From an uncultured Gammaproteobacteria bacterium (lineage in GTDB: Bacteria > Pseudomonadota > Gammaproteobacteria > Steroidobacterales > JABDLF01), in assembly GCA_963759075.1 (NCBI GenBank), contig CAVWXZ010000023.1, forward strand, positions 18,866 through 82,865: a DNA stretch of 64,000 bases, given 5' to 3'. Below are positions 1 through 64,000 of this stretch, piece by piece (positions within the stretch are counted from its first letter, which is position 1; each line of letters starts with the position of its first letter). A model generated the notes under the pieces. The model worked only from the letters and a program-made list of their open reading frames with translations, was not told where the DNA came from and did no database searches. Both the position numbers and the translations under genes were made by a program.

Positions 1-2
1 TT

Positions 3-632
3 GTGTGCGCCTTAGCCTCGGCCTGCGTTTCAACCAGAATCGAGGAATCGCGGCGCGCAGTCACCACCATGAGCAGCGATGAGACAGTCGTCATTCTCGG
101 GCGCACAAAACACACTGACGACGAGACAGAGGCGAGCTTCACCGAATGTGTCAATGATGCGCTCGCCGGCGCCGACTCCCGCCTCGGACTGATCAGCGAA
201 ACAGATTTTGTGGACGCGATGTTTCCGTTCTTTGAGCCGCGACTTGCGCCCGCCAACCTGGATGACCTGGCCCGCATGCTGAATGACCCGCTGGTGGCGC
301 AGAAGATTTCGGAGATTCAGGTCAAGTACCTGGTGTGGCTGGACGGCAACACCGAGACCGTTGACCAGGGCGGCACGATGACCTGCTCGCTCGGCGCCGC
401 CGGTGGCGGTTGTTTTGGCCTCAACTGGTGGGAGCGCGATTCATCTTATGAAGCGACCATCTGGGACATGGAAAGCCTGAACGCCGCGGGCTACATCAGC
501 GCCGACTCCACCGGCACCTCATTCCTGGCCGGCCTTATGGTCCCCATTCCGATCATCGCCCGCACCGGGAAGGCGGCCTGCGAAGGCCTTGCCGGTCAGC
601 TCAGTGAGTTTCTGGCCATGCCGGGCTCGTGA
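3..632 (+). CDS. hypothetical lipoprotein, 5'-truncated by the window edge
   Basis: ORF-track frame. Lipobox-like LASAC lies at the extreme N-terminus, so the true start is just upstream of position 1. No recognisable catalytic motif. Confidence 0.5.
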   Translation: MCALASACVSTRIEESRRAVTTMSSDETVVILGRTKHTDDETEASFTECVNDALAGADSRLGLISETDFVDAMFPFFEPRLAPANLDDLARMLNDPLVAQKISEIQVKYLVWLDGNTETVDQGGTMTCSLGAAGGGCFGLNWWERDSSYEATIWDMESLNAAGYISADSTGTSFLAGLMVPIPIIARTGKAACEGLAGQLSEFLAMPGS

Positions 633-663
633 GCCCGCTGCCTGGTTGCCGGAAGGTGATGAT

Positions 664-2043
664 TCACCCGCCGGGTCGCACGATGGTCAGGTTCTCTTGC
701 AGACGAAATCCTTCGGTTCGTGCGGGTTTACCGTCGATAATGCGCGGGCGAAAGCGCGCTTCCCTGATGTAGCGACGGACCTGCCTGCTGACGGAAGGGC
801 TCGCCTCAAGGTTAACGACCCTTACTTTCAGCACCCGGCCATTTTCCCCGATGGTCAGATCGAACTCGACGTCAATCTCATATTCAACGAGGCTCATGTC
901 AAAGCCCTGCTGCAGCGTCGCAGGGGTCTGGTCCATCAGGTAAATCCGCTTCGGAAAATTGAGCACCATCGGTTCCGAAAACAGGCCCGGCTGATCAGAC
1001 GGCAGTGACCCATCGGCATGCAGGGCATCCCAGCCCTTGCCGTAGGCGTCGGCTGCCAGCGAGCCCCTGTTGATCAGAATATAGAAATCCCCGAGGTGCC
1101 CCCATGCCGCGGCGCGATCCACGGTATCCAGATCATCCTGGGCATCAACGATCGCGACCATTCGTTTCAGAGCCGCCTCGCGCTGCTTCCGATACTGACT
1201 GATCTTGTGTGTGGTCGTGCCCAGTCCGAGCAGCGGCGCAATCAGGCCGGGATCCTCTTTACCTTTCGAATTCTCGATGACCTTAACCGCGCGCTCGTAG
1301 AGCTTTCTCGCATCGCGTACGTTGCCTGCCCGCCTGTACCAGTCTGCCAGCTTCAGAATCGCGGGCACGAGTTCCATGCTCTGCGAACCGAACTTCTGCT
1401 CGCTCACAAAATAGGCAAAGCGATTGTGCCGATCGGCCTCTGCGTAATTGCGCATTGCGACGTAATTGCCCGACATTCTGTCAACGTACTCAAGCTGGTT
1501 CAGGCTGTAAACACCGTCCGCGCGATGCACCACGTGCTGTGCCCGCTGCAGCGACTCGATGGCTTCCTCGTGCTTGCCGGCGGCACTTTGCGCCTCTCCG
1601 AGCAGTGCCAGCGGCCCCGCCAGGCGCATGTCATAGAGGCCATACCATTTTTCGAGCAAGCCTATTTCGCTCTGCAGGGTCGCGGCCGCGGCGGCATTCT
1701 CGCCGGCCGCGAGCTGAGCGAGCGCCAGCGCCTCGAGCGGTGCGGCAAGTGCGATATCATCAGCGCCCACCTGCGCCTCCTCACTCAGCAGCGCCTGCCG
1801 GGCGGACCAGACAGCGGGGTCAGCGGCAGCCGCCTCTGGCGCCGGCGAATCCGCCGCCGGGGTCTCTGGCTCACGCAGGGCTTCTTCTGCCAGGCCGGGT
1901 ACCGCTGCTGCGGCTGGGAGGTTTTCCAGCGGGTCGGCGAGGACCGGCGCAGCGGCAATCGCGTCAGGGCCGGACGCAAGCGCGACCGGCGCGCAGGGCA
2001 AAAGCGCCAGCAGGGCGAAACTCAGCAGTCGTGGGAGATTCAT
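664..2043 (-). CDS. TPR-repeat protein with TonB C-terminal domain
   Basis: ORF 664..2073. An internal Met gives the signal peptide MNLPRLLSFALLALLPCAPVALA. There is an Ala/Pro-rich linker and TPR-like helices. The C-terminus (VEYEIDVEFDLTIGENGRVLKVRV...RFRPRIIDGKP) resembles the TonB_C fold. Start could also be 2073. Confidence 0.7.
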   Translation of the reverse strand: MNLPRLLSFALLALLPCAPVALASGPDAIAAAPVLADPLENLPAAAAVPGLAEEALREPETPAADSPAPEAAAADPAVWSARQALLSEEAQVGADDIALAAPLEALALAQLAAGENAAAAATLQSEIGLLEKWYGLYDMRLAGPLALLGEAQSAAGKHEEAIESLQRAQHVVHRADGVYSLNQLEYVDRMSGNYVAMRNYAEADRHNRFAYFVSEQKFGSQSMELVPAILKLADWYRRAGNVRDARKLYERAVKVIENSKGKEDPGLIAPLLGLGTTTHKISQYRKQREAALKRMVAIVDAQDDLDTVDRAAAWGHLGDFYILINRGSLAADAYGKGWDALHADGSLPSDQPGLFSEPMVLNFPKRIYLMDQTPATLQQGFDMSLVEYEIDVEFDLTIGENGRVLKVRVVNLEASPSVSRQVRRYIREARFRPRIIDGKPARTEGFRLQENLTIVRPGG

Positions 2044-2205
2044 GTTGTTGGGGATAGTAGCCCGGCACTCCATTCATTCGAAAGCCGTCACGGGAATTTT
2101 TCGACCCCCTGCCCCGGATATGGTTCAGGAAGCAAGGTCAGCGGCGTAAACTGCCCGTTGCGATTGTCTACAATGTCTCTGCCTTGTAACAGGTGCTGTA
2201 TAGAA

Positions 2206-3696
2206 ATGCCCGACATGTTTCACTTGCGAAGATCTGCGGCAATGCTGGCTGTGGCCGGTGTGCTCGCATGCGGCCATCTGTCAGCCGGCAATGAAGCGGG
2301 TGCCCGGGACAATGCCGAATCCACCCTGCTCGCCATGACCGAGGCCGAGGAACTGCGCATCGGCAAGCAGCAGCACGCCCAGGTGATAGCGACCTACGGC
2401 GTGTATCCGAGCAAGCGGCTGCAGGCGTACATTAACGAGATCGGACAAAAAGTCGCCAAAGTCAGTGACCGCAGCGACATGGAATTTCACTTCACGGTGC
2501 TCAACGATGACACCGTGAATGCGTTCGCTTTACCCGGCGGTTATCTGTACATCAGCCGGGGCATGCTCGCGCACCTCAATTCGGAGGCCGAGCTGGCCGC
2601 AGTACTGGGTCATGAGATTGCGCACGTTACGGCCAGGCATGCGGCGCGCCTCGAAACCCGCTCGAAGGCCGTGGATTTCCTTGGCAAAGTAGCTGGCGTG
2701 GCAAGCGGTACGACGGGCGTCTTCGATATGGCCAACGCTTTTGGCGGCGTCTTTGTGCGCGGATATGGGCGCAAGTTCGAGCTGGAGGCTGACGAGCTGG
2801 GTGCGCAGTTTATGGCCCGCGCGGGCTATCCGCCGGAATCCATGCTGGCGACCATCGAGCTTCTCAAGCAGCGCGAGAAATTTGAGATCCGGGCGGCCCG
2901 CCAGGAAGATCGTGAGGCGCGCGTCTATCACGGGCTGCTCGCCACCCACCCCGATAACGACAAGCGCTATCGCGAAGTGATCAAGGCCGCGGAGCAGATC
3001 GGTGGCGTCGACGGCAACGTCAATGCGGAAGAATACCTGGCGCGCATTAACGGGCTGACCTGGGGCGAACGTGACCAGGTGGGCATCCTGCGCGGAAGAC
3101 AATTTTATCATTCCCGACTGGGTATCAAGCTGCGCTTCCGAGAGGGCTGGCGACTCGACAATCAGGGCGGGCGCGTAATGGCGATCGCGCCCACCAACGA
3201 CGCAATACTCCAGATTAACGGCGTGGGATACCGCGGCGGTACGCCGCAACAAATGATGGAACAGCAGCTCGGTGCAGACAATTTGCGCGAGGCGCGCAGC
3301 CTGACCATCGCCGGCATGCCCGCCTATATTGCCATCGCCAATCGCACCGAAAGCCCGTTCGGCCCGAAGCCCGTACGCTATGCGATCGTATTTGATGAAC
3401 GCAAACGGGTGGCCTATATTTTCTCCGGCTCGGGCAAGCACGACCTGAGCCGCCTCGCCGCGGATCAGGACTTCATTGCGATGATATTCAGCCTGGACCG
3501 AATGCAACGCGCAGACTACGAATCGGCACGCAAGCTGCAGGTCAGGGTGGTGCGCGCGGATGAAGACACGCTGTTCGAAAAGTTAGCCAAGGACTCGCCA
3601 ATGCCCAACTACCCGCTGGAGCAACTGCGGCTGATTAATGCGATGTACCCGGACGGCGAACCAGCCGCGGGACAGTTGTTCAAGGTCATTCAGTGA
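2206..3696 (+). CDS. M48-family zinc metalloprotease, periplasmic
   Basis: This is the 3' 496 codons of ORF 1018..3696. ATG at 2206 precedes a signal peptide (MFHLRRSAAMLAVAGVLAC). HExxH motif LGHEIAHV is present. The 5' part of the long ORF is antisense to the TonB-like gene. Confidence 0.85.
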   Translation: MPDMFHLRRSAAMLAVAGVLACGHLSAGNEAGARDNAESTLLAMTEAEELRIGKQQHAQVIATYGVYPSKRLQAYINEIGQKVAKVSDRSDMEFHFTVLNDDTVNAFALPGGYLYISRGMLAHLNSEAELAAVLGHEIAHVTARHAARLETRSKAVDFLGKVAGVASGTTGVFDMANAFGGVFVRGYGRKFELEADELGAQFMARAGYPPESMLATIELLKQREKFEIRAARQEDREARVYHGLLATHPDNDKRYREVIKAAEQIGGVDGNVNAEEYLARINGLTWGERDQVGILRGRQFYHSRLGIKLRFREGWRLDNQGGRVMAIAPTNDAILQINGVGYRGGTPQQMMEQQLGADNLREARSLTIAGMPAYIAIANRTESPFGPKPVRYAIVFDERKRVAYIFSGSGKHDLSRLAADQDFIAMIFSLDRMQRADYESARKLQVRVVRADEDTLFEKLAKDSPMPNYPLEQLRLINAMYPDGEPAAGQLFKVIQ

Positions 3697-3718
3697 TGAG
3701 TAGGGTTATCGGGCGCGG

Positions 3719-5048
3719 TTGCCGAACCTGCGGCTTTCACTGTTAGCCGGTGGCCGCTTCTCTGGGCTCACACGGCCAGCGCCAGACGAGACATTGATTC
3801 AGGCAACCCGGGACGGCAGAACAAGCGCGCGTCACCGAACTGCTGGCGGCCGGTTCGCCGGTCGATACCGTTGACCGGGAGGACTTCTCAGCGCTGCACT
3901 GGGCGGCCACGCTGGGTGAGACCGAGATCGCCCGAACACTGATTGAAGCAGGCGCGGACATCGAGAAACGCGGCCCCCGCCGCGAAACGCCATTGATGCT
4001 GGCGGTCGCTTCGGGCAACCCCGACCTGGTCGCATTTCTGATCAGCAAAGGCGCCAATGTGAAGGAAGTCATGGCCACCCGGCAAACAGCGCTGCACGCT
4101 GCAGCCATCCGCGGCAACACCGAGGCGGCGCGGCTGCTGGTCGCGGCGGGAACGCCCGTCGATGCCGTGACCGAGGGCACAAGACGCTCGGCCCTGCATA
4201 TGGCGTCTGCGGCGGGCGCCACGGACATCGCCCGGCTGCTGCTGGCAAACGGTGCGACGGCTCGATCGGCCCGATTACGCTGGCCAATACGCCCATTATG
4301 CTGGCGATAAGCGGCGATCGGCGCGACACCATCGACTACCTGATCTCTGCCGGCGCCAATTTCAACACCAGCAACCTGACCGGTGCCGCCACGCTACACA
4401 TTGCCGCCGCCGAGGGCAATACCGAACTTGTCAGGAAACTGCTGGACACGGGCATCAAGGTGGACCTGCGCCATGACAACAGGACAACCCCCTGCATTGG
4501 GCTGCGCTGGGTGGCCACCCGACACGGCCAGGCTCCTGATCGAGTCGCGGTGCGAACGTCGAGGCGGCTTTGCGGATTCCCGCGACACGCCGCTGCATGC
4601 GGCAGCGATCGCAGGCAATGAAGACAGTATTCGCCTGCTGCTTGCGGCCGGGGCCAGGGCCGATGTCGTGTCGCGCTACAGCGTAACGCCGCTTGATCAG
4701 GCCGTCGACAATCGCAACTCAGGCGCTGCCCGCCTGCTGATTGAGCACGGCGCAAATGCGAAAAGAACCCGGCGTGGCGGGCGCAGCTATCTGGAGGACG
4801 CAATCGTTTCGGGCAGCCTGCCCATGCTCGAACTCATGCTCGAGCAGGGTCTGGATCCCGGCAGGGGAGACGTCGATGGCGATACGCCACTGCATTTCGC
4901 GGCCTACTACGGGCGCATGGAGATGGCGAAGAAGCTGCTGGCGGCAGGTGCGAGCCGGGAAGCAATTAACCGCGGAGGTTACACGCCGGCCGCTCTCGCG
5001 CGCCGCGCAGGGCATGAAGAGCTGGCGACGTACCTGGAAAAAGGCTGA
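3719..5048 (+). pseudogene. ankyrin-repeat protein with multiple frameshifts
   Basis: ANK motifs (TPLMLAVASGNPDLVAFLISKGANV, TALHAAAIRGNTEAARLLVAAG, TPLHAAAIAGNEDSIRLLLAAGA, TPLHFAAYYGRMEMAKKLLAAGA) are spread over ORFs 3993..4310, 4252..4476, 4298..4621 and 4383..5048 in three frames. Start is uncertain. Confidence 0.7.
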
Positions 5049-5075
5049 CTATCCGGGAAGCAGGGCGCGAAGTGC

Positions 5076-5408
5076 TCAGTGATTGCCGCCCGAAAAATCG
5101 TAACTGAAGAAGCCCAGCAGATCGGTCAGCTCGCCCGCGCCTCCCGCATCGATAGCATCCCTGGTGATAATGGTCACAGGTGAAATGGTGGTGGGCATGG
5201 CATCGTTTAGGTTGACCACCTGCGGGATACGGGATCCCGAGATCTGCATCAGCCGAAGTTCGTTAACCCGGGAAAACTTTCGTTCGGGCTGATAGGGGTT
5301 GGCGATACAGCCGGCCAGCAGCAACGCGGCCGCGAACAGGCCTGCGGCACGCACGGGCATTGCAGGCATCATCGAATCTGGCCGGAACATCGGGCTTGCC
5401 TGCGACAT
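5076..5408 (-). CDS. small lipoprotein resembling the N-terminal plug segment of TonB-dependent receptors
   Basis: Lipobox LLLAGC. Motif LMQISGSRIPQ...SPVTIITRDAIDAGGAGELTDLL matches the VVTGSRIP / xVxVIxxxDIxxxG region of TBDR plugs. Paralogue of 5415..5756. The start Met is ambiguous. Confidence 0.55.
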   Translation of the reverse strand: MSQASPMFRPDSMMPAMPVRAAGLFAAALLLAGCIANPYQPERKFSRVNELRLMQISGSRIPQVVNLNDAMPTTISPVTIITRDAIDAGGAGELTDLLGFFSYDFSGGNH

Positions 5409-5414
5409 GAGCGG

Positions 5415-5756
5415 TCAGCAGCGCCCTGCGATCATCATGCCTCGGGAGGCCGGGATCATATCGTTGCTGGGTCGAACCATGTTGGGGACGATGCGTGACA
5501 ATGCGCGGCACAGCGAACTCTCACCGGTTTTCCGCAAATCGTCTGCCGAAATAATACTGGTGGGCGTAGCGGTTCTCGGATTGTGGTCCTTCATATCGAT
5601 CATCTGCGGAATACGCGAGCCGGTTACCACCATAAGTCGCGCGTCAGAAGCCTGAGCAAACTTGTCCTCCGGGATGTACGGCGAAGCCGTGCACGCTACC
5701 AGCGCAAAGACAATGATCCCAAAACTGGTCAACCTGGCAAACATCTGCTCCTGCAT
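5415..5756 (-). CDS. small lipoprotein resembling the N-terminal plug segment of TonB-dependent receptors
   Basis: Lipobox LVAC. Motif LMVVTGSRIPQ...TSIISADDLRKTGESSLCRALSRIVPNM matches TBDR plugs. Only 113 aa, with no barrel. Confidence 0.6.
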   Translation of the reverse strand: MQEQMFARLTSFGIIVFALVACTASPYIPEDKFAQASDARLMVVTGSRIPQMIDMKDHNPRTATPTSIISADDLRKTGESSLCRALSRIVPNMVRPSNDMIPASRGMMIAGRC

Positions 5757-5904
5757 CGTTCCTCTCCCTTGCAGCGGGTTTGTAATTGATCTGACCCCGA
5801 CCTGGCAGGAGAAATTCTGCAGCGGGGCACCCTGTGAGAATAGCCCCGGCGGGGTCGGCGCGCAAAACCCGGCTTTTCCGTGCTTTAAATCAATGACTTA
5901 TGCG

Positions 5905-7110
5905 CTACTCAGCTCGCAAGGCCTCGACAGGCGTCAGCTGGGCGGCGCCACGCGCCGGTAGCACACCCGCCACCAACCCGATGATCACGGCGACCCCTTC
6001 CGCCATGATCACGTACTGCAAATTCGTGTGCACCGGCAGGGCCGGTAGCGCCGCATGCAGAAGCCAGGCGCCGCCAGCGCCCACGATCAGACCCAGCAGA
6101 CCACCCAGCAGCGCAAGAAAAACGGCCTCGGCAAGAAACAAGGCGCAGCACCTGGGCACGGGTAGCACCGAGTGCGCGAAGCAGGCCGATCTCACTGCGG
6201 CGTTCGCGCACGGCGATCGTCATGATGGTGAAGATGCCGACCCCGCCCACCAGCAGCGAAATACCGCCCAGCGCAGCCGACTGCGAAAGTCAGCACGCCG
6301 AGTATCGAGCCCAGCACATCCATCATTTGCTGCTGGGTGGTGATCGTGAAATCCTCGCCCCCGTGGCGTGCAAGCAGGATGCGCCGAATGCCCGCCACGA
6401 CCTCGTCCACGGGCGCGCCTTCGCAGTACAGGACGTCGATCTCCATCAGGCTGTCGCGATTGAACATCTCCAGGGCGCGGGCGGCCGGAATGTAGACCGT
6501 GTCGTCCAGGTCGAATCCGAGCATCTGTCCTTTCGGCTCCATGACCCCGATGACCCGGTAGCGTTCGCCGCCGACCCGAATGCGCTGGCCCAGCGGGCTT
6601 GTCCGCGGCAAACAACTCTTGCTCTGCACCTTGCTCCCCAGCACCGCCAGCGCCCGCGGCGAATTCGGATCATCGCGCGGCAGAAATTCACCCAGCGCAA
6701 CCTCGAATCTGAAGGTACGGGGCATTTCGGCAGTCGGTACCGTAAACCGTGGTGCGCCGCTGACGACCATTGCCCTCCACCTCAGCGTTGCCCTGGGTAA
6801 ACGACACGACCGATTCCGCGTACGGCGCGCGCTTCAGCGCTTCCGCATCCTCGAGGGACAGCGGCCGCACTGTGCCAAAGACGCCGATCGAGGCACCGAA
6901 CGTCGTAGCGCGACCCGGATTGATGCCGATCAGGTTGGTGCCGAACTGGGTGAATTCGGAAATCACGAAGCGGTTGATGCCCTCACCGATCGAGGTCAGC
7001 AGCACCACCGCAGCGATGCCGATCGCGATACCCAGCGTTGTCAGCCCGCTGCGCAGCCGATGCGCCACGACGGCCTGGCCGGTCATCCGCAGCACGTCCC
7101 TGAAGATCAT
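5905..7110 (-). pseudogene. ABC transporter permease (FtsX/MacB-type), second copy, frameshifted
   Basis: Fragments 6688..7344 (from MIFRDVLRMTG), 6192..6770 (periplasmic domain) and 5905..6195 (C-terminus ...LPARGAAQLTPVEALRAE) use frames 0, 2, 0. The start ATG overlaps the upstream stop (ATGA). Confidence 0.75.
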
Positions 7111-8316
7111 TTGCCCGCCAGTGCCGTGACGGGATCCAGTCGCGCGGCCCGCCGCGCCGGCAGTATGCCGAACACCAGCCCGCACAGCACGGCGACAACC
7201 ACGGCAGCAATCACGGCCCACAGCGGCGCGCCCATCGGAATGGCGGGATATAGCCTGCCAATCAGATAGCTGCCCGCCTGCCCCGACCACAAGCCCGAGC
7301 ACCGCGCCGACAAACGAGAGCAGCAGCGCTTCGGTGATGAACAAGCTGCACCACCTGACGTTCCGACGCGCCCATGGACTTGAGCAGGCCGATTTCGGCC
7401 GTGCGCTGACTGACCGCGACCAGCATGACGTTCATGATCAGCACGCCGGCCACGACCAGGCTGATGGCGGCGATGCCGGCCAGGGTCATCGTCAGCGCCA
7501 GGAAAATACGGTCGAAGGTTGCCAGCACCGCGTCCTGGGTGATGACGGTGATGTCTTCTTCGCCCTGGTGGCGCCCGGTGATGATCTCGCGAACCGCCTT
7601 GCTGGCAGCGGGCAGGGCATCCCGCTGCGTGCTTCGACCAGAATCCGAAACAACGACTGCGTATTGAACATGGCCTGGGCGGAGGCCACCGGGATGATGG
7701 CCAGCTCCTGCACGTCGATGCCGATCGAGCGGCCTTCCGAAGCGAGCACGCCGATCACGCGGAAACGCCGATCGCCGATGCGCAGCCACTGGCCGACGGC
7801 CGGCTGATCACCGAAGAGCTCGCTGCGCAGCTTGTCACCAATGACACACACCGAGCTTGCCCGCTGCATGTCGCCACCAGGCAGGAAATCACCGCGCCGC
7901 ATTGTCCAGCGACGCACATCCAGCAGCTCCGCGGTGGAACCCATCACCGGCACTTCGCGCTCCAGCCCCCCGAACGAAACGCCAGCGGAACCGACGACCA
8001 CCGGCGCGATGCGCGCCACACCGTAACTGCGCCGCACGGCCTCGGCATCATCCAGCGTCAGGTCGCGCGGGGTCTGGCCAATGATGATGGCGGGCGCACC
8101 GCCCGAGGTTTCGGTGCGACCCGGGATCACGATCAGCAGGTTGGTACCGAGAGAACTGAATTCTCCGGTTACGTAGCGCCGCGCGCCTTCGCCCAGCGAG
8201 GTCAGCACTACCACTGCGGCGACGCCTATGGCCATGGCCAGCAGCATCAGCAGGCTGCGAATACCGCTGCGCGTCAGGGAACCTGCGGCGAAATGCAGTA
8301 CATCGTAGGCCCTCAT
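7107..8316 (-). pseudogene. ABC transporter permease (FtsX/MacB-type), first copy, frameshifted
   Basis: Fragments 7492..8316 (MRAYDVLHFAAGSL...), 7262..7789 (...SQRTAEIGLLKSMGAS) and 7107..7313 (...LPARRAARLDPVTALAGK) lie in three frames. Confidence 0.75.
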
Positions 8317-8998
8317 GTTTGCGGGCCACGCACGTCGTCCACGATCTTGCCGTCGACCATATGCAGCCTGCGTGAAGCACGCTTGCCGATCTGCGGATCG
8401 TGGGTCACAACGATAAGTGTGATGCCGGCTGCGTTCAGGCGTTCGAGCACCGCAATAACATCCGCGCCGGATGCACTGTCGAGATTGCCGGTAGGTTCAT
8501 CGGCCAGGAGCACTGCGGGCTGCATGATGGTGGCGCGGCCAATCGCGACCCGCTGTCGCTGCCCGCCGGACAACTGATCAGGCCGGTGGCCAGCGCGGTC
8601 CGCCAGGCCCATATCCGCAAGCACCCGGGTCGACCCGCTCCCGCCGCGCCTTCGCGGGCACACCAGCAAGCATCAGGGGCAGTTCTATGTTCTCGAGTGC
8701 CGTCAGCCTCGCGACCAGATGAAAGAACTGAAACACGAAGCCAATTTTCTCGCCGCGCGTATGTGCCTGTTCTGCGTCCGACATCTGCGTGGTATCGCGA
8801 CCATCCAGCAGGTACTGACCGGAGGTCGGCTTGTCCAGCGAGACCCAGGATATTCAGTAGCGTGGACTTGCCCGAGCCGGAGGGCCCCATCAGCGATAGG
8901 TATTCGCCCGCCTCGATTTCAAGGTCGACGGCGTCGAGTGCGTGCACCTGCTCGTCGCCGACCTGGAATGTGCGGTGGATATTACTGAGCGCAAGCAT
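8313..8998 (-). pseudogene. ABC transporter ATP-binding protein (MacB/LolD-like), frameshifted
   Basis: Walker A GPSGSGKST is in 8435..8998. The Q-loop region is in 8578..8784. Signature LSGGQRQRVAIGRA and Walker B LLADEPTGNLD are in 8313..8669. Confidence 0.8.
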
Positions 8999-9009
8999 GG
9001 GTTGTGTCG

Positions 9010-10143
9010 TCAGGGACTGTCTTCTGGCCTGACCCGCGCGCCGTCCACAACGCCGGGCCGGTCTACAGAGATAACGATACGCTGGCCTGGCTCGAGCCCG
9101 GCCGTAACCTCCGAGTATTCCCAGTTGCTGATGCCCCGGGTGACTTTCTGCGCCTTGAGCAGGCCCTGGTCCGCCTCGAAGACCAGCACAGTGTTGCCCT
9201 GCATAATCGCCTGGCTCGGAATCCGCACCACCTCCTTGCGTTCAGCGAGGATCACCTCGACATCAGCGCTGTAGCCCGGAAGCAGCTTCTCCACGGGACC
9301 CGTGAATTCCGCCTCGATCTCCACCGTGCGGGCCTGCTTTTCGATATCAAGCACGTAGGGCGCAATCCGCCTGACCTGAGCGTCAAACCTGCGCCCCGGA
9401 AAGGCATCCATCGTAACCTCCGCCGGCATGCCGGTTTCGATCGCCGGGGCATCAACCTCGTCGATCGGCGCCACGACATACAGGCAGGAATTGTCTACCA
9501 GGTCGATGGCGGGCGGCGTGGGAATGCCTACGGGTGAAGGGGTGATGAACTCACCCTCCTCGCCGTTGATTTCCGCGACCGTGCCCGCGAACGGGGCCCG
9601 CAGCCGGCTGCGCTCGAGCAGATCGTGCGCGAGTTTCACCCCGGCATCTTTCACCTGAATCAGGCTGCGCCCGGCATTACACGCAGCATCACGGGAGCGC
9701 GCCTCGCCAACCGCAGTATCCAGCGCCTCCTCGGAAACCAGGCCCTGGGCCCGCATCTTGCGCAGCCTGTCCGCCTCCTTGGCCGCCACGTCACGCATCA
9801 CGCACGCCTGCACGGCGCTGGCGCCGGTGGCCGCCAGTTCTTTCTCGGCGAGCAGCAGCTGATCCTGGAGGTCAGCGTTCCACAGCTCCAGCAGCAGTTC
9901 GCCGGCCTCTACGCGCTGGCCTTTCCTGACCTTCAGGCTGGCGATCTGCCCACCCATCTGCGGCGCCAGGCGTGCACGTTTGCAGGCCTTGACAGTCCCT
10001 GCTCGCGTATTCGCGATGGTGGCGCGCACATCGCCACGCTCCACGGTGATCAGCGCAACCGCCACTGGCTTTTCACGCAATGCATTCCACGCGATCAGGC
10101 CGATCAGCGACAGTACGATGACAATGATCAGCGCCCGTTTCAT
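9010..10143 (-). CDS. efflux periplasmic adaptor (HlyD/MFP family)
   Basis: Intact 377-aa ORF with an N-terminal TM anchor, a coiled-coil hairpin and a beta-barrel region. It is the first gene of the adaptor-ATPase-permease-permease operon. Confidence 0.85.
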   Translation of the reverse strand: MKRALIIVIVLSLIGLIAWNALREKPVAVALITVERGDVRATIANTRAGTVKACKRARLAPQMGGQIASLKVRKGQRVEAGELLLELWNADLQDQLLLAEKELAATGASAVQACVMRDVAAKEADRLRKMRAQGLVSEEALDTAVGEARSRDAACNAGRSLIQVKDAGVKLAHDLLERSRLRAPFAGTVAEINGEEGEFITPSPVGIPTPPAIDLVDNSCLYVVAPIDEVDAPAIETGMPAEVTMDAFPGRRFDAQVRRIAPYVLDIEKQARTVEIEAEFTGPVEKLLPGYSADVEVILAERKEVVRIPSQAIMQGNTVLVFEADQGLLKAQKVTRGISNWEYSEVTAGLEPGQRIVISVDRPGVVDGARVRPEDSP

Positions 10144-10327
10144 AGGTATCCCCGACGTTGCAACGCGGCCCTCAGCAAAACCACGTGCCTCGCCCGCAGC
10201 GTTACTACCGCCTGCCTGAGGCTACACGTTGCGTGGATGCGGCCCAATAAGGACTTTCCCACGCGCTGATCGTGAGGGGGGCAAGGTCGCGGCATGCGCG
10301 CAGGCAAGATCACCCGCAAAGCGCCTG

Positions 10328-11047
10328 CTATGCGTCCGACGAAGGCGGCTCCACTTCCGCAAGATCTTCATCGAGGATGCGCGATGCAGTGCGCGTGATG
10401 ATGAAAATCACGGTCGACACTGCCAGGAAAGCCACCACGGCGAGAACGGTGCCCGCCATGCCCGTATCCACCTCGCCGCGGGCAACAGCAACGATGTCCT
10501 CTGCTGTGGCCCCGGCAAACACGTACAGCGCGATCACCGGCAGCATGCCCAGCCACGTCGCCAGGGCATAGCGGGACAGGCTGACCGGTGTCAGTCCATA
10601 CAGGTAGTTCAGCAAGTTATAAGGAAATACGATGGACACGCGGGTCAGGAACACCACCTCAAAACCCTTCTTCCTGATGGCCTTGTTCAGCGCGTTAAAC
10701 TTCGGATAGCCCCGCGCCTTGTCGGCAACCCAGTCATGCGCCAGTGTGCGCGCCATCTGGAAAGCGGCGACCGCGCCCAGCAGGCTTGCCACCGACACCA
10801 GCAGCGTGCCCGCCAGCCAGCCATAGAGGTAGCCGGCCGCAACCGTGAGGATCCATCCCGGCGCCATCAGCACCGTAACAAGGATGTAGCAGAGAACATA
10901 AAGCACCATGGAACGCAGCGGATTCGCGCGTGCCCAGTCTGCGTACTCCAGCAAATACTCCATGACCGGATAGCGCACGATCAGAAAAGTAAGCCCGGCA
11001 GCCAGCGCCAGGAGCACTATCAGGGTGCCAATTTTTGAGTGCGACAA
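10328..11047 (-). CDS. TVP38/TMEM64 (DedA-related) family membrane protein
   Basis: Intact 239-aa polytopic ORF. The region PGWILTVAAGYLYGWLAGTLLVSVASLLGAVAAF is typical of the family. Confidence 0.7.
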   Translation of the reverse strand: MSHSKIGTLIVLLALAAGLTFLIVRYPVMEYLLEYADWARANPLRSMVLYVLCYILVTVLMAPGWILTVAAGYLYGWLAGTLLVSVASLLGAVAAFQMARTLAHDWVADKARGYPKFNALNKAIRKKGFEVVFLTRVSIVFPYNLLNYLYGLTPVSLSRYALATWLGMLPVIALYVFAGATAEDIVAVARGEVDTGMAGTVLAVVAFLAVSTVIFIITRTASRILDEDLAEVEPPSSDA

Positions 11048-11059
11048 ACTCCCGACCCT

Positions 11060-11747
11060 TCAGCCCGCGCCTGCCGGATCACCACCAGCAGCCACGGCAG
11101 TTGCATCCTGCATCACTTCCCAGCCCTTGCGCGACGCCAGCGCCGCAAGCTTTTTGTCAGGCAGCACCGCAACGGGTGTGCCGACTTCTGCAAGCAGGTA
11201 GTGATCCGCCCACGAATCGCCGTAGGCCACGACCTGCGTCATGCTGATCTGCGACTCACGGCTGATTCGCCGCGCAATTTTGAGCTTGGTTTTTCCATAG
11301 GGATGCTGCTCCGGCGGGCGGGCGACGAGCCGGCCATCCTGCACCGGGCAGCTGCTGGCCAGCACATGCTCGAGGCGCAGGAACCTGGCGATGCTGTCTG
11401 CGATCGGACTCAGTGTGCCCGAGAGCAGCCACACTGAGTCGCCGCACTGCAAGTGATGGCGAACGCGGGCGCAGGCGGGCTCAAAGAAAGCGTGCATGAG
11501 CGAAATCTGTACGAACTCTTCGGCCAGTTCCTGCACTTCCTGTTCATCGATGCCGGCCAGGTAGGCTTTGTTCTTGCGCAACACTCCGGTGCCGAAGCGA
11601 GGAAAGTAGCGGACGGTAAACCAGAGAAAATGCAGGGCATGGCGAAAGCCCGATCCGTCGCTGCTGCCAGAGAAAGCGAGCGAAACGGCGCTCGGTGCTG
11701 GCGACCCGTGACAGCGTCCCGTCAATATCAAACAGCACGAGCTTCAT
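11060..11747 (-). pseudogene. HAD-IB family hydrolase/phosphatase, frameshifted
   Basis: HAD motif I MKLVLFDIDGTL is in 11544..11747. The remainder, including the AYGDSWADHYLL motif IV region, is in 11060..11731. Confidence 0.65.
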
Positions 11748-12378
11748 TCGTGACCGTTGCCTGCAGACGGTTCGATGTCCGGTTCGGCCATGAACTCAAT
11801 GATGACCGGCAGGCCACGCGCCACACACAGCAGACCGTGACCCAGATAAGCACGTCACCGATCAGGCGCAGCACGCCGCCCCAATGCTCCCAGAAAACCG
11901 GCACCAGTTCGTGCAGCGGATGGATCAGCAACAGCCAGCAGAACACGATGCCCTTGATGGCCGCATAGAACCCTCGCATGAAGCGACCGGCGACCAGCCA
12001 TTTTGCCAGCGGATGGCGCAGCATTTCGAAGGGCGCTTTATCCTGCGCGCTCGACTGATGTGCACGGATTGCGTCGACAATGCTCCCGCGCACCACGAAT
12101 ACCAGCGGTGCCCACAGCGGCACGAGCCCCAAGCGGCAGGTAGGCGATCCACAGTGACGAGTTCGATGATCCGGTCGACTGCAATATCGAACATCGCGCC
12201 GAATACGCTGGTCTCGTTTCGCTTGCGGGCCACATAGCCGTCAAGCCAGTCCGACACGAATATCAGTATCAGCAGCGCCACGTTGGCCAGGTACCACCAG
12301 GACGCGGGCTGGTAGGCGAAAAAAATCACCACGAACAGCAGGATCAGTCGAGCTAGACGTAATCAGGTTGGCCATTTT
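11728..12378 (-). pseudogene. CDP-alcohol phosphatidyltransferase family protein, frameshifted
   Basis: Signature DWLDGYVARKRNETSVFGAMFDIAVDRI (DGxxARx8Gx3Dx3D) is in 11925..12332. The C-terminal TMs are in 11728..12132. The probable ATG near 12378 (MANLIT) is in yet another frame. Confidence 0.7.
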
Positions 12379-12542
12379 GTTTTATTTTGTTCCGCGCCCC
12401 GGGCAGGCGGTGCGGGCATTGTTAAGGAAGCGCCGGTTGATCACAAGGCAAATGGCGGACCGATGGCTGCCCTTTCCGACCCCGGATCCGCTGCGCTGGC
12501 GCACCCCAGACGAGGCCAGGAGCACAATAATCGGCGGGCACT

Positions 12543-13451
12543 TCAGCCGTCAGCGGCGGTCTCGGGCCACAGGCGAATCAGGCCCTCCTGGGCCGTCGAC
12601 GCCACCAGCACACCGTCGCGCGTAAACACCTGACCACGCGCGAGCCCGCGCGCACCGGACGCGCTGGGGCTGTCCAGTGCGTAGAGCAGCCATTGATCAA
12701 GACGCGCCTCTCTGTGGAACCACATCGCGTGATCAAGGCTCGCCATCTGCAGGTTGCCATGCATATATGAAACGCCGTGCGGCAATACCGCGGTGCCGAT
12801 GAGGTTGTAATCGGACACGTAGGCGAGCAGCGACCGATGCAGCTCCGGCTGATCCGGCAGGCTGCCAAGCGCACGAAACCAGACAAACTGCTCCGGCGGA
12901 CTTTTCTGCTGGTTGCAGAAAATCTCTTTGCTCAACATGTCTGAATTCAAAGGGGCGCTGAACACTGAGATAGCGGCGCATTTTCTCCGGCATCCGATCG
13001 AGCACCTCACGCGTGTAGTGCCGGGAATCGGGCAGGTCTTCCGGAGGCGGCACATCCGGCATCTGCGCTCTGGTGTTCGAGGCCCTTCCTCGATGCGTTG
13101 AAACGAGGCGGCCAGGTTAAGAATCGGCCGGCCGTGCTGAATCGCCACGACGCGCCGACTTGGTAAAACTCTTGCCGTCCCTGCTTCGATCCACCTCATA
13201 AACGATCGGCGCCTCGGTATCACCGGCGCGCAGGAAATACGCGTGCAGGGAATGCGACGACCCGATCTTCCACCGTGCGCGTCGGCCGCCGACAGTGCCT
13301 GGCCGAGCACCTGCCCGCCGAAAACCCGGCTGCTGCCGATATCCCTGCTCTCGCCCCGGAACAGGTTGTCCTCCAGGCGCTCGAGGCGCATCAGTCGCAG
13401 CAGGTCTGCCAGCACCTCACTATCGTCTTGTGCCGACTCCGGTTCGTTCAT
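12543..13451 (-). pseudogene. tesB: acyl-CoA thioesterase II, frameshifted
   Basis: N-terminus [37 protein letters not shown] and C-terminus ASLDHAMWFHREARLDQWLLYALDSPSASGARGLARGQVFTRDGVLVASTAQEG closely parallel E. coli TesB. The middle part is in other frames (12733..13062). Confidence 0.8.
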
Positions 13452-13743
13452 GCTGTCTTGCCTTTTGCCTGATTGCCGCCCGTCGCCCGAGTGGCCGAAG
13501 ACACCTTGGGGCGCCCGTGCTGCCCTCAGATTAGCGTATTCGCGAGCCCCGGGCACGGCCGAAAGTGTGATGTATACCCGGATTCACCCGCAGCCGGTCA
13601 CTACACTGGATATCTCTGAAATACAGGCGGTTTCTTGTGAACGGACATAATAAGATCAAATGCTTGCTTGGTATGCGAGACCATAATTGTCATAATCACG
13701 CTCAGGCCACTCCGGTCCACGCGCTCGAAAAAAGGGGCCGCAG

Positions 13744-16700
13744 ATGAATCGAACACTTGTCGCACTACTCGGGCTGATAGCGACAGCTGTTCTCGGACTT
13801 GCCTTTTTCGTCTACCAGGCACGTCTGACCGCCCCCGTTGAAATCAAGCTGCAGAAGCCGGAAAGCGTGCAGACCCCGGTCACGGAAACGGCCGCCAGGG
13901 ATGATGGCGCCGGTTTAAGCCTGCGACTCTCGACAACCCTTGCTGAGGCGCCCACCACCCGGCCGGCGCCAAAGCTGAGCAGCCCGCCACCAGTTTCCCT
14001 GCCGGCGCCGGGCCTGAGTATTGGCGGCGCACGCCTGTCGCCCCCTGTGCTTTTCAGCGGCCTGTTTCTGCTGTTATCCGGCCTGCTCGGCGCATGGATC
14101 ACCTGGAACCTCGCCGGACGCGCCGGACCGGTTCCGAGCTACGCCGATGAGTCACACTCGGAACTAGGCGGGCGACTCAGCGCCCAGGAAGCCGTCATTG
14201 ATGTCTTGCGCGAGGAACTGGATACCTGGCGCACGACTGCCGGGGAGCTGCGCGCAGCCCACGACAAGCAGTCACATACCATCGAGCAACTGCGGGACGA
14301 ACTTGCCGCGGCACCGACCGTGGTCGAGATGCCCGAACCGCAGCTCGACAGAATCGACGAGCTGGAGGAGACGCTCAAGACCTTTACCGACCAGGAAGAG
14401 CGGCTCGAGCAGTGGCAAAGCACTGTTGCGACCCTGCAGTCCGAGGTGCGCGGCAAGTCCACGCTTATTGATCAGCTGCACGACCACATTACCGCCGCGC
14501 AGGAACGGGAAGTGGCGGCGCAGGTCCGGCTGGCGGGGCTGGATGAGGCGCATACGAGCATTGCTGAGCTTGAACGGCAGAACGAGTTCTTCAATGACGA
14601 GGTTAATCAGCTGCGCGAGCTGGCTGACAATCTGCGGCGCGAAAGCGAAGAAAAAGCCGGGAAACTCGGCGATGCCCTCGTCAGCGTAGAGAGCCTCGAG
14701 GCCGAGAAGCAGATACTGACCGACAAGGTCGGCGAACTCGAAGCCGAAAGAGAAACCGCACGCACCGCAACCCAGGCCCTTGCCGAACTCGAGCGGGATT
14801 TTGCCGATGCGCAGGCCGAAGGGGCGCATGCGAGGGCGGAGCTTGAACAGCGCCAGCAGGAAATTGCGGATCTCGAACAGACCAACGCCGAAGACGCGCA
14901 GCGGGTCGCTGAACTTGAGGACTTGCTCAACAGCGGGAGGCGGCGCTGCGCGGCGAACTCGGAGATGTGCGCGGAGACATGGAAAGCCTCCGGGTCGAAC
15001 TCAACAGCACGCGCTCCGATCTTGAAGAAACCAGGGCAGCCCTGGCGCGCCGTGAGAATGAGCTTCAGGAGCGTGATCACGCAATCGCAGCGCTGAACGC
15101 CCAGGTGGATGGTGAGGAGCTGCGACTGCGCGAAGCCACGGCCGCGCGGGATGCCCTGGTCATCGATCTCGAGCAGGAACGCGAGGCGCTGCGTCAACAG
15201 CTGGGCGAGGTCGAACAGGCGCTCGCCGCCTCGGCGGAAGAAACCCAGAACCTGCGGGAGGGACAGGACTCCCGGACCCATGAGCTACAGGCACGTTTGT
15301 CGGCCAAGAACGCGGTCGTGGTCGAACTGAAGGAAGAGATCCAGGCGCTCAGGCAAACTGCAGAGGAGGCGCGAGCTTGCCACCGGCGAACAGGTCGCCC
15401 GGCTCGAGGCATTGCAGGACGAGCTCGCCAGCAGCGAGCGACGTGTTACCGAACTCCAGGACGGCCAGACAACGGCTGCTGGACTTCGAGAATATCGCGC
15501 GCGAAAAAGACGCCACCATCTGCCAAGCTGGATTCGAAGCTGCAGAGAGCGCTGCAAAAGAGTGAGACGCTGGAAGCGGACATCGAGCGTCTCCGAGACT
15601 TCGAGAGTATCGCCAGTGCGCGCGACGAGAAGATTTCCGACCTGGAGCAGCGGCTCGAGGAACGAGAGAACGAAATCGACATGCTCGACCTGGAAGTCCA
15701 GCGACTGCGGCAGGTCGAAGAACGACAACAGGATACTGACGGCCAAGAGCGGCCAGTTCCAGACCGCACTGATCCAAAAATCCGTGGAGATGGAGCGCCT
15801 CCAGGCTGAACTCGAGCAGCGCGATGCGAGCATGCGCGCACTGGAACAGGAACTGCAGCGGCTCGCGGAACTGGAGCAGCTGGCGGCCACGCGCGCCGAC
15901 AAGATCCTGGAACTGGAAGACGAGCTCAGCGGCCGGACCGATATCATCAATACGCAGCAGATCGATCTGTTCGTCTGCGCCGGATTGAAGACGTTGCACC
16001 GGAGCTGGAGGCGCGTGTGCGAAGGAGCTGGAGGGCCGCCTTACCCAGGAGACCGTGGATAACGAGGCTTTGCGCTCACAGCTGGAGGAGCGCAATCGAG
16101 CACTGTCCGAGCTTGCGGAACAGTACGCACAGCTGCGCGAATCAGCGGAGCCGGGCGGCGCGGCGTCAGATCCAGCAGCTGCACGTCGTGCAGTCTGAGC
16201 TGGCGGCCAGGAACAGCCGCCTGCAGGAGCTTGAGTCCGGGCTGAGAAACCGCGACGACGAGCTGGCAGTATTGCAGAACAAACTCCGGATTCTGGAGGA
16301 GGCGAAAGGCGAATACGCGCCGAAACTGGAACGCCAGGGTGAGCGGCTCGCGCGGCTGGAAAACGAGCTTGATGACGCGCGGAAAAATCTGCGCGACCTG
16401 TATCAGGAAAACGAGCGCCTGGCGGAGTTCGAACGCCTGGCAGAAAGTCGCGGCGAGAAGATCTCGGTGCTCAAGGCGGATATCGACAAGACGGCCAGTC
16501 ATTTCGGCGAAATGAAGAAGCAGGTCGAAGAGGCACGCAAGGCAAAATTCGAGGTGCGCGAGCGGGAGGCGAGGCTCAGCCAGCTCAAGAGCGAGCTCAT
16601 GGGTCGGGACCAGCGGATCAGGGAACTGCAGGAGCGCCTGGTTGCCCTGGGCGACACCGACAGCAAGCTCCAGGCCTGGCAGTCTACCGTCGCGACCTAT

Positions 16701-17384
16701 CGCAGCGACCTCGAAACAAAAGCGCGCATCATCGACCAGCAGCGGGAGGAGATCGACGAGCTGCGCGGCCTGCATGATGTGGTGCGGGACAAGGAAAAAT
16801 CGATCACGACACTGGTGACCGCCCTAAAACATGACTCGAGGAATATAGAGAAGCTCAAGCGACGGATCCTGCGCTGGAAGCGCCGGGCCGCCATGCTGGA
16901 AAACAAATTGCGCGGCACCGATCCAAGCATCAGGCAGGTACTCAAAGACAAGGACGCCGCCGCGAGTGCCCCGGCACAACCGCAAGGCCCGGGTATCACC
17001 GTCACGGTGGACAAGCCGACACTGACCTCCGCGGACCTTGAAGAACTGAGTACGGATCCGGATATCAGCGGCATCAATCCGGAACTCGCCGAAAGTGAAT
17101 CCGGGGCCGTCCCGCGACCCTCAGGCGAGGCGCCGGAGTGGCTGAACAACCCGCCCGACGGGGCACCGGACGACCTTACGCAGCTGAGCGGCGTGACCGA
17201 AAAACTGTCCGGACTACTGAATGACGCAGGGGTTTTCCATTATCGGCAGATCGCGCGCTTTACGCGCAAGGACCTCGAATGGCTCAATCACCTGGCCAAC
17301 CCGCTGCCCGAACCCCTGCTGTCGAACAAGTGGATCAGTCACGCCAAGGTCCTTCACTACAAGAAGTACAAGCGCCCCGCCTGA
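13744..17384 (+). pseudogene. giant membrane-anchored coiled-coil protein with a C-terminal helix-hairpin-helix (COG3743-like) domain, many frameshifts
   Basis: ORFs 13744..15096, 14967..15809, 15377..15565, 15412..16062 and 16017..17384 join into about 1200 aa. The N-terminus has two TM segments and a Pro-rich linker, followed by heptad-rich E/Q/R/L sequence. The C-terminus reads DDLTQLSGVTEKLSGLLNDAGVFHYRQIARFTRKDLEWL. Confidence 0.65.
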
Positions 17385-17388
17385 GCTT

Positions 17389-19455
17389 TCAGTCGTGCCC
17401 GCTCAGGCGCAGGCCGGCGTAGATATAACGCGGCGGCGACGGCTCGAAATACCTGCCTCCGAAAGCATTGCTCCGCAGATTGTCGGCAAAGCGCTGATCG
17501 AGCAGGTTGCGGACGCCCGCAAACCACTCGAGTCGGCCCGCTGCCAGATCAAATCCATAGGCAACTCTCAGCCCCACGTCCAGAAAATCGGGGCTGCGTA
17601 CCGCGTTGGCATTGTCGGCAAAAATCCGCCAGACCCGCGCGGCATCAACGCCCAGCGCCCAGCTTTCTTCCAACCGCCATTCCAGGCCGCCGGCGAGCCT
17701 CAGGCCGGGCGTCCCCGGTATGTGTCGGCCGGAAAAGTCACTGCCGTCCTGCTCGAAACGTTTAAACACCGCATCGGTCCAGGCACCTGAGAAGCTGAAT
17801 GCGAGGGGCTGCCCGCTGCGGAATTTCGTCGACAGCTCCACGCCTCGGCGACGGGACCGCGCCGCATTGCTGAAAAAGCTACGCCCGGGCTGGGCGGCCA
17901 GTTCGTACCCCACCAGTTCATCTTTCAGGTCGATCTGATAAGCGGTGAGTTCGAACCGGGGCAGGCGCGAAGATCCGGCCGGCCAGTGCCTGACACCGAT
18001 CTCCAGCGCCCGGGACGACTGCGGGCGAAGGGCGGGATTGAAGCCCGCACCATCCGGATCCGCGAACTCGGTCGTGGTCGGGGTCTCGAAGGCCGTCGAG
18101 TAGCGCGCATAGAGGTCGAGGTCTGCGCGGGCACCCAGCAAGAGCCCCAGCGCCGGGCTCACCTTGCCGAAGCTGCGTGCGCCGGATTCATCACCATCCG
18201 CCAGGAATCGGTCGCTGAGTGAGAAGCGCAGGGTGTCATAGCGCAGTGCCCCCTGCAGAGCCAGGCGTTGCGAGAGGCTCAGGTCGCTGGCTACAAAGGC
18301 GCCGAAGGCGGTAACGGTCTCCAGCTGATCGACGCGCAGCGTGCCCCTGTTGCCCGCGTCGTTATCGAAACGCCGGCGACGATCATGCTGCTGATCCAGG
18401 TCAAGTCCGGCCGACCAGCGCATGGCCGGGCCGGGCTGCCAGCGATACAGGGCGCTCGCGCCGGCCACTCTGCGCCCCAGCTCAACCGCACCCCCGTCGC
18501 GAAACGGTAAGGCGTTCTCAAAATCACGCCATACGAAGTAGTTGCTCAACTGCAGGCTGTCCTGCGCGTCCAGAGTGCGCTGCCAGCGCCATGCGAGGCT
18601 TTGCTGGTCAAGTTGTTCTCCCGCGTTGAATGCCAGGTTGTTGAGGGCGGCGCTGCGCGGTTGCTGCTGCAGGTCTGTGAAGCTGAGTCCACCCGGGTCC
18701 TGTGCTTTCGGCGCATCCGTCGCGCGCGCGCGGATATCCAGCACATCGCGCTCACTGAGCCTGACATTCAGATCGGCTGACAGGCGCAGGTTTTCACTTG
18801 CGGCATGCTGACGGTATCCGTCCAGCGACTGGCCGGCGACCGACAGCCTCGCCACTGCACCAGACGCCGGCACTGCGGTCCGGACGCTGGCCCCGAAGCT
18901 GGAAAAACCGTGCGCACCCAGGCTGTAGGAAAGTCGCCAGGGCGGCGCGGCGCGCACCGGCACGGTTTCGATGAGGATGACGCCACCCGCAGCGTTGCCG
19001 TACAGGGCCGCTGCCGGCCCCCGCAACACCTGAACGCTGCGTATATATGCGGGGTCCAGTGCGTCGACCTGCACCTGACCGTCGGGCAGACTTTCGGGCA
19101 TGCCATCGACATAAATGCGGATCCCGCGAATCCCGAAGTTCCCGCGCGCACCGAATCCGCGCAGGTCCAGCCGCAGGTCCTGTGCCGCATTGTAGTGGCC
19201 CTGCACATACAGCCCCGGGACGGTCACCAGTGCTTCGGCGAAATCCAGGCCCTGGAACGCCCGCAATGCGTCATCGAGCAGGATTGTCTCGGTCGCTGCC
19301 GCAAACGCCTCGTTCGGGACCGGCAAGCGGTTGGCGGTGACCACCACTTCAGCAATCTCTTGCCCGTCGGCGAACGCCGGGACGGCCAGGACTGCACACA
19401 GCAAGACCACGCCAAGCATGCGGGCGAGAAAGTGGCTCCGCCGCCGATCCGTCAT
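17389..19455 (-). CDS. TonB-dependent receptor
   Basis: Intact ORF 17389..19503. An internal Met gives the signal peptide MTDRRRSHFLARMLGVVLLCAVLAVPAFA. The plug motif EVVVTANRLP is present, followed by a long beta-barrel. Confidence 0.85.
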   Translation of the reverse strand: MTDRRRSHFLARMLGVVLLCAVLAVPAFADGQEIAEVVVTANRLPVPNEAFAAATETILLDDALRAFQGLDFAEALVTVPGLYVQGHYNAAQDLRLDLRGFGARGNFGIRGIRIYVDGMPESLPDGQVQVDALDPAYIRSVQVLRGPAAALYGNAAGGVILIETVPVRAAPPWRLSYSLGAHGFSSFGASVRTAVPASGAVARLSVAGQSLDGYRQHAASENLRLSADLNVRLSERDVLDIRARATDAPKAQDPGGLSFTDLQQQPRSAALNNLAFNAGEQLDQQSLAWRWQRTLDAQDSLQLSNYFVWRDFENALPFRDGGAVELGRRVAGASALYRWQPGPAMRWSAGLDLDQQHDRRRRFDNDAGNRGTLRVDQLETVTAFGAFVASDLSLSQRLALQGALRYDTLRFSLSDRFLADGDESGARSFGKVSPALGLLLGARADLDLYARYSTAFETPTTTEFADPDGAGFNPALRPQSSRALEIGVRHWPAGSSRLPRFELTAYQIDLKDELVGYELAAQPGRSFFSNAARSRRRGVELSTKFRSGQPLAFSFSGAWTDAVFKRFEQDGSDFSGRHIPGTPGLRLAGGLEWRLEESWALGVDAARVWRIFADNANAVRSPDFLDVGLRVAYGFDLAAGRLEWFAGVRNLLDQRFADNLRSNAFGGRYFEPSPPRYIYAGLRLSGHD

Positions 19456-19573
19456 CACGAGCTGTAGTCCGCCATCGCCTGCCCTTTGCTTGCCGTGCCG
19501 CATACCGCCGGGGCTGTCTGCAACTGTTAGAATACCCGCTGCAATTCAAAGCTTACAGGAGTGATACAACAGC

Positions 19574-20170
19574 ATGACAGTTGCCAGCAAGGTGCACCCC
19601 AGGGATGGCGATGCCCTGATTATTGTAGATGTGCAGAATGACTTTCTTCCAGGCGGTAGCCTCGCGGTCACAGACGGGGACGCGGTGATTCCGGTGCTGA
19701 ACAGCTATATCGACATGTTTGCCAAGGACCGGCTGCCCGTGGTTGCGACCCGTGATTGGCACACACCGGATCACTGCTCCTTTGTCGCACAGGATGGCCC
19801 CTGGCCGCCGCACTGCGTTGCGGCCACCCGCGGGGCGCTTTTTTCGGAGCACCTCGCTCTTCCCGAACGCGCGATCATCGTTTCCAAAGCGGACCACCAG
19901 GACAAAGATGCGTACTCAGGATTCGAGGGCACGGATCTGGCCAGACATCTCAGGGAGCTCAATGTCAGGCGGCTGTTCATCGGTGGTCTTGCGACTGACT
20001 ACTGCGTGCTCAACACGGTGCTGGACGGTTTGCGTGAAGGCTTCGAAGTGCTGCTGCTGGAGGATGCGATCCGGCCGGTCAATGTAAAGCCTGGCGACGG
20101 TGAGCAGGCGGTTGCCAGGATGAGCGCGGCGGGCGCGGTGGCCGTCGACCACAGCATGGTTGCGGCCTGA
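19574..20170 (+). CDS. pncA: nicotinamidase / isochorismatase-family hydrolase
   Basis: DALIIVDVQNDFLPGGSLAV, ATRDWHTPDHCSF and LFIGGLATDYCV are typical PncA motifs. It sits adjacent to pncB. Confidence 0.85.
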   Translation: MTVASKVHPRDGDALIIVDVQNDFLPGGSLAVTDGDAVIPVLNSYIDMFAKDRLPVVATRDWHTPDHCSFVAQDGPWPPHCVAATRGALFSEHLALPERAIIVSKADHQDKDAYSGFEGTDLARHLRELNVRRLFIGGLATDYCVLNTVLDGLREGFEVLLLEDAIRPVNVKPGDGEQAVARMSAAGAVAVDHSMVAA

Positions 20171-20175
20171 AGCCA

Positions 20176-21530
20176 TTGAGTTTTCTGCGGGACAGCGACC
20201 CCCTGACCAGCCCGCTACTGACTGATCTTTATCAGCTCACCATGCTGGACGTCTATTTTCGTCGCGGCATGCGTGAGACCGCCGTGTTCGAGTTTTTCGT
20301 GCGCCGACTGCCAGCGCAGCGCAATTTTCTCATTGCCGCGGGCCTGGAACAGGTGCTCGATTTCCTGAGCCTCACTGCACTTTTCAGAAGCAGAGCTCGC
20401 GTGGCTGTCCGCCAGCGGAAAGTTCAGCGATAATTTCACCACCGAGGTCAGGCAACTGCGCTTCACGGGCGATGTCCACGCCATGCCCGAAGGCTGCATA
20501 TTTTTTCCGCACGAACCGATGCTGCGCATCACTGCTCCACTGCCGGAGGCGCAGCTGGTCGAGAGCCGGATCATCAACCTGCTCCACTATCAGTCGCTGA
20601 TCGCCTCCAAGGCAGCACGCTGTGTTCTTGGCGGCACCTGGCAAGCTGCTGATCGATTTCGGCATGCGCCGGGCACATGGCGCCGAGGCATCGTTGCTGT
20701 CCGGGCGGGCCAACTACCTGGCCGGCTTCGCAGGCACCGCAACCGTACTTGCCGGCGCCCGGTTTGATATCCCGCTGTTCGGGACCATGGCGCACTCGTT
20801 TATCCAGGCCAATGAGAACGAACCTCAGGCGTTCGAGGACTTTGCGCGCGCGTTTCCGGGCAACGCGGTGCTGCTGATCGACACCTATGACACGCAGGCC
20901 GGTGCCGAGAAGGTAGCGGCCCTGGCAGCCCGCCTGGCAGCAGACGGTTTGCGTATCAAGGCGGTGCGCATAGACAGTGGCGACCTGAACCAGGCAAGCC
21001 GCGATGTCAGGAAGATCCTCGATCGAGCAGGCTGCAAAGACATCGGGATCCTCGTGAGCGGCAATCTTGATGAATACAAGCTCGCGAAGCTTGTCGGCCA
21101 GCGCGCGCCCATCGATGGCTTTGGCGTCGGGACCAGTCTGGATATTTCCGACGACGCGCCGTCACTGGACTGCGTCTACAAGCTGCAGGAATACGCGGGC
21201 CGGCCGCGGCGCAAGTGCTCAGCAGGCAAGGCCACCTGGCCGGGCCGCAAGCAGGTGTTCCGTCAGTTCCGGAACGGCGTGATGAGTAACGACATCGTGG
21301 CGCTCGAAGGCGCAGAAGAACAAGGGCAGCCGCTGCTGGTTCCGGTCATGCGCGATGGCAAACGTCTGCAGACATCCGAGTCCCTTGCGGACATTCGCGA
21401 GCGCGTCGCACAGGGCCTTGGCAGTTTGCCAGAGCCGCTTCGGTCACGTGATGCAGCAGTACCCTACTCTGTTCACATCTCCTCATCGCTGACGGAACTT
21501 GCTGAAGAGGTCGATCGCGCATCGCTATGA
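20176..21530 (+). pseudogene. pncB: nicotinate phosphoribosyltransferase, frameshifted
   Basis: The N-terminus LLTDLYQLTMLDVYF is in 20176..20433. The middle is in 20483..20767. The catalytic part (GTMAHSFIQA, LLIDTYD, VRIDSGD) is in 20622..21530. The annotated start is TTG. Confidence 0.8.
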
Positions 21531-21893
21531 TGCCGCCCGCAGATGCCGCCAGATGAAAGCGTAAACAAGCAGGTTGATAAGCAGTACGCCCGTAGCCAGG
21601 ATAAGCTGTGTCCCGTGAGTCAGTGCCCCCGGATAAAGTAGCGGCACCAGATACTCTTCAACAAAACCCTGCTGATAAGCCGCTTCACCGGCGCGCTTGC
21701 GCAGCGCGTTCTCCAGCGGCGTGAGCGGGCAGATCCAGCCCCGCAGTTCCACCAGCACGGCCCACGCCGCCGCGGGCAAATGCACCAGCGCCAGCCACCG
21801 CCAGCGCAGCACCAGCAGGCCGCCGGCCACCGCGAACACAACAAACAGCAAATGCAGCAGAACAACCAGGTCAGCGAGCAGGGATGGGTTCAT
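21525..21893 (-). CDS. DUF2784-like small membrane protein
   Basis: Internal Met of ORF 21525..22925: MNPSLLADLVVLLHLLFVVFAVAGG...WICPLTPLENALR. It has 3-4 TM segments and is read through in-frame from the upstream gene in the ORF track. Confidence 0.6.
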   Translation of the reverse strand: MNPSLLADLVVLLHLLFVVFAVAGGLLVLRWRWLALVHLPAAAWAVLVELRGWICPLTPLENALRKRAGEAAYQQGFVEEYLVPLLYPGALTHGTQLILATGVLLINLLVYAFIWRHLRAAS

Positions 21894-21900
21894 GGGCTTG

Positions 21901-22925
21901 TCACTGACCCGCTGACGAAACCGCATGCTGGCGGGGGCCCTGCTGAGCCTCCCAGCCATCGGGGACCACGAAGCCGCGCGTGACTTCGCGGCCATCCGCA
22001 AGTGCCACCACCATGCGCGGCCAGTTCGCCGAGAGAATCTCATCTGACCGGGCAAAGCTGCCAGGTCTGCGCCGACCGGAAGGTTGCCGGGTAAGTCCGC
22101 GACCGGGGCGAGCCATTCCCGGCGCGTCAGACACCGCCAGGTCCAGTTGCGTCCCATGAAGTGCCGGGGGAAGTCGCTGACCCGCAGCCACCAGCCTCTG
22201 CTGTGCCCGGATGCCGCCAGCGCCGGTGGTTCCGCCGGTCCAGACAGCGGATAGAACAGCCTGCCCTTCATGATCACCCGGCTGGCCTCTATCTTCAGGC
22301 CGCGAGCATCGAGCAGCGCCCTGGTCTGAGCGTGCTGCGGCAGCTTGAGCTGATGCTCCAGCATTCGTGAAACCTTGATGTCGAGCCTGTCTTTGAGCCC
22401 GGGGCCCACCCACTCGACAGGTGCGCTGTCGGCAGCAACGTGCAGCCTGCCGAGGTAGAACTTTACCGCCACTTCCCAGTGTTCGATGCGTTCGAGCGCA
22501 TGGTTTTTCACCAGCATGTCGAGTTCACCCAGGGTCTCGCGACCGCCTTCCCTGCGTGGCTGACGAACGGCAAGGTTACGCACCAGCAGTTCGTAGCGCG
22601 GGTCGTGTTGCAGCCAGAACCCCAGCAGCGCTTCGAAGTAGGCGCCAAGACGCTTGTCACGGCGCGGGGGTATCGCCAGCGCACAGGCCTTTGCATCGAC
22701 ATCCAGGGCATTCAGCTCGTCGGTAAAACCTGCGAGCTGTTGCCGATACCAGTCAGCATCAGGCCACAGGGTTGACTGATCGTTCGGGCGCACCAGTGGC
22801 GGACTGCCAACCGCCCAGGCCAGATCACGAACCATGGGAATACGCCAGGGCAGGCTGATCTCCGCGCTGCTATTCGTGGCTATCTCTGACAAATCTGTTG
22901 GCGTGTCTTGCTTTGCATGTTTCAC
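21901..22925 (-). pseudogene. DUF1853-like (PD-(D/E)xK nuclease-fold) protein, frameshift near the 3' end
   Basis: GAYFEALLGFWL...GELDMLV...WEVAVKFYLG resembles the DUF1853 core. The C-terminus appears to continue in frame 21901..22413 (...GREVTRGFVVPDGWE). Confidence 0.55.
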
Positions 22926-22990
22926 CGTAACCAGGAACTACTTTACACTGCCTGCACGAGCCCGGGCACAAGGACATCTCCGTAGCGGTC

Positions 22991-23359
22991 ATGTTGCTGC
23001 AAAGAATATCTGGCACCACGCGCATCGCTTACCTGTTTACCAGCCTGGCTGTCGTGGCTGCTTGCATCCTGAGTCTGTTACCAACGAACCGGGCCTGGCT
23101 TGCCAGAGCGGGTTCGGTCATCGTAGCAACAGGCATCGTTCTCACCTCCATCCGGGTGCCGGAAAACGCGCGGCGGCTCCGGACCCGGCGCGGCCATTGG
23201 GGAAATCAGCTCAAGCATTCCTGGCCTGGTGAGAATGGCAATACCAATCCATCCATGCATGACTGGGCCGGAGATATGCAAGCGCGAGGATACCTGGCAG
23301 TAAGAGCAATCGGGCGTCTACATGCTGGTTGCCGGCATGCTTTTGTGGGGTTTGGGTGA
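22991..23359 (+). CDS. hypothetical small membrane protein (weak call)
   Basis: Two predicted TM helices (IAYLFTSLAVVAACILSLL, AGSVIVATGIVLTSI). No homology recognised. It overlaps the phoD start. Confidence 0.25.
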   Translation: MLLQRISGTTRIAYLFTSLAVVAACILSLLPTNRAWLARAGSVIVATGIVLTSIRVPENARRLRTRRGHWGNQLKHSWPGENGNTNPSMHDWAGDMQARGYLAVRAIGRLHAGCRHAFVGFG

Positions 23360-24613
23360 TCTTGTGGGGCTGCTTTTTGCCTGATCAATTCAGCAGCGTC
23401 GGATGTGGTCGAGCCTGGCAGGGCTGCGGCTTGTTGCTGTGCCTGGTCCTTGGCGCCTGCAGCATGGCGCCGCAACGGGCACCGATGCAGGAACCGGCGA
23501 CGCTGCCAGGCCAGGCAATCAGCTTTGCTTTCGGCGGCGACCTGGCCGGGCAGAACGTGTGCCGCGATGAGGCGCTCGGCTTTCCGATTTTTGAGCATAT
23601 CCTGCAATCGCAACCGGCGTTTTTCATCGGACTCGGTGACATGATCTACGCCGACTCCGCCTGTGAGGCGGTCGGGCTTTATGGCAACGCGCAGATTCCC
23701 CGGGCGTCGCAGATCGCCACCACGCCCGAGGAGTTTCGCGCACACTGGAATTACGTTGGCGATGATCCGGGTTTCGGCCGGCTTTTGCGGGAGGTGCCCT
23801 ATTTCGCGGTCTGGGACGACCACGAGGTACGCAACGATTTCGGGCCGCGCGACGATCTGGCCGTTGGTTCCACTGACCTGCATCTGATGCCAGCGGGCCG
23901 CGCCGCATTTAAGGCGTTCGGCAAGTCACACGGCGACACGCTCTATTTCAGCCACCGCTCTGGATCCGAGCTCGAGATCTTCTTTCTCGACACCCGCAGC
24001 TATCGTGACCTGAACAGCGCAGCCGACAATCCGGCCCACCCCAAGACGATGCTGGGTGGAGCACAGCGCGAATGGCTCGTGGAACGGTGTCCGCGCATCG
24101 AACGCGCGCTGGAAGATCATCGTGAGCAGCGTACCTTTGTCCATCCCCACCGGCTGGCCGGCGGAAAAGGGCCGCGACGGCTGGGCCAACTTTGATCAGA
24201 ACACCGGTTTCGAACTCGAATTGCTCTCGATGCTGCACGCCTTTGCCGATGCCGGCGTCATCAATCTCGTGTGGCTTTCAGCGGACGTGCATTTCGCGAC
24301 GGGCTTTCGCTACCAGCCCTTCTACGCGCAGCCGGGATTCATCATGCACGAATTTGTAACCGGACCGCTGCAGGCAGGCTTGTTTCCGAATGAAGCGCTG
24401 GACGAGACCCTGCGGCCTGAGCGTTTGTTCTATCACGCCCCGCCAGACCCAGAGGCGGTGGCCGACTTTGCCGAGGCACGCGGCTGGTTCAACTTCGGCG
24501 TGATCCGCATCGGCGTGGATGGCCAACTCCAGTTCACGCTGGTGGATGGCTTCGGCGACCCGCAGGCCACCGTCCTGCTGACGCCCAACCCCCTCCCGGC
24601 CTCTTCCAGATAA
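23329..24613 (+). pseudogene. phoD: PhoD-family alkaline phosphatase/phosphodiesterase, one frameshift
   Basis: Lipobox LVLGAC is present. GLGDMIYAD and WDDHEVRNDF are in 23329..24195. VWLSADVHFA is in 24056..24613. The junction lies near 24085. Confidence 0.75.
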
Positions 24614-24678
24614 CAGGCCTGGCTCTTTCAGGTGGCCTGGTGGCCGCCCGCTGAGCAGCACCCGGCTCACCTGTGGAG

Positions 24679-24705
24679 AATACGTATTGCGAATCATTCG
24701 TATTT
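24679..24705. promoter_or_regulatory. candidate Fur-box-like palindromic operator upstream of a TonB-dependent receptor
   Basis: AATACGTATTGCGAATCATTCGTATTT contains the AATCATT core of the Fur consensus and nested palindromes (AATACGTATT; CGAAT-C-ATTCG). It sits about 80 bp upstream of ATG 24786. Confidence 0.35.
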
Positions 24706-24785
24706 GCGTTAACTTTTATTGTACCCGGCTGTGGGCAAGCCGCTGGTCTCTAACACACTGATTAAAATAAGGAAAATAGACTACG

Positions 24786-27011
24786 ATGCGATACTACAAT
24801 CACCGGCGCCTCGCCTGCGTAGTGTTCATGGCGGTGCTCAGCATGGCCGCCAGTGCCGACGAGGCCGCTGGCGAGGATACCGAGGATTACGCGAAGCTCC
24901 GAAATTTCGCCGTTCTGGGCGACGCGCGCGCCGCACAGGAAAGTGCCGGTTCGGCGCATTTTATCGGACCCGAGGCGCTGGCCACGTTCGATGACGGCGA
25001 CATACAGCGGGTGCTGCGTGCCGTACCCGGCGTCTACCTGCAGGACGAAGAGGGCTACGGGCTGCGCCCCAACATCGGCATTCGCGGCAGTGGCCTGGAC
25101 CGCAGCGCGCGCATCACTCTGCTCGAGGACGGAGTACCGATCGCACCGGCACCCTACTCGGCACCTGCCGCCTACTATTTCCCTGATCTGCAGAGAATGC
25201 ATGCCGTGGAAGTCGTCAAAGGCCCGGCGACCATCGCCCTGGGACCGCGGACCACCGGCGGTGCAATCAACATGATCTCCACGCCGGTCCCCGATGCCCT
25301 CATCGGCGAATTCGTGCTGGCGGGCGGTGAAGACAATACTTTTCAGGGCACGGCCCGCGCAGGCAACAAGGCCGGGCGCCTTGCCTGGTTGATTGAAACC
25401 AATCACCAGCAGACCACTGGTTTCAGACAACTCGACGGCGGCGGCGACACCGGCTATTCGCTGAGCGATTACATCGCCAAGCTGCGTGTTTCGTCAGCCG
25501 GAGGCAGCCCGTGGGACCAGAGCCTCGAACTCAAGCTGGGATACTGGACGCACGATGCGGACGAAACCTACCTCGGCCTGACCGATGAGGACTTCATCGC
25601 TACACCGTACCGCCGTTATGCAGGCTCTCAGCTGGATCACCTGAACGCGCATCATGCGCAGTATCAGCTTGCGTGGACGCTGGCGCCTGCGGGCGGCTCC
25701 TGGGACCTCGGCGTCACTGCCTACAGGAATGAATTTCACCGCAACTGGTTCAAGCTCGGCAAAGTGGGCGGCACCTCAATCAGCAGCGTGCTCGCAAACC
25801 CGGCGAGTTTCGCACAGGAGTTGGCGTGGCTGCGCGGCGACGCCGACAGTCCCGACGATGCCCTTAATATTCGCAACAACAACCGCCGGTATTTTTCCCA
25901 GGGCATTCAGACTCATCTGAGCCGGGATTTTTCCCGCGGATCCGTCATGCACGCGATCAAACTGGGTCTGCGTGTGCACGAAGACGAGGAAGACCGTTTG
26001 CAGGATGAAGATCTCTACCGCATGAGCAGCGGGACGATGGTGCAAACCAGTGACGGCGCGCCGGGGAGCCAGGACAATCGCGTGAGCAGCGCAGACGCGG
26101 TGGCGCTGTACCTGAGCGACCAGATCCGCTTCGGGGCGTGGTCCCTGTCACCGGGCGTTCGCTACGAGCGCGTGTCACTGCGCCGCGATGACTTCGCTAC
26201 CAGTGACCCACGGCGAGCAGACGGCGCGCTGCGAGTGCGGGAAAACAGCATTGATATTTTTGTGCCGGGTGTTGGCGTGACCTGGCGGGCGTCGCCGTCC
26301 ATGCTGTTGATTGGCGGCATTAACCGCGGTTTTAATCCGCCGGCGCCCGGTGGTGAAGCAGGCGCCGAGGAGAGCGTAAACCTGGAAGCGGGGTTGCGTT
26401 ACCGCGATGGCCGCCTGAGCCTCGAAGCGATCGGCTTCGTCAGCGACTACTCCAACCTGGTGGGCACCTGCACGGCCTCCACCGGTGGCAACTGCAATAT
26501 AGGCGATCAGTTTGACGGTGGGCAGGCGACCGTTCGCGGCGCCGAATTCGGCGCGCGCTATCGCTTAAACGGCGTATCGAGATTTGAGCTGAGCGTGCCG
26601 CTGGAGCTGGCCTATACCTGGACCCCGACTGCGGACTTCGATACCGCCTTCGTGAGTGGATTCGAACCATGGGGCGACGTGCAGCGCGGCGATCGCATGC
26701 CCTACATCCCTGAGCAGCAGCTGCAGTTTGGTGCCGGGCTTGAGGGCAATAGCTGGCGCATGAACGTCAGGGCCAGCTATCAGGACAAGACGCGCACGGT
26801 GGCAGGCGCCGGGCCTTTGGATCCTGCCCAGTCAACCGACAGCAGAGTGGTTATCGATCTGGCACTGCACTGGCAATTACAGCCGCGGCTGCAGCTGACG
26901 GGGCGCATCACTAATGTGCTGGACGAGGTTTACAACGTGGCACGCCGCCCAGCAGGCACACGTCCCGGAATGCCGCGCACCGCGCTGGTAGGTCTCCGCT
27001 ACGAGTTATAA
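24786..27011 (+). CDS. TonB-dependent receptor (FecA/siderophore-receptor-like)
   Basis: Intact 741-aa ORF with a signal peptide. Plug motifs are IQRVLRAVPGVYL and NIGIRGSGLDRSARITLLEDGVPIAPAPY. The terminal strand is LVGLRYEL. Confidence 0.85.
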   Translation: MRYYNHRRLACVVFMAVLSMAASADEAAGEDTEDYAKLRNFAVLGDARAAQESAGSAHFIGPEALATFDDGDIQRVLRAVPGVYLQDEEGYGLRPNIGIRGSGLDRSARITLLEDGVPIAPAPYSAPAAYYFPDLQRMHAVEVVKGPATIALGPRTTGGAINMISTPVPDALIGEFVLAGGEDNTFQGTARAGNKAGRLAWLIETNHQQTTGFRQLDGGGDTGYSLSDYIAKLRVSSAGGSPWDQSLELKLGYWTHDADETYLGLTDEDFIATPYRRYAGSQLDHLNAHHAQYQLAWTLAPAGGSWDLGVTAYRNEFHRNWFKLGKVGGTSISSVLANPASFAQELAWLRGDADSPDDALNIRNNNRRYFSQGIQTHLSRDFSRGSVMHAIKLGLRVHEDEEDRLQDEDLYRMSSGTMVQTSDGAPGSQDNRVSSADAVALYLSDQIRFGAWSLSPGVRYERVSLRRDDFATSDPRRADGALRVRENSIDIFVPGVGVTWRASPSMLLIGGINRGFNPPAPGGEAGAEESVNLEAGLRYRDGRLSLEAIGFVSDYSNLVGTCTASTGGNCNIGDQFDGGQATVRGAEFGARYRLNGVSRFELSVPLELAYTWTPTADFDTAFVSGFEPWGDVQRGDRMPYIPEQQLQFGAGLEGNSWRMNVRASYQDKTRTVAGAGPLDPAQSTDSRVVIDLALHWQLQPRLQLTGRITNVLDEVYNVARRPAGTRPGMPRTALVGLRYEL

Positions 27012-27077
27012 GACGCCTCCTAAGTAAACAGGCGACGAGTAGCGGCGAGGCCCAGCGCGCCCCCGCCTCTAGCGACG

Positions 27078-27280
27078 TGTAGATCGAGGCCTGTAGATCG
27101 GGGTTGTAGATCGGGGTCAGACTGCTATCTCTGTAGATCGGGGTCAGACTGCTATCTCTGCGTGTAGACCAGGGTCAGACTCCTATCCCTGCGCACATTG
27201 TAGATCGGGGTCAGACTGCTATCTCTGCGTGTAGACCAGGTCTGTAGACCAGGGTCAGACTCCTCTCCCTGCGCACATCG
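27078..27280. repeat. tandem array of 29-38-bp direct repeats (A/B units) carrying the GGGGTCAGACTGCTA half-site
   Basis: A unit TGTAGATCGGGGTCAGACTGCTATCTCTG occurs at 27105, 27132 and 27199. B unit TGTAGACCAGGGTCAGACTCCT(A/C)TCCCTGCGCACA occurs at 27163 and 27243. Truncated TGTAGATCG copies occur at 27078 and 27092. Confidence 0.85.
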
Positions 27281-27293
27281 TGTAGCGCAAATA

Positions 27294-27368
27294 GGGGAAA
27301 GACCGCCAAATCTGGCTCTCCGTCTTTCAAACTCACCAATCCTTGGGAAGAATTAGCAGTCTGACCCC
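27294..27368. repeat. 75-bp inverted-repeat (MITE/REP-like) element, degenerate left arm
   Basis: GGGGAAAGACCGCCAAATCT...AGAATTAGCAGTCTGACCCC. About 75% identical over its length to the element at 28012..28087. It is followed by a 14-bp tandem duplication GACCCCGATTTATC x2 (27363..27390). Confidence 0.75.
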
Positions 27369-27385
27369 GATTTATCGACCCCGAT

Positions 27386-27529
27386 TTATCGTGGCGAAGG
27401 CCTGCGCTCCCGGGCCTCAGAGACTGGCTCTTCGGCCAGCTGGCGGAATTCGCGCACAGTGAGTACGAGCCCGATAGCCATCAGCACGAACACGACGATC
27501 GCGATGATCATGATTGTATTTGTACTCAT
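27386..27529 (-). CDS. 47-aa single-TM protein
   Basis: Internal ATG of ORF 27386..27637 with an AAGGG Shine-Dalgarno: MSTNTIMIIAIVVFVLMAIGLVLTVREFRQLAEEPVSEARERRPSPR. It starts 5 nt after the upstream stop. Confidence 0.5.
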   Translation of the reverse strand: MSTNTIMIIAIVVFVLMAIGLVLTVREFRQLAEEPVSEARERRPSPR

Positions 27530-27534
27530 AGCCC

Positions 27535-27705
27535 TTACCTGCTCCGGCTCATCAACTTGAAGTAGATTCCGAAGCACAGGATTGAGGGAACCCACAGGGC
27601 CGTGAACAATCCCTCCTCTCGCTGGCCCGAAAACCACAAATAGCCGGACACCACGAAAGAGATCGCAACGGCCAGCAGAATAAAAATGTCAGATGTCTTG
27701 GTCAT
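27535..27705 (-). CDS. 56-aa two-TM protein
   Basis: Internal ATG of ORF 27535..27762 with an AAAGGA Shine-Dalgarno: MTKTSDIFILLAVAISFVVSGYLWFSGQREEGLFTALWVPSILCFGIYFKLMSRSR. Confidence 0.5.
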   Translation of the reverse strand: MTKTSDIFILLAVAISFVVSGYLWFSGQREEGLFTALWVPSILCFGIYFKLMSRSR

Positions 27706-27718
27706 ATCTTGTCCTTTC

Positions 27719-27895
27719 TCAGTCCTCCCAGAAACCAATGGCCGCCAGCAGACAACCGGCAACAGCCAGGCCGGCGATGCTGCGTAACCCCGATTGGCCG
27801 AGGAACGTGGCTTCGGTTAATGGCACAAGGCCAAGCAGCCCCCCTGCCAGCAGCAGGATAGCTATCAACAACATCCCGATGCCGACAAATGCCAT
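27719..27895 (-). CDS. 58-aa two-TM protein (below the ORF-track size cutoff)
   Basis: My own translation of the minus strand gives MAFVGIGMLLIAILLLAGGLLGLVPLTEATFLGQSGLRSIAGLAVAGCLLAAIGFWED. It is strongly hydrophobic and ends 13 nt before the next gene. No clear Shine-Dalgarno. Confidence 0.35.
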   Translation of the reverse strand: MAFVGIGMLLIAILLLAGGLLGLVPLTEATFLGQSGLRSIAGLAVAGCLLAAIGFWED

Positions 27896-27956
27896 ACGGA
27901 CGAAGATAAGGGTATCGATGTGAAGATTTGATGAAGAGGCGGAAAGCGGGTGAGTA

Positions 27957-28150
27957 ATCGGGGTCTGAGTAACCGGGGTCAGACTGCTATCTTTGGGTTG
28001 GCGTGTAAATTGGGGTCAGACTGCTAATTCTGGTTTCCACGTTTTAAACCCAGCAAGTCCTTTGGAGAGAATCAGCAGTCCGACCCCGATCTATGTGGAG
28101 ATAGCAGTCTGACCCCGAACTTTGAATTGGCAGTCTGACCCCGATTTGTG
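27957..28150. repeat. cluster of GGGGTCAGACTGCTA half-sites, including one intact 76-bp inverted-repeat element (28012..28087)
   Basis: Forward copies lie at 27975..27989 and 28012..28026. Reverse copies lie at 28073..28087, 28102..28116 and 28129..28142. Element termini are GGGGTCAGACTGCTAATTCT / AGAATCAGCAGTCCGACCCC. Confidence 0.85.
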
Positions 28151-28215
28151 ATTTGGGGCGGGGTTCTCTGCTAGAGTAAAAAGTCGACGGTGACCAAAGC
28201 CTTGGAGGTCGTTCG

Positions 28216-29856
28216 GTGGGTGAGGCCAGACAGCCGCTGTTAATTGAGAGACTGCTGCAGGCCGACGTTTATCCGCATCCGGTGTCCGGGCTGCGGCTGA
28301 TCGAAACCCATATCTCGTGGGTCGTACTCACCGGTTGTTTCGCATACAAGCTCAAGAAACCCCTCGACCTTGGCTTTCTCGATTTTTCCTCTCTGGAGAA
28401 GCGCAAGGACGCCTGCGAGGAGGAGCTGCGTCTGAATGCAAGGCTCGCACCCGGGCTTTACGTCGCGGTCATTCCCATTACGGGCACGCCCGACAGGCCG
28501 GAGCTGGATGGCGCTGGATCGGCGATCGAGTACGCGGTGAAGATGCATGAGTTCCCCCAGGAGAACGAGCTGGACCGCATCGTGCAGTCCGCCGAGCCCG
28601 ACCCGGCACAGCTCGACGCGCGCTTCCGCGAATTCGGCACGCAGCTGGCCGAATTCCACATGGGCCTGCCTGCCGCGGCCGCTGATACCCCTTACGGCGA
28701 ACCTGCAGGTATCGCACGCGACGCGCTGGACAACTTTGCTGCGCTCACGGCGTTCGCGGACGTGCCGGCGTTTGCGGCGCTTGCAGGCGCGTTGCGGTCC
28801 TGGACGGAGCAGAGTCTTACAGAACTTGCGGAGCTGCTGACGGCGCGTAAGGCCATTGGCCTCGTGCGTGAAGGGCACGGGGATCTGCATCTACGCAACC
28901 TGGTGTTGCACGACGATCGGATTGTGCCTTTTGACTGCATCGAGTTCAGCCCCGGACTGCGCTGGGTCGATGTGATCAACGACGTTGCCTTCCTGTTCAT
29001 GGATCTCATTCATCATGAGCGCAAGCGGTTCGCCTACACTTTTCTTAATGCCTGGCTCGCGGTCAGCGGTGACTATGCCGGCTTGAGGCTCGCGCCGTTT
29101 TACAGCGTCTACCGGGCCATGGTGCGCGCCAAGATCGCGGGCATCGAGCTGCTGCAACATGGCTGGCAGGCCACTACGGACAATCCCGAGCTGCAAGAAC
29201 GCTTCACAAAACTCTGCAGGCACCTCGAACTCGCATCACAGCTGGCCCAACCGGGGCATCCGCTGATTATCATCACCCACGGCGTTTCGGGCTCCGGCAA
29301 GACCTGGGTAGCCTCCCGGCTTGCCAGCGCGATGGGTGCGATTCATGTGCGCTCCGATGTAGAGCGCAAGCGCCTGTTTGGCATGACCGCAGATGCGCGC
29401 AGCAGCGCAGATGAAAAGCCCGGGCTATACGGGCGAGCTGCCAGTCAGCAGACCTATGAGCGCCTGCTGAACGTGGCGCAGACCGTGGTGAAGGCCGGAT
29501 TCCCGGTGCTGGTCGACGCGACTTTTCTCGCGCCCCGATACCGCGACCAGTTTGCACGCCTGGCTGACGACCAGCGCTTGCCTTTTGTCATCCTGGACTG
29601 CCAGGCCAGCGCAGAGACCCTGCGTGCCCGGGTCGCAAAGCGCTCCCGTCAGGGCAAAGATGCCTCAGAAGCGGACGCCGAAGTGCTTGACCGGCAGCTG
29701 GCATCAGACTGGCAGCTTGCGCCGGCTGAGCTGGCCCACGCCGAAGTGCTTCAGACTGATGAGGAGATCGACCTGGAGGCACTCGTTGACCGCATCACTT
29801 CACATGCAGCCAGAGCGCCAGAAGCAGGGAGCCCGGGCCCGGCCAGTAAAACGTAA
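28216..29856 (+). CDS. bifunctional aminoglycoside-phosphotransferase-like / P-loop (AAA_33-type) kinase protein
   Basis: Intact 546-aa ORF with a GTG start 8 nt after GGAGG. The N-terminal half is a kinase-like fold (HGDLHLRNLV...). The C-terminal half has the P-loop HGVSGSGKTW. Confidence 0.75.
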   Translation: MGEARQPLLIERLLQADVYPHPVSGLRLIETHISWVVLTGCFAYKLKKPLDLGFLDFSSLEKRKDACEEELRLNARLAPGLYVAVIPITGTPDRPELDGAGSAIEYAVKMHEFPQENELDRIVQSAEPDPAQLDARFREFGTQLAEFHMGLPAAAADTPYGEPAGIARDALDNFAALTAFADVPAFAALAGALRSWTEQSLTELAELLTARKAIGLVREGHGDLHLRNLVLHDDRIVPFDCIEFSPGLRWVDVINDVAFLFMDLIHHERKRFAYTFLNAWLAVSGDYAGLRLAPFYSVYRAMVRAKIAGIELLQHGWQATTDNPELQERFTKLCRHLELASQLAQPGHPLIIITHGVSGSGKTWVASRLASAMGAIHVRSDVERKRLFGMTADARSSADEKPGLYGRAASQQTYERLLNVAQTVVKAGFPVLVDATFLAPRYRDQFARLADDQRLPFVILDCQASAETLRARVAKRSRQGKDASEADAEVLDRQLASDWQLAPAELAHAEVLQTDEEIDLEALVDRITSHAARAPEAGSPGPASKT

Positions 29857-29860
29857 AAAA

Positions 29861-29884
29861 AAGGGCGGTCCGAAGACCGCCCTT
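29861..29884. terminator. bidirectional rho-independent terminator between convergent genes
   Basis: AAGGGCGGTC-CGAA-GACCGCCCTT perfect stem, preceded by an A8 run and followed by a T-rich tract. Confidence 0.8.
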
Positions 29885-29908
29885 CCAGTTCTTCTTTTTA
29901 TCTTCTGA

Positions 29909-32900
29909 TCAGAAGCTGTACTTCACGCCCAGGCGAATCGACCACAGCGACGGGCTGGAGACCCTTCTCTGACCGGCAGCCTCGAAATAATCCTCAAACA
30001 CGTAGGTGTTGGTGGCGGAATCGATTCGTGCATCGACGATGCCCTGCATGCGCGGGAAGCTCGCCTCGCGCAGGACGCCCCACTCGTCGTTGAGCAGGTT
30101 GCCAACGTTGTCGACCACCAGGAAGGCCTGTGCGCGATGGCCTTCCATGAGACCAGGAATGTCCTGCGAAATGCGCACGTCAAACTTGGTCCACCAGTCG
30201 CTGTCGAACTCGTTCCTTGGTGCGATGCTGCCGGCGTACTTCGACAGGCCCGACGCGTTCACGAAAGCAAAGAACGCGGTCTGGTCGAAGCCGGGATCAA
30301 ACATGACCTTGGGATCGCTCGGGCCGGTGGGCACGTACAGCAGATGACGGCCGTCGATCAGGTCACCGAACATGTCACCGTCGTCGTTAGCAAACATGTA
30401 GCTGAACGGACGACCCTTGTTGCGGCTGCCAAACATCGTGAAGCGGGTCTCATAGTCGCCGAAGAACTCCTTGCCGTATTTCAGGCGCAGCGTGAAACGA
30501 TGCGGGATCTGGTAGTTCGAGGTCGCCACGCCCGGGTTGTTGGGATCAGAAACCGCCGCATTCGCGTAGTTCGAGAATGCCACCGAGCTGGTCATCGGGC
30601 TGACTTCCCTCGCTTCCGTGTAAGCGTAGGCAAACGTCCAGTCCAGACCGAAGTCATAGCTCTTGCTCAGACCAAACGAAAGGGAAGTCTGATCGCCGTC
30701 GCTGCCGATCACGTTGCTCAGGATGAAGTCCTGGTTGAAGTTACGGCTCGAGCAGGCACCCGAAGTCGGATTCACACAGTCGGGGTCGCTCTTGTCGATG
30801 CTGCGATAGATCGGACGCCCGTCAGGCGCGGTGCCCACGACCACCTGGGTGGCATCGATGATAACCGCGGAGTTGCGTGACTTCGTGTACATGAAGTCGG
30901 CGTTCAACGTGTAGTCCGAACCCAGGCCCCAGGGCATATCGAAGTTATAGGTGCCGCCCAGTGCGAACTTCCAGTTCGAAGGAATATTGAAGTTCGGGTC
31001 CAGCGCATTCACCGAACTGTTCGCAGCCGCACCTGCGACGTAATCGATATACGCCTGTGGGATGTCATAGCCGGGTCGGCCGCTGCCTGACAGCGGCACG
31101 GCACTGCCGGGATCGATCGTCCCGTCGCCGTCAACGTCACAGTCCGGCCCGCCAAGGAAGCGGCAGCTGACATTCAGGTTGGACAGGCCAACATTGAACT
31201 CACGCGCCTGGATCTGGGTGACGCCGTCTACCTGGTAGTTGTTGGTCAGCCAGACGTTCGGGTTGCCGCCCGAATACAGGCCGACACCACCGCGCAGGGT
31301 CAGGCGATCTGTAGCATCCCAGGTAAGCCCGAGACGCGGCTGCAGCAGCCCTTCGCCGTCGAAGTTCGTGGCGTTGGTGTAGCCGTTGCGCGCTACGAAG
31401 TTGGAGTTCTCTGTGGGCAGAGCGCTGCTGGTGTACCAGTCATAGCGCAGCCCCATCACCATCCTGACTTCGTCGTCCGCAAAGGAATACTCGTCCTGCA
31501 GATACAGCCGTGTTAATCGAGTAGCTGAGTGCGCCAGCCGCATCCTGCGGGTTGTTGGTGCCCGCCGCGTTGCCGTAGTAGATATCATCCGGGCTCAGCG
31601 CCTCGAATGCATCGATACAGCCGTCGGGATTACCTGAATTACACATTTCATCAAACTGATACTGGCCGATGGAGTGCTGCAGGAACAGGTTGGAGATATC
31701 GAGTTTTTCACTCTCGAAACCGCCGGTCCAGATGTGGCTGCCGCTGGTGTAGGTGCGCGGCCAGCTTGAGCGACTTCGAAGTGTAGTCGAGCTTGTTGGA
31801 CTGCCGGGAGTCGTCGCCACCTACATAAACGATAGCGCGCGAGAACGATGCCGTCACCGTCTACGTCGGCATAGGTTTCGATCTGCATCTCGGGGAACAT
31901 AACGTCGTTGCGGGTCTTCTGGCTGTTATCCAGTTTCCCGTAGCTCGCCCGAACTTCTGTGGAGAAGTTGTCGCTCCAGTCGGAGAACAACATCGCCGAA
32001 TAAGCATCGAGCGTCGGCACCACGATTGTAGAAGTGGTTCGAGAACTCGTACTCGTCATCGTCGCCGTCCGAGCGCACCGTGTTGAAGCCATCGTTGTAG
32101 TTGTAGGTGAGGTTGGCACGGTGACTGTCGTTGATGTTCCAGTCGAGCTTGATCAGGTATTTTTCGTCTTCGACCGGGGCGCTCAGAAGCGGCGAGCCCG
32201 GGTCATACTCGTACATGCTGTTCGCGATCTGGGCGATACGGGCAACCTGGGCCGAGGTCACACCGGCCACCGGCCGTGCCGCAGGTCTCGTCGCCCGCGC
32301 AGAAATCGTAGGTGTCAGCCGTCTCGTCTTTCTGGTAAGCAGCGAAGAAAAACAGCTTATCCTTGATGATCGGCCCACCGACACTGAAGCCATAGCGCTT
32401 CTCGTCGAAGCTGCCGGTCGGGATGCTGTCGCCCTCCAGGCTGTCGCCGATCAGCGAGTCATCGGTGTAGTCGATGAACACGGAACCGAAGAACTCGTTT
32501 TCACCGGACTTGGTCACCGCATTGACGTTACAGGCCGTAAAGCCACCGTACTGCACGTCAAAAGGCGCCAGTTCCACCGACACCTGCTGAATGGCATCGT
32601 AGGGGAACGGCATGCGCTGCGTAGGATAGCCGCTGCGGTTCAGACCGAAGTTGTCGTTGAGCTTCACGCCATCGACGGTCAGGCTGTTGAAGCGCGAGCT
32701 CGCGCCGAGGCACTGGATGCCGTCTACGTCAGCCTCGTCGATGTAAATTCGCGGATCGATGCGGATGAGATCCTTGATGTCGCGGTTTACTGACGGTGCG
32801 TTTTCGAGGTCATCAATATTGAAACTGGATGACGGGCCGAGGGCGACCTCGGCGGTCTTAATGCGTGCCGCAGTAGTAATGACCTCTTCCGTGACATTAA

Positions 32901-33300
32901 GGCCGAGCGACACGGTGAACGTGTAGGTCTCGCCGAGGTTCAGGAAGATTTCGCTGACCGTGGCATCAGCATACTGCTGAGAATCGGCCTTGATGGTGTA
33001 TGGACCACCGACGCTCAGGCCGGTTGCGGTGAATATGCCGTTGGTATTGGTGACCGCCCTGCGCCGGTTGCCCGTGCGCGTATCGGTGATCAGCACCGGC
33101 ACGCCGGCCGCGGGTACACCACTGGGCTCAAGCACCGTGCCGCGCATTTCCGCGGTGGTTTCCTGTGCCATCGATAAAGGCGCTGCCAGCGCAAAGGCCA
33201 GCATCGCTGTCAGGCAAAACAGGCCGCGTTTCGCCCAGGCGAAACCAGCCGTCGATCCAGTGTCAAGCGCCGGATGGTTGGTAATCTGCGTCATCATCAT
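29909..33300 (-). pseudogene. Oar-like TonB-dependent receptor (carboxypeptidase-regulatory-like domain + plug + barrel), at least 4 frameshifts
   Basis: Fragments are 32203..33300 (signal peptide; GTVLEPSGVPAAGVPVLITDTRTGNRRRAVTNTNGIF; plug), 31926..32393, 31595..32119, 31440..31820 and 29909..31588 (barrel ending LGVKYSF). Confidence 0.8.
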
Positions 33301-33682
33301 TGATCCCCAAAAATTGATGTTTTGAACAGGAGAATGTGGTCGATTTTTGTGTGACCCAAGCGCGTAACTATAGGCGCGTTGGCGTTACTCTACAATTCCA
33401 TTGTGCATTTTTTGCGACACTTCGCCGACACGCAATTGTGGATTGCCGCAATGCAAGGCGAAGACGCCGCGCGGCGCGAGGTCGCGGCGCCGCCGCTGAT
33501 CGTTCGCGACCACAAGTCTCTAAAAGCAATTACATTAATATCAAGCATTTAAGGGTACATTCTCGTACTTGGCATTCAGAGTGCCACCCAACCGCCTGAC
33601 GTATGGCCCGGCGCATTTTGCGCGCATGTCCGGTGCCCTTTTCCGATCACTGTTGCATGCTCGCAACACCCATTTGCGCGAT

Positions 33683-34759
33683 TTAGCGCGGCGCGATGGC
33701 CAGCGTCAGCGGCCAGTGATCTGACACCCCCTCCGCGCCTGGCATGCGGAAGCGCCGCGGCGTGCCGTCGTCAGTGCGCTGCGCAGGTACAGCGTTCGCC
33801 AGCCGAACCGATCCGCGCACCAGGCCCCAGCCATTGCCCGCCTGAAAATTGCGCGAGAGCAGGATCATGTCCAGGAACGACCAGCTGTCATTTCTGCTGT
33901 AGTAATTGGTGCCCGGGCAGCGATCGCACTCCAGCTGATGCGCCACCAGCCACCAGGGCGCCGCGTACTGCTCGAGCATCCGCTGTTCAGCATCTTCCAG
34001 ACCCGGTGTATTGAAGTCTCCGGCGGCAAAAGCCAGCCGCCCCTCCGGTAACACCTCTTTACAGGCTACCCAGGAAGCGATAAGCGTCGACGCGCAGCTC
34101 GAACGGGTGATACGGGGCCGGGAAATGTACGGCGAAACCGGTGAGGATCTGTCCGTCGGGCAGCACGAAGTCTGCCTGCAGGATCCCGCGCGTATCCTGG
34201 CGACGGCGCTCCTCGATCACGCGGAACGGGATCTCGTGCAACACGGGTTTGCCGGCCAGCGGCAGGCGGCTCAGAAATGCAACGTCGATGCCGCGCAGGT
34301 CGTTGCCCTCGATCAGGATGGCGGGTTGGTAGCCGAGATCCGCCAGGTACTCGGTGCGCTAAGCCGCTCCAGGATGCGAACGTTTTCCACTTCCTGGAAC
34401 GCGATGATGTCGGCGCCCCGCCCGTTGCTCACCTGTCGAATGACGCGCGCCAGCCGGCCAAGCTTGGTGGTGACTACTTCCTCGTTCCAGTCCCAGTACA
34501 GGCACTGCTCGCGCCAGTAGTCGTTGTCGATTTCCGCGCAGCCGGCCTTGTGGGCAGCGCTCTGCTTGCTGGCCAGCGGCAGGTAGGTTGCATCGTTCTT
34601 GCCCGGGTCGTCGATAGTGTCGAACAGATTCTCGACGTTGAAGGTCATGAGGGTGATATGGCCCGCTGCAATGGGCTCGCCGACCGGTGTGGGCGCGCAG
34701 CCAAAAAGCAGCAAGGAAATGCCTGCCAGTATGATTTTGTGCACGATGGGCTCCCGCAA
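33683..34759 (-). pseudogene. endonuclease/exonuclease/phosphatase (EEP) family lipoprotein, frameshifted
   Basis: Lipobox LLFGC is present. ITLMTFNVENLF and ADIIAFQEVEN are in 34313..34759. The middle is in 34059..34244. GDFN and SDHWPL are in 33683..34054. Confidence 0.75.
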
Positions 34760-34789
34760 GTTCGAATGAGGGCGCCTAGTCTGCCACCT

Positions 34790-35801
34790 TCAGGCGGGAA
34801 AGCGGAAACTGCAGGCGAGCTGCGGCCGGCTATTGCGATCGCGCACCTGCAGGCTCACCAGCGGCTCGGGGCGCGCGGCCCAGTCCACCGTCAGCAGGCC
34901 GAAATTCAGGCCCTTGTAGGCACGCCCGAGGCGTGCGCTATTGGGCTCATCCGGCATCGTCTCCCAGTAATGGGTCAGGCCGCTCGCGGTCACCTCGTAC
35001 AGAGGATAGAAACCCGGCTCCTTGTGCACCGTGAATTCGGCGAAGTGGCGGTCGCCGCTCAACAGGATCACGCCATTTTTGTGCGCGTCGACGATCAGCT
35101 TGAGCAATCGCTCGCGCGCCCGCGGATACGCTGCCCAGCGTTCCCATGTCGTGGTCCTCGGGCAAAACCTGGGTGCCGGAGACAATCAGGTTGAGCTGCG
35201 CGGCGCTGTTCGCGAGTTCCTGTTGCAGCCAGGCCCATTGCGCCTCGCCGAGCAGGTCCGCGTCCGGCCCCGGCCGGTCCCGGTGGTAGCGCACATCCAG
35301 CAGGATCACCTTGATCTGCCGCGGCGACTTCGCCCAGCAGATAGCTTGAATACACGCCCTCACGCAGCCGGCGTGGGTCAGCGCCGGCAACGCCAAGAAA
35401 ATCGAGCAGCAGCTGCTGACTCTGCGCCTTCATGGGGTACTCGCTGCCCGCATCGTTGGCGCCGTAGTCGTGATCGTCCCAGGTGCCGATCACCGGCGTT
35501 TTCGCAATCAGCGCGCGGTAGCCGGGATTTGCGCAGCTGAGCGTGCGTATTTTCCTGCCAGCACCGCCATGTCCCGGGTGTCGCCGTAAACGATATCGCC
35601 GGTCCATATCCACAGATCCGGCCGTGTCTCGATAATCGGCGTCCACAGTGGCTGGGGCAGATCGCTGCGATTGCAGGACCCGAATGCCACGCGGGTCACG
35701 TCCCCGGAACCGGGCAGGGTCTGGCAGGCAGACGCCGCAAGCAAGAAAGCGAGCGTAACTGTGGACGCCAGAAAACGGATCACAGAAAACTTCATGAACA
35801 T
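34790..35801 (-). pseudogene. PhoD-like metallophosphatase (alkaline phosphatase D family), at least 3 frameshifts
   Basis: Lipobox AASAC is present. GSCNR...IWTGDIVYGD (35508..35801), IGTWDDHDYGANDAG (35095..35646), IKVILLDVRYHRD (34947..35396) and VILLSGDRHFAEF (34790..35185) lie in separate frames. Confidence 0.75.
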
Positions 35802-35811
35802 TCAGGGCTCG

Positions 35812-36835
35812 CTATGGGATCGGAATGGGCTCGTCTTTGCGCAGGCGCATGAACGGCGCCGGCGTGCCTTCGCTGGTAATAAACAGGCTGCGCCCGTCGG
35901 GCGTGAAAGCGAGTGATTCGGCCTGCACCATGAAAGGCGTGGCGATCAGCTCGGGATCGCGGGTAAACGCGCTCATCCAGTCTTCGTCGGGGTTGCGCTT
36001 GAATAGCCAGGTTGCGCTGTAGGTCAGCACCGCCGCACTGCGGCCGTCCGAGGAAATATCCAGCGCGGTATTCTGAAACGAATATTTCCCGTAGCGATTA
36101 TTGGGCAGCTTTTCCTTGTCAAGCGGCAGCGGCAGCCCGGTGACGTAGCCGAGACGCTTCGCGACCAGCCGCTGGCTCGCGTACTCCGGACCAAGCGGGA
36201 GCTCGTACAGCACCGGCGGCTCCGTGCGCTTGCTGATGAGCAACACCTTGCCGGTGTCAGGGTCCACGGCCACCGATTCACAATCCCGCGGCCCGTCCGG
36301 GTAGACAAATTCCTGCAACCAGCGCACCGGCACGCGCGCGTTCATGGGCGGCCTGGGGCCGTCAAACTCCGGCTCCTCGACGATATACAGGGTGACCGAG
36401 GGTCGCTGGCCGGGGTTGTCGCCGACGTCGGCGATCAGAATATGCGGCCGGCCCTCGTAGTCAAAGGTAGCCAGCTCCTCCCAGTCGAAGTTGGCAGCGC
36501 CGGTTACCTCTGACGCGCCCCAGGTAGGTGCCGCGCTCGTTGAGCATGTACAGGGCCGCTTCGCCACCGCTGTCATTCACGGTCCAGAGCCGCTCGTCGC
36601 GTCTGCGCGAAACGGCCAGGCCGCTGTCCTCTGACAGCAGCGGATCCACGATGCGGCCGTAATCGTCGTCGAGGATAAAGGGCGCACAGTCCAGCACTGA
36701 GCGGCTGCAGACCGCTTCGCGATCAAACGTTGGCGAGCCCACGCAGGAGGCGATGAGCAGGACCAGGCCGGCGGCAGCCAACGCCCGCGCGTACCACAGG
36801 CTCCCGAAAAGGAAGCGAGCGCCCGCTCTAACCAA
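35812..36835 (-). pseudogene. secreted beta-propeller-like protein (phytase-like/SdiA-regulated family candidate), one frameshift
   Basis: Fragments 36461..36835 (signal peptide; LWTVNDSGGEAALYMLNERGTYLG) and 35812..36576 (FDWEELATFDYEGRPHILIADVGDN...). Family assignment is tentative. Confidence 0.45.
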
Positions 36836-37112
36836 GGAATTTGCCCGGCGTCGCGAACGCCATTATGGAAAAAACTGTCGCCATTTCACACATCCCTGCC
36901 GAGTCTCCGTCGCGTAGCAGAATCCGTACCGGCCTCTTGTTTTTTGTTACCGGGGCACGGACCGCCATGCCGTGCGGAAGCCGACTTTACCAGCAAATCG
37001 GCCCGCTTCATGAAGCACGCGCTTCACGTTTTCGGCTGAAACTGGCGGTCGACGCTGCTAACCTTCCAGAGGCACAACAAACCTGTACGGGCGCGGGACA
37101 AGAACAAGAACT

Positions 37113-37566
37113 ATGACCAAGCATATTGCAATGCTGAAAATCGCGATCGAGGAAGCGCACGCCGGGCTGGCGGAAGGCGGCATCCCCATCGGCGCAGCGC
37201 TGTTCGACCAGCAGGGAAAGTTGCTGGGCCGCGGCCATAACATGGCGGGTGCAGAACGACGACCCGTCGGCGCACGCCGAAACCGAGGCCTTTCGCGACG
37301 CCGGCCGGCAGACGGATTACAGCCAGACGGTGATGGTCACCACCCTGGCGCCCTGCTGGTACTGCAGCGGGCTGGTCAGGCAGTTTCGCATTCCCCGGGT
37401 CATCGTCGGTGAGTCGAAGAACTTCAGCGGCGGCATTGAGTGGCTGACGGAGGCGGGCGTCAGCATCAAAGACCTCGCTGACAACGATTGCGTTAACATG
37501 CTGGCCGAGTTCATTCGCGACAACCCGGAGCTCTGGAACGAAGACATCGGCCACAACAAATCATGA
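37113..37566 (+). pseudogene. CMP/dCMP-type zinc deaminase, yeast FCY1-like cytosine deaminase, one frameshift
   Basis: The N-terminus is in 37113..37412. HAE...PCxxC (SAHAETEAF...LAPCWYCSGL) is in 37249..37566. The junction lies near 37250. Confidence 0.75.
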
Positions 37567-37597
37567 ACAACGCGAGCAGATCTTAAAAATACGACGC

Positions 37598-38210
37598 GTG
37601 ATCCGGCATGCCCTGGCTGCGCACTCACTGGCGGTGTTGCGCAAGGCCGATACGCCCACCGGCATCTTTCGCTGGCACTCGGACCAGATCGCCGGCCTGC
37701 TGATCGCGGAAGCGACCCGCGATCTCGCCACGGTCGAGTTCGAGTTGCAGACGCCGCTGGCCACGACCCGCGGCCAGCGGCTTGCGCGACCGCTGGTGGC
37801 CGTGCCCGTGCTGCGTTCGGGGATTGCGCTGGTGGGCGCCATTCAGCGCATGCTGCCCGACACGGTGGTCGGCTTTATCGGCATGGAACGCGACGAGGAA
37901 ACGGCCAAGGCACGCCTCTACTACCAGAAGATGCCCGACGGACCTGTCGAGCTCACCGGTGCTGGTGCTCGACCCGATGCTGGCGACCGGCGGCTCCATG
38001 TCCGACACCCTGCAGCAGGTGCGCAAGCTGGGCGCCACCGACATCACCGCGATCTGCGTTGTCGCCGCACCGGAGGGCATTCGCCGCATCAACGAAGAAC
38101 ACCCCGAGGTCAGAATATTTACGGCCGCAATCGACAGTCACCTGGACGAAAACTGGTATATCGTTCCGGGGCTCGGCGATTACGGCGATCGGTATTTCAA
38201 TACGCTCTAG
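37598..38210 (+). pseudogene. upp: uracil phosphoribosyltransferase, frameshifted
   Basis: The N-terminus is in 37598.. (LAVLRKADTPTGIFR...VAVPVLRSG). The PRPP loop [13 protein letters not shown] and the C-terminus [16 protein letters not shown] are in 37782..38210. The start is unclear (ATG 37563 is in another frame). Confidence 0.8.
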
Positions 38211-38230
38211 ATTCGCAAGGCGGCCATCCG

Positions 38231-38902
38231 ATGAGCAAGGACAGATTTACGGTCTATTTCGCCGGCGATCTGTTCGACCACAAGCACCTGGCCGGCAATG
38301 CCCTGCTGGCCTCCAACATCGAACGCGTGTCCGAGACTCGCTACCACTGCATCCTGCCGCAGGATCTCGAGCAGACGTATGAGCGGGCGGTCAACGTACG
38401 CAACATGGATCTGCGCCAGGTCATGGAATGTGACATGGCCCTGTTCAACTTCGACGGCGCGGATCTCGACGCCGGCACCGTGGTCGAGTTCATGCTGGCC
38501 AAATTTCTCGACATCCCCTCGGTCATCCTGCGCACCGATTTCCGCAGCGGCGGTGACCAGTGTCCCGACGGCGATGACTGGAATCTGATGTGCTCTTTTT
38601 ATCCGCGCACAAAGATCGTGCGTATCAACGGCATGGAGTGGTACCAGAAGTCCCGGCCGGGACATCCCAGCGTCGAGCACGGCCTGGCCGCGATGTATAA
38701 CAAGGTCGCAACGCTTGTGGTCGACGCGCTGGACGCGGTGCGCACCGAGCCGCCGCTGCTGGAACACAATCCCAATCGCGTCGAGACCATGTATCGCTGG
38801 GCACTGCGCTTCCCGGGCGGCGAGTTCTACGAGTTCGCTGGCGGGGATGAGTTCATCGGCAAGCTCTTGCCTCGCAAGCGCGAGAAAGGCCTGATTCCCT
38901 GA
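38231..38902 (+). CDS. nucleoside 2-deoxyribosyltransferase-family (NDT-like) protein
   Basis: Internal ATG of the 434-aa read-through ORF 37598..38902. FTVYFAGDLFDHKHLAGN...DAGTVVEFMLAKFLDIP fits the NDT/Rcl-type Rossmann core. 223 aa, intact. Confidence 0.6.
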   Translation: MSKDRFTVYFAGDLFDHKHLAGNALLASNIERVSETRYHCILPQDLEQTYERAVNVRNMDLRQVMECDMALFNFDGADLDAGTVVEFMLAKFLDIPSVILRTDFRSGGDQCPDGDDWNLMCSFYPRTKIVRINGMEWYQKSRPGHPSVEHGLAAMYNKVATLVVDALDAVRTEPPLLEHNPNRVETMYRWALRFPGGEFYEFAGGDEFIGKLLPRKREKGLIP

Positions 38903-38930
38903 TCGCGCACCAGGAGCGGAGGCAGACAGC

Positions 38931-39912
38931 ATGACAGACGTTTGCGTGGTGGGCAGTTACGTCCAGGACCTGGCCTTCAATACGCGCGCCTTTCCCGCGC
39001 CCGGCGAAACACGCATCGGCACCTTCAAGACCGGTCCCGGTGGCAAGGGCTTCAACCAGGCCGTCGCCTGCAACCGCCAGGGCGTCAGCACAGTCTTTAT
39101 CGGTGCCGTGGGCGACGACCTGTTCGGGCGCGGGGTACGGGACTTTATCGCAGGCGAAAACCTGAGCGCCCACCTGCAGGTGTTCGAAGAGCACGCCAGC
39201 GGCGCTGCGTCTATCGTCGTCAATGACAAGGCCGAGAACCTGATCGTGGTCGCACTGGGCGCTAACGATTATCTGACGCCAGGGTATGTGGCACAGCACG
39301 CCGAGCTGGTCAGAGACGCGAAGGTCGTGGTCTGCCAGGTGGAGAACAATATTCAGGCCACCGACGAAGGCCCTCGCGCTGGCCGGCGAAACCGACGCTA
39401 TTGCGCTGCTCAACCCCGCGCCCATCAATGAGAAGCTGAGCAAAGAACTGGTACTGATGGCGGATATCCTGGTGCCCAACGAAACCGAGTTCGCTTTTCT
39501 GATGCAGCATCTGTTCGACGTGGAGTTGCCAGACGAATACTGGACTGCAGCTGACACCGCCCTGCACGCATTTTGCTGCCGGGCGAACGTAGGGGTCGTG
39601 ATACTGACGCTGGGCGAAAAAGGCTGCTTCGTTTCCTGCAACCCGAACGCGCCCCGTGCGAGACGCGAACGGCTGCCCGACAAGCTCTATTTCCGGGTGC
39701 CGGCCGCAGCGGTTTCGCCCATAGACACCACCGGTGCCGGCGACGCCTTCAGCGGCGGGCTGGCCGCGGGCCTGGTGCGCTTCGATTGCGACCTTCGCCG
39801 CGCGGTGGAATACGCAAACGTGATAGCAGGTCTTGCCACCGAGAAGCCGGGAACGGCGCCGGCCATGCCGGACCGCGCGGCCGTGGATGCGTTCATTTCA
39901 GCAGGCGCCTGA
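38931..39912 (+). pseudogene. ribokinase/PfkB-family sugar kinase, one frameshift
   Basis: GPGGKGFNQAVA is in 38931..39431. NETE and the DTTGAGDAFSGGLA ATP-binding signature are in 39286..39912. Confidence 0.8.
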
Positions 39913-39990
39913 GCTGACCGGCCCAGGCAGCCCTTTTTGCCCACTCGCATTCCGATGCATGTCAGTACCGTTTTCATGTATACGGTGAAT

Positions 39991-40025
39991 GCCCGCCGCG
40001 ATCTGAATTGAAATCAGCGGCGGGC
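39991..40025. terminator. candidate stem-loop between convergent genes
   Basis: GCCCGCCGC-17 nt-GCGGCGGGC perfect 9-bp stem. No adjacent U-tract, so terminator function is uncertain. Confidence 0.35.
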
Positions 40026-40057
40026 GCCTGGAAGATTGCGTCGGAGGAGTCTGGCTG

Positions 40058-41119
40058 CTACGGCAGGGTTTCCACCTTGATCAGCCTGAGGACGATCTCG
40101 CCGCCCGGAAGCTGCTCGGCGACAAAGCCTGTGTTGGGCTTGAAATATTTGAACTCGGTTCCATCCGGCTCATTGGCGATGAAGTCTTCGGTCATCAGAC
40201 ACTCTTCACCACCGAAACCGCAGTTGAACTCCGGATGACCCTCTATTTCAATCTCTGCATTACGTGACAAGACTTCCGCAGCGTCCTCGGCATCGCCCAG
40301 CGCGAACTCCTGACGGTATACATCACCCACCTGAGGATTACCCTTCATGATGATGCCGGCCTGTGCGCCCTCTACGCCCGCGATGAAAGAACCATCGAGG
40401 TTTTCCAGGTAGCCATCTTCGAAGTTTTGCGAGACCTCGCCGAAATACCAGACATCGCAGTTGCTGGCTACCGCATAGTAATCGTCCGTGTCCTCAATGC
40501 GCTCCCCGGGTTCCCACGCGTCGGGACCATTCCCGAGAGAATCCTCATCGACTTCGTACACCGTGTCACGCACAACGATAGTCTCGACGCCCTGGATCTC
40601 ACGAGTCTCGTCGGTGACCTCTACAACGATGATCTCCTCTTCACCTGCCGTCTCGTTTACGAAGGTCGTCACGGTCCCGACCACCAGCGGATAGAACTGG
40701 TTGCCATCCGGACACGCAAATGCATCGTCATCCGGATCGAAATAAGCAGGATCAACCTCTGTAATGTACGGTCCCGCATCCGGGAGTCGTTCGCAGAGGC
40801 TGTCGCGACTTTCTGCCTGCTCTCCGCATTCTTCGCGCGCATCCCTCAGTTCCTGCCTTGCCTCACGTCGGCAGCTGCGCCCCTCGTCGCTGTTCAGGCA
40901 CTTTGCTGACTGTTGGTAGAAGTCGTCCACGACATCGGCTCTACACGCTCGAAACATTTTCTGGGTCGTCCTGAAACACGCCTCGGGCCTGTCGTTACTT
41001 CGGTCGTCGTCACTGCCATCGTCATCCCGGTCAGCCAACGCGGCTGTGCCCCACAACAAACCGAATGTCATAATCACCGTCCCGGCGATTGCTCGAGATA
41101 TACTGCAATTCATTGTCAT
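40058..41119 (-). CDS. secreted acidic Cys-containing hypothetical protein
   Basis: Intact 353-aa ORF with a signal peptide (AGTVIMTFGLLWGTAALA), an Asp-rich N-terminus and multiple paired Cys. No family recognised. Confidence 0.6.
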   Translation of the reverse strand: MTMNCSISRAIAGTVIMTFGLLWGTAALADRDDDGSDDDRSNDRPEACFRTTQKMFRACRADVVDDFYQQSAKCLNSDEGRSCRREARQELRDAREECGEQAESRDSLCERLPDAGPYITEVDPAYFDPDDDAFACPDGNQFYPLVVGTVTTFVNETAGEEEIIVVEVTDETREIQGVETIVVRDTVYEVDEDSLGNGPDAWEPGERIEDTDDYYAVASNCDVWYFGEVSQNFEDGYLENLDGSFIAGVEGAQAGIIMKGNPQVGDVYRQEFALGDAEDAAEVLSRNAEIEIEGHPEFNCGFGGEECLMTEDFIANEPDGTEFKYFKPNTGFVAEQLPGGEIVLRLIKVETLP

Positions 41120-41295
41120 TTCCTCCCATTACGCAAGTTGGCAAGCGCCGGATGGTGCGCGTACGTGCGGCGCCTGCTATGTGTGACGAGCGTCGCGGGC
41201 AAAACTGGTCGTCCGCACAAATGCAGCAAGAGGACAGCGAGCAGCGTCAACGAGGATGTTGCGGTAGGATGAACGGCAGGTGTCGGGGGAATAAC

Positions 41296-41691
41296 ATGCC
41301 TGATGACGGGCAACACAAAACAAAGCACGCTTCCACAGCTGACCTTGGCAGGATCTCTCGCGCTTTCGGTTTTACACTGAAAGGCCTGCGCTTTGCCTGG
41401 CTTAACGAGGCCGCCTTCCGCCAGGAAGTGATCCTCGTGATTCTGCTTGCGCCCGCGGCCTTTTACCTTGGCACAACGGCCATCGAGCGCATCCTGCTGA
41501 TTGCAGTATTACTGCTGGTGCTGATCACAGAGCTCCTGAACTCGGCAATCGAGGCCATCGTCGATCGCTTCGGAGAGGAGCGCCACACGCTATCGGGGGC
41601 GGCCAAGGATATGGGCTCCGCCGCGGTGTTTTTCAGCCTGGTGCTGGCGGGCGTCACCTGGTTCGGCTTCGCCCTGGCGAGGTTCTCGTAG
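41296..41691 (+). CDS. dgkA: diacylglycerol kinase
   Basis: Internal ATG of ORF 41089..41691. ITELLNSAIEAIVDRFGEERHTLSGAAKDMGSAAV matches the DgkA core. Three TM segments. Confidence 0.85.
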   Translation: MPDDGQHKTKHASTADLGRISRAFGFTLKGLRFAWLNEAAFRQEVILVILLAPAAFYLGTTAIERILLIAVLLLVLITELLNSAIEAIVDRFGEERHTLSGAAKDMGSAAVFFSLVLAGVTWFGFALARFS

Positions 41692-41746
41692 TTCGTTGCG
41701 TCGGGCCCCGGATGCCTTGTGCCGGCCTGCAGGCTGACCCCTCTGA

Positions 41747-42276
41747 TTACATCGCGGCGATGCGCCGGCCAAATTCGTCCACCGAGTCCCAGTTCGTAAA
41801 CTCGGTCGTACTGCTGGGGTCCGTCGGCCCCTTGGTGATCCACATGATCAGACGAATCATCTGACGATCTATGAACTTGTATCGCGGGTAGTCTATTTTT
41901 CCCGGCAAATACGGCCATGGTCTTCGGCTGCCAGGCAATCTGCTTCAGGAACTTCTGCAGGTAAGGGTTTGTCTCCGGCAGATTCTTTTCCGGCTTCCTC
42001 GCCACCACGTTTACCGAAAACAATGCGCTGGGCTTGCTTTCCAGCGTCTGCTGGTTCTTGTTGATGAACTTGCTCACCTGCGGCTGGTGCTTGCCGTAGC
42101 GGATGCTCGCACCAATTACGACCTTGTCGAAAGGCGCCAGATCTACATCTGCATGATCGCTCATCGCCAAGACCGTCGCCTCGTGCGACTGCGGAGCGAA
42201 CCACCTCCTGCAGGCGCTCGCAGATCATCTTCGTGTGTCCGTCCGTCGTTGAATAAATAATTAGAATCCTGGCCAC
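41747..42276 (-). pseudogene. hemG: flavodoxin-like protoporphyrinogen IX dehydrogenase (menaquinone-dependent), 2 frameshifts
   Basis: ILIIYSTTDGHTK (41893..42336), FDKVVIGASIRYGKH...FSVNVVARKPEK (41463..42170) and YPRYKFIDRQMIRLIM (41747..41938) parallel E. coli HemG. One junction is at the T5 run 41896..41900. Confidence 0.8.
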
Positions 42277-42466
42277 AACCGTTCTCCGAAAATCGTCCGT
42301 GTAAATGTCAGTTTTGTTATCGCTTGCCGGTGCCACGCGCCAGCGCGCGAAGTCTCTCCACGCGCCAGTTTCGCATAAACATGCTTAACCGACCTGCCTG
42401 CCCGGCCAGATCGCACCCAACTCTTTTCTGACCGGCTGCTATGACCGAATGTTCACCCGCATAATC

Positions 42467-42497
42467 AAAAAAGGGCCCGCGCTTCAAACGCGGGCCC
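42467..42497 (-). terminator. rho-independent terminator of the cytochrome gene
   Basis: The minus strand reads GGGCCCGCG-TTTGAAG-CGCGGGCCC followed by T6. It starts 27 nt after the stop at 42524. Confidence 0.85.
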
Positions 42498-42523
42498 TGC
42501 GCAGACGCTCGGTACCGACTGCG

Positions 42524-44190
42524 CTACGGCCTCGTGCCTCCCAGGATCGGGTCGTCGCTCCAGCCCAGGCTCGTCCAGTCGAACTGGCCGCTGGTGTGGC
42601 AGCTGGTGCAGGTGCCGCCCTTGCCAAGCGCCTGTTCCTTCGGCGCCACCTCGTGGTTGACGGTCAGGTACATGACGGTATCGACGAACTCGTAGTCGCC
42701 GGAATACGTCTGACCCGTATAGGCCGCGCCATCCTGCAGAGCGAGATCCCAGTCGAAGTTCGCCCAGTACGGATTGGGGCCACCCTTGCCACCGAACAGG
42801 TGCGGCACCAGCATGGTCTTGTTGTTCGCATCCGCCACCTGGTTGCCGATCATCTTCTTGAACGGATAGATCATGGCGTTCGGCGTGTTGTAGTCCGCCG
42901 CGGGCGCGCCAAGCACGACCGGCGTGGTGGTGTACTGATCGTTGACATTGATCATCATGCGATCCCACTTGCCGTCGAAGTACAGCAGTGTGGGCCGCAC
43001 ATTGTTCTTCCAGACGAAGGTGCCTTTCTTCTTGTCATAGGTTGGCCGCCCCGTTACCGGGTCATCGGAATAGGAGTCGATATCCTGACCGGCATCTTCC
43101 CAGTACCACTCCGTCTTGGTCGAGGTGTCCCTCGCAAAGGTGGGGATGTGGCAGACCTGGCAGGCCAGCTTGCTGTGATCCGGATTCGCCGCCGTCAGAA
43201 TCGACTCGACCGGGTTGCCAACATGGACGCTGTAGACATCGCCGTGGCAGTCCTGGCAGGTCTTCATCGAACCTTCGTCGAGTCGAGTGATACGGCATGC
43301 CGCCGATACCATGATCGACCAGCTTGTCATCGACTTTCTTCACGCCGTGGCACATCACGCAGTTGAAGTTGCCACCGTCGGTGCCCATGTGCACGTCGTA
43401 CTCGCGCGTGGTGGCCACCAGCGACATAGCGAGGTCGCCGTGCTTCACGTTGTCACCGCCGCCCGCGTTAGCATGGCAGCCGATGCAGTTGGTGCGGCTC
43501 GGTACGCCGTCGTTCTGCGCCACGCTGCGCGCGACGACATTCAGGTCTACGCTCGGATCGGGCAGCCCGGCGGTTGTCAGGCCCTTCTTGTAGGTGCCAC
43601 TCTGGTCGTGGCAGACCAGGCAGTCGACGTTTTTCGGATCGCCGAATGTCAAAGGTCTTGTCGTCGTAGCCGTACCCCGCATGACACTCGGTGCAGCGGC
43701 CTTCGTTGGTCGGGACCGCGATACAGAAGTTGTTGATCAGGTCGTTCTTGCCGTGGATCTCGCCCTCGTAGCCCTGCGATGTTGGAGGCGACGCCCTGCC
43801 AGGTGAAGTGTGCCTTGGTCAGCATGTCGGCGCCGGTGAACCCGTGACAGTTCAGGCACGAGCCTGTGCCTTCATAGTCGTGGTCGGTGAAATAGCCCTG
43901 GTGCAGCTGTTCGCCCTCGTAGGCGCCGGCCACGACCGCGTTGCAGTCCGCAACGTCGACGACGCCGTCGCCCGTCACGTCTTCCTCGGGATCAGCTTGC
44001 CCGTTGGCATTCAGATCCCAGCAGCTGATGCCCGGGTGCGCCAGCTGCGCCTGCCGAACCTGAAGCGCCTGCAGCGCCCGCGGCTCCGGGTGCGCCGTCA
44101 TTGCCGTCGCAACCGGAAAAGTAAGAGCCGGACAAAGCCCCGCCAACAGTGCCAGAAATCCACGTGGTGATACGACGTTGCTTCGTTCAT
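42524..44190 (-). pseudogene. octahaem c-type cytochrome, tetrathionate-reductase (Otr) family, lipoprotein, at least 5 frameshifts
   Basis: Eight CxxCH motifs are recovered after frame joining: CLNCH, CTECH, CLVCH, CIGCH (followed by ANAGGGDNVKHGDL), CVMCH, CQDCH, CQVCH, CTSCH. Fragments are 43649..44269, 43062..43682 and 42524..43330, plus unlisted frames. ATG 44190 follows AGGAGG. Confidence 0.75.
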
Positions 44191-44330
44191 TTCGGCCTCC
44201 TGCGCTCACGGCGCAAAGCTGGGGCCAAGTCCGCGGAGTGTCCCGAGCCGACCCGGCCAGAGTGAGCATCTGCAGGAAGCAGGGAAGGATATGTTCCGAA
44301 TGGGTGTGCCCGAGTATCGCCGGCAGCCAT

Positions 44331-44347
44331 TAAGGAAGTCTTCCTTA
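44331..44347. promoter_or_regulatory. perfect palindrome TAAGGAAG-T-CTTCCTTA upstream of the cytochrome gene (candidate operator)
   Basis: 8-bp arms with a 1-nt centre, about 140 bp upstream of ATG 44190 in a relatively AT-rich spacer. It is flanked by three (A/G)TTTCCGAA-type direct repeats at 44291, 44361 and 44427. Confidence 0.3.
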
Positions 44348-44562
44348 TACTTCCTGGCAGAGTTTCCGAATATTACATTTCTCTTAATGTGGACTCTACT
44401 TGCTCAAGGAATTGTTGCCAGTCTGGAGTTTCCGAAGCACGCAGTACGTACAAATGCATAGCCGGGCACAGACGGTGCCCGATTATGTCAGCGGCTTCCT
44501 TCGTTATCGCGCCCGGGATCGAGGCGATCTTTTGGCTGGCGAACAGCGCGCCCGGCACCCGC

Positions 44563-45054
44563 TCAGGCTTTGTCAGCGAACAGGCCGAAATACAGGTTCG
44601 CGACCAGCACAAGGCTGCCAAGCACCAGTCCGCCGACACCGATGTAGGTGAACAGCTCGGTGAGAAAATGTTCGTGCGCGGGGCCGCGCCCGATGGAAGG
44701 TGCGAGCAGGAACATGCTCAGCCAGGAAAACGAGTACAGGCTGCCGAGGCCCAGCAACACGGAAGTGCCGGACTTCAGTTTTCGCGACAGGCTCGAGAAC
44801 ATTACCAGGATAATCAGGCCCAGCGAGTAGGCCGAGATACCGCCGGCATGAAAATGCGCGCGCTGCGCATAGCGCCAGATGCCGCCCTGGCTGCCCGCGT
44901 TGTGCAGCTCCGGGTTCGCGGCGATCCCTTCGGCCACGTAGTCCTTGAACGCATCTTCGTTCACGCCGAAGGCAATGCCCAGACCGATGTTAAAGAATAG
45001 TCCGAGCAAGACTATCGCAAGCCCTGCTTTAACGGGTGAAAGTTCAGCTGTCAT
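44563..45054 (-). CDS. four-TM membrane protein with paired HxH motifs
   Basis: Intact 163-aa ORF with 4 hydrophobic helices. RAHFHAGG precedes TM2 and PAHEHF precedes TM4. No family recognised. Confidence 0.6.
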   Translation of the reverse strand: MTAELSPVKAGLAIVLLGLFFNIGLGIAFGVNEDAFKDYVAEGIAANPELHNAGSQGGIWRYAQRAHFHAGGISAYSLGLIILVMFSSLSRKLKSGTSVLLGLGSLYSFSWLSMFLLAPSIGRGPAHEHFLTELFTYIGVGGLVLGSLVLVANLYFGLFADKA

Positions 45055-45159
45055 TTGTTCTTCTCCTCAACTCGATTCGGGGCATCAGCAAGACGGCGGA
45101 GGGATCATAAGCCAGCCGCCGTCGGCGAACAATTGCGGGCTGCGCCCGGATGGTCCGCT

Positions 45160-46200
45160 GGATTCCCGCCCCCGGATCAGGTCCGGGGCAGGCTCCGCGG
45201 GAATGACAGTAAGGCGGAAATGACGAGTGAACGGGCGTAGCGCCAGTAGCCGGAATGACGAATTTGGGCGCAGCTTTACCGGGGATCGGGGATCGCTTCG
45301 TAGCGACATTGCGACAGCAGGAGCCAGAAGCGATACCGGATCCCAAGTGCGACGGCCGGGGAAACACTGCGCGATAGTCCTGCCGCGATTGCTTAGCTGC
45401 GTTCGCAAGTAAAGTGTTGCGGCTGCGCCGATTCGCTGGAACTGGATTCCCGCCCCGGATCAGGTCCGGGGCAGGCTTTTCGCGGGAATGACAGGAAGGC
45501 GGGAATGGCGAATTCAGGCACAGCGTTACAGGGGATCGGGGATCGCTTCGTAGCGACATTGCGACAGCAGGAGCAAGAAGCGATACCGGATCCCAAATGC
45601 GATGGCCGGATACACACCGCGCGATAGTCGTCCCGCCATTGCTTCGCTGCGTTCGCAAGAAGGTGTCACGGCTGCGCCGATTCGCTGGAACTGGATTCCC
45701 GCTTTCGCGGGAATGACAGGAAGGCGGGAATGGCGAATTCAGGCACAGCGTTACAGGGGATCGGGGATCGCTTCGTAGCGACATTGCGACAGCAGGAGCA
45801 AGAAGCGATACCGGATCCCAAATGCGATGACCGGATACACACCGCGCGATAGTCGTCCCGCCATTGCTTCGCTGCGTTCGCAAGAAAGTGTCACGGTTGC
45901 GCCGATTCGCTGGAACTGGATTCCCGCCCCGGATCAGGTCCGGGGCAGGCTTTCGCGGGAATGACGAGTTCTGGCACAGCGTTACACGGGATCGGGGATC
46001 GCTTCGTAGCGACATTGCGACAGCAGGAGCAAGAAGCGATACCGGATCCCGACCACTACGCCTCTCAGACTGGCAAGACGCAGGCCCGAGCAGAGACAAC
46101 CTTGCGATAGTGACGAGTTCAGGCACAGCGTTACAGCGGGATCGGGGATCGCTTCGTAGCGACATTGCGACAGCAGGAGCAAGAAGCGATACCGGATCCC
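45160..46200. repeat. about 1.1-kb tandem array of a 226-270-bp composite unit built from two nested-hairpin repeat types
   Basis: A 64-nt hairpin element (GGGGATCGGGGATCGCTTC-27 nt-GAAGCGATACCGGATCCC) occurs at 45281, 45531, 45756, 45987 and 46137. A GGATTCCCGC...GCGGGAATGAC palindrome occurs at 45160, 45444, 45693 (short form) and 45918. The long forms carry an inner CCCCGGATCAGGTCCGGGG hairpin. Confidence 0.9.
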
Positions 46201-46251
46201 GACCGCGACTACACTCGAGCCTGCATCAGAGCGCAGGGGCTGCCGCCGCCC

Positions 46252-47218
46252 TCACTTCCCGATGGGATGCCAGGTGGTTTTGACTTCCTGGGTGTCGGCG
46301 ATCAGGTAGGGGTTGCGGCTGTCGGCATCGGCCCAGCGCGCCTGGCCGCGCACCACCACCCGCTTGATGTTGTCGGCGGCCAGCGTCTGCACCAGCTTGA
46401 TCGTGCTCTTCGTCCTTGCCGCAATAGACGATCGCGTTGACATCCATGTGCGAGGCGAAGTGTTCCAGCAGTTCGTCGCGCTGGCCGGTGAGCAGGTTGA
46501 CCACGCCGCCGGGCACATCCGAGGCGTGCAGCACCTCGGCGAAGCTCACCGCGGCGAGCGGCCGCGACTCGCTGGCGAGCACCACGCAGGTGTTGCCGCC
46601 GGCGATGGCAGGCGCCAGGTTGGCGATCAGACCCAGCAGCGGGCTCTTCTCCGGCGCCACCAGCGTCACCACGCCCGTGGGCTCCAGCAGCGAAAAATTG
46701 AAGTGCGACGAGCTCACGGGATTCACGCTGGAGAACACCTGCTGATACTTGTCGCACCAGCCGGCGAAGTACACCAGCCGGTCGATGGCCTCCTCAACCT
46801 CGGCCTTCGCCGCCGGCCGGGTCGCGCCCTGCTCGAAGAGCTCGGCAATGAACTGCTCCTTGCGGCCCTCCAGCATCTCGGCCACGCGATACAGGATCTG
46901 CCCGCGCAGGAAGGCGGTGCTGGCCGACCAGCCCGCGAAAGCGGCGCGCGCCGCCACCACCGCCTCACGGAAGTCCTTGCGGCTGGACAGGCACATGTTC
47001 GCAAGCGCCTCGCCCTTGCGGTCCAGCGCCTTGTAGAAGCGACCCGACTCGGTGCGCGGGAACTTGCCACCAATGTAGATCTTGTAGGTCTTCAGCACGC
47101 CGACGCGCTCGGGCTCGCTGGCCTTTTCAAGCCTGCGGGTTTTCTGCGCCACGCCCGTGCTCGCGCCTGTATCAGCCTGGCGGGCAGAACGCGCAATCAG
47201 TTTGTCATCGTTAGCCAT
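46252..47218 (-). pseudogene. truncated aldehyde-dehydrogenase-like protein (NAD-binding half only), one frameshift
   Basis: The ALDH N-terminal/cofactor domain (YIGGKF...AGWCDKY...PTGVVTLVAPEKSPLLG...GGVVNLLTG) is in 46226..47218. The tail (...AADNIKRVVV...YLIADTQEVKTTWHPIGK) is in 46252..46518. No ELGGK or catalytic Cys segment. Confidence 0.65.
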
Positions 47219-47235
47219 GTGCTCGATTCTCCGGT

Positions 47236-48729
47236 TCAGGCCAGTTCCAGGTAGGCGTTAAGGCCATGCAGGCCGCCCTCGCGTCCGACGCCGCTTTCCT
47301 TGTAGCCGCCAAACGGCGAGCCCGGATCGAACTTGTTGAAGGTGTTGGCCCAGACCACGCCGGCGCGCATCTGGTTCGAGACCTTGAAGATCTTGGCGCC
47401 CTTGTCGGTCCAGATGCCGCCCGACAAGCCGTAGGGCGTGTTGTTGGCCTTGGCGACGGCCTCGTCCACCGTGCGGAAGGTCTGCACCGCCAGCACCGGG
47501 CCGAAGATTTCTTCCTGCACGATGCGATGCGACTGCGCGACGTCCGTGAATACGGTGGGGCGGCACCAGTAGCCTTTGTCCGGCAGCGGCACAGGATGAC
47601 TGGAACATGGTGCCGCCCTCCTGCTGCCCGATCTCCAGGTACTTGTTGATGGTTTCGAGCTGCATCTTCGAGTTGATCGCGCCGATGTCGGTGTTCTTGT
47701 CCAGCGGATCGCCCACGATCAGGGTTTCCATCCGGTCGCGCAGCCTGCGCGACCACGTCCTCTGCCACCGACTCCTGCACCAGCAGCCGCGAGCCCGCAC
47801 AGCACACGTGGCCCTGGTTGAAGAAGATGCCGTTGACGATGCCCTCCACGGCCTGGTCGATGGCGGCATCCTCGAAGATGATGTTGGCCGCCTTGCCGCC
47901 AAGCTCCAGCGTGTAACGCGTGCGCCTGCCGGCCAGCGCCTTCTGGATAATGCGCGCCCACGTCGGTGGAGCCGGTGAACGCGATCTTGTCGATGTCGGG
48001 ATGATCGACGATGCGCCGCCCCGGTCTTGCCCGCGCCGGTCACGATGTTCACCACGCCCGGCGGCAGCCCGGCCTCCTGGATCACTTCGGCCAGCAGCAG
48101 CGCGGTGAGCGGCGTGGTCTCGGCGGGCTTCAGCACCACCGTGTTGCCGCAGGCCAGCGCCGGCGCGATTTTCCAGGCGGCCATGAGCAGCGGGAAGTTC
48201 CAGGGAATGATCTGCCCGGCGACGCCGACCGGCTGCGACTTGCGGCCGGGGAACGCGTAGTCGAGCTTGTCGGCCCAGCCGGCGTAGTAGAAGAAGTGCG
48301 CGGCGGCCAGCGGCACGTCGATGTCGCGCGACTCGCGGATCGGCTTGCCGCCGTCCAGCGACTCGATCACCGCAAACTCGCGCGCCCGCTCCTGCATCGC
48401 GCGCGCAATGCGATAAATATATTTGCCGCGCGGTGGCCGCATTGAGTTTCGACCAGTGCCGCCGGTAGGCCTTGCGCGCGGCCTTGACCGCGCGATCCAC
48501 GTCGCCGGCCGCCGGCTTCCGCGACCTCGGCGATCTTCTGCTCGGTGGCCGGATTGACCGTGGCGAAATACTTGCCGGCCTCGGGCGCCACGAACTCGCC
48601 GCCGATGAACAGCTCATAGCGGTCGCGCAGGCGCAGCTGAGCGGTGGATTCCGGCGCCGGCGAGTAACTCCAGTCCGTATCGAACTGCAGGCCAGCGCCC
48701 TGTCCCCGGTCTTTGTCTTTGCTGCTCAT
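47236..48729 (-). pseudogene. NAD(P)-dependent aldehyde dehydrogenase, at least 5 frameshifts
   Basis: [12 protein letters not shown] (48367..48729), [37 protein letters not shown] (47258..48442) and [10 protein letters not shown]...[15 protein letters not shown] (47236..47592), with intervening parts in other frames. Confidence 0.8.
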
Positions 48730-48742
48730 AGTGGTTCCGGTA

Positions 48743-49673
48743 TCAATCCTGTGAGAAATAATCGGGCGACTGGTAGGCGCCGGTCTCCTGCTTGACTAGC
48801 TGCATCAGCACGTCGTTGGCGAGGCTGCTGGCACCGAAGCGAAACCATTCCGGCGACAGCCACGCCTGGCCCAGGGTCTCGCGCAGCATCACCAGGTAGT
48901 GCACGGCCAGCTTGGCCTTCGAAATGCCGCCCGCCGGCTTCATGCCCACCATGCGGCCGGTCTCGCGATAGTAGTCCCGGATCGCCTGCAGCATGACCAG
49001 CGTCACTTCCATGGTCGCGGCGGGCTGGATCTTGCCCGTGGACGTCTTGATGAAATCGGCGCCCGCATGCATGGCCAGCACGCTGGCCCTGCGCACGTTG
49101 TCCAGCGTGTTGAGCTCGCCCGTTTCAAGAATGACCTTCAGGTGCGCGTCACCGCAGGCTTCCTTGATGGCGACGATCTCGTCGAATACGTGGGCGTAGT
49201 CGCCACCGCAGGAATGCGCCGCGCGATATCACCATGTCGATTTCGTCGGCGCCGGCCGCGACGGCCGTGCGGGTTTCTTCCAGCTTGAGCCTGAGGTCGG
49301 TCATGCCGCTGGGGAAACCGGTGGCCACCGAGGCCACGTGAATGCCGCTGTCGCCGAGCGCCTCGCGCGCCACCGCCACCATGTTCGGATACACGCAGAC
49401 GGCAGCAACGTGCGGCAGGTCGGGCAGTGCGCCATGCAGGTGCCGCGCCTTGGCGCACAGCTGGCGCACCTTGCCGGGCGTGTCCATGCCTTCCAGCGTG
49501 GTCAGGTCGATCATGGACAGCACCATCTTCAGGGCCGCAACTTTCGACGCCTTCTTGATGCTGCGCGAGCGAAACCGCGCCACGCGCTCTTCGACGCCGA
49601 CCTGGTCGACGCGCGGCACGCGGCCCAGGTCGGGCAGGATCGGCTCGGGATGCTTGTCAGGTATTGCGTTCAT
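48743..49673 (-). pseudogene. deoC: deoxyribose-phosphate aldolase (long form), frameshifted
   Basis: MIDLTTLEG and VASVATGFPSG are in 49149..49673. The catalytic-Lys motif FIKTSTGK and KPAGGI are in 48743..49096. Confidence 0.8.
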
Positions 49674-49797
49674 TCAAAAAGCGTAACGATAAAACGGGGA
49701 ACCAAGGTTGACAGGCGGCGGCGGAAAATCCACCTTTTCAAGTATACTGCACCGTCGCCGGCCCTGGGCACCCGTTGCAGGCAATTACAAGAACACC

Positions 49798-50382
49798 ATG
49801 GCAAAGCTCTATTTTTATTACTCATCCATGAACGCCGGTAAGTCCACCGCGCTGTTGCAGTCCAGCTATAACTACAAGGAACGCGGCATGAACACGCTGA
49901 TCTTTGCGCCGCAGGTGGATGATCGCTACGGCCGCGGCAAGGTCAAGTCGCGCATCGGCCTGGAAGCGGTCGCCAGGACGTTCGCGCCCCGGGATAACCT
50001 GCTGCAGATCGCGCGCTCCAGGGCGGAGGAACAGCCGCTGCATTGTGTCATGGTCGACGAGGCGCAGTTCCTGACCAAGCGCCAGGTATTCGAGCTGGGC
50101 GAGATCACCGACACAATGGACATTCCGGTACTCGCCTACGGACTACGCACGGATTTTCAGGGCGAACCCTTCGAGGGCAGCAAGTATCTGCTGGCCTGGG
50201 CCGATAACCTCAAGGAGCTCAAGGCCATCTGCCACTGCGGAAAAAAGGCAACTATGGTCGTACGCATGGATCCCCAGGGCAACACGGTGGTGGAAGGCGC
50301 GCAGGTGGAAATTGGCGGCAACGACCGCTATATCTCCATGTGCAGGCGACACTTTAAGAAAGCGTTTTACAAGAAGCCCTGA
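49798..50382 (+). CDS. tdk: thymidine kinase
   Basis: Internal ATG of ORF 49708..50382. P-loop MNAGKST, VDEAQF and the zinc ribbon CHCGKKA...CRRH are present. Confidence 0.9.
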
Positions 50383-50404
50383 CCGGAGCGCCCGGAAACA
50401 CACC

Positions 50405-51325
50405 ATGCCCTCCCGACGCCTTTATTCCAGGGACGTTTTCGACCTTGGCCAGTTCTTCAACCTGTCGCGGGACATGCTCTGCATTGCAAGCATGGATGGG
50501 TACTTCCAGCTCGTGAACCGCGCATTCGAAGAAACGCTTGGGCACACATCCGATGAACTGCTGGCCAGGCCCTTCCTCGAACTGGTGCACCCGGACGATA
50601 TCGAGGCCACCATGCGGGAATTGGAAAACCTGTCCGGTGGTGTGACGACCCAGGCGTTCGAGAATCGCTTCCGCTGCACCGATGGCAGCTACAAGCGCCT
50701 GCGCTGGACGGCCTATCCTAAGCCAGAGCTGTCGCTTATCTACGCGGTGGCGCGCGATATGTCCGAACGTGACCGGCTGATCGATCGCCTGCGCGACGTT
50801 TCACCTGTTGACGCCCTGACCGGTCTCGCGACCCACAGTGCCTTTGAGCAGCAGCTGCAAAACGAATGGCACCGGGAACAGCGCTTTCACCAACCGCTGA
50901 CCGTAGCCATCGTGGACGCCGACAATTTCTCTGACTACAACTCGCAGCATGGTCATACCGCAGGTGACGAAGCGATTCGCGCGATTGCGTCGGTGTTGCG
51001 CCAGCGCTTCCACCAGGCCGGAGACCTGACCGCGCGAATTGCCGGAGAAAAATTCGGGCTCCTGCTGCCGGGTTCCGAGGCCGCGGCGATTGCCGCCCAG
51101 GCGGAGCTGGTCCGTAGTGAAATCGAGCAACTCAACATTCCGCATCCACTGGTGCAGGCGGCCCCGCGGGTGACCGTGAGCATCGGCATTGCCACGGCCA
51201 TACCCGCAGACGGGATGCAGCCGGAAGCCCTGGTGACACAGGCTGATGCCGCCGTAAAAACCGCCAAGGAAGCGGGCCGTAACAAGGTCATCGTGTACCA
51301 GCAGGAACAGGCACCCGCCCGGTAG
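50405..51325 (+). CDS. PAS-domain protein with a degenerate GGDEF domain
   Basis: Internal ATG of ORF 50312..51325. A PAS core (MLCIASMDGYFQLVNRAFEETLGH...) is present. The GGDEF-domain A-site reads RIAGEKF instead of RxGG(D/E)EF. Confidence 0.8.
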   Translation: MPSRRLYSRDVFDLGQFFNLSRDMLCIASMDGYFQLVNRAFEETLGHTSDELLARPFLELVHPDDIEATMRELENLSGGVTTQAFENRFRCTDGSYKRLRWTAYPKPELSLIYAVARDMSERDRLIDRLRDVSPVDALTGLATHSAFEQQLQNEWHREQRFHQPLTVAIVDADNFSDYNSQHGHTAGDEAIRAIASVLRQRFHQAGDLTARIAGEKFGLLLPGSEAAAIAAQAELVRSEIEQLNIPHPLVQAAPRVTVSIGIATAIPADGMQPEALVTQADAAVKTAKEAGRNKVIVYQQEQAPAR

Positions 51326-52225
51326 CTACGCCTGGCTCGTCGTCACCGGATCCTGATGAATCAGCACGTCAGCACCTGGAAACGCAGCCATGATCTCCCC
51401 TTCCACGTCATCCGATATCCGGTGTGCGGTGGCAAGGCTCATGCCCTCGTCGAGTTCGAGATGCAGCTGGATGATGTAGGTTTGCCCGGAGCGACGCATG
51501 CGTAATTCGTGGATGCCCCGGACTTCCGGATGGCGGCGGGCGATTGCACGGATTTCATCCTTCTGCTCCTCGGGCAGTTCCCGGTCCATGAGCAGATTCA
51601 CCGCGTCCCCGCCGATCTGAAAGGCGCTGTAGAGAATGTAGACAGCGATCACAATAGCGATCAGGGGATCAACGCCCGTAACACCCATCCCGGACATGAC
51701 CAGCGCGGCGATAATGCTGAGGTTGGTCAGCAGGTCCGTGAAATAGTGCAGAGAATCCGCGCGGATTGCCGTGGAACCCGTGGCCCGTATTACGTGTCGC
51801 TGGATCGCAAGCAGCCCCAGAGTCGCTGCAATCGCGAAGACCATGACGCCAATGCCGATGCCGATTTCAAGCACGGGCTGCGGGTGAATCAGCCTGTCGA
51901 CGGCGTGCAGCATCAGAAAGACCGCCGAGCCCGCAATGAACGCCGCCTGCGCCAAGCCTGCCAGCGGCTCGGCTTTGCCATGGCCAAAGCGATGATCGTC
52001 ATCTGCGGGCTGCAGGGAATAGCGCACCGCCGCCAGGTTCAGCAACGAGGCCATCGCGTCCATCAGAGAATCGATCAGCGACGCCATCACGCTGACCGAT
52101 TCCGTCAGCCACCAGGCGCCCAGCTTGACGAAGATCAGCACGACCGCAGTAATAACGGACGCGCGAGTTGCCAGGCGAAGCAAGCCCGCCGCTTTCTCAG
52201 GACCAACCTGGAGCCGGGTGTTCAC
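51326..52225 (-). CDS. cation diffusion facilitator transporter (FieF/YiiP-like)
   Basis: Intact 299-aa ORF with 6 TM segments. The DSLMDAMAS and HYFTDLLTN metal-site motifs are present. GTG start overlaps the upstream stop (GTGA). Confidence 0.85.
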   Translation of the reverse strand: MNTRLQVGPEKAAGLLRLATRASVITAVVLIFVKLGAWWLTESVSVMASLIDSLMDAMASLLNLAAVRYSLQPADDDHRFGHGKAEPLAGLAQAAFIAGSAVFLMLHAVDRLIHPQPVLEIGIGIGVMVFAIAATLGLLAIQRHVIRATGSTAIRADSLHYFTDLLTNLSIIAALVMSGMGVTGVDPLIAIVIAVYILYSAFQIGGDAVNLLMDRELPEEQKDEIRAIARRHPEVRGIHELRMRRSGQTYIIQLHLELDEGMSLATAHRISDDVEGEIMAAFPGADVLIHQDPVTTSQA

Positions 52226-52581
52226 AATGACGTGTCGCTACCGTTGGCCGGCGGCGGGCGACAGCGGACGGCATAGCGAAACTCTGTATTGTAAAAACTA
52301 TCGTCCTGCAATGCGATTTCCCTGCGTTCGGTCACCTCATAGCCCAGCGCACACGCGCCGCGCACCGCCAGCCATTCCGACAGCCATTGCATGCGCGTCG
52401 CCTCAGCCGCCGGATCATTACGTTCCAGGCCCGGAACGGCCCGTGTCTCGAAAACGAATTCGACGCCGGAATCCGGTACTGCGCTCAGGCGGCTCAGGCT
52501 ATGCCGCTCAAAGCCCCCGTCTGAAGTTGCACAGGCGGCACACAGCAGGCACGCGCCGATTACGGTTTCTAACCTGATCAT
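52222..52581 (-). CDS. hypothetical lipoprotein
   Basis: Internal Met of ORF 52222..52659: MIRLETVIGACLLCAACATS (lipobox). It is translationally coupled to the CDF gene. Confidence 0.5.
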   Translation of the reverse strand: MIRLETVIGACLLCAACATSDGGFERHSLSRLSAVPDSGVEFVFETRAVPGLERNDPAAEATRMQWLSEWLAVRGACALGYEVTERREIALQDDSFYNTEFRYAVRCRPPPANGSDTSL

Positions 52582-52681
52582 CGCGCGACTATAAGGCAAG
52601 TTGTACGCGCTTTGCAGTTGTTCGCCAAACCGGTACCCTGACCGCACTGTCAGAGCCACAGAGTCGGGACAACATTAGACA

Positions 52682-54283
52682 ATGAAAATTACGGGCTGCG
52701 CGTGCATGTTTCTTCTGCTGGCCGGTGCTTTGGCCGGCTGCCTCAGCACACCCACCGCGGAGGTGCCGCAGTCAGGCAGCGGCTGGTACCGCCAGGCCCA
52801 GGCAGACCTGGCCGCGAAGCTCCGCCAACCGCCCGCAAAATCCCGCGCGAAGAATATTATCCTGTTTATTGGTGACGGCATGGATATCTCCACCATCACC
52901 GCCGCTCGTATCCTCGAGGGACAGCGCCGCGGTGAGACCGGCGAGGAAAACCTGCTGTCTTTCGAGTCATTTCCCTTTACGGGTCTCGCCAAGACTTACA
53001 ACACCAACCAGCAAACACCTGACTCGGCCGGGACGGCCACCGCGATGCTGTCTGGCGTCAAGACCAAGGCCGGCGTCATTGGCGTATCGACGGATGTCAC
53101 GCGTGGGGATTGCGCGTCGGCTGCCGGCCGCGAGCTTACAACGATACTCGGGCTTGCCGAGGACGCGGGCCTCGCCACCGGCATTGTCACCACGGCTCGC
53201 ATCACCCATGCGACGCCGGCTGCGGCCTATGCGCATTCGGCCGATCGCGAATGGGAAGGCGACTCGCAGCTGCCGCTTGAGGCGTCGGCCTGCATGGATA
53301 TCGCCCGGCAACTCGTCGAGTATGCGCACGGAGATGGCCCGGAGGTTCTGTTCGGCGGGGGCCGCCGCTATTTCATGCCCACAGGCGAAGCGGATCCCGA
53401 ATACCCGGACCGGCGCGGTCATCGTGCCGACGGCCGGAACCTGGTGGCTCGCTGGCTGGAACGCGCGGGCAGCGGCGGCCGCTACATCTGGGGTCGTGAC
53501 GGCTTCGACACACTTGAGACCAGTCCACCGGAGCGCGTCCTCGGGCTGTTCGAGCTCAGCCACATGCGCTACGAAGCGGATCGCAGCCAGGACGCCTCCG
53601 GCGAACCTTCGCTGGCCGAGATGACGGCCACGGCCATTGCGCTGCTGGCGCGGAATCCTGATGGTTACTTCCTGCTGGTGGAAGGCGGAAGAATCGACCA
53701 CGGACACCATGAGGGTAATGCCTACCGCGCGCTGACTGACACGATCGCGTTTTCGGATGCCGTGCGCGCAGCCTCTGCCGGCGCGAGCGCTGAGGACACT
53801 TTGATCATCGTTACGGCTGATCATGGCCATACGATGCGCATCGTCGGTTACCCGACCCGCGGCAACCCGATACTGGGCCTGGTCATAGAAAATGACCTTT
53901 CAGGAGAGCCGCGCGGAGCGCCACACCGAGACCTGACCGGCCTGCCCTACACGACCCTCGGCTACATCAACGGACCGGGCTACCAGGGTGCCAGCCAGTC
54001 GCAAGCCGCAGGTCCCAAGCGCTTTCCCCATGAGCAGTCCGCGGGCACGCCCCACCCGGGCGGGCGCGCCGATCTGAGCGCCGTAAACACGGCCGACCCC
54101 GACTACCTGCAGGAAGCAGGCATTGCCACCGCCGGTAACGATGGCACTGGGTCAGAAACGCATTCCGCGGGCGACGTGCCTATTTATGGGTCCGGCCCCG
54201 GCGCGCAGCTGCTCACCGGCGTACATGAGCAAAACTATATTTTTCACGTCATGCGCATGTGGCGGACCTGTAGGCTCACGTGA
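52682..54283 (+). CDS. phoA: alkaline phosphatase (PhoA family), lipoprotein
   Basis: Intact 533-aa ORF with lipobox LAGC. The active-site region is TPDSAGTATAM. Metal-ligand regions are EGGRIDHGHH and VTADHGH. Confidence 0.85.
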   Translation: MKITGCACMFLLLAGALAGCLSTPTAEVPQSGSGWYRQAQADLAAKLRQPPAKSRAKNIILFIGDGMDISTITAARILEGQRRGETGEENLLSFESFPFTGLAKTYNTNQQTPDSAGTATAMLSGVKTKAGVIGVSTDVTRGDCASAAGRELTTILGLAEDAGLATGIVTTARITHATPAAAYAHSADREWEGDSQLPLEASACMDIARQLVEYAHGDGPEVLFGGGRRYFMPTGEADPEYPDRRGHRADGRNLVARWLERAGSGGRYIWGRDGFDTLETSPPERVLGLFELSHMRYEADRSQDASGEPSLAEMTATAIALLARNPDGYFLLVEGGRIDHGHHEGNAYRALTDTIAFSDAVRAASAGASAEDTLIIVTADHGHTMRIVGYPTRGNPILGLVIENDLSGEPRGAPHRDLTGLPYTTLGYINGPGYQGASQSQAAGPKRFPHEQSAGTPHPGGRADLSAVNTADPDYLQEAGIATAGNDGTGSETHSAGDVPIYGSGPGAQLLTGVHEQNYIFHVMRMWRTCRLT

Positions 54284-55908
54284 ACACCTCACGCACCAGC
54301 CTGACACTTTTCGAACGTTTCCTTCACCTGTTCACCGTGGTGCGACCCGGCGAGGGTCGCTGCGTATTCCTGATGGTGCTCAAGGGCTTTCTGCTGATGT
54401 TCTCCTATTACATGCTGAAGCCGGTGCGCGAGACGCTGCTGCTGACAGATGGCAGCGCCGAGATCGGCGCCTATTCGGCGGCGCTGTCTGCCGGCCTGCT
54501 GCTGATCGTGATTCCGATTTACAGCTTCTTCTATCGTCGCACCAACCGCGATCGCCTCACCCAGCGTATAACAATATTTTTCATTATTAATCTGATGCTC
54601 TTCTACGTGCTGGGCAAGATGGGCTTGCCGCTTGGCGTCGTGTTTTTCGTCTGGCTGTCGATTTTCAACCTGATGATCGTTGCCCAGTTCTGGGCGTTTG
54701 CGACAGATGTATTCAACGCCAAGACAGGCCAGCGTCTGTTCGCCGTCATCGCCGTTGGTGTGTCGCTGGGCGCCACGCTGGGTTCGCTCAGCTCGGCGAA
54801 ACTGGCGGAGTTGATCAGCGCCTACGACATCATGCTGGCGGCGGCCCTGGTGCTGTGTCTGCCACCGATACTCAGCAGTAAGGCAGAGCGTTCCGTGCCA
54901 CCCGAGTCGCGTGGAGACCGCGGTGAACTTGATAACGGCGCGTCGCAGAATCCGCTGGGCGGTTTCGCCGTCGTTGCGCAGAACTACTACCTGGTGCTGA
55001 TAGCCTTGTTCATCGTGCTGCTCAACTGGATCATGACAACCGGCGATTTCATCCTGCGATCCTGGGTGGTCGAGTATGCGGCGAACATCATCGCCACCAG
55101 CGGGGCGGCCACTCTCAGCAGGGGTGAAATTATCGGCCGCTTTTACGGCAATTTTTTTGCCCTGATTTCAGTCATCAGCATGCTGATCCAGCTGTTCCTG
55201 GTGTCGCGAATTTTCCGCTATTTTGGCGTACGCATTGCCGTCATGATCATGCCGGTTGTCCTGATTCTCAGTTACGGGATCATCGGCTTCATTCCGGTAT
55301 TTACCATTATTCAGTGGGCGCGCACCCTGGAAATCAGCACCAATTATTCGCTGCAGAACACGGCTCGCCATGCCCTGTTCCTGCCGACAGCGCGTTCCGA
55401 TAAATATGAGGGCAAGACCACCATCGACACCTTCTTCTGGCGTTTCGGTGACATGGTCCAGGCGGCTGCCATTTATGCCGGCATACACTGGTTCGGATTC
55501 GAGGCACGCGAATTTGCCCTGACCAATGTCGGCCTGGCGGTGATCATGTTCGGAGTATCCTGGCTGATCGGCAACGAGTATTCCCGGCTGATGCGCGCCA
55601 ACGTTGCCAGCACGCCTCCGGTCGTGAGTCGGACCCTGATCAATATTTCCGCGCGCCCCGGCGAAAAGATCGAACACTATATCGATGCGGACAGCTTTAT
55701 TGATGCAGATCCCGGGGATATCCTCATTTACCATGCGCGCCTGGTCAGCGGCCAACCGCTGCCTTCCTGGTTGCACTTCAATAGCCGTGCACTGGTGTTC
55801 AGGGGTCGTTGTCCTGAAAGCTTCGCTGAAACCCTGGAAATCGAAGTAACCGCCACCGATATCGATGGCCTGTCAGTCAGCGATACCTTTCTCGTCGAGC
55901 CGGCCTGA
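54280..55908 (+). CDS. TLC/Npt-type (ATP/ADP-translocase-like) transporter homologue with a C-terminal Ig-like (He_PIG/cadherin-like) domain
   Basis: Intact 542-aa ORF. The GTG start overlaps the phoA stop (GTGA). The N-terminal motif is FLLMFSYYMLKPVRETLLL, followed by about 11-12 TM segments. The last ~100 aa read ...GQPLPSWLHFNSRALVFRGRCPE...IEVTATDIDGLSVSDTFLV. Confidence 0.6.
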   Translation: MNTSRTSLTLFERFLHLFTVVRPGEGRCVFLMVLKGFLLMFSYYMLKPVRETLLLTDGSAEIGAYSAALSAGLLLIVIPIYSFFYRRTNRDRLTQRITIFFIINLMLFYVLGKMGLPLGVVFFVWLSIFNLMIVAQFWAFATDVFNAKTGQRLFAVIAVGVSLGATLGSLSSAKLAELISAYDIMLAAALVLCLPPILSSKAERSVPPESRGDRGELDNGASQNPLGGFAVVAQNYYLVLIALFIVLLNWIMTTGDFILRSWVVEYAANIIATSGAATLSRGEIIGRFYGNFFALISVISMLIQLFLVSRIFRYFGVRIAVMIMPVVLILSYGIIGFIPVFTIIQWARTLEISTNYSLQNTARHALFLPTARSDKYEGKTTIDTFFWRFGDMVQAAAIYAGIHWFGFEAREFALTNVGLAVIMFGVSWLIGNEYSRLMRANVASTPPVVSRTLINISARPGEKIEHYIDADSFIDADPGDILIYHARLVSGQPLPSWLHFNSRALVFRGRCPESFAETLEIEVTATDIDGLSVSDTFLVEPA

Positions 55909-57882
55909 CACCACAACGCCCTGCCGCAGAATTTCGTCGCGCCGCTTAAGGATGGCGCGCAGCTGCTTCTTCTGCAGCAGGTCGCCCACCAGCTCATGCA
56001 GCGTATCGCGATCCAATGCCGCCAGGCGCTCAGCGAGCGGTTCAGGTATGCGCAGGGGCGCATTTTCGTAAACAGGCGGTCTGCCGCGGTGGGTACGAAA
56101 GGCGCGTGAATGATCGATCAGGCGCACCAGCCCCTTGTCCCGATCAAACAGCACGTTGCTCTGATTGCGATCCTCGTTATAGATCAATACGTCGAAGATC
56201 CGCATCAGATCGTACTGCTCCTGGACGTCGCAGGCCGGATAGATCGCTACATTTTGCTGACGCCTTTCCAGGTCGCTGATGGAATTTTCTACCCAGAACT
56301 GCAGGGATCCCGACTCGCCCGAAAATTCGCGCGCAACGGTCACCGGGATGAGATCGATGCCAAGAAACTTGTCCAGCCGATAGGCCGCGATATCGTTCCT
56401 GTAACTGTCGGAGATATTGAGGCGAGAGTCCCGGCGCGTGCCGGTGCCTTCGCTGGTGTCAGTGTCCTCGCCCTTGAACACAGCACGCAGGGTCAGGTCG
56501 TCCTTGCTGAGCGTCAACCGCCGGGGCTTGGTCACGCCCATCCCCAGCGCCTCGCTGCCTGTGATCTCTGCGTCGGCGAGGAACAGCTCCAGATCGTCAT
56601 CGGTGACGCCGGCCGGCCGCGTGCCCAGGCTACGGACTTCTGTGTCGGGCTCAGTCCAGAGGTTCTGATCGGCGTAGTAAGCACGCAGACCGGCCCGCGT
56701 GATTTCCAGCGCAGAAGCGCGCCCTTCGTAGTAGGGCAACATTCCGGTGTCGATCATCAGCAGGCGCTCGCCGAGCCGCCCGGTAATCCTGCGCGTCGGC
56801 GTCGGCGTGTGCCCCACCACCACCCGGCGGGCGCCCAGGTTGTCCAGCGCCGAGGCCAGGCGGCCGCTTTCCCAGAGCGGGTGACACCATGCGTTGCCCC
56901 GATACCAGAGCGGGCCATCCACCCTGAAGATCAGTGCCGACTGCATCCCGACGTAGGCCTGCAGCAGGGCGACCTGATCCGGACTCAGGTCTGGCACAAG
57001 CAGCTCGGCAGCGACCGGCGCAGCGTTACTGTCCGGGTCCTGCCCGGCCCCGGCAGCCTGCCGCTCCGCCTGCGCGGCGATTAGCCGCTCCGCCGTATCA
57101 AAGCGCTCGCCGTAGTCGTCCAGCCTGCCGATCAGCCCCTCGTTGATGAGCCTGCGGGTCAGGGCCAGGTAGTCCGACAACTCCTCGTGCATCCTCGCGT
57201 TCAGCTGCTCGCCGGGCTGTGATGCCATGGCTGCAGACAGCCCGCCGTGCACAAAGACGGTGTCACCGATACGCAGCACATATGGCAGCCCGTCGATCCA
57301 GCGGCCGTAGCGACCGGACAGTGAAAACGCCTTGCGGTGGGCGAAAAAGCCGGGTGGATGCTCCGCCGCAAACCGCTCGCGCGCCGCCGCTTCTGCCTGC
57401 GAATCCAGCGCGTGATCACCCAGGTAATCCTGCAAGGCCGCCGCCCTGTCGCGGGGGTCTTCCTCGGCAGCAAAGGCCGCGTACTCTCCGAGCGACACGT
57501 AGCGCAGGTCGCTGGTGATGTTCATGACTTCGTGATTGCCCGGCACGACGTGCAGACGACCACCGGCAGCAATTGCCTCCTCCTGGAGCCGCATCAGCAG
57601 CTCCATGACCCGCCTGGAGTCGGCGCCGCGGTCGAGCAGGTCGCCGACGCTGACCAGGTGGGTCTTACCCCCCTGCCAGCGGTTTTGCTCGTCGATCAGG
57701 CCCGTGCCGCGCAGGACCGCGAGCAGCTCCGGCCAGGCGCCGTGGACATCGCCAATAGCCACGACGCGCTCCGCGGCAGGAAAACTCCAGGCTGCAGCCT
57801 GCGTCGGCTGGGCATGCAGAAAATTCGCCGCTAGCAGCGAAATAAGCGCGTAGAGCGCGCGCGGGAAGAGGAGTCGAGCCAT
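55873..57882 (-). CDS. secreted PPP-family metallophosphoesterase fused to a PI3/PI4-kinase-like C-terminal domain
   Basis: Internal Met of ORF 55873..57975 gives the signal peptide MARLLFPRALYALISLLAANFLHA. GDVHG, GDLLDRG and GNHE are present. The C-terminus reads LIYNEDRNQSNVLF...LIDHSRAF (DRxxxN ... IDH pattern). Confidence 0.7.
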   Translation of the reverse strand: MARLLFPRALYALISLLAANFLHAQPTQAAAWSFPAAERVVAIGDVHGAWPELLAVLRGTGLIDEQNRWQGGKTHLVSVGDLLDRGADSRRVMELLMRLQEEAIAAGGRLHVVPGNHEVMNITSDLRYVSLGEYAAFAAEEDPRDRAAALQDYLGDHALDSQAEAAARERFAAEHPPGFFAHRKAFSLSGRYGRWIDGLPYVLRIGDTVFVHGGLSAAMASQPGEQLNARMHEELSDYLALTRRLINEGLIGRLDDYGERFDTAERLIAAQAERQAAGAGQDPDSNAAPVAAELLVPDLSPDQVALLQAYVGMQSALIFRVDGPLWYRGNAWCHPLWESGRLASALDNLGARRVVVGHTPTPTRRITGRLGERLLMIDTGMLPYYEGRASALEITRAGLRAYYADQNLWTEPDTEVRSLGTRPAGVTDDDLELFLADAEITGSEALGMGVTKPRRLTLSKDDLTLRAVFKGEDTDTSEGTGTRRDSRLNISDSYRNDIAAYRLDKFLGIDLIPVTVAREFSGESGSLQFWVENSISDLERRQQNVAIYPACDVQEQYDLMRIFDVLIYNEDRNQSNVLFDRDKGLVRLIDHSRAFRTHRGRPPVYENAPLRIPEPLAERLAALDRDTLHELVGDLLQKKQLRAILKRRDEILRQGVVVSGRLDEKGIAD

Positions 57883-58044
57883 GTATACCCCCGGCTTTTC
57901 CGGATAACTGCTGTCTGGCCGGCGGTATATCCGACCAGTACCAAGTTTAGTCGGTTCAACACAATCGCGTGTCAACCTTGTAAGGGCACGCGAGTTCTGG
58001 AACTATCATCGCCCGGCCGGAGACCCGGCCTGACCCCTTTTCGC

Positions 58045-59344
58045 ATGGAGACCCGTACCGTGTTCAAGCACCAAGCAAGACTGATTGCCATCGCAGCGCT
58101 TCTGCTCGGTACGGCCACGGCCCTGGCGCAGGACGCCAACAACCCCTGGTACGTGGCGGGGCTGGCAAGCTATGTGGATGACGATGCAGACCGTTTCGTC
58201 GATGACGGGCTCAGCGGGGGCCAACTGGCGTTAGGAATACCCTTCGGAGCGACCTGGAGCGTGGAACTGTTCGGCTCTGTACAACGAGTTCAATGCAGAC
58301 GGCTACGACGCGGACCAGGAGCAAAAGGGCCTGGGTATTGGCGCCGTGCGCCGGTTCAACACGCGCGGCAAGCTGCAGCCCTACTTTACCGTCGCGGGCG
58401 GCTATTCGAAGACCACCCGTGATTCCGGCATCGACGAGTCGGCGCCCATGGCCTCCGGGGCGTTGGGTCTGCTGGTCAATTTCGGTCAATCGCGCTTCGC
58501 CTGGCGCAGCGAGGCGCGCTACAGGCAGGTACTGGAAGACGTGTCGCTTGCCGATATTTACCTGAGCACCGGGCTGCAGATCGCCCTGGGGCACCGCGAG
58601 GACAGCGGCATCGATGATGACGATGTTACCGACGGTGATGGCGACGGGATCCCGGACGCCATCGACCGCTGCCCGCAAAGCAGGCCGGGCGTAGTCGTGG
58701 ACGCGGTGGGCTGCGCCGCCGCGGACGATGACTTCGACGGCGTATCGAATCGGCTGGACCGCTGCCCGCGCACGCCGCGCAACGTGGCGGTTAACAGCCG
58801 CGGCTGCCCGCCGGACAGCGACCGGGACGGCGTGATCGATGCGCTGGATGCCTGTCGCGGCACGCCCTGGGGCGTTGACGTGGACGAACGCGGTTGCTCC
58901 GCGGTGCGTGATGCCGATGGCGACGGGATTGCCGACGAAGCGGATCGTTGCCCGGCTACCCAATCGGGACTTGCGGTGGATAAGACAGGCTGCCCGCTAC
59001 CGAAACGCATTGATTTGCCCGGCGTCGCATTCGAAAACAATTCGAGCCTGCTGGTTCCGGGCAGCACCCGCACTCTCGACCAGGCGGCCGCGATCCTGCT
59101 CGCCAATCCGGGGCTGCGCGCACAGGTGGCCGGTCACACCGATGATGTGGGCGAGGCCTCTTACAATCTCTGGCTTTCGCAACGGCGCGCCAACGCGGTA
59201 CGCACTTACCTGATAGCCAGGGGCGTCGCAGGTGAGCGCCTGACCGCGCAGGGCTTCGGCGAAACCCAGCCGGTAGCCGATAACGGCAGCGCCGCGGGGC
59301 GCGCCCGCAATCGTCGCGTGGAGCTGCGCACTATCTCGCAATAA
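58045..59344 (+). pseudogene. OmpA-family outer-membrane protein with thrombospondin type-3-like repeats, frameshifted near 58280-58350
   Basis: The signal peptide and first barrel strands are in 58045..58422, the remainder in 58346..59344. Four DxDxDGxxDxxDxCP repeats are present. The OmpA_C motif is GHTDDVGEASYNLWLSQRRANAV...NRRVEL. Confidence 0.8.
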
Positions 59345-59346
59345 GA

Positions 59347-59373
59347 AAACGCCGGGCGGTGCCCGGCGTTTAT
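59347..59373. terminator. bidirectional rho-independent terminator
   Basis: AAACGCCGGGC-GGT-GCCCGGCGTTT lies between convergent genes, with A-rich sequence 5' and T-rich sequence 3'. Confidence 0.8.
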
Positions 59374-59378
59374 TGTGA

Positions 59379-60122
59379 TCAGCGTTTCTTGCTGACCCTC
59401 TTGGTCGCCTTCTTGCGACTGGTTTTCTTTGCCGCTTTTTTCCGTGCCGGCGCCTTCTTTGCAACTTTCTTGCGTACGGCCTTCTTACGTGCCGGTGCCT
59501 TCTTCGCTGCTTTCTTACGCACAGTCTTCTTGCGTGCCGGTGCCTTCTTCGCTGCTTTCTTACGCACAGCCTTCTTACGCGCCGGCGACTTCTTCGCGAC
59601 TTTCCTGCGCACAGCCTTCTTGCGTGCCGGCGACTTCTTCGCGACTTTCTTGCGGGCGACCTTCTTCTTGCCCGCCGCTTTCTTGCGCGTGGTTTTCTTC
59701 ACTTTCTTGCCGCGTTTAGCTGCAGCCTTGTCCCATTCCCGCTCTACTGCTGCGAGCGCCTTGTCTATCCCCGAAGCCTTGCGCAGATAGTCCCGCGCCC
59801 TGCGCAGGTCATCCTGGATGGGCTTCAGCTGCTTGCGATACTGGTCTGCCTCTTTCCTGGCACGATCCAGCATCGGTTTCAGTTTCGCGATGCGTTGTTC
59901 TACCTGGCGCCGTGCGTTGGCCGTGCCAGCGCTGGCAAGCTTTTCGCCGGCTTTCACCAGATCTTTGCGCGTCTTCTGCACCCGGTTATTAGCCTGCTTG
60001 AGCTGGCGCCCGAGCTTGCTGGCCTCCCGCGACAAGGTCTTTGCCGTGCGGCTGGCGGTCTGCGTAAACTGCTTGCGCGCCTGCTGAAACGTCTGTTCAG
60101 CCTTGGTGACGTGCTTGGGCAT
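59379..60122 (-). CDS. AlgP/PhaF-like histone-H1-like protein (coiled-coil N-terminus, Lys/Ala-rich repeat tail)
   Basis: ATG 60122 follows GGGAGAG. The N-terminal half is helical. The C-terminal half consists of KKAPARKKAVRKKAA-type 15-aa repeats. Confidence 0.75.
   Translation of the reverse strand: MPKHVTKAEQTFQQARKQFTQTASRTAKTLSREASKLGRQLKQANNRVQKTRKDLVKAGEKLASAGTANARRQVEQRIAKLKPMLDRARKEADQYRKQLKPIQDDLRRARDYLRKASGIDKALAAVEREWDKAAAKRGKKVKKTTRKKAAGKKKVARKKVAKKSPARKKAVRRKVAKKSPARKKAVRKKAAKKAPARKKTVRKKAAKKAPARKKAVRKKVAKKAPARKKAAKKTSRKKATKRVSKKR
59436..59660. repeat. five tandem 45-bp coding repeats inside the AlgP-like gene
   Basis: Units start at 59436, 59481, 59526, 59571 and 59616 (CTTCTTACGTGCCGGTGCCTTCTTCGCTGCTTTCTTACGCACAGT and variants). 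Confidence 0.85.
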
Positions 60123-60257
60123 TAGTGCTCTCCCTATGTGACGAGTGTTCAATTACACGTCCGAAGTATAGACGCTTGTTGCCGATAGCGGCACTCAGGA
60201 CTTTCCGAAATCAAGCAGCGCATTCGGATTAGAATAGACGGCCCCGAATTCGAGCGT

Positions 60258-62347
60258 GTGCCATTGGACCAGTCCCTTTCAGAGTACTTGAGTAACGGAC
60301 TCCGGGCGCATCGGGAGCAGCGCCTGGAAGACGCAGCGAGCGCCTACCAGGCAGCGCTGCGTATGGCGCCAGATAGCTTCGATGCCCTGCAGTTACTCGG
60401 CATGCTGAGACACCAGGAGGGCCGGATTCCCGAAGCGAGATCGCTACTCGAGCGAGCCGTTGCCGCGCGGCCCGACCATCCCGGCGCGCTGAACAACCTC
60501 ACGGCGGTCCTGCTCGCCGCGGGTCAACCGGCAGAAGCAGCAGCACACTCCCGCAGGGCGCTGGCAGTGTCACCGGATGACGCGCTTGCGCTCTATTACC
60601 TGGGCTGCGCGCTGCGCCTGCTCGGGCAAAACAGGGAAGCTGCCGCTGCACTTGAACGCTCGCTCGCCATCCGGCCTGGCGCAGCCGATACCCGCAACCT
60701 GCTGGGCATCCTGTGTCACGAACAGGGTCGATTTTCTGCTGCGGCCGGCCACTTCGAAACCGCGCTGCGGTCGCGGCCCGGGCATCCCGAGTACCTGAAC
60801 AACCTCGGCTTCGCACTGCTGGAGGACGGTCAGCCAGGCGCCGCACGCGCGGCGCTTGAAGCGGCGGTACGGGGGCGACCGGGGTTCGGCGAGGCACTGG
60901 TCAACCTGGGTCGCGCACTGCATCAGCTGGGGCTCGATGGCGAGGCCATCGGCGTTTTCAGCAAGGCGCGTGAGCTCGATGCAAATGTGGCGGCCGTGCC
61001 ACATCAATCTGGGCATTTCGCTGCACGCGCTCGGGCGGGCGGATGAAGCTGAACAGGCGTATACAGCCGCGCTCGACATACCAGCCGACAACGTTTCCGC
61101 ACTGGCCATCTCGCCGCGCTTTACGAGAGCGCGAATCGACTTGCGGCAGCCGAACAGACCTTGCAGCGCGGTCTCTCGGTTGCGCCGGATGATCCGTTCC
61201 TCAATCTAGTGGCAGCCAAATGCGAACGACGGCGCGGTGATTACGACGAGGCGGAGCGACGGGTTACACGCAATCACTCGCTTCGTCACCAGGCGACAAA
61301 TGGTCGCAGGCGCTTTATTACGAGCTCGCCCGGATTCGAGGATCGCGCCGGTGCCTATTCGCAGTCGATGGCGGCAGCAAGCAAGGCCAACCAGCTCGCG
61401 CTCGGCGACTGGCGGGGTGGGGCGGCGGCGGACAATCCCTATAACAGGATGCTCGCTCAGCTCAGCGCCGCCGTCGAAGGCAGCTGGATCGAAGACTGGT
61501 CGCCACTCGGCGAGCAGGGGGCGGGCCCGGCGCCGGTGTTCCTGGTGGGATTCCCGCGCTCCGGCACCACCTTGCTGGACACCATCATTGGCAGCCACCC
61601 GGACTTTCGTGGTGCTCGAGGAGCAAGCCCGCCGTCGAGGCCATGCGGTTGACGCTCGATCAGCAGCCAGGTGGTTTCATCCGGGCCCTGAGCACGCTGG
61701 ATGAGGCCGGCCGCGCTGGCGCTGGCGTGCACGCTACTGGCAGGAAGCTGCAGACGCACCTCCATGAACCGCTGGGCGACCGGCGCCTGCTGGACAAGCT
61801 GCCTCTCAACATCGTGATGCTGCCGCTGATCAAGCGGGTCTTCCCGGACGCGCGGGTCATACTCGCGCTGCGTCACCCCGCCGACGTTTGCCTCAGCTGT
61901 TTCTTCCAGGAGTTCGACTACCGGCGGGCACCTGCGATGGCCAATTTTCTCTCGCTGCAGGACACCGTGGATTTCTACGGCGAAGGTCTTCGGCCTGTGG
62001 CGGCACTATCGAGCACAAGCTCGCGCTGCAAGGTGCATACGGTCCGCTACGAAGACCTGGTAGTCGACACCGAAGGGGTCACCCGCGCGCCTGTTCGATT
62101 TTCTTGGCAGCGCCTGGGATCCCCGCGTGCTCGATTATCACCGGGGGGTGCCGTGACGCGGGGTACCATCGATACACCAAGTTACCATCAGGTCAGCCAG
62201 CCCATCTACACTCGGGCCCGCTATCGCTGGCGACATTACGAATCCGCGCTCGCGCCCTGGCTGGACACCCTGCACGACTGGGCGGAAAAGCTCGGCTATG
62301 CGCGGCTCGCGGCCGAACCTGCAGACCAGAGCGACTATGACCACTGA
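60258..62347 (+). pseudogene. TPR-repeat / sulfotransferase-domain protein, at least 3 frameshifts
   Basis: TPR units are in 60258..61046 and 60856..61209. The PAPS-binding motif FLVGFPRSGTTLLD is in 61161..61652. The sulfotransferase C-terminal part (ILALRHPADVCLSCF...) is in 61643..62347. Confidence 0.7.
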
Positions 62348-63338
62348 ACAAAAGAGCTCAGACGATTGGGACCTGTACTGGGCGCACGGCTACCTGACCT
62401 CGTGCGCCAACGCCTTCCCCGGCAACTACGAGGGGCAGATTCGCGCGGTGTGGGAGCAGTTCTTTGCCGAGCTGGATTCCGGCGCCCGGCTCCTGGATCT
62501 GGCCACCGGCAACGGCGCCATCGCGCTGCTGGCGGCCAACTACGCCATTGCGAATCAACGAAATTTCGAGATTCATGGCATCGACCGGGCCCGGATAAAT
62601 CCGGCTGCCGCGTGGCAGGGAGACCCCGCCGTTCTGGAGGCGGGTGCAGCTTCCGGGGCCAGACCGGCGGCCGAACGCACCGGCTTCCCTGCTGCGCATT
62701 TTTCCGCGGTAACCGGCCAATACGCCCTGGAATACACCGATATTCCCGCCACGCTCAAGGAGCTCGCCCGGATCCTGGCGCCGGGGGGCCGGGGCCGCTT
62801 CGTCATGCATCATCCGGACTCCGTGGTGATTCAGACCGGCCGGGAGGAGACCGGCCACGGCGAGCTGCTCTTCCGGGACACCCACCTGTTCGAGAAGGCC
62901 GAGGCTTTGCTGCGCTGCATCATGACGGCGGACTCGCCCGAGGCGCTGGCGAGGCTCGCCAAAGACCCCGACGCCCAGGCGGCCAGGACTGCTCTGAACG
63001 AGGCGGCGGCCCGGATCGGCCAGGCGATCGAGGCGACCTCGGAGCCGGATCTGCTGACCACGGCGCTGGGCTACGTAGGCCGGGCGATTGAGGAACGCGC
63101 AGCGCTCGGAGCTGAGCAAACTCTGGCCCTCCTGAGCCGCGGGCGGCGGGAGATCGAGGCCAACCTGGCCCGGCTTGGAGATCTGTTGAGCGCTGCCGTG
63201 TATCCGGAACAAATGCTTGAAATACAATCACTTATGAAGAAACTGGGGCTGCAGCCCGGCGCGCCCGAAACTCTCAGCTACACGCACGAGGGTCGCCCAC
63301 TCCTGATGGGCTGGCTGCTCGACATCCGGGCGTCCTGA
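62337..63338 (+). CDS. class I SAM-dependent methyltransferase
   Basis: Internal ATG of ORF 62298..63338, overlapping the upstream stop (ATGACCACTGA). Motif I is RLLDLATGNGAIAL. The post-I/II regions are plausible. Confidence 0.65.
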   Translation: MTTEQKSSDDWDLYWAHGYLTSCANAFPGNYEGQIRAVWEQFFAELDSGARLLDLATGNGAIALLAANYAIANQRNFEIHGIDRARINPAAAWQGDPAVLEAGAASGARPAAERTGFPAAHFSAVTGQYALEYTDIPATLKELARILAPGGRGRFVMHHPDSVVIQTGREETGHGELLFRDTHLFEKAEALLRCIMTADSPEALARLAKDPDAQAARTALNEAAARIGQAIEATSEPDLLTTALGYVGRAIEERAALGAEQTLALLSRGRREIEANLARLGDLLSAAVYPEQMLEIQSLMKKLGLQPGAPETLSYTHEGRPLLMGWLLDIRAS

Positions 63339-63906
63339 ACGCCGGCTTTCTTGCCTTGTCCGCGCCCTGGCTGAGCGTCGTTTTCGGCCTTCCACGGGGC
63401 CATCCGACGCCCCAAATTTTGTGTTGCGTTTTTACTACACGCCGCAGAAAGCAAACCGGAAATGTTGCGATGTTGCATCAACACAACAACCTGGCGACCC
63501 GGCTTGTGGCGCCTGCTGACGGCCGGCCGAGCGCCAGATTAACTGTCGAAGTATTGAAATAATTTTACTTAAACGCACCTAAGTTATTGGCTTAATAGAG
63601 GGTTCTACAGGCCCGGTTCGGGCCTGGCTGCGGCGCTGAGGACACCTCGACCGAGCATGTCTGTAGCCAATCCGCCGCAGGCCAATTTTGCCTGTGCATG
63701 TGTAATTTTTTTACCACATAACCTTGCCTTTCGGATTTTCTGTGCTAATCTTCGGCTACCGCGGGCACCAGCCCGGGTGCTCGCCTGTGGATATAGGCCG
63801 GGCCGAACGTCGCCACACATAGGAGCTTAATAACCTTGAAGTGGCACGCAAGCGGAAAACTTAGATCCTTACAACACAATCTACCTCTACCTAGGAGAGG
63901 CACTTA

Positions 63907-64000
63907 ATGAAAAAACACAACCTTCTTCGTAACGCGGTGCACGTCGCACTGACGGCCGGAGTCGCAACCACCGGCGGCATTGCGTATGCCGCTGACGACG
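63907..64000 (+). CDS. 5' end of a secreted protein (possibly another TonB-dependent receptor), truncated by the window edge
   Basis: An AGGAGAG Shine-Dalgarno lies 7 nt upstream of the ATG. Translation gives MKKHNLLRNAVHVALTAGVATTGGIAYAADD, a signal-peptide-like sequence. Confidence 0.5.
   Translation, partial: MKKHNLLRNAVHVALTAGVATTGGIAYAADD

Follow-up and report, generated by a model that had tools for sequence, protein, structure and literature searches.

Patchy frameshifts in a 64-kb segment of a gammaproteobacterial contig and their probable origin in consensus error

In P. aeruginosa, a high-GC gammaproteobacterium, indels arise mostly in repeats and homopolymers, which held 7 of 8 wild-type indels and 108 of 108 indels in mismatch-repair-deficient cells (PMC4702332). 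Natural sets of bacterial pseudogenes combine indels with nonsense substitutions, and the indels are mostly deletions and repeat-associated (PMC6054270, PMC2817411, PMC4702332). Sequencing errors have profiles of their own. In PacBio data, errors occur at random, indels outnumber substitutions about 15-fold, and neither homopolymers nor GC introduce a bias (PMC4719071); substitutions, insertions and deletions in PacBio CLR data occur at 6:55:39 (PMC9713900). Errors in ONT data are biased to deletions and homopolymers (PMC9713900, PMC9262707). Residual indels that fragment genes in long-read assemblies, and tools for their repair, have been described (PMC12007338, PMC9262707), and sequence filled into gaps from long reads does not reach Q40 without polishing (PMC8848313).

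Here we analyze 64 kb (the window) of a 123,986-bp contig from an uncultured gammaproteobacterium. The window contains 70 frame-shifting lesions across 25 of its approximately 52 genes. These frameshifts are very probably base-calling or consensus errors of the deposited assembly and not mutations of the organism, a technical origin that we infer from the assembled sequence rather than from reads.

Frame-shifting lesions in the window

Frameshift-aware protein-to-DNA alignment against orthologues of syntenic relatives yielded 52 of the 70 events, those in HemG included. The further 18 were called with a codon-usage Viterbi HMM, which took the place of a GC3 frame plot that was too noisy at 62% GC. 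For ten of the 18, support later came from E. coli Upp, PncB, LolD and MacB, which are distant references at approximately 30-47% identity; five are based on Pfam domains that span the junction, two on three-frame reading and one on ORF overlap alone. Overall, for 8 of the 70 events the evidence comes solely from the HMM path, junction-spanning Pfam domains, three-frame reading or overlapping ORFs. Aligner artefacts upstream of true starts (for example, 24712-24827 and 48743) were dropped, and stop-to-stop ORF references were replaced by called proteins.

A reading made earlier from the sequence alone had proposed that about 30 genes can be reconstructed only if ORF fragments from different frames are joined. 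Such joining worked for many genes, but the number of affected genes was 25. In the frame-joined proteins, Pfam matches were full-length across the junctions for DUF1853 (1-285 of 285) and Flavodoxin_5 (1-144 of 145), and those to PfkB (1-301 of 302) and OMP_b-brl_4 (1-796 of 838) likewise ran through them. The window had no tRNA or Rfam match, so RNA genes could not be used as independent error probes. The dirty (lesion-bearing) and clean segments are as follows; rows without a sign have no single strand assigned.

3830..4567 (+): dirty patch in an ankyrin-repeat gene (3794-5039), 7 events (four +1, two -1, one +2); L014 orthologue at 54% identity, HMM frames +2/+1/+2, Ank Pfam matches on the joined protein
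6142..8842 (-): two MacB-like permeases and an ABC ATPase, dirty, 8 events (seven +1, one -1); HMM path, with positions and types reproduced by E. coli MacB/LolD alignment; MacB_PCD, FtsX and ABC_tran Pfam matches on the joined protein
8843..11644: HlyD-family and VTT-domain genes, clean for 2.8 kb; single ORFs, HlyD Pfam matches; VTT gene aligned to L014 over 236 of 238 aa with 0 events
11645..13283 (-): HAD (1 event), CDP-alcohol phosphatidyltransferase (4) and acyl-CoA thioesterase (6), dirty, ten +1 and one -1; frames joined, 62%, 73% and 80% identity to L014, respectively
14923..16173 (+): mid-gene dirty patch in an 1172-aa coiled-coil gene (13744-17381), 7 events of mixed type; L014 and L015 orthologues (59% identity) concur on 14923, 15375, 15970, 16021 and 16173
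16174..20371: TonB-dependent receptor and isochorismatase, clean for 4.2 kb; receptor with 0 events versus L014 and L015, isochorismatase Pfam profile matched at 2-173 of 175
20372..24080: sparse lesions, namely NAPRTase (+1 at about 20372 and 20615), DUF1853 (22103) and PhoD (+1 at 24080); HMM path, NAPRTase_N across the junction, E. coli PncB, L015/L017 orthologues
24081..31507: TonB receptor, intergenic repeat region, APH/AAA_33 kinase and the final 1.6 kb of the OMP gene, clean for 7.4 kb; 0 events versus L015/L017 orthologues at 55-76% identity
31508..32307 (-): internal dirty patch in a 1112-aa outer-membrane barrel (OMP) gene (29912-33294), 5 events, all +1; four backed by 5 of 5 reference alignments (L015, L016, L017), 32307 by 3 of 5
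34061..39364: dirty, ten events in Exo_endo_phos (2), PhoD-like (4), a 359-aa protein (1), deaminase (1), UPRTase (1) and PfkB kinase (1); L015 orthologues at 67-76% identity, E. coli Upp, Pfam domains across junctions; event 36509 by HMM path and ORF overlap only
41891..44036 (-): HemG (two +1, placed by E. coli HemG alignment) and an octaheme tetrathionate-reductase-family cytochrome c (four +1), dirty; cytochrome events 43282, 43649, 43776 and 44036 at the same sites in 8 of 8 top-scoring references (74-78% identity), localised with 15 reference alignments for three events and 3 for 44036
46405..49206 (-): deoC and two aldehyde-dehydrogenase genes, dirty, 8 events, all +1; at least 8 metagenome references at 62-82% identity, positions unanimous
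49207..58273: largest clean block, 9.07 kb, with thymidine kinase, PAS-GGDEF, cation-efflux, alkaline phosphatase, He_PIG and Metallophos proteins; intact ORFs, full-length Pfam matches (TK 1-176 of 176, Alk_phosphatase 1-419 of 423, Cation_efflux 3-198 of 198)
58274 (+): lone +1 event in an OmpA-like gene; HMM frame switch with an OMP_b-brl domain across it
60995..61615 (+): 3 events in a TPR-sulfotransferase gene (60258-62347); TPR repeats carry on from frame to frame (TPR Pfam matches), Sulfotransfer_3 bridges the 61615 junction

Lesion type, context and distribution

The 70 lesions comprised 55 +1 events, 4 +2 events, 7 clear -1 events and 4 ambiguous events. Insertions thus number at least 59 and deletions at most 11, which gives an insertion share of at least 84%, and the predominance of +1 events over the other 15 was significant (binomial p = 1.7e-6). 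The lesions had been described as pure +/-1 indels, and this symmetry was not found. Pairs of shifts very near each other had also been reported, and several were confirmed (4257/4276, 12133/12158, 13069/13085 and 13261/13283).

The same reading had placed the lesions that it could localise in short homopolymers, as would be expected if they were homopolymer-length errors of nanopore, 454 or Ion Torrent data. We tabulated the context of the 33 insertions that could be localised. Twenty-two were isolated bases, and a best candidate within a run of 3 or more was possible for only three, one of which, at 11645, was placed unambiguously in a run of 3. For comparison, runs of 2 or more hold 43% of the bases of the whole window and runs of 3 or more hold 13%. 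Two of the proposed seats survive as possible repair sites: the A5/T5 run at 41896-41900 adjoins the hemG junction, and the C3 run at 43772-43774 is a near-best candidate for the cytochrome. Orthologue alignments, however, favor isolated bases in both cases, at 41891 and 43776, respectively. A third run, G4 at 48025-48028, adjoins event 48013 but is explicitly not the site of that lesion: shortening it gives T-G-R-R-I-V, whereas removal of an isolated C gives T-G-A-A-I-V, the residues of the aligned orthologues. An excess of insertions also runs counter to the deletion- and homopolymer-biased residual errors of ONT data (PMC9713900, PMC9262707, PMC4719071). Homopolymer-length error is therefore a decidedly improbable source of these frameshifts.

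Where the inserted base had a unique candidate, it was G in 8 events and C in 1 (p = 0.04), which is only suggestive of strand-asymmetric G insertion; with ambiguous events weighted, the numbers were 14.9 and 8.2. The junctions shared no slippery motif, and most had no run at all.

The lesions were strongly clustered. Dirty blocks delineated in the sequence-only reading (31.9 kb) hold all 70 events, and its clean blocks (23.7 kb) hold none. We compared the observed positions with 20,000 uniform placements within coding DNA. The six largest lesion-free gaps totaled 30.1 kb versus 18.5 +/- 2.0 kb expected, and 33 one-kb bins were empty versus 21.7 +/- 2.5 expected; none of the 20,000 simulations matched either value. 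In the same simulations, the longest lesion-free gap, 9.07 kb, had p = 0.002. The proposal of a spatially structured mosaic was thus borne out.

We distinguished 24 dirty patches in the window, 0.1-1.5 kb in length, with event densities inside them of 1 per 75-300 bp and a peak of 6 events in 374 bp. The density proposed earlier, one indel per 300-400 bp, needs correction: it is 1 per 456 bp in the blocks as first drawn and 1 per 75-300 bp in these tighter patches. The block at 29.9-39.9 kb, which had been listed as dirty, is not uniformly so and includes clean DNA (for example, 29.9-31.5 kb). Patch boundaries fell within genes, and clean and dirty stretches occur side by side in three of them, the OMP gene, the 1172-aa gene and the cytochrome gene. 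Up to 7 lesions lie within 1.25 kb of one gene whose flanks are untouched; in the coiled-coil gene, the first and the last 1.2 kb are clean.

Three candidate causes of the patches were rejected. GC content was not associated with them (0.628 versus 0.623, p = 0.14). None of the repeat arrays inside the window (27.1-28.2, 45.2-46.2 and 59.4-59.7 kb) falls in a patch. Repeats between genomes, by which dirty genes would be better conserved, were not indicated either, as mean identity to relatives was approximately 64% in both classes.

Coding integrity and origin of the frameshifts

In true-frame alignments, we found no in-frame stops, in agreement with the earlier remark that substitution-type nonsense codons are absent. 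Random substitutions in the window would create a stop in 2.9% of cases. At a substitution-to-indel ratio of approximately 5.5:1 (PMC4702332), natural decay would have left about 11 nonsense codons. Alignment of the frame-joined proteins to orthologues from related genomes showed that similarity resumes directly past each shift, as had been claimed. In three related genomes (L014, L015 and L017) and at more than 20 metagenome loci, each orthologue is one unbroken ORF wherever a site is covered. With frames joined, identity to the same relatives was 54-82% for dirty genes and 54-76% for clean genes.

These comparisons were made at some evolutionary distance. The searched collections held no conspecific genome, and the nearest relatives showed 55-80% protein identity. 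A scan of the genome collection with the TonB receptor returned only distant, non-syntenic relatives. When the 353-aa protein and the cytochrome were combined in one query, cytochrome matches dominated, and the resulting loci (L018-L020) were not syntenic. Loci from the metagenome scan have in common only the three-gene operon at 46.25-49.65 kb.

Proteins of 559 aa and 455 aa with out-of-frame N-termini have been publicly deposited from the same NCBI/ENA contig. Since these truncated fragments are in the record, the lesions belong to the deposited sequence.

That the lesions sit in the deposited record would also be expected if the region had undergone genuine, very recent pseudogenisation, for example by genome decay or a local burst of mutagenesis, and the immediate return of orthologue similarity past each shift would suit very young lesions. 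The absence of nonsense codons where about 11 are expected argues against such decay, as do the predominance of insertions, most of them outside repeats and homopolymers, and the concentration of lesions within a gene with clean flanks. Moreover, conserved metabolic genes are among those hit (hemG, NAPRTase, UPRTase, aldehyde dehydrogenase and the octaheme cytochrome), we saw no IS elements in the window, and dirty genes are not less similar to their relatives. We consider pseudogenisation decidedly unlikely. It is very unlikely that the extra bases are real and come from an unfamiliar process that inserts single nucleotides in kilobase patches (such as error-prone repair synthesis), or are removed by a bacterial deletion-editing system at the RNA level that keeps the genes functional. 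Real shifts might also be bypassed in vivo through recoding (programmed frameshifting, transcriptional slippage or RNA editing). This would explain why the frames on both sides stay fully conserved but nothing else, and is exceedingly unlikely given orthologues uninterrupted in every relative, junctions without a common slippery motif, the density of events and patchiness that is unrelated to genes.

Consensus indel error in low-quality or long-read-only segments, which had been preferred to regional pseudogenisation from the start, is thus supported by the lesion type, the position of most insertions outside homopolymers, the lack of stops, patches that ignore gene boundaries, equal identity of dirty and clean genes, and intact orthologues. 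Of the arguments first offered for it, only the homopolymer context did not hold up. Indels without an excess of substitutions or nonsense codons, distributed by segment and not by gene, are what an assembly artefact generally leaves. The best reading is that the patches are unpolished low-depth consensus, because natural bacterial indels fall almost exclusively in repeats and homopolymers and are accompanied by many more substitutions. The contig would then be a patchwork, in which accurate sequence, in stretches of up to 9 kb, is interrupted by patches of approximately 0.1-1.5 kb that carry approximately 0.3-2% residual indel error. It may have been produced from a long-read backbone partially corrected by accurate short reads or, alternatively, by low-depth long-read consensus bridging short-read contigs.

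Insertion-dominated indels that are independent of context and GC, with no visible substitutions, resemble PacBio CLR errors rather than those of nanopore, 454 or Ion Torrent data. This attribution is a loose one, of compatibility only, because the insertion share of at least 84% exceeds the 55:39 of raw PacBio CLR.

Consequences and comparison with known systems

Because the pattern points to assembly errors rather than dead genes, all 25 affected genes are best regarded as intact in vivo. In the public record, these 25 of approximately 52 window genes are mis-called as truncated fragments, and much of the 124-kb contig is probably mis-called likewise. Among them are hemG, the octaheme tetrathionate-reductase-family cytochrome c, NAPRTase, UPRTase, the deoC/aldehyde-dehydrogenase operon, and the phosphatases and outer-membrane receptors of an apparent phosphate-scavenging region. 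Such a record distorts pseudogene counts, estimates of pathway completeness, pangenomes and protein-family clustering. Frameshift correctors that treat only homopolymers would overlook most errors of this kind. Conversely, frameshift density provides a read-free map of unpolished segments in a hybrid assembly. As an artefact, the pattern has little biological interest, but its practical importance is high.

The locus resembles bacterial pseudogenes of decaying genomes in that many neighboring genes are frameshifted, but it differs from natural pseudogene sets in having no nonsense codons, no dominance of deletions and no association with repeats. It is closer to unpolished or partly polished long-read assemblies, with which it shares adjacent ORF pieces, similarity continuing in another frame, a few indels per kb and truncated deposited calls. 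In the usual unpolished assembly, errors are contig-wide, whereas here they occur in short patches, and in nanopore assemblies, the best-documented case, errors are biased to deletions and homopolymers, whereas here they are insertions outside homopolymers. As in PacBio CLR data, indels greatly outnumber substitutions, insertions exceed deletions, and positions follow neither homopolymers nor GC; the insertion share, higher than in raw CLR reads, would need a consensus step or very low depth. Short-read gaps are usually caused by repeats or GC extremes, and the patches coincide neither with repeats inside the window nor with GC extremes. In its overall architecture, with accurate blocks of up to 9 kb joined by patches of 0.1-1.5 kb at approximately 0.3-2% indel error, the window is like the product of hybrid gap closure or bridging.

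Frameshifts along the window

Reading frames were followed by two approaches. A reference-free frame path was obtained with a codon-usage hidden Markov model (Viterbi HMM; one state for each of six coding frames plus a non-coding state), and frame-shifting events were placed and typed by aligning proteins locally to the DNA, with frameshifts allowed as explicit moves. Because extra-base and missing-base moves cost the same, the aligner had no bias to either lesion type. Three relatives syntenic with the window (loci L014, L015 with L016, and L017; protein identity of 45-80%) supplied orthologues.

Syntenic references
Window 2.9-19.2 kb: L014, GCA_013003115.1
Window 13.7-36.8 kb: L015, GCA_024643845.1, together with L016
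Window 24-32 kb: L017, Logan contig

The octaheme cytochrome was compared with many homologues (~77% identity), and the operon of deoC and two aldehyde dehydrogenases with many metagenome homologues (62-82% identity). Genes without such references were aligned to HemG, Upp, PncB, LolD, and MacB of E. coli K-12.

Across the whole window, the frame path and the alignments yielded 70 frame-shifting events in 25 of ~52 genes, so the sequence-only reading was essentially right that many genes need frame-joining. Fifty-two events came from the first-round reference alignments, E. coli HemG included, and 18 from the HMM path. Ten of the latter gained subsequent support from E. coli Upp, PncB, LolD, and MacB; five more have a Pfam domain across the junction, two rest on frame reading, and one (36509) on ORF overlap only. 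The most events per gene, seven, were found in an ankyrin-repeat gene and in a gene for a 1172-aa coiled-coil protein. Once the HMM frames were joined, Pfam matches were full-length across the junctions.

Pfam matches on frame-joined proteins (matched positions/model length)
DUF1853, 1-285/285
Flavodoxin_5, 1-144/145
UPRTase, 7-206/206
PfkB, 1-301/302
OMP_b-brl_4, 1-796/838
PhoD, 5-314/343
Cytochrome_cB, 1-172/173

The proposed mosaic of disrupted and intact blocks was borne out: all 70 events lie within the blocks called dirty and none in those called clean. As a null model, 70 events were placed uniformly in coding DNA 20,000 times. The six longest stretches free of events exceeded expectation (30.1 kb in total versus 18.5 ± 2.0 kb), as did the number of empty one-kb bins (33 versus 21.7 ± 2.5), neither value being reached in any simulation. 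The variance-to-mean ratio of event counts was 1.9 (p = 1e-4 against the same placements). The clustering is thus not due to chance. The largest gaps span 9.07 kb (49206-58274) and 7.43 kb (24080-31508). No link between GC content and events was found in the window (p = 0.14).

Grouping events at most 500 bp apart gave 24 patches, 11 of them single events. The 13 multi-event patches span 0.1-1.5 kb, with one event per 75-300 bp. Patch borders fall inside genes. The OMP gene has 1.6 kb of clean sequence followed by 0.8 kb dirty and 1.0 kb clean; the 1172-aa coiled-coil gene is dirty in its central 1.25 kb only; and in the cytochrome gene the 3' 0.75 kb is clean, with all four events in the following 0.75 kb.

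Type and sequence context of the lesions

Described from sequence alone as pure +/-1 indels, the lesions proved to be asymmetric. One extra base was found in 55 of the 70 (versus the other 15, p = 1.7e-6), two extra bases in 4 (4567, 16021, 34360, and 35534, with no orthologue residue absent), and a clear one-base loss in 7; 4 were ambiguous. Since no orthologue residue is missing from the displayed alignments of one-extra-base events, these are true insertions rather than two-base deletions.

The argument that lesions sit in homopolymers was not upheld. For 33 clean-flanked insertions, each possible one-base removal was scored against up to 15 orthologues. All best candidates were isolated bases in 22 of the 33, and at least one was in 30. 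A best candidate in a run of at least 3 occurred in only 3, and a single insertion (11645) was unambiguously in a run of 3. As background, runs of at least 2 make up 43% of the bases in the window, and runs of at least 3 make up 13%. The two repairs suggested earlier are compatible with the data and are not required: at the hemG junction (41891-41900), for which the T5 run at 41896-41900 had been proposed, the E. coli alignment favors removal of C at 41891, preserving the conserved R-Y-P-R-Y motif; at the cytochrome junction, 15 references favor isolated base 43776 over the C3 run at 43772-43774. The G4 run adjoining event 48013 was explicitly ruled out as its site by orthologue alignment.

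Of the 12 inserted bases that could be uniquely assigned, 8 were G on the plus strand of the window and only 1 was C, irrespective of gene strand (p = 0.04); example sites in this tally are 3831, 4542, 31757, 32013, 35148, 43776, 46405, and 47586. Strand-asymmetric error of this kind would fit a consensus from very few same-orientation reads, though the signal is weak.

Gene content and repeats

Besides ordinary metabolic genes, the window (62% GC) carries genes for TonB-dependent receptors, phosphatases, the octaheme cytochrome c, and a MacB-type efflux system. The closest relatives belong to uncultured marine Gammaproteobacteria, some matches carrying Woeseiaceae-like names, and gene order at 13.7-36.8 kb is kept in L015. 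Phosphate-scavenging functions are concentrated in two segments.

Phosphate-scavenging set, 23.4-36.8 kb and 52.7-58.0 kb
Two PhoD-family phosphatases, an Exo_endo_phos nuclease/phosphatase, an alkaline phosphatase, and a Metallophos protein
Also in the set: two TonB-dependent receptors and a large OMP barrel

The longest ORF (892 aa, plus strand, 1018-3696) is over-extended and shows how high GC inflates ORFs here: only its last ~450 aa are the M48 peptidase, whose orthologue has 453 aa, and the part before them overlaps a genuine TPR/TonB_C gene on the minus strand (664-2073).

Three sets of repeats were observed. A tandem array at 45196-46200 has five copies with a period of ~225-250 nt; four copies share a 96-nt core at 92-100% identity, the fifth has it at 69%, and a pair of complete 225-nt units shows 99% identity. 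The 373-aa minus-strand ORF covering it (45044-46165) has an R/S/P-rich translation that is not protein-like, and the HMM scored the region as non-coding; the array is probably a non-coding repeat. A 26-31-nt unit (TGTAGATCGGGGTCAGACTGCTATCTC) is arrayed at 27105-27284 and 28004-28162, direct at 27.1-27.3 kb and inverted at 28.07-28.16 kb. These arrays bracket ~0.8 kb of poorly coding, low-GC DNA that separates a TonB receptor from an APH/AAA kinase gene, and they may represent arrays of binding sites or a small mobile element. Within a 257-aa minus-strand ORF (59379-60152), a 45-nt unit of 15 codons occurs in six to seven tandem copies (59392-59706); given the weak match of this ORF to histone-H1-like HC2, the predicted product is probably a lysine/alanine-rich repeat protein.

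Origin of the frameshifts

The lesions are present in the deposited sequence itself. Exact look-ups assigned two intact proteins of the window to one public contig of 123,986 bp in NCBI and ENA. That contig is also the source of two fragment ORFs that occur, residue for residue, in a public protein collection.

Deposited fragments, each including an out-of-frame N-terminal extension
29909-31588, minus strand, 559 aa
16017-17384, plus strand, 455 aa

In no true-frame alignment was there an in-frame stop codon, as the sequence-only reading had noted, and identity to the same relatives does not differ between dirty and clean genes. In P. aeruginosa mutation-accumulation lines, the substitution-to-indel ratio is 5.5:1 (PMC4702332), and 2.9% of random substitutions in this window would give a stop. 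Seventy natural indels would therefore imply ~385 substitutions and ~11 nonsense codons. Lesion type, context, the lack of stops, and patches crossing genes thus support the earlier preference for consensus indel error over pseudogenisation. We consider it highly probable that the frameshifts are an assembly artefact, of little biological interest. They carry real practical weight, as deposited gene calls are wrong for about half of the window genes. The patchwork would arise if accurate short-read sequence had been merged with low-depth long-read consensus and polishing was incomplete; long-read gap fills are known to remain below Q40 (PMC8848313).

Gene decay, whether selection-driven or neutral, is very unlikely because the patches disregard gene boundaries. 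Moreover, nearly all single-base indels that arise naturally in a high-GC gammaproteobacterium fall in repeats or homopolymers (PMC4702332), and bacterial genomes are biased toward deletions (PMC2817411, PMC6054270); the window lesions are the opposite in every respect. As to the source of an artefact, the error signature is insertion-dominated, homopolymer-independent, and GC-independent, with no visible substitutions. Nanopore, 454, or Ion Torrent error does not fit, the signature being at odds with their published profiles (PMC9713900, PMC9262707, PMC4719071). PacBio continuous long reads have random errors, with indels ~15 times as frequent as substitutions and a substitution:insertion:deletion ratio of 6:55:39 (PMC4719071, PMC9713900). 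The window signature agrees with this description, its insertion share being more extreme than the raw-read ratio, and such reads are the putative source.
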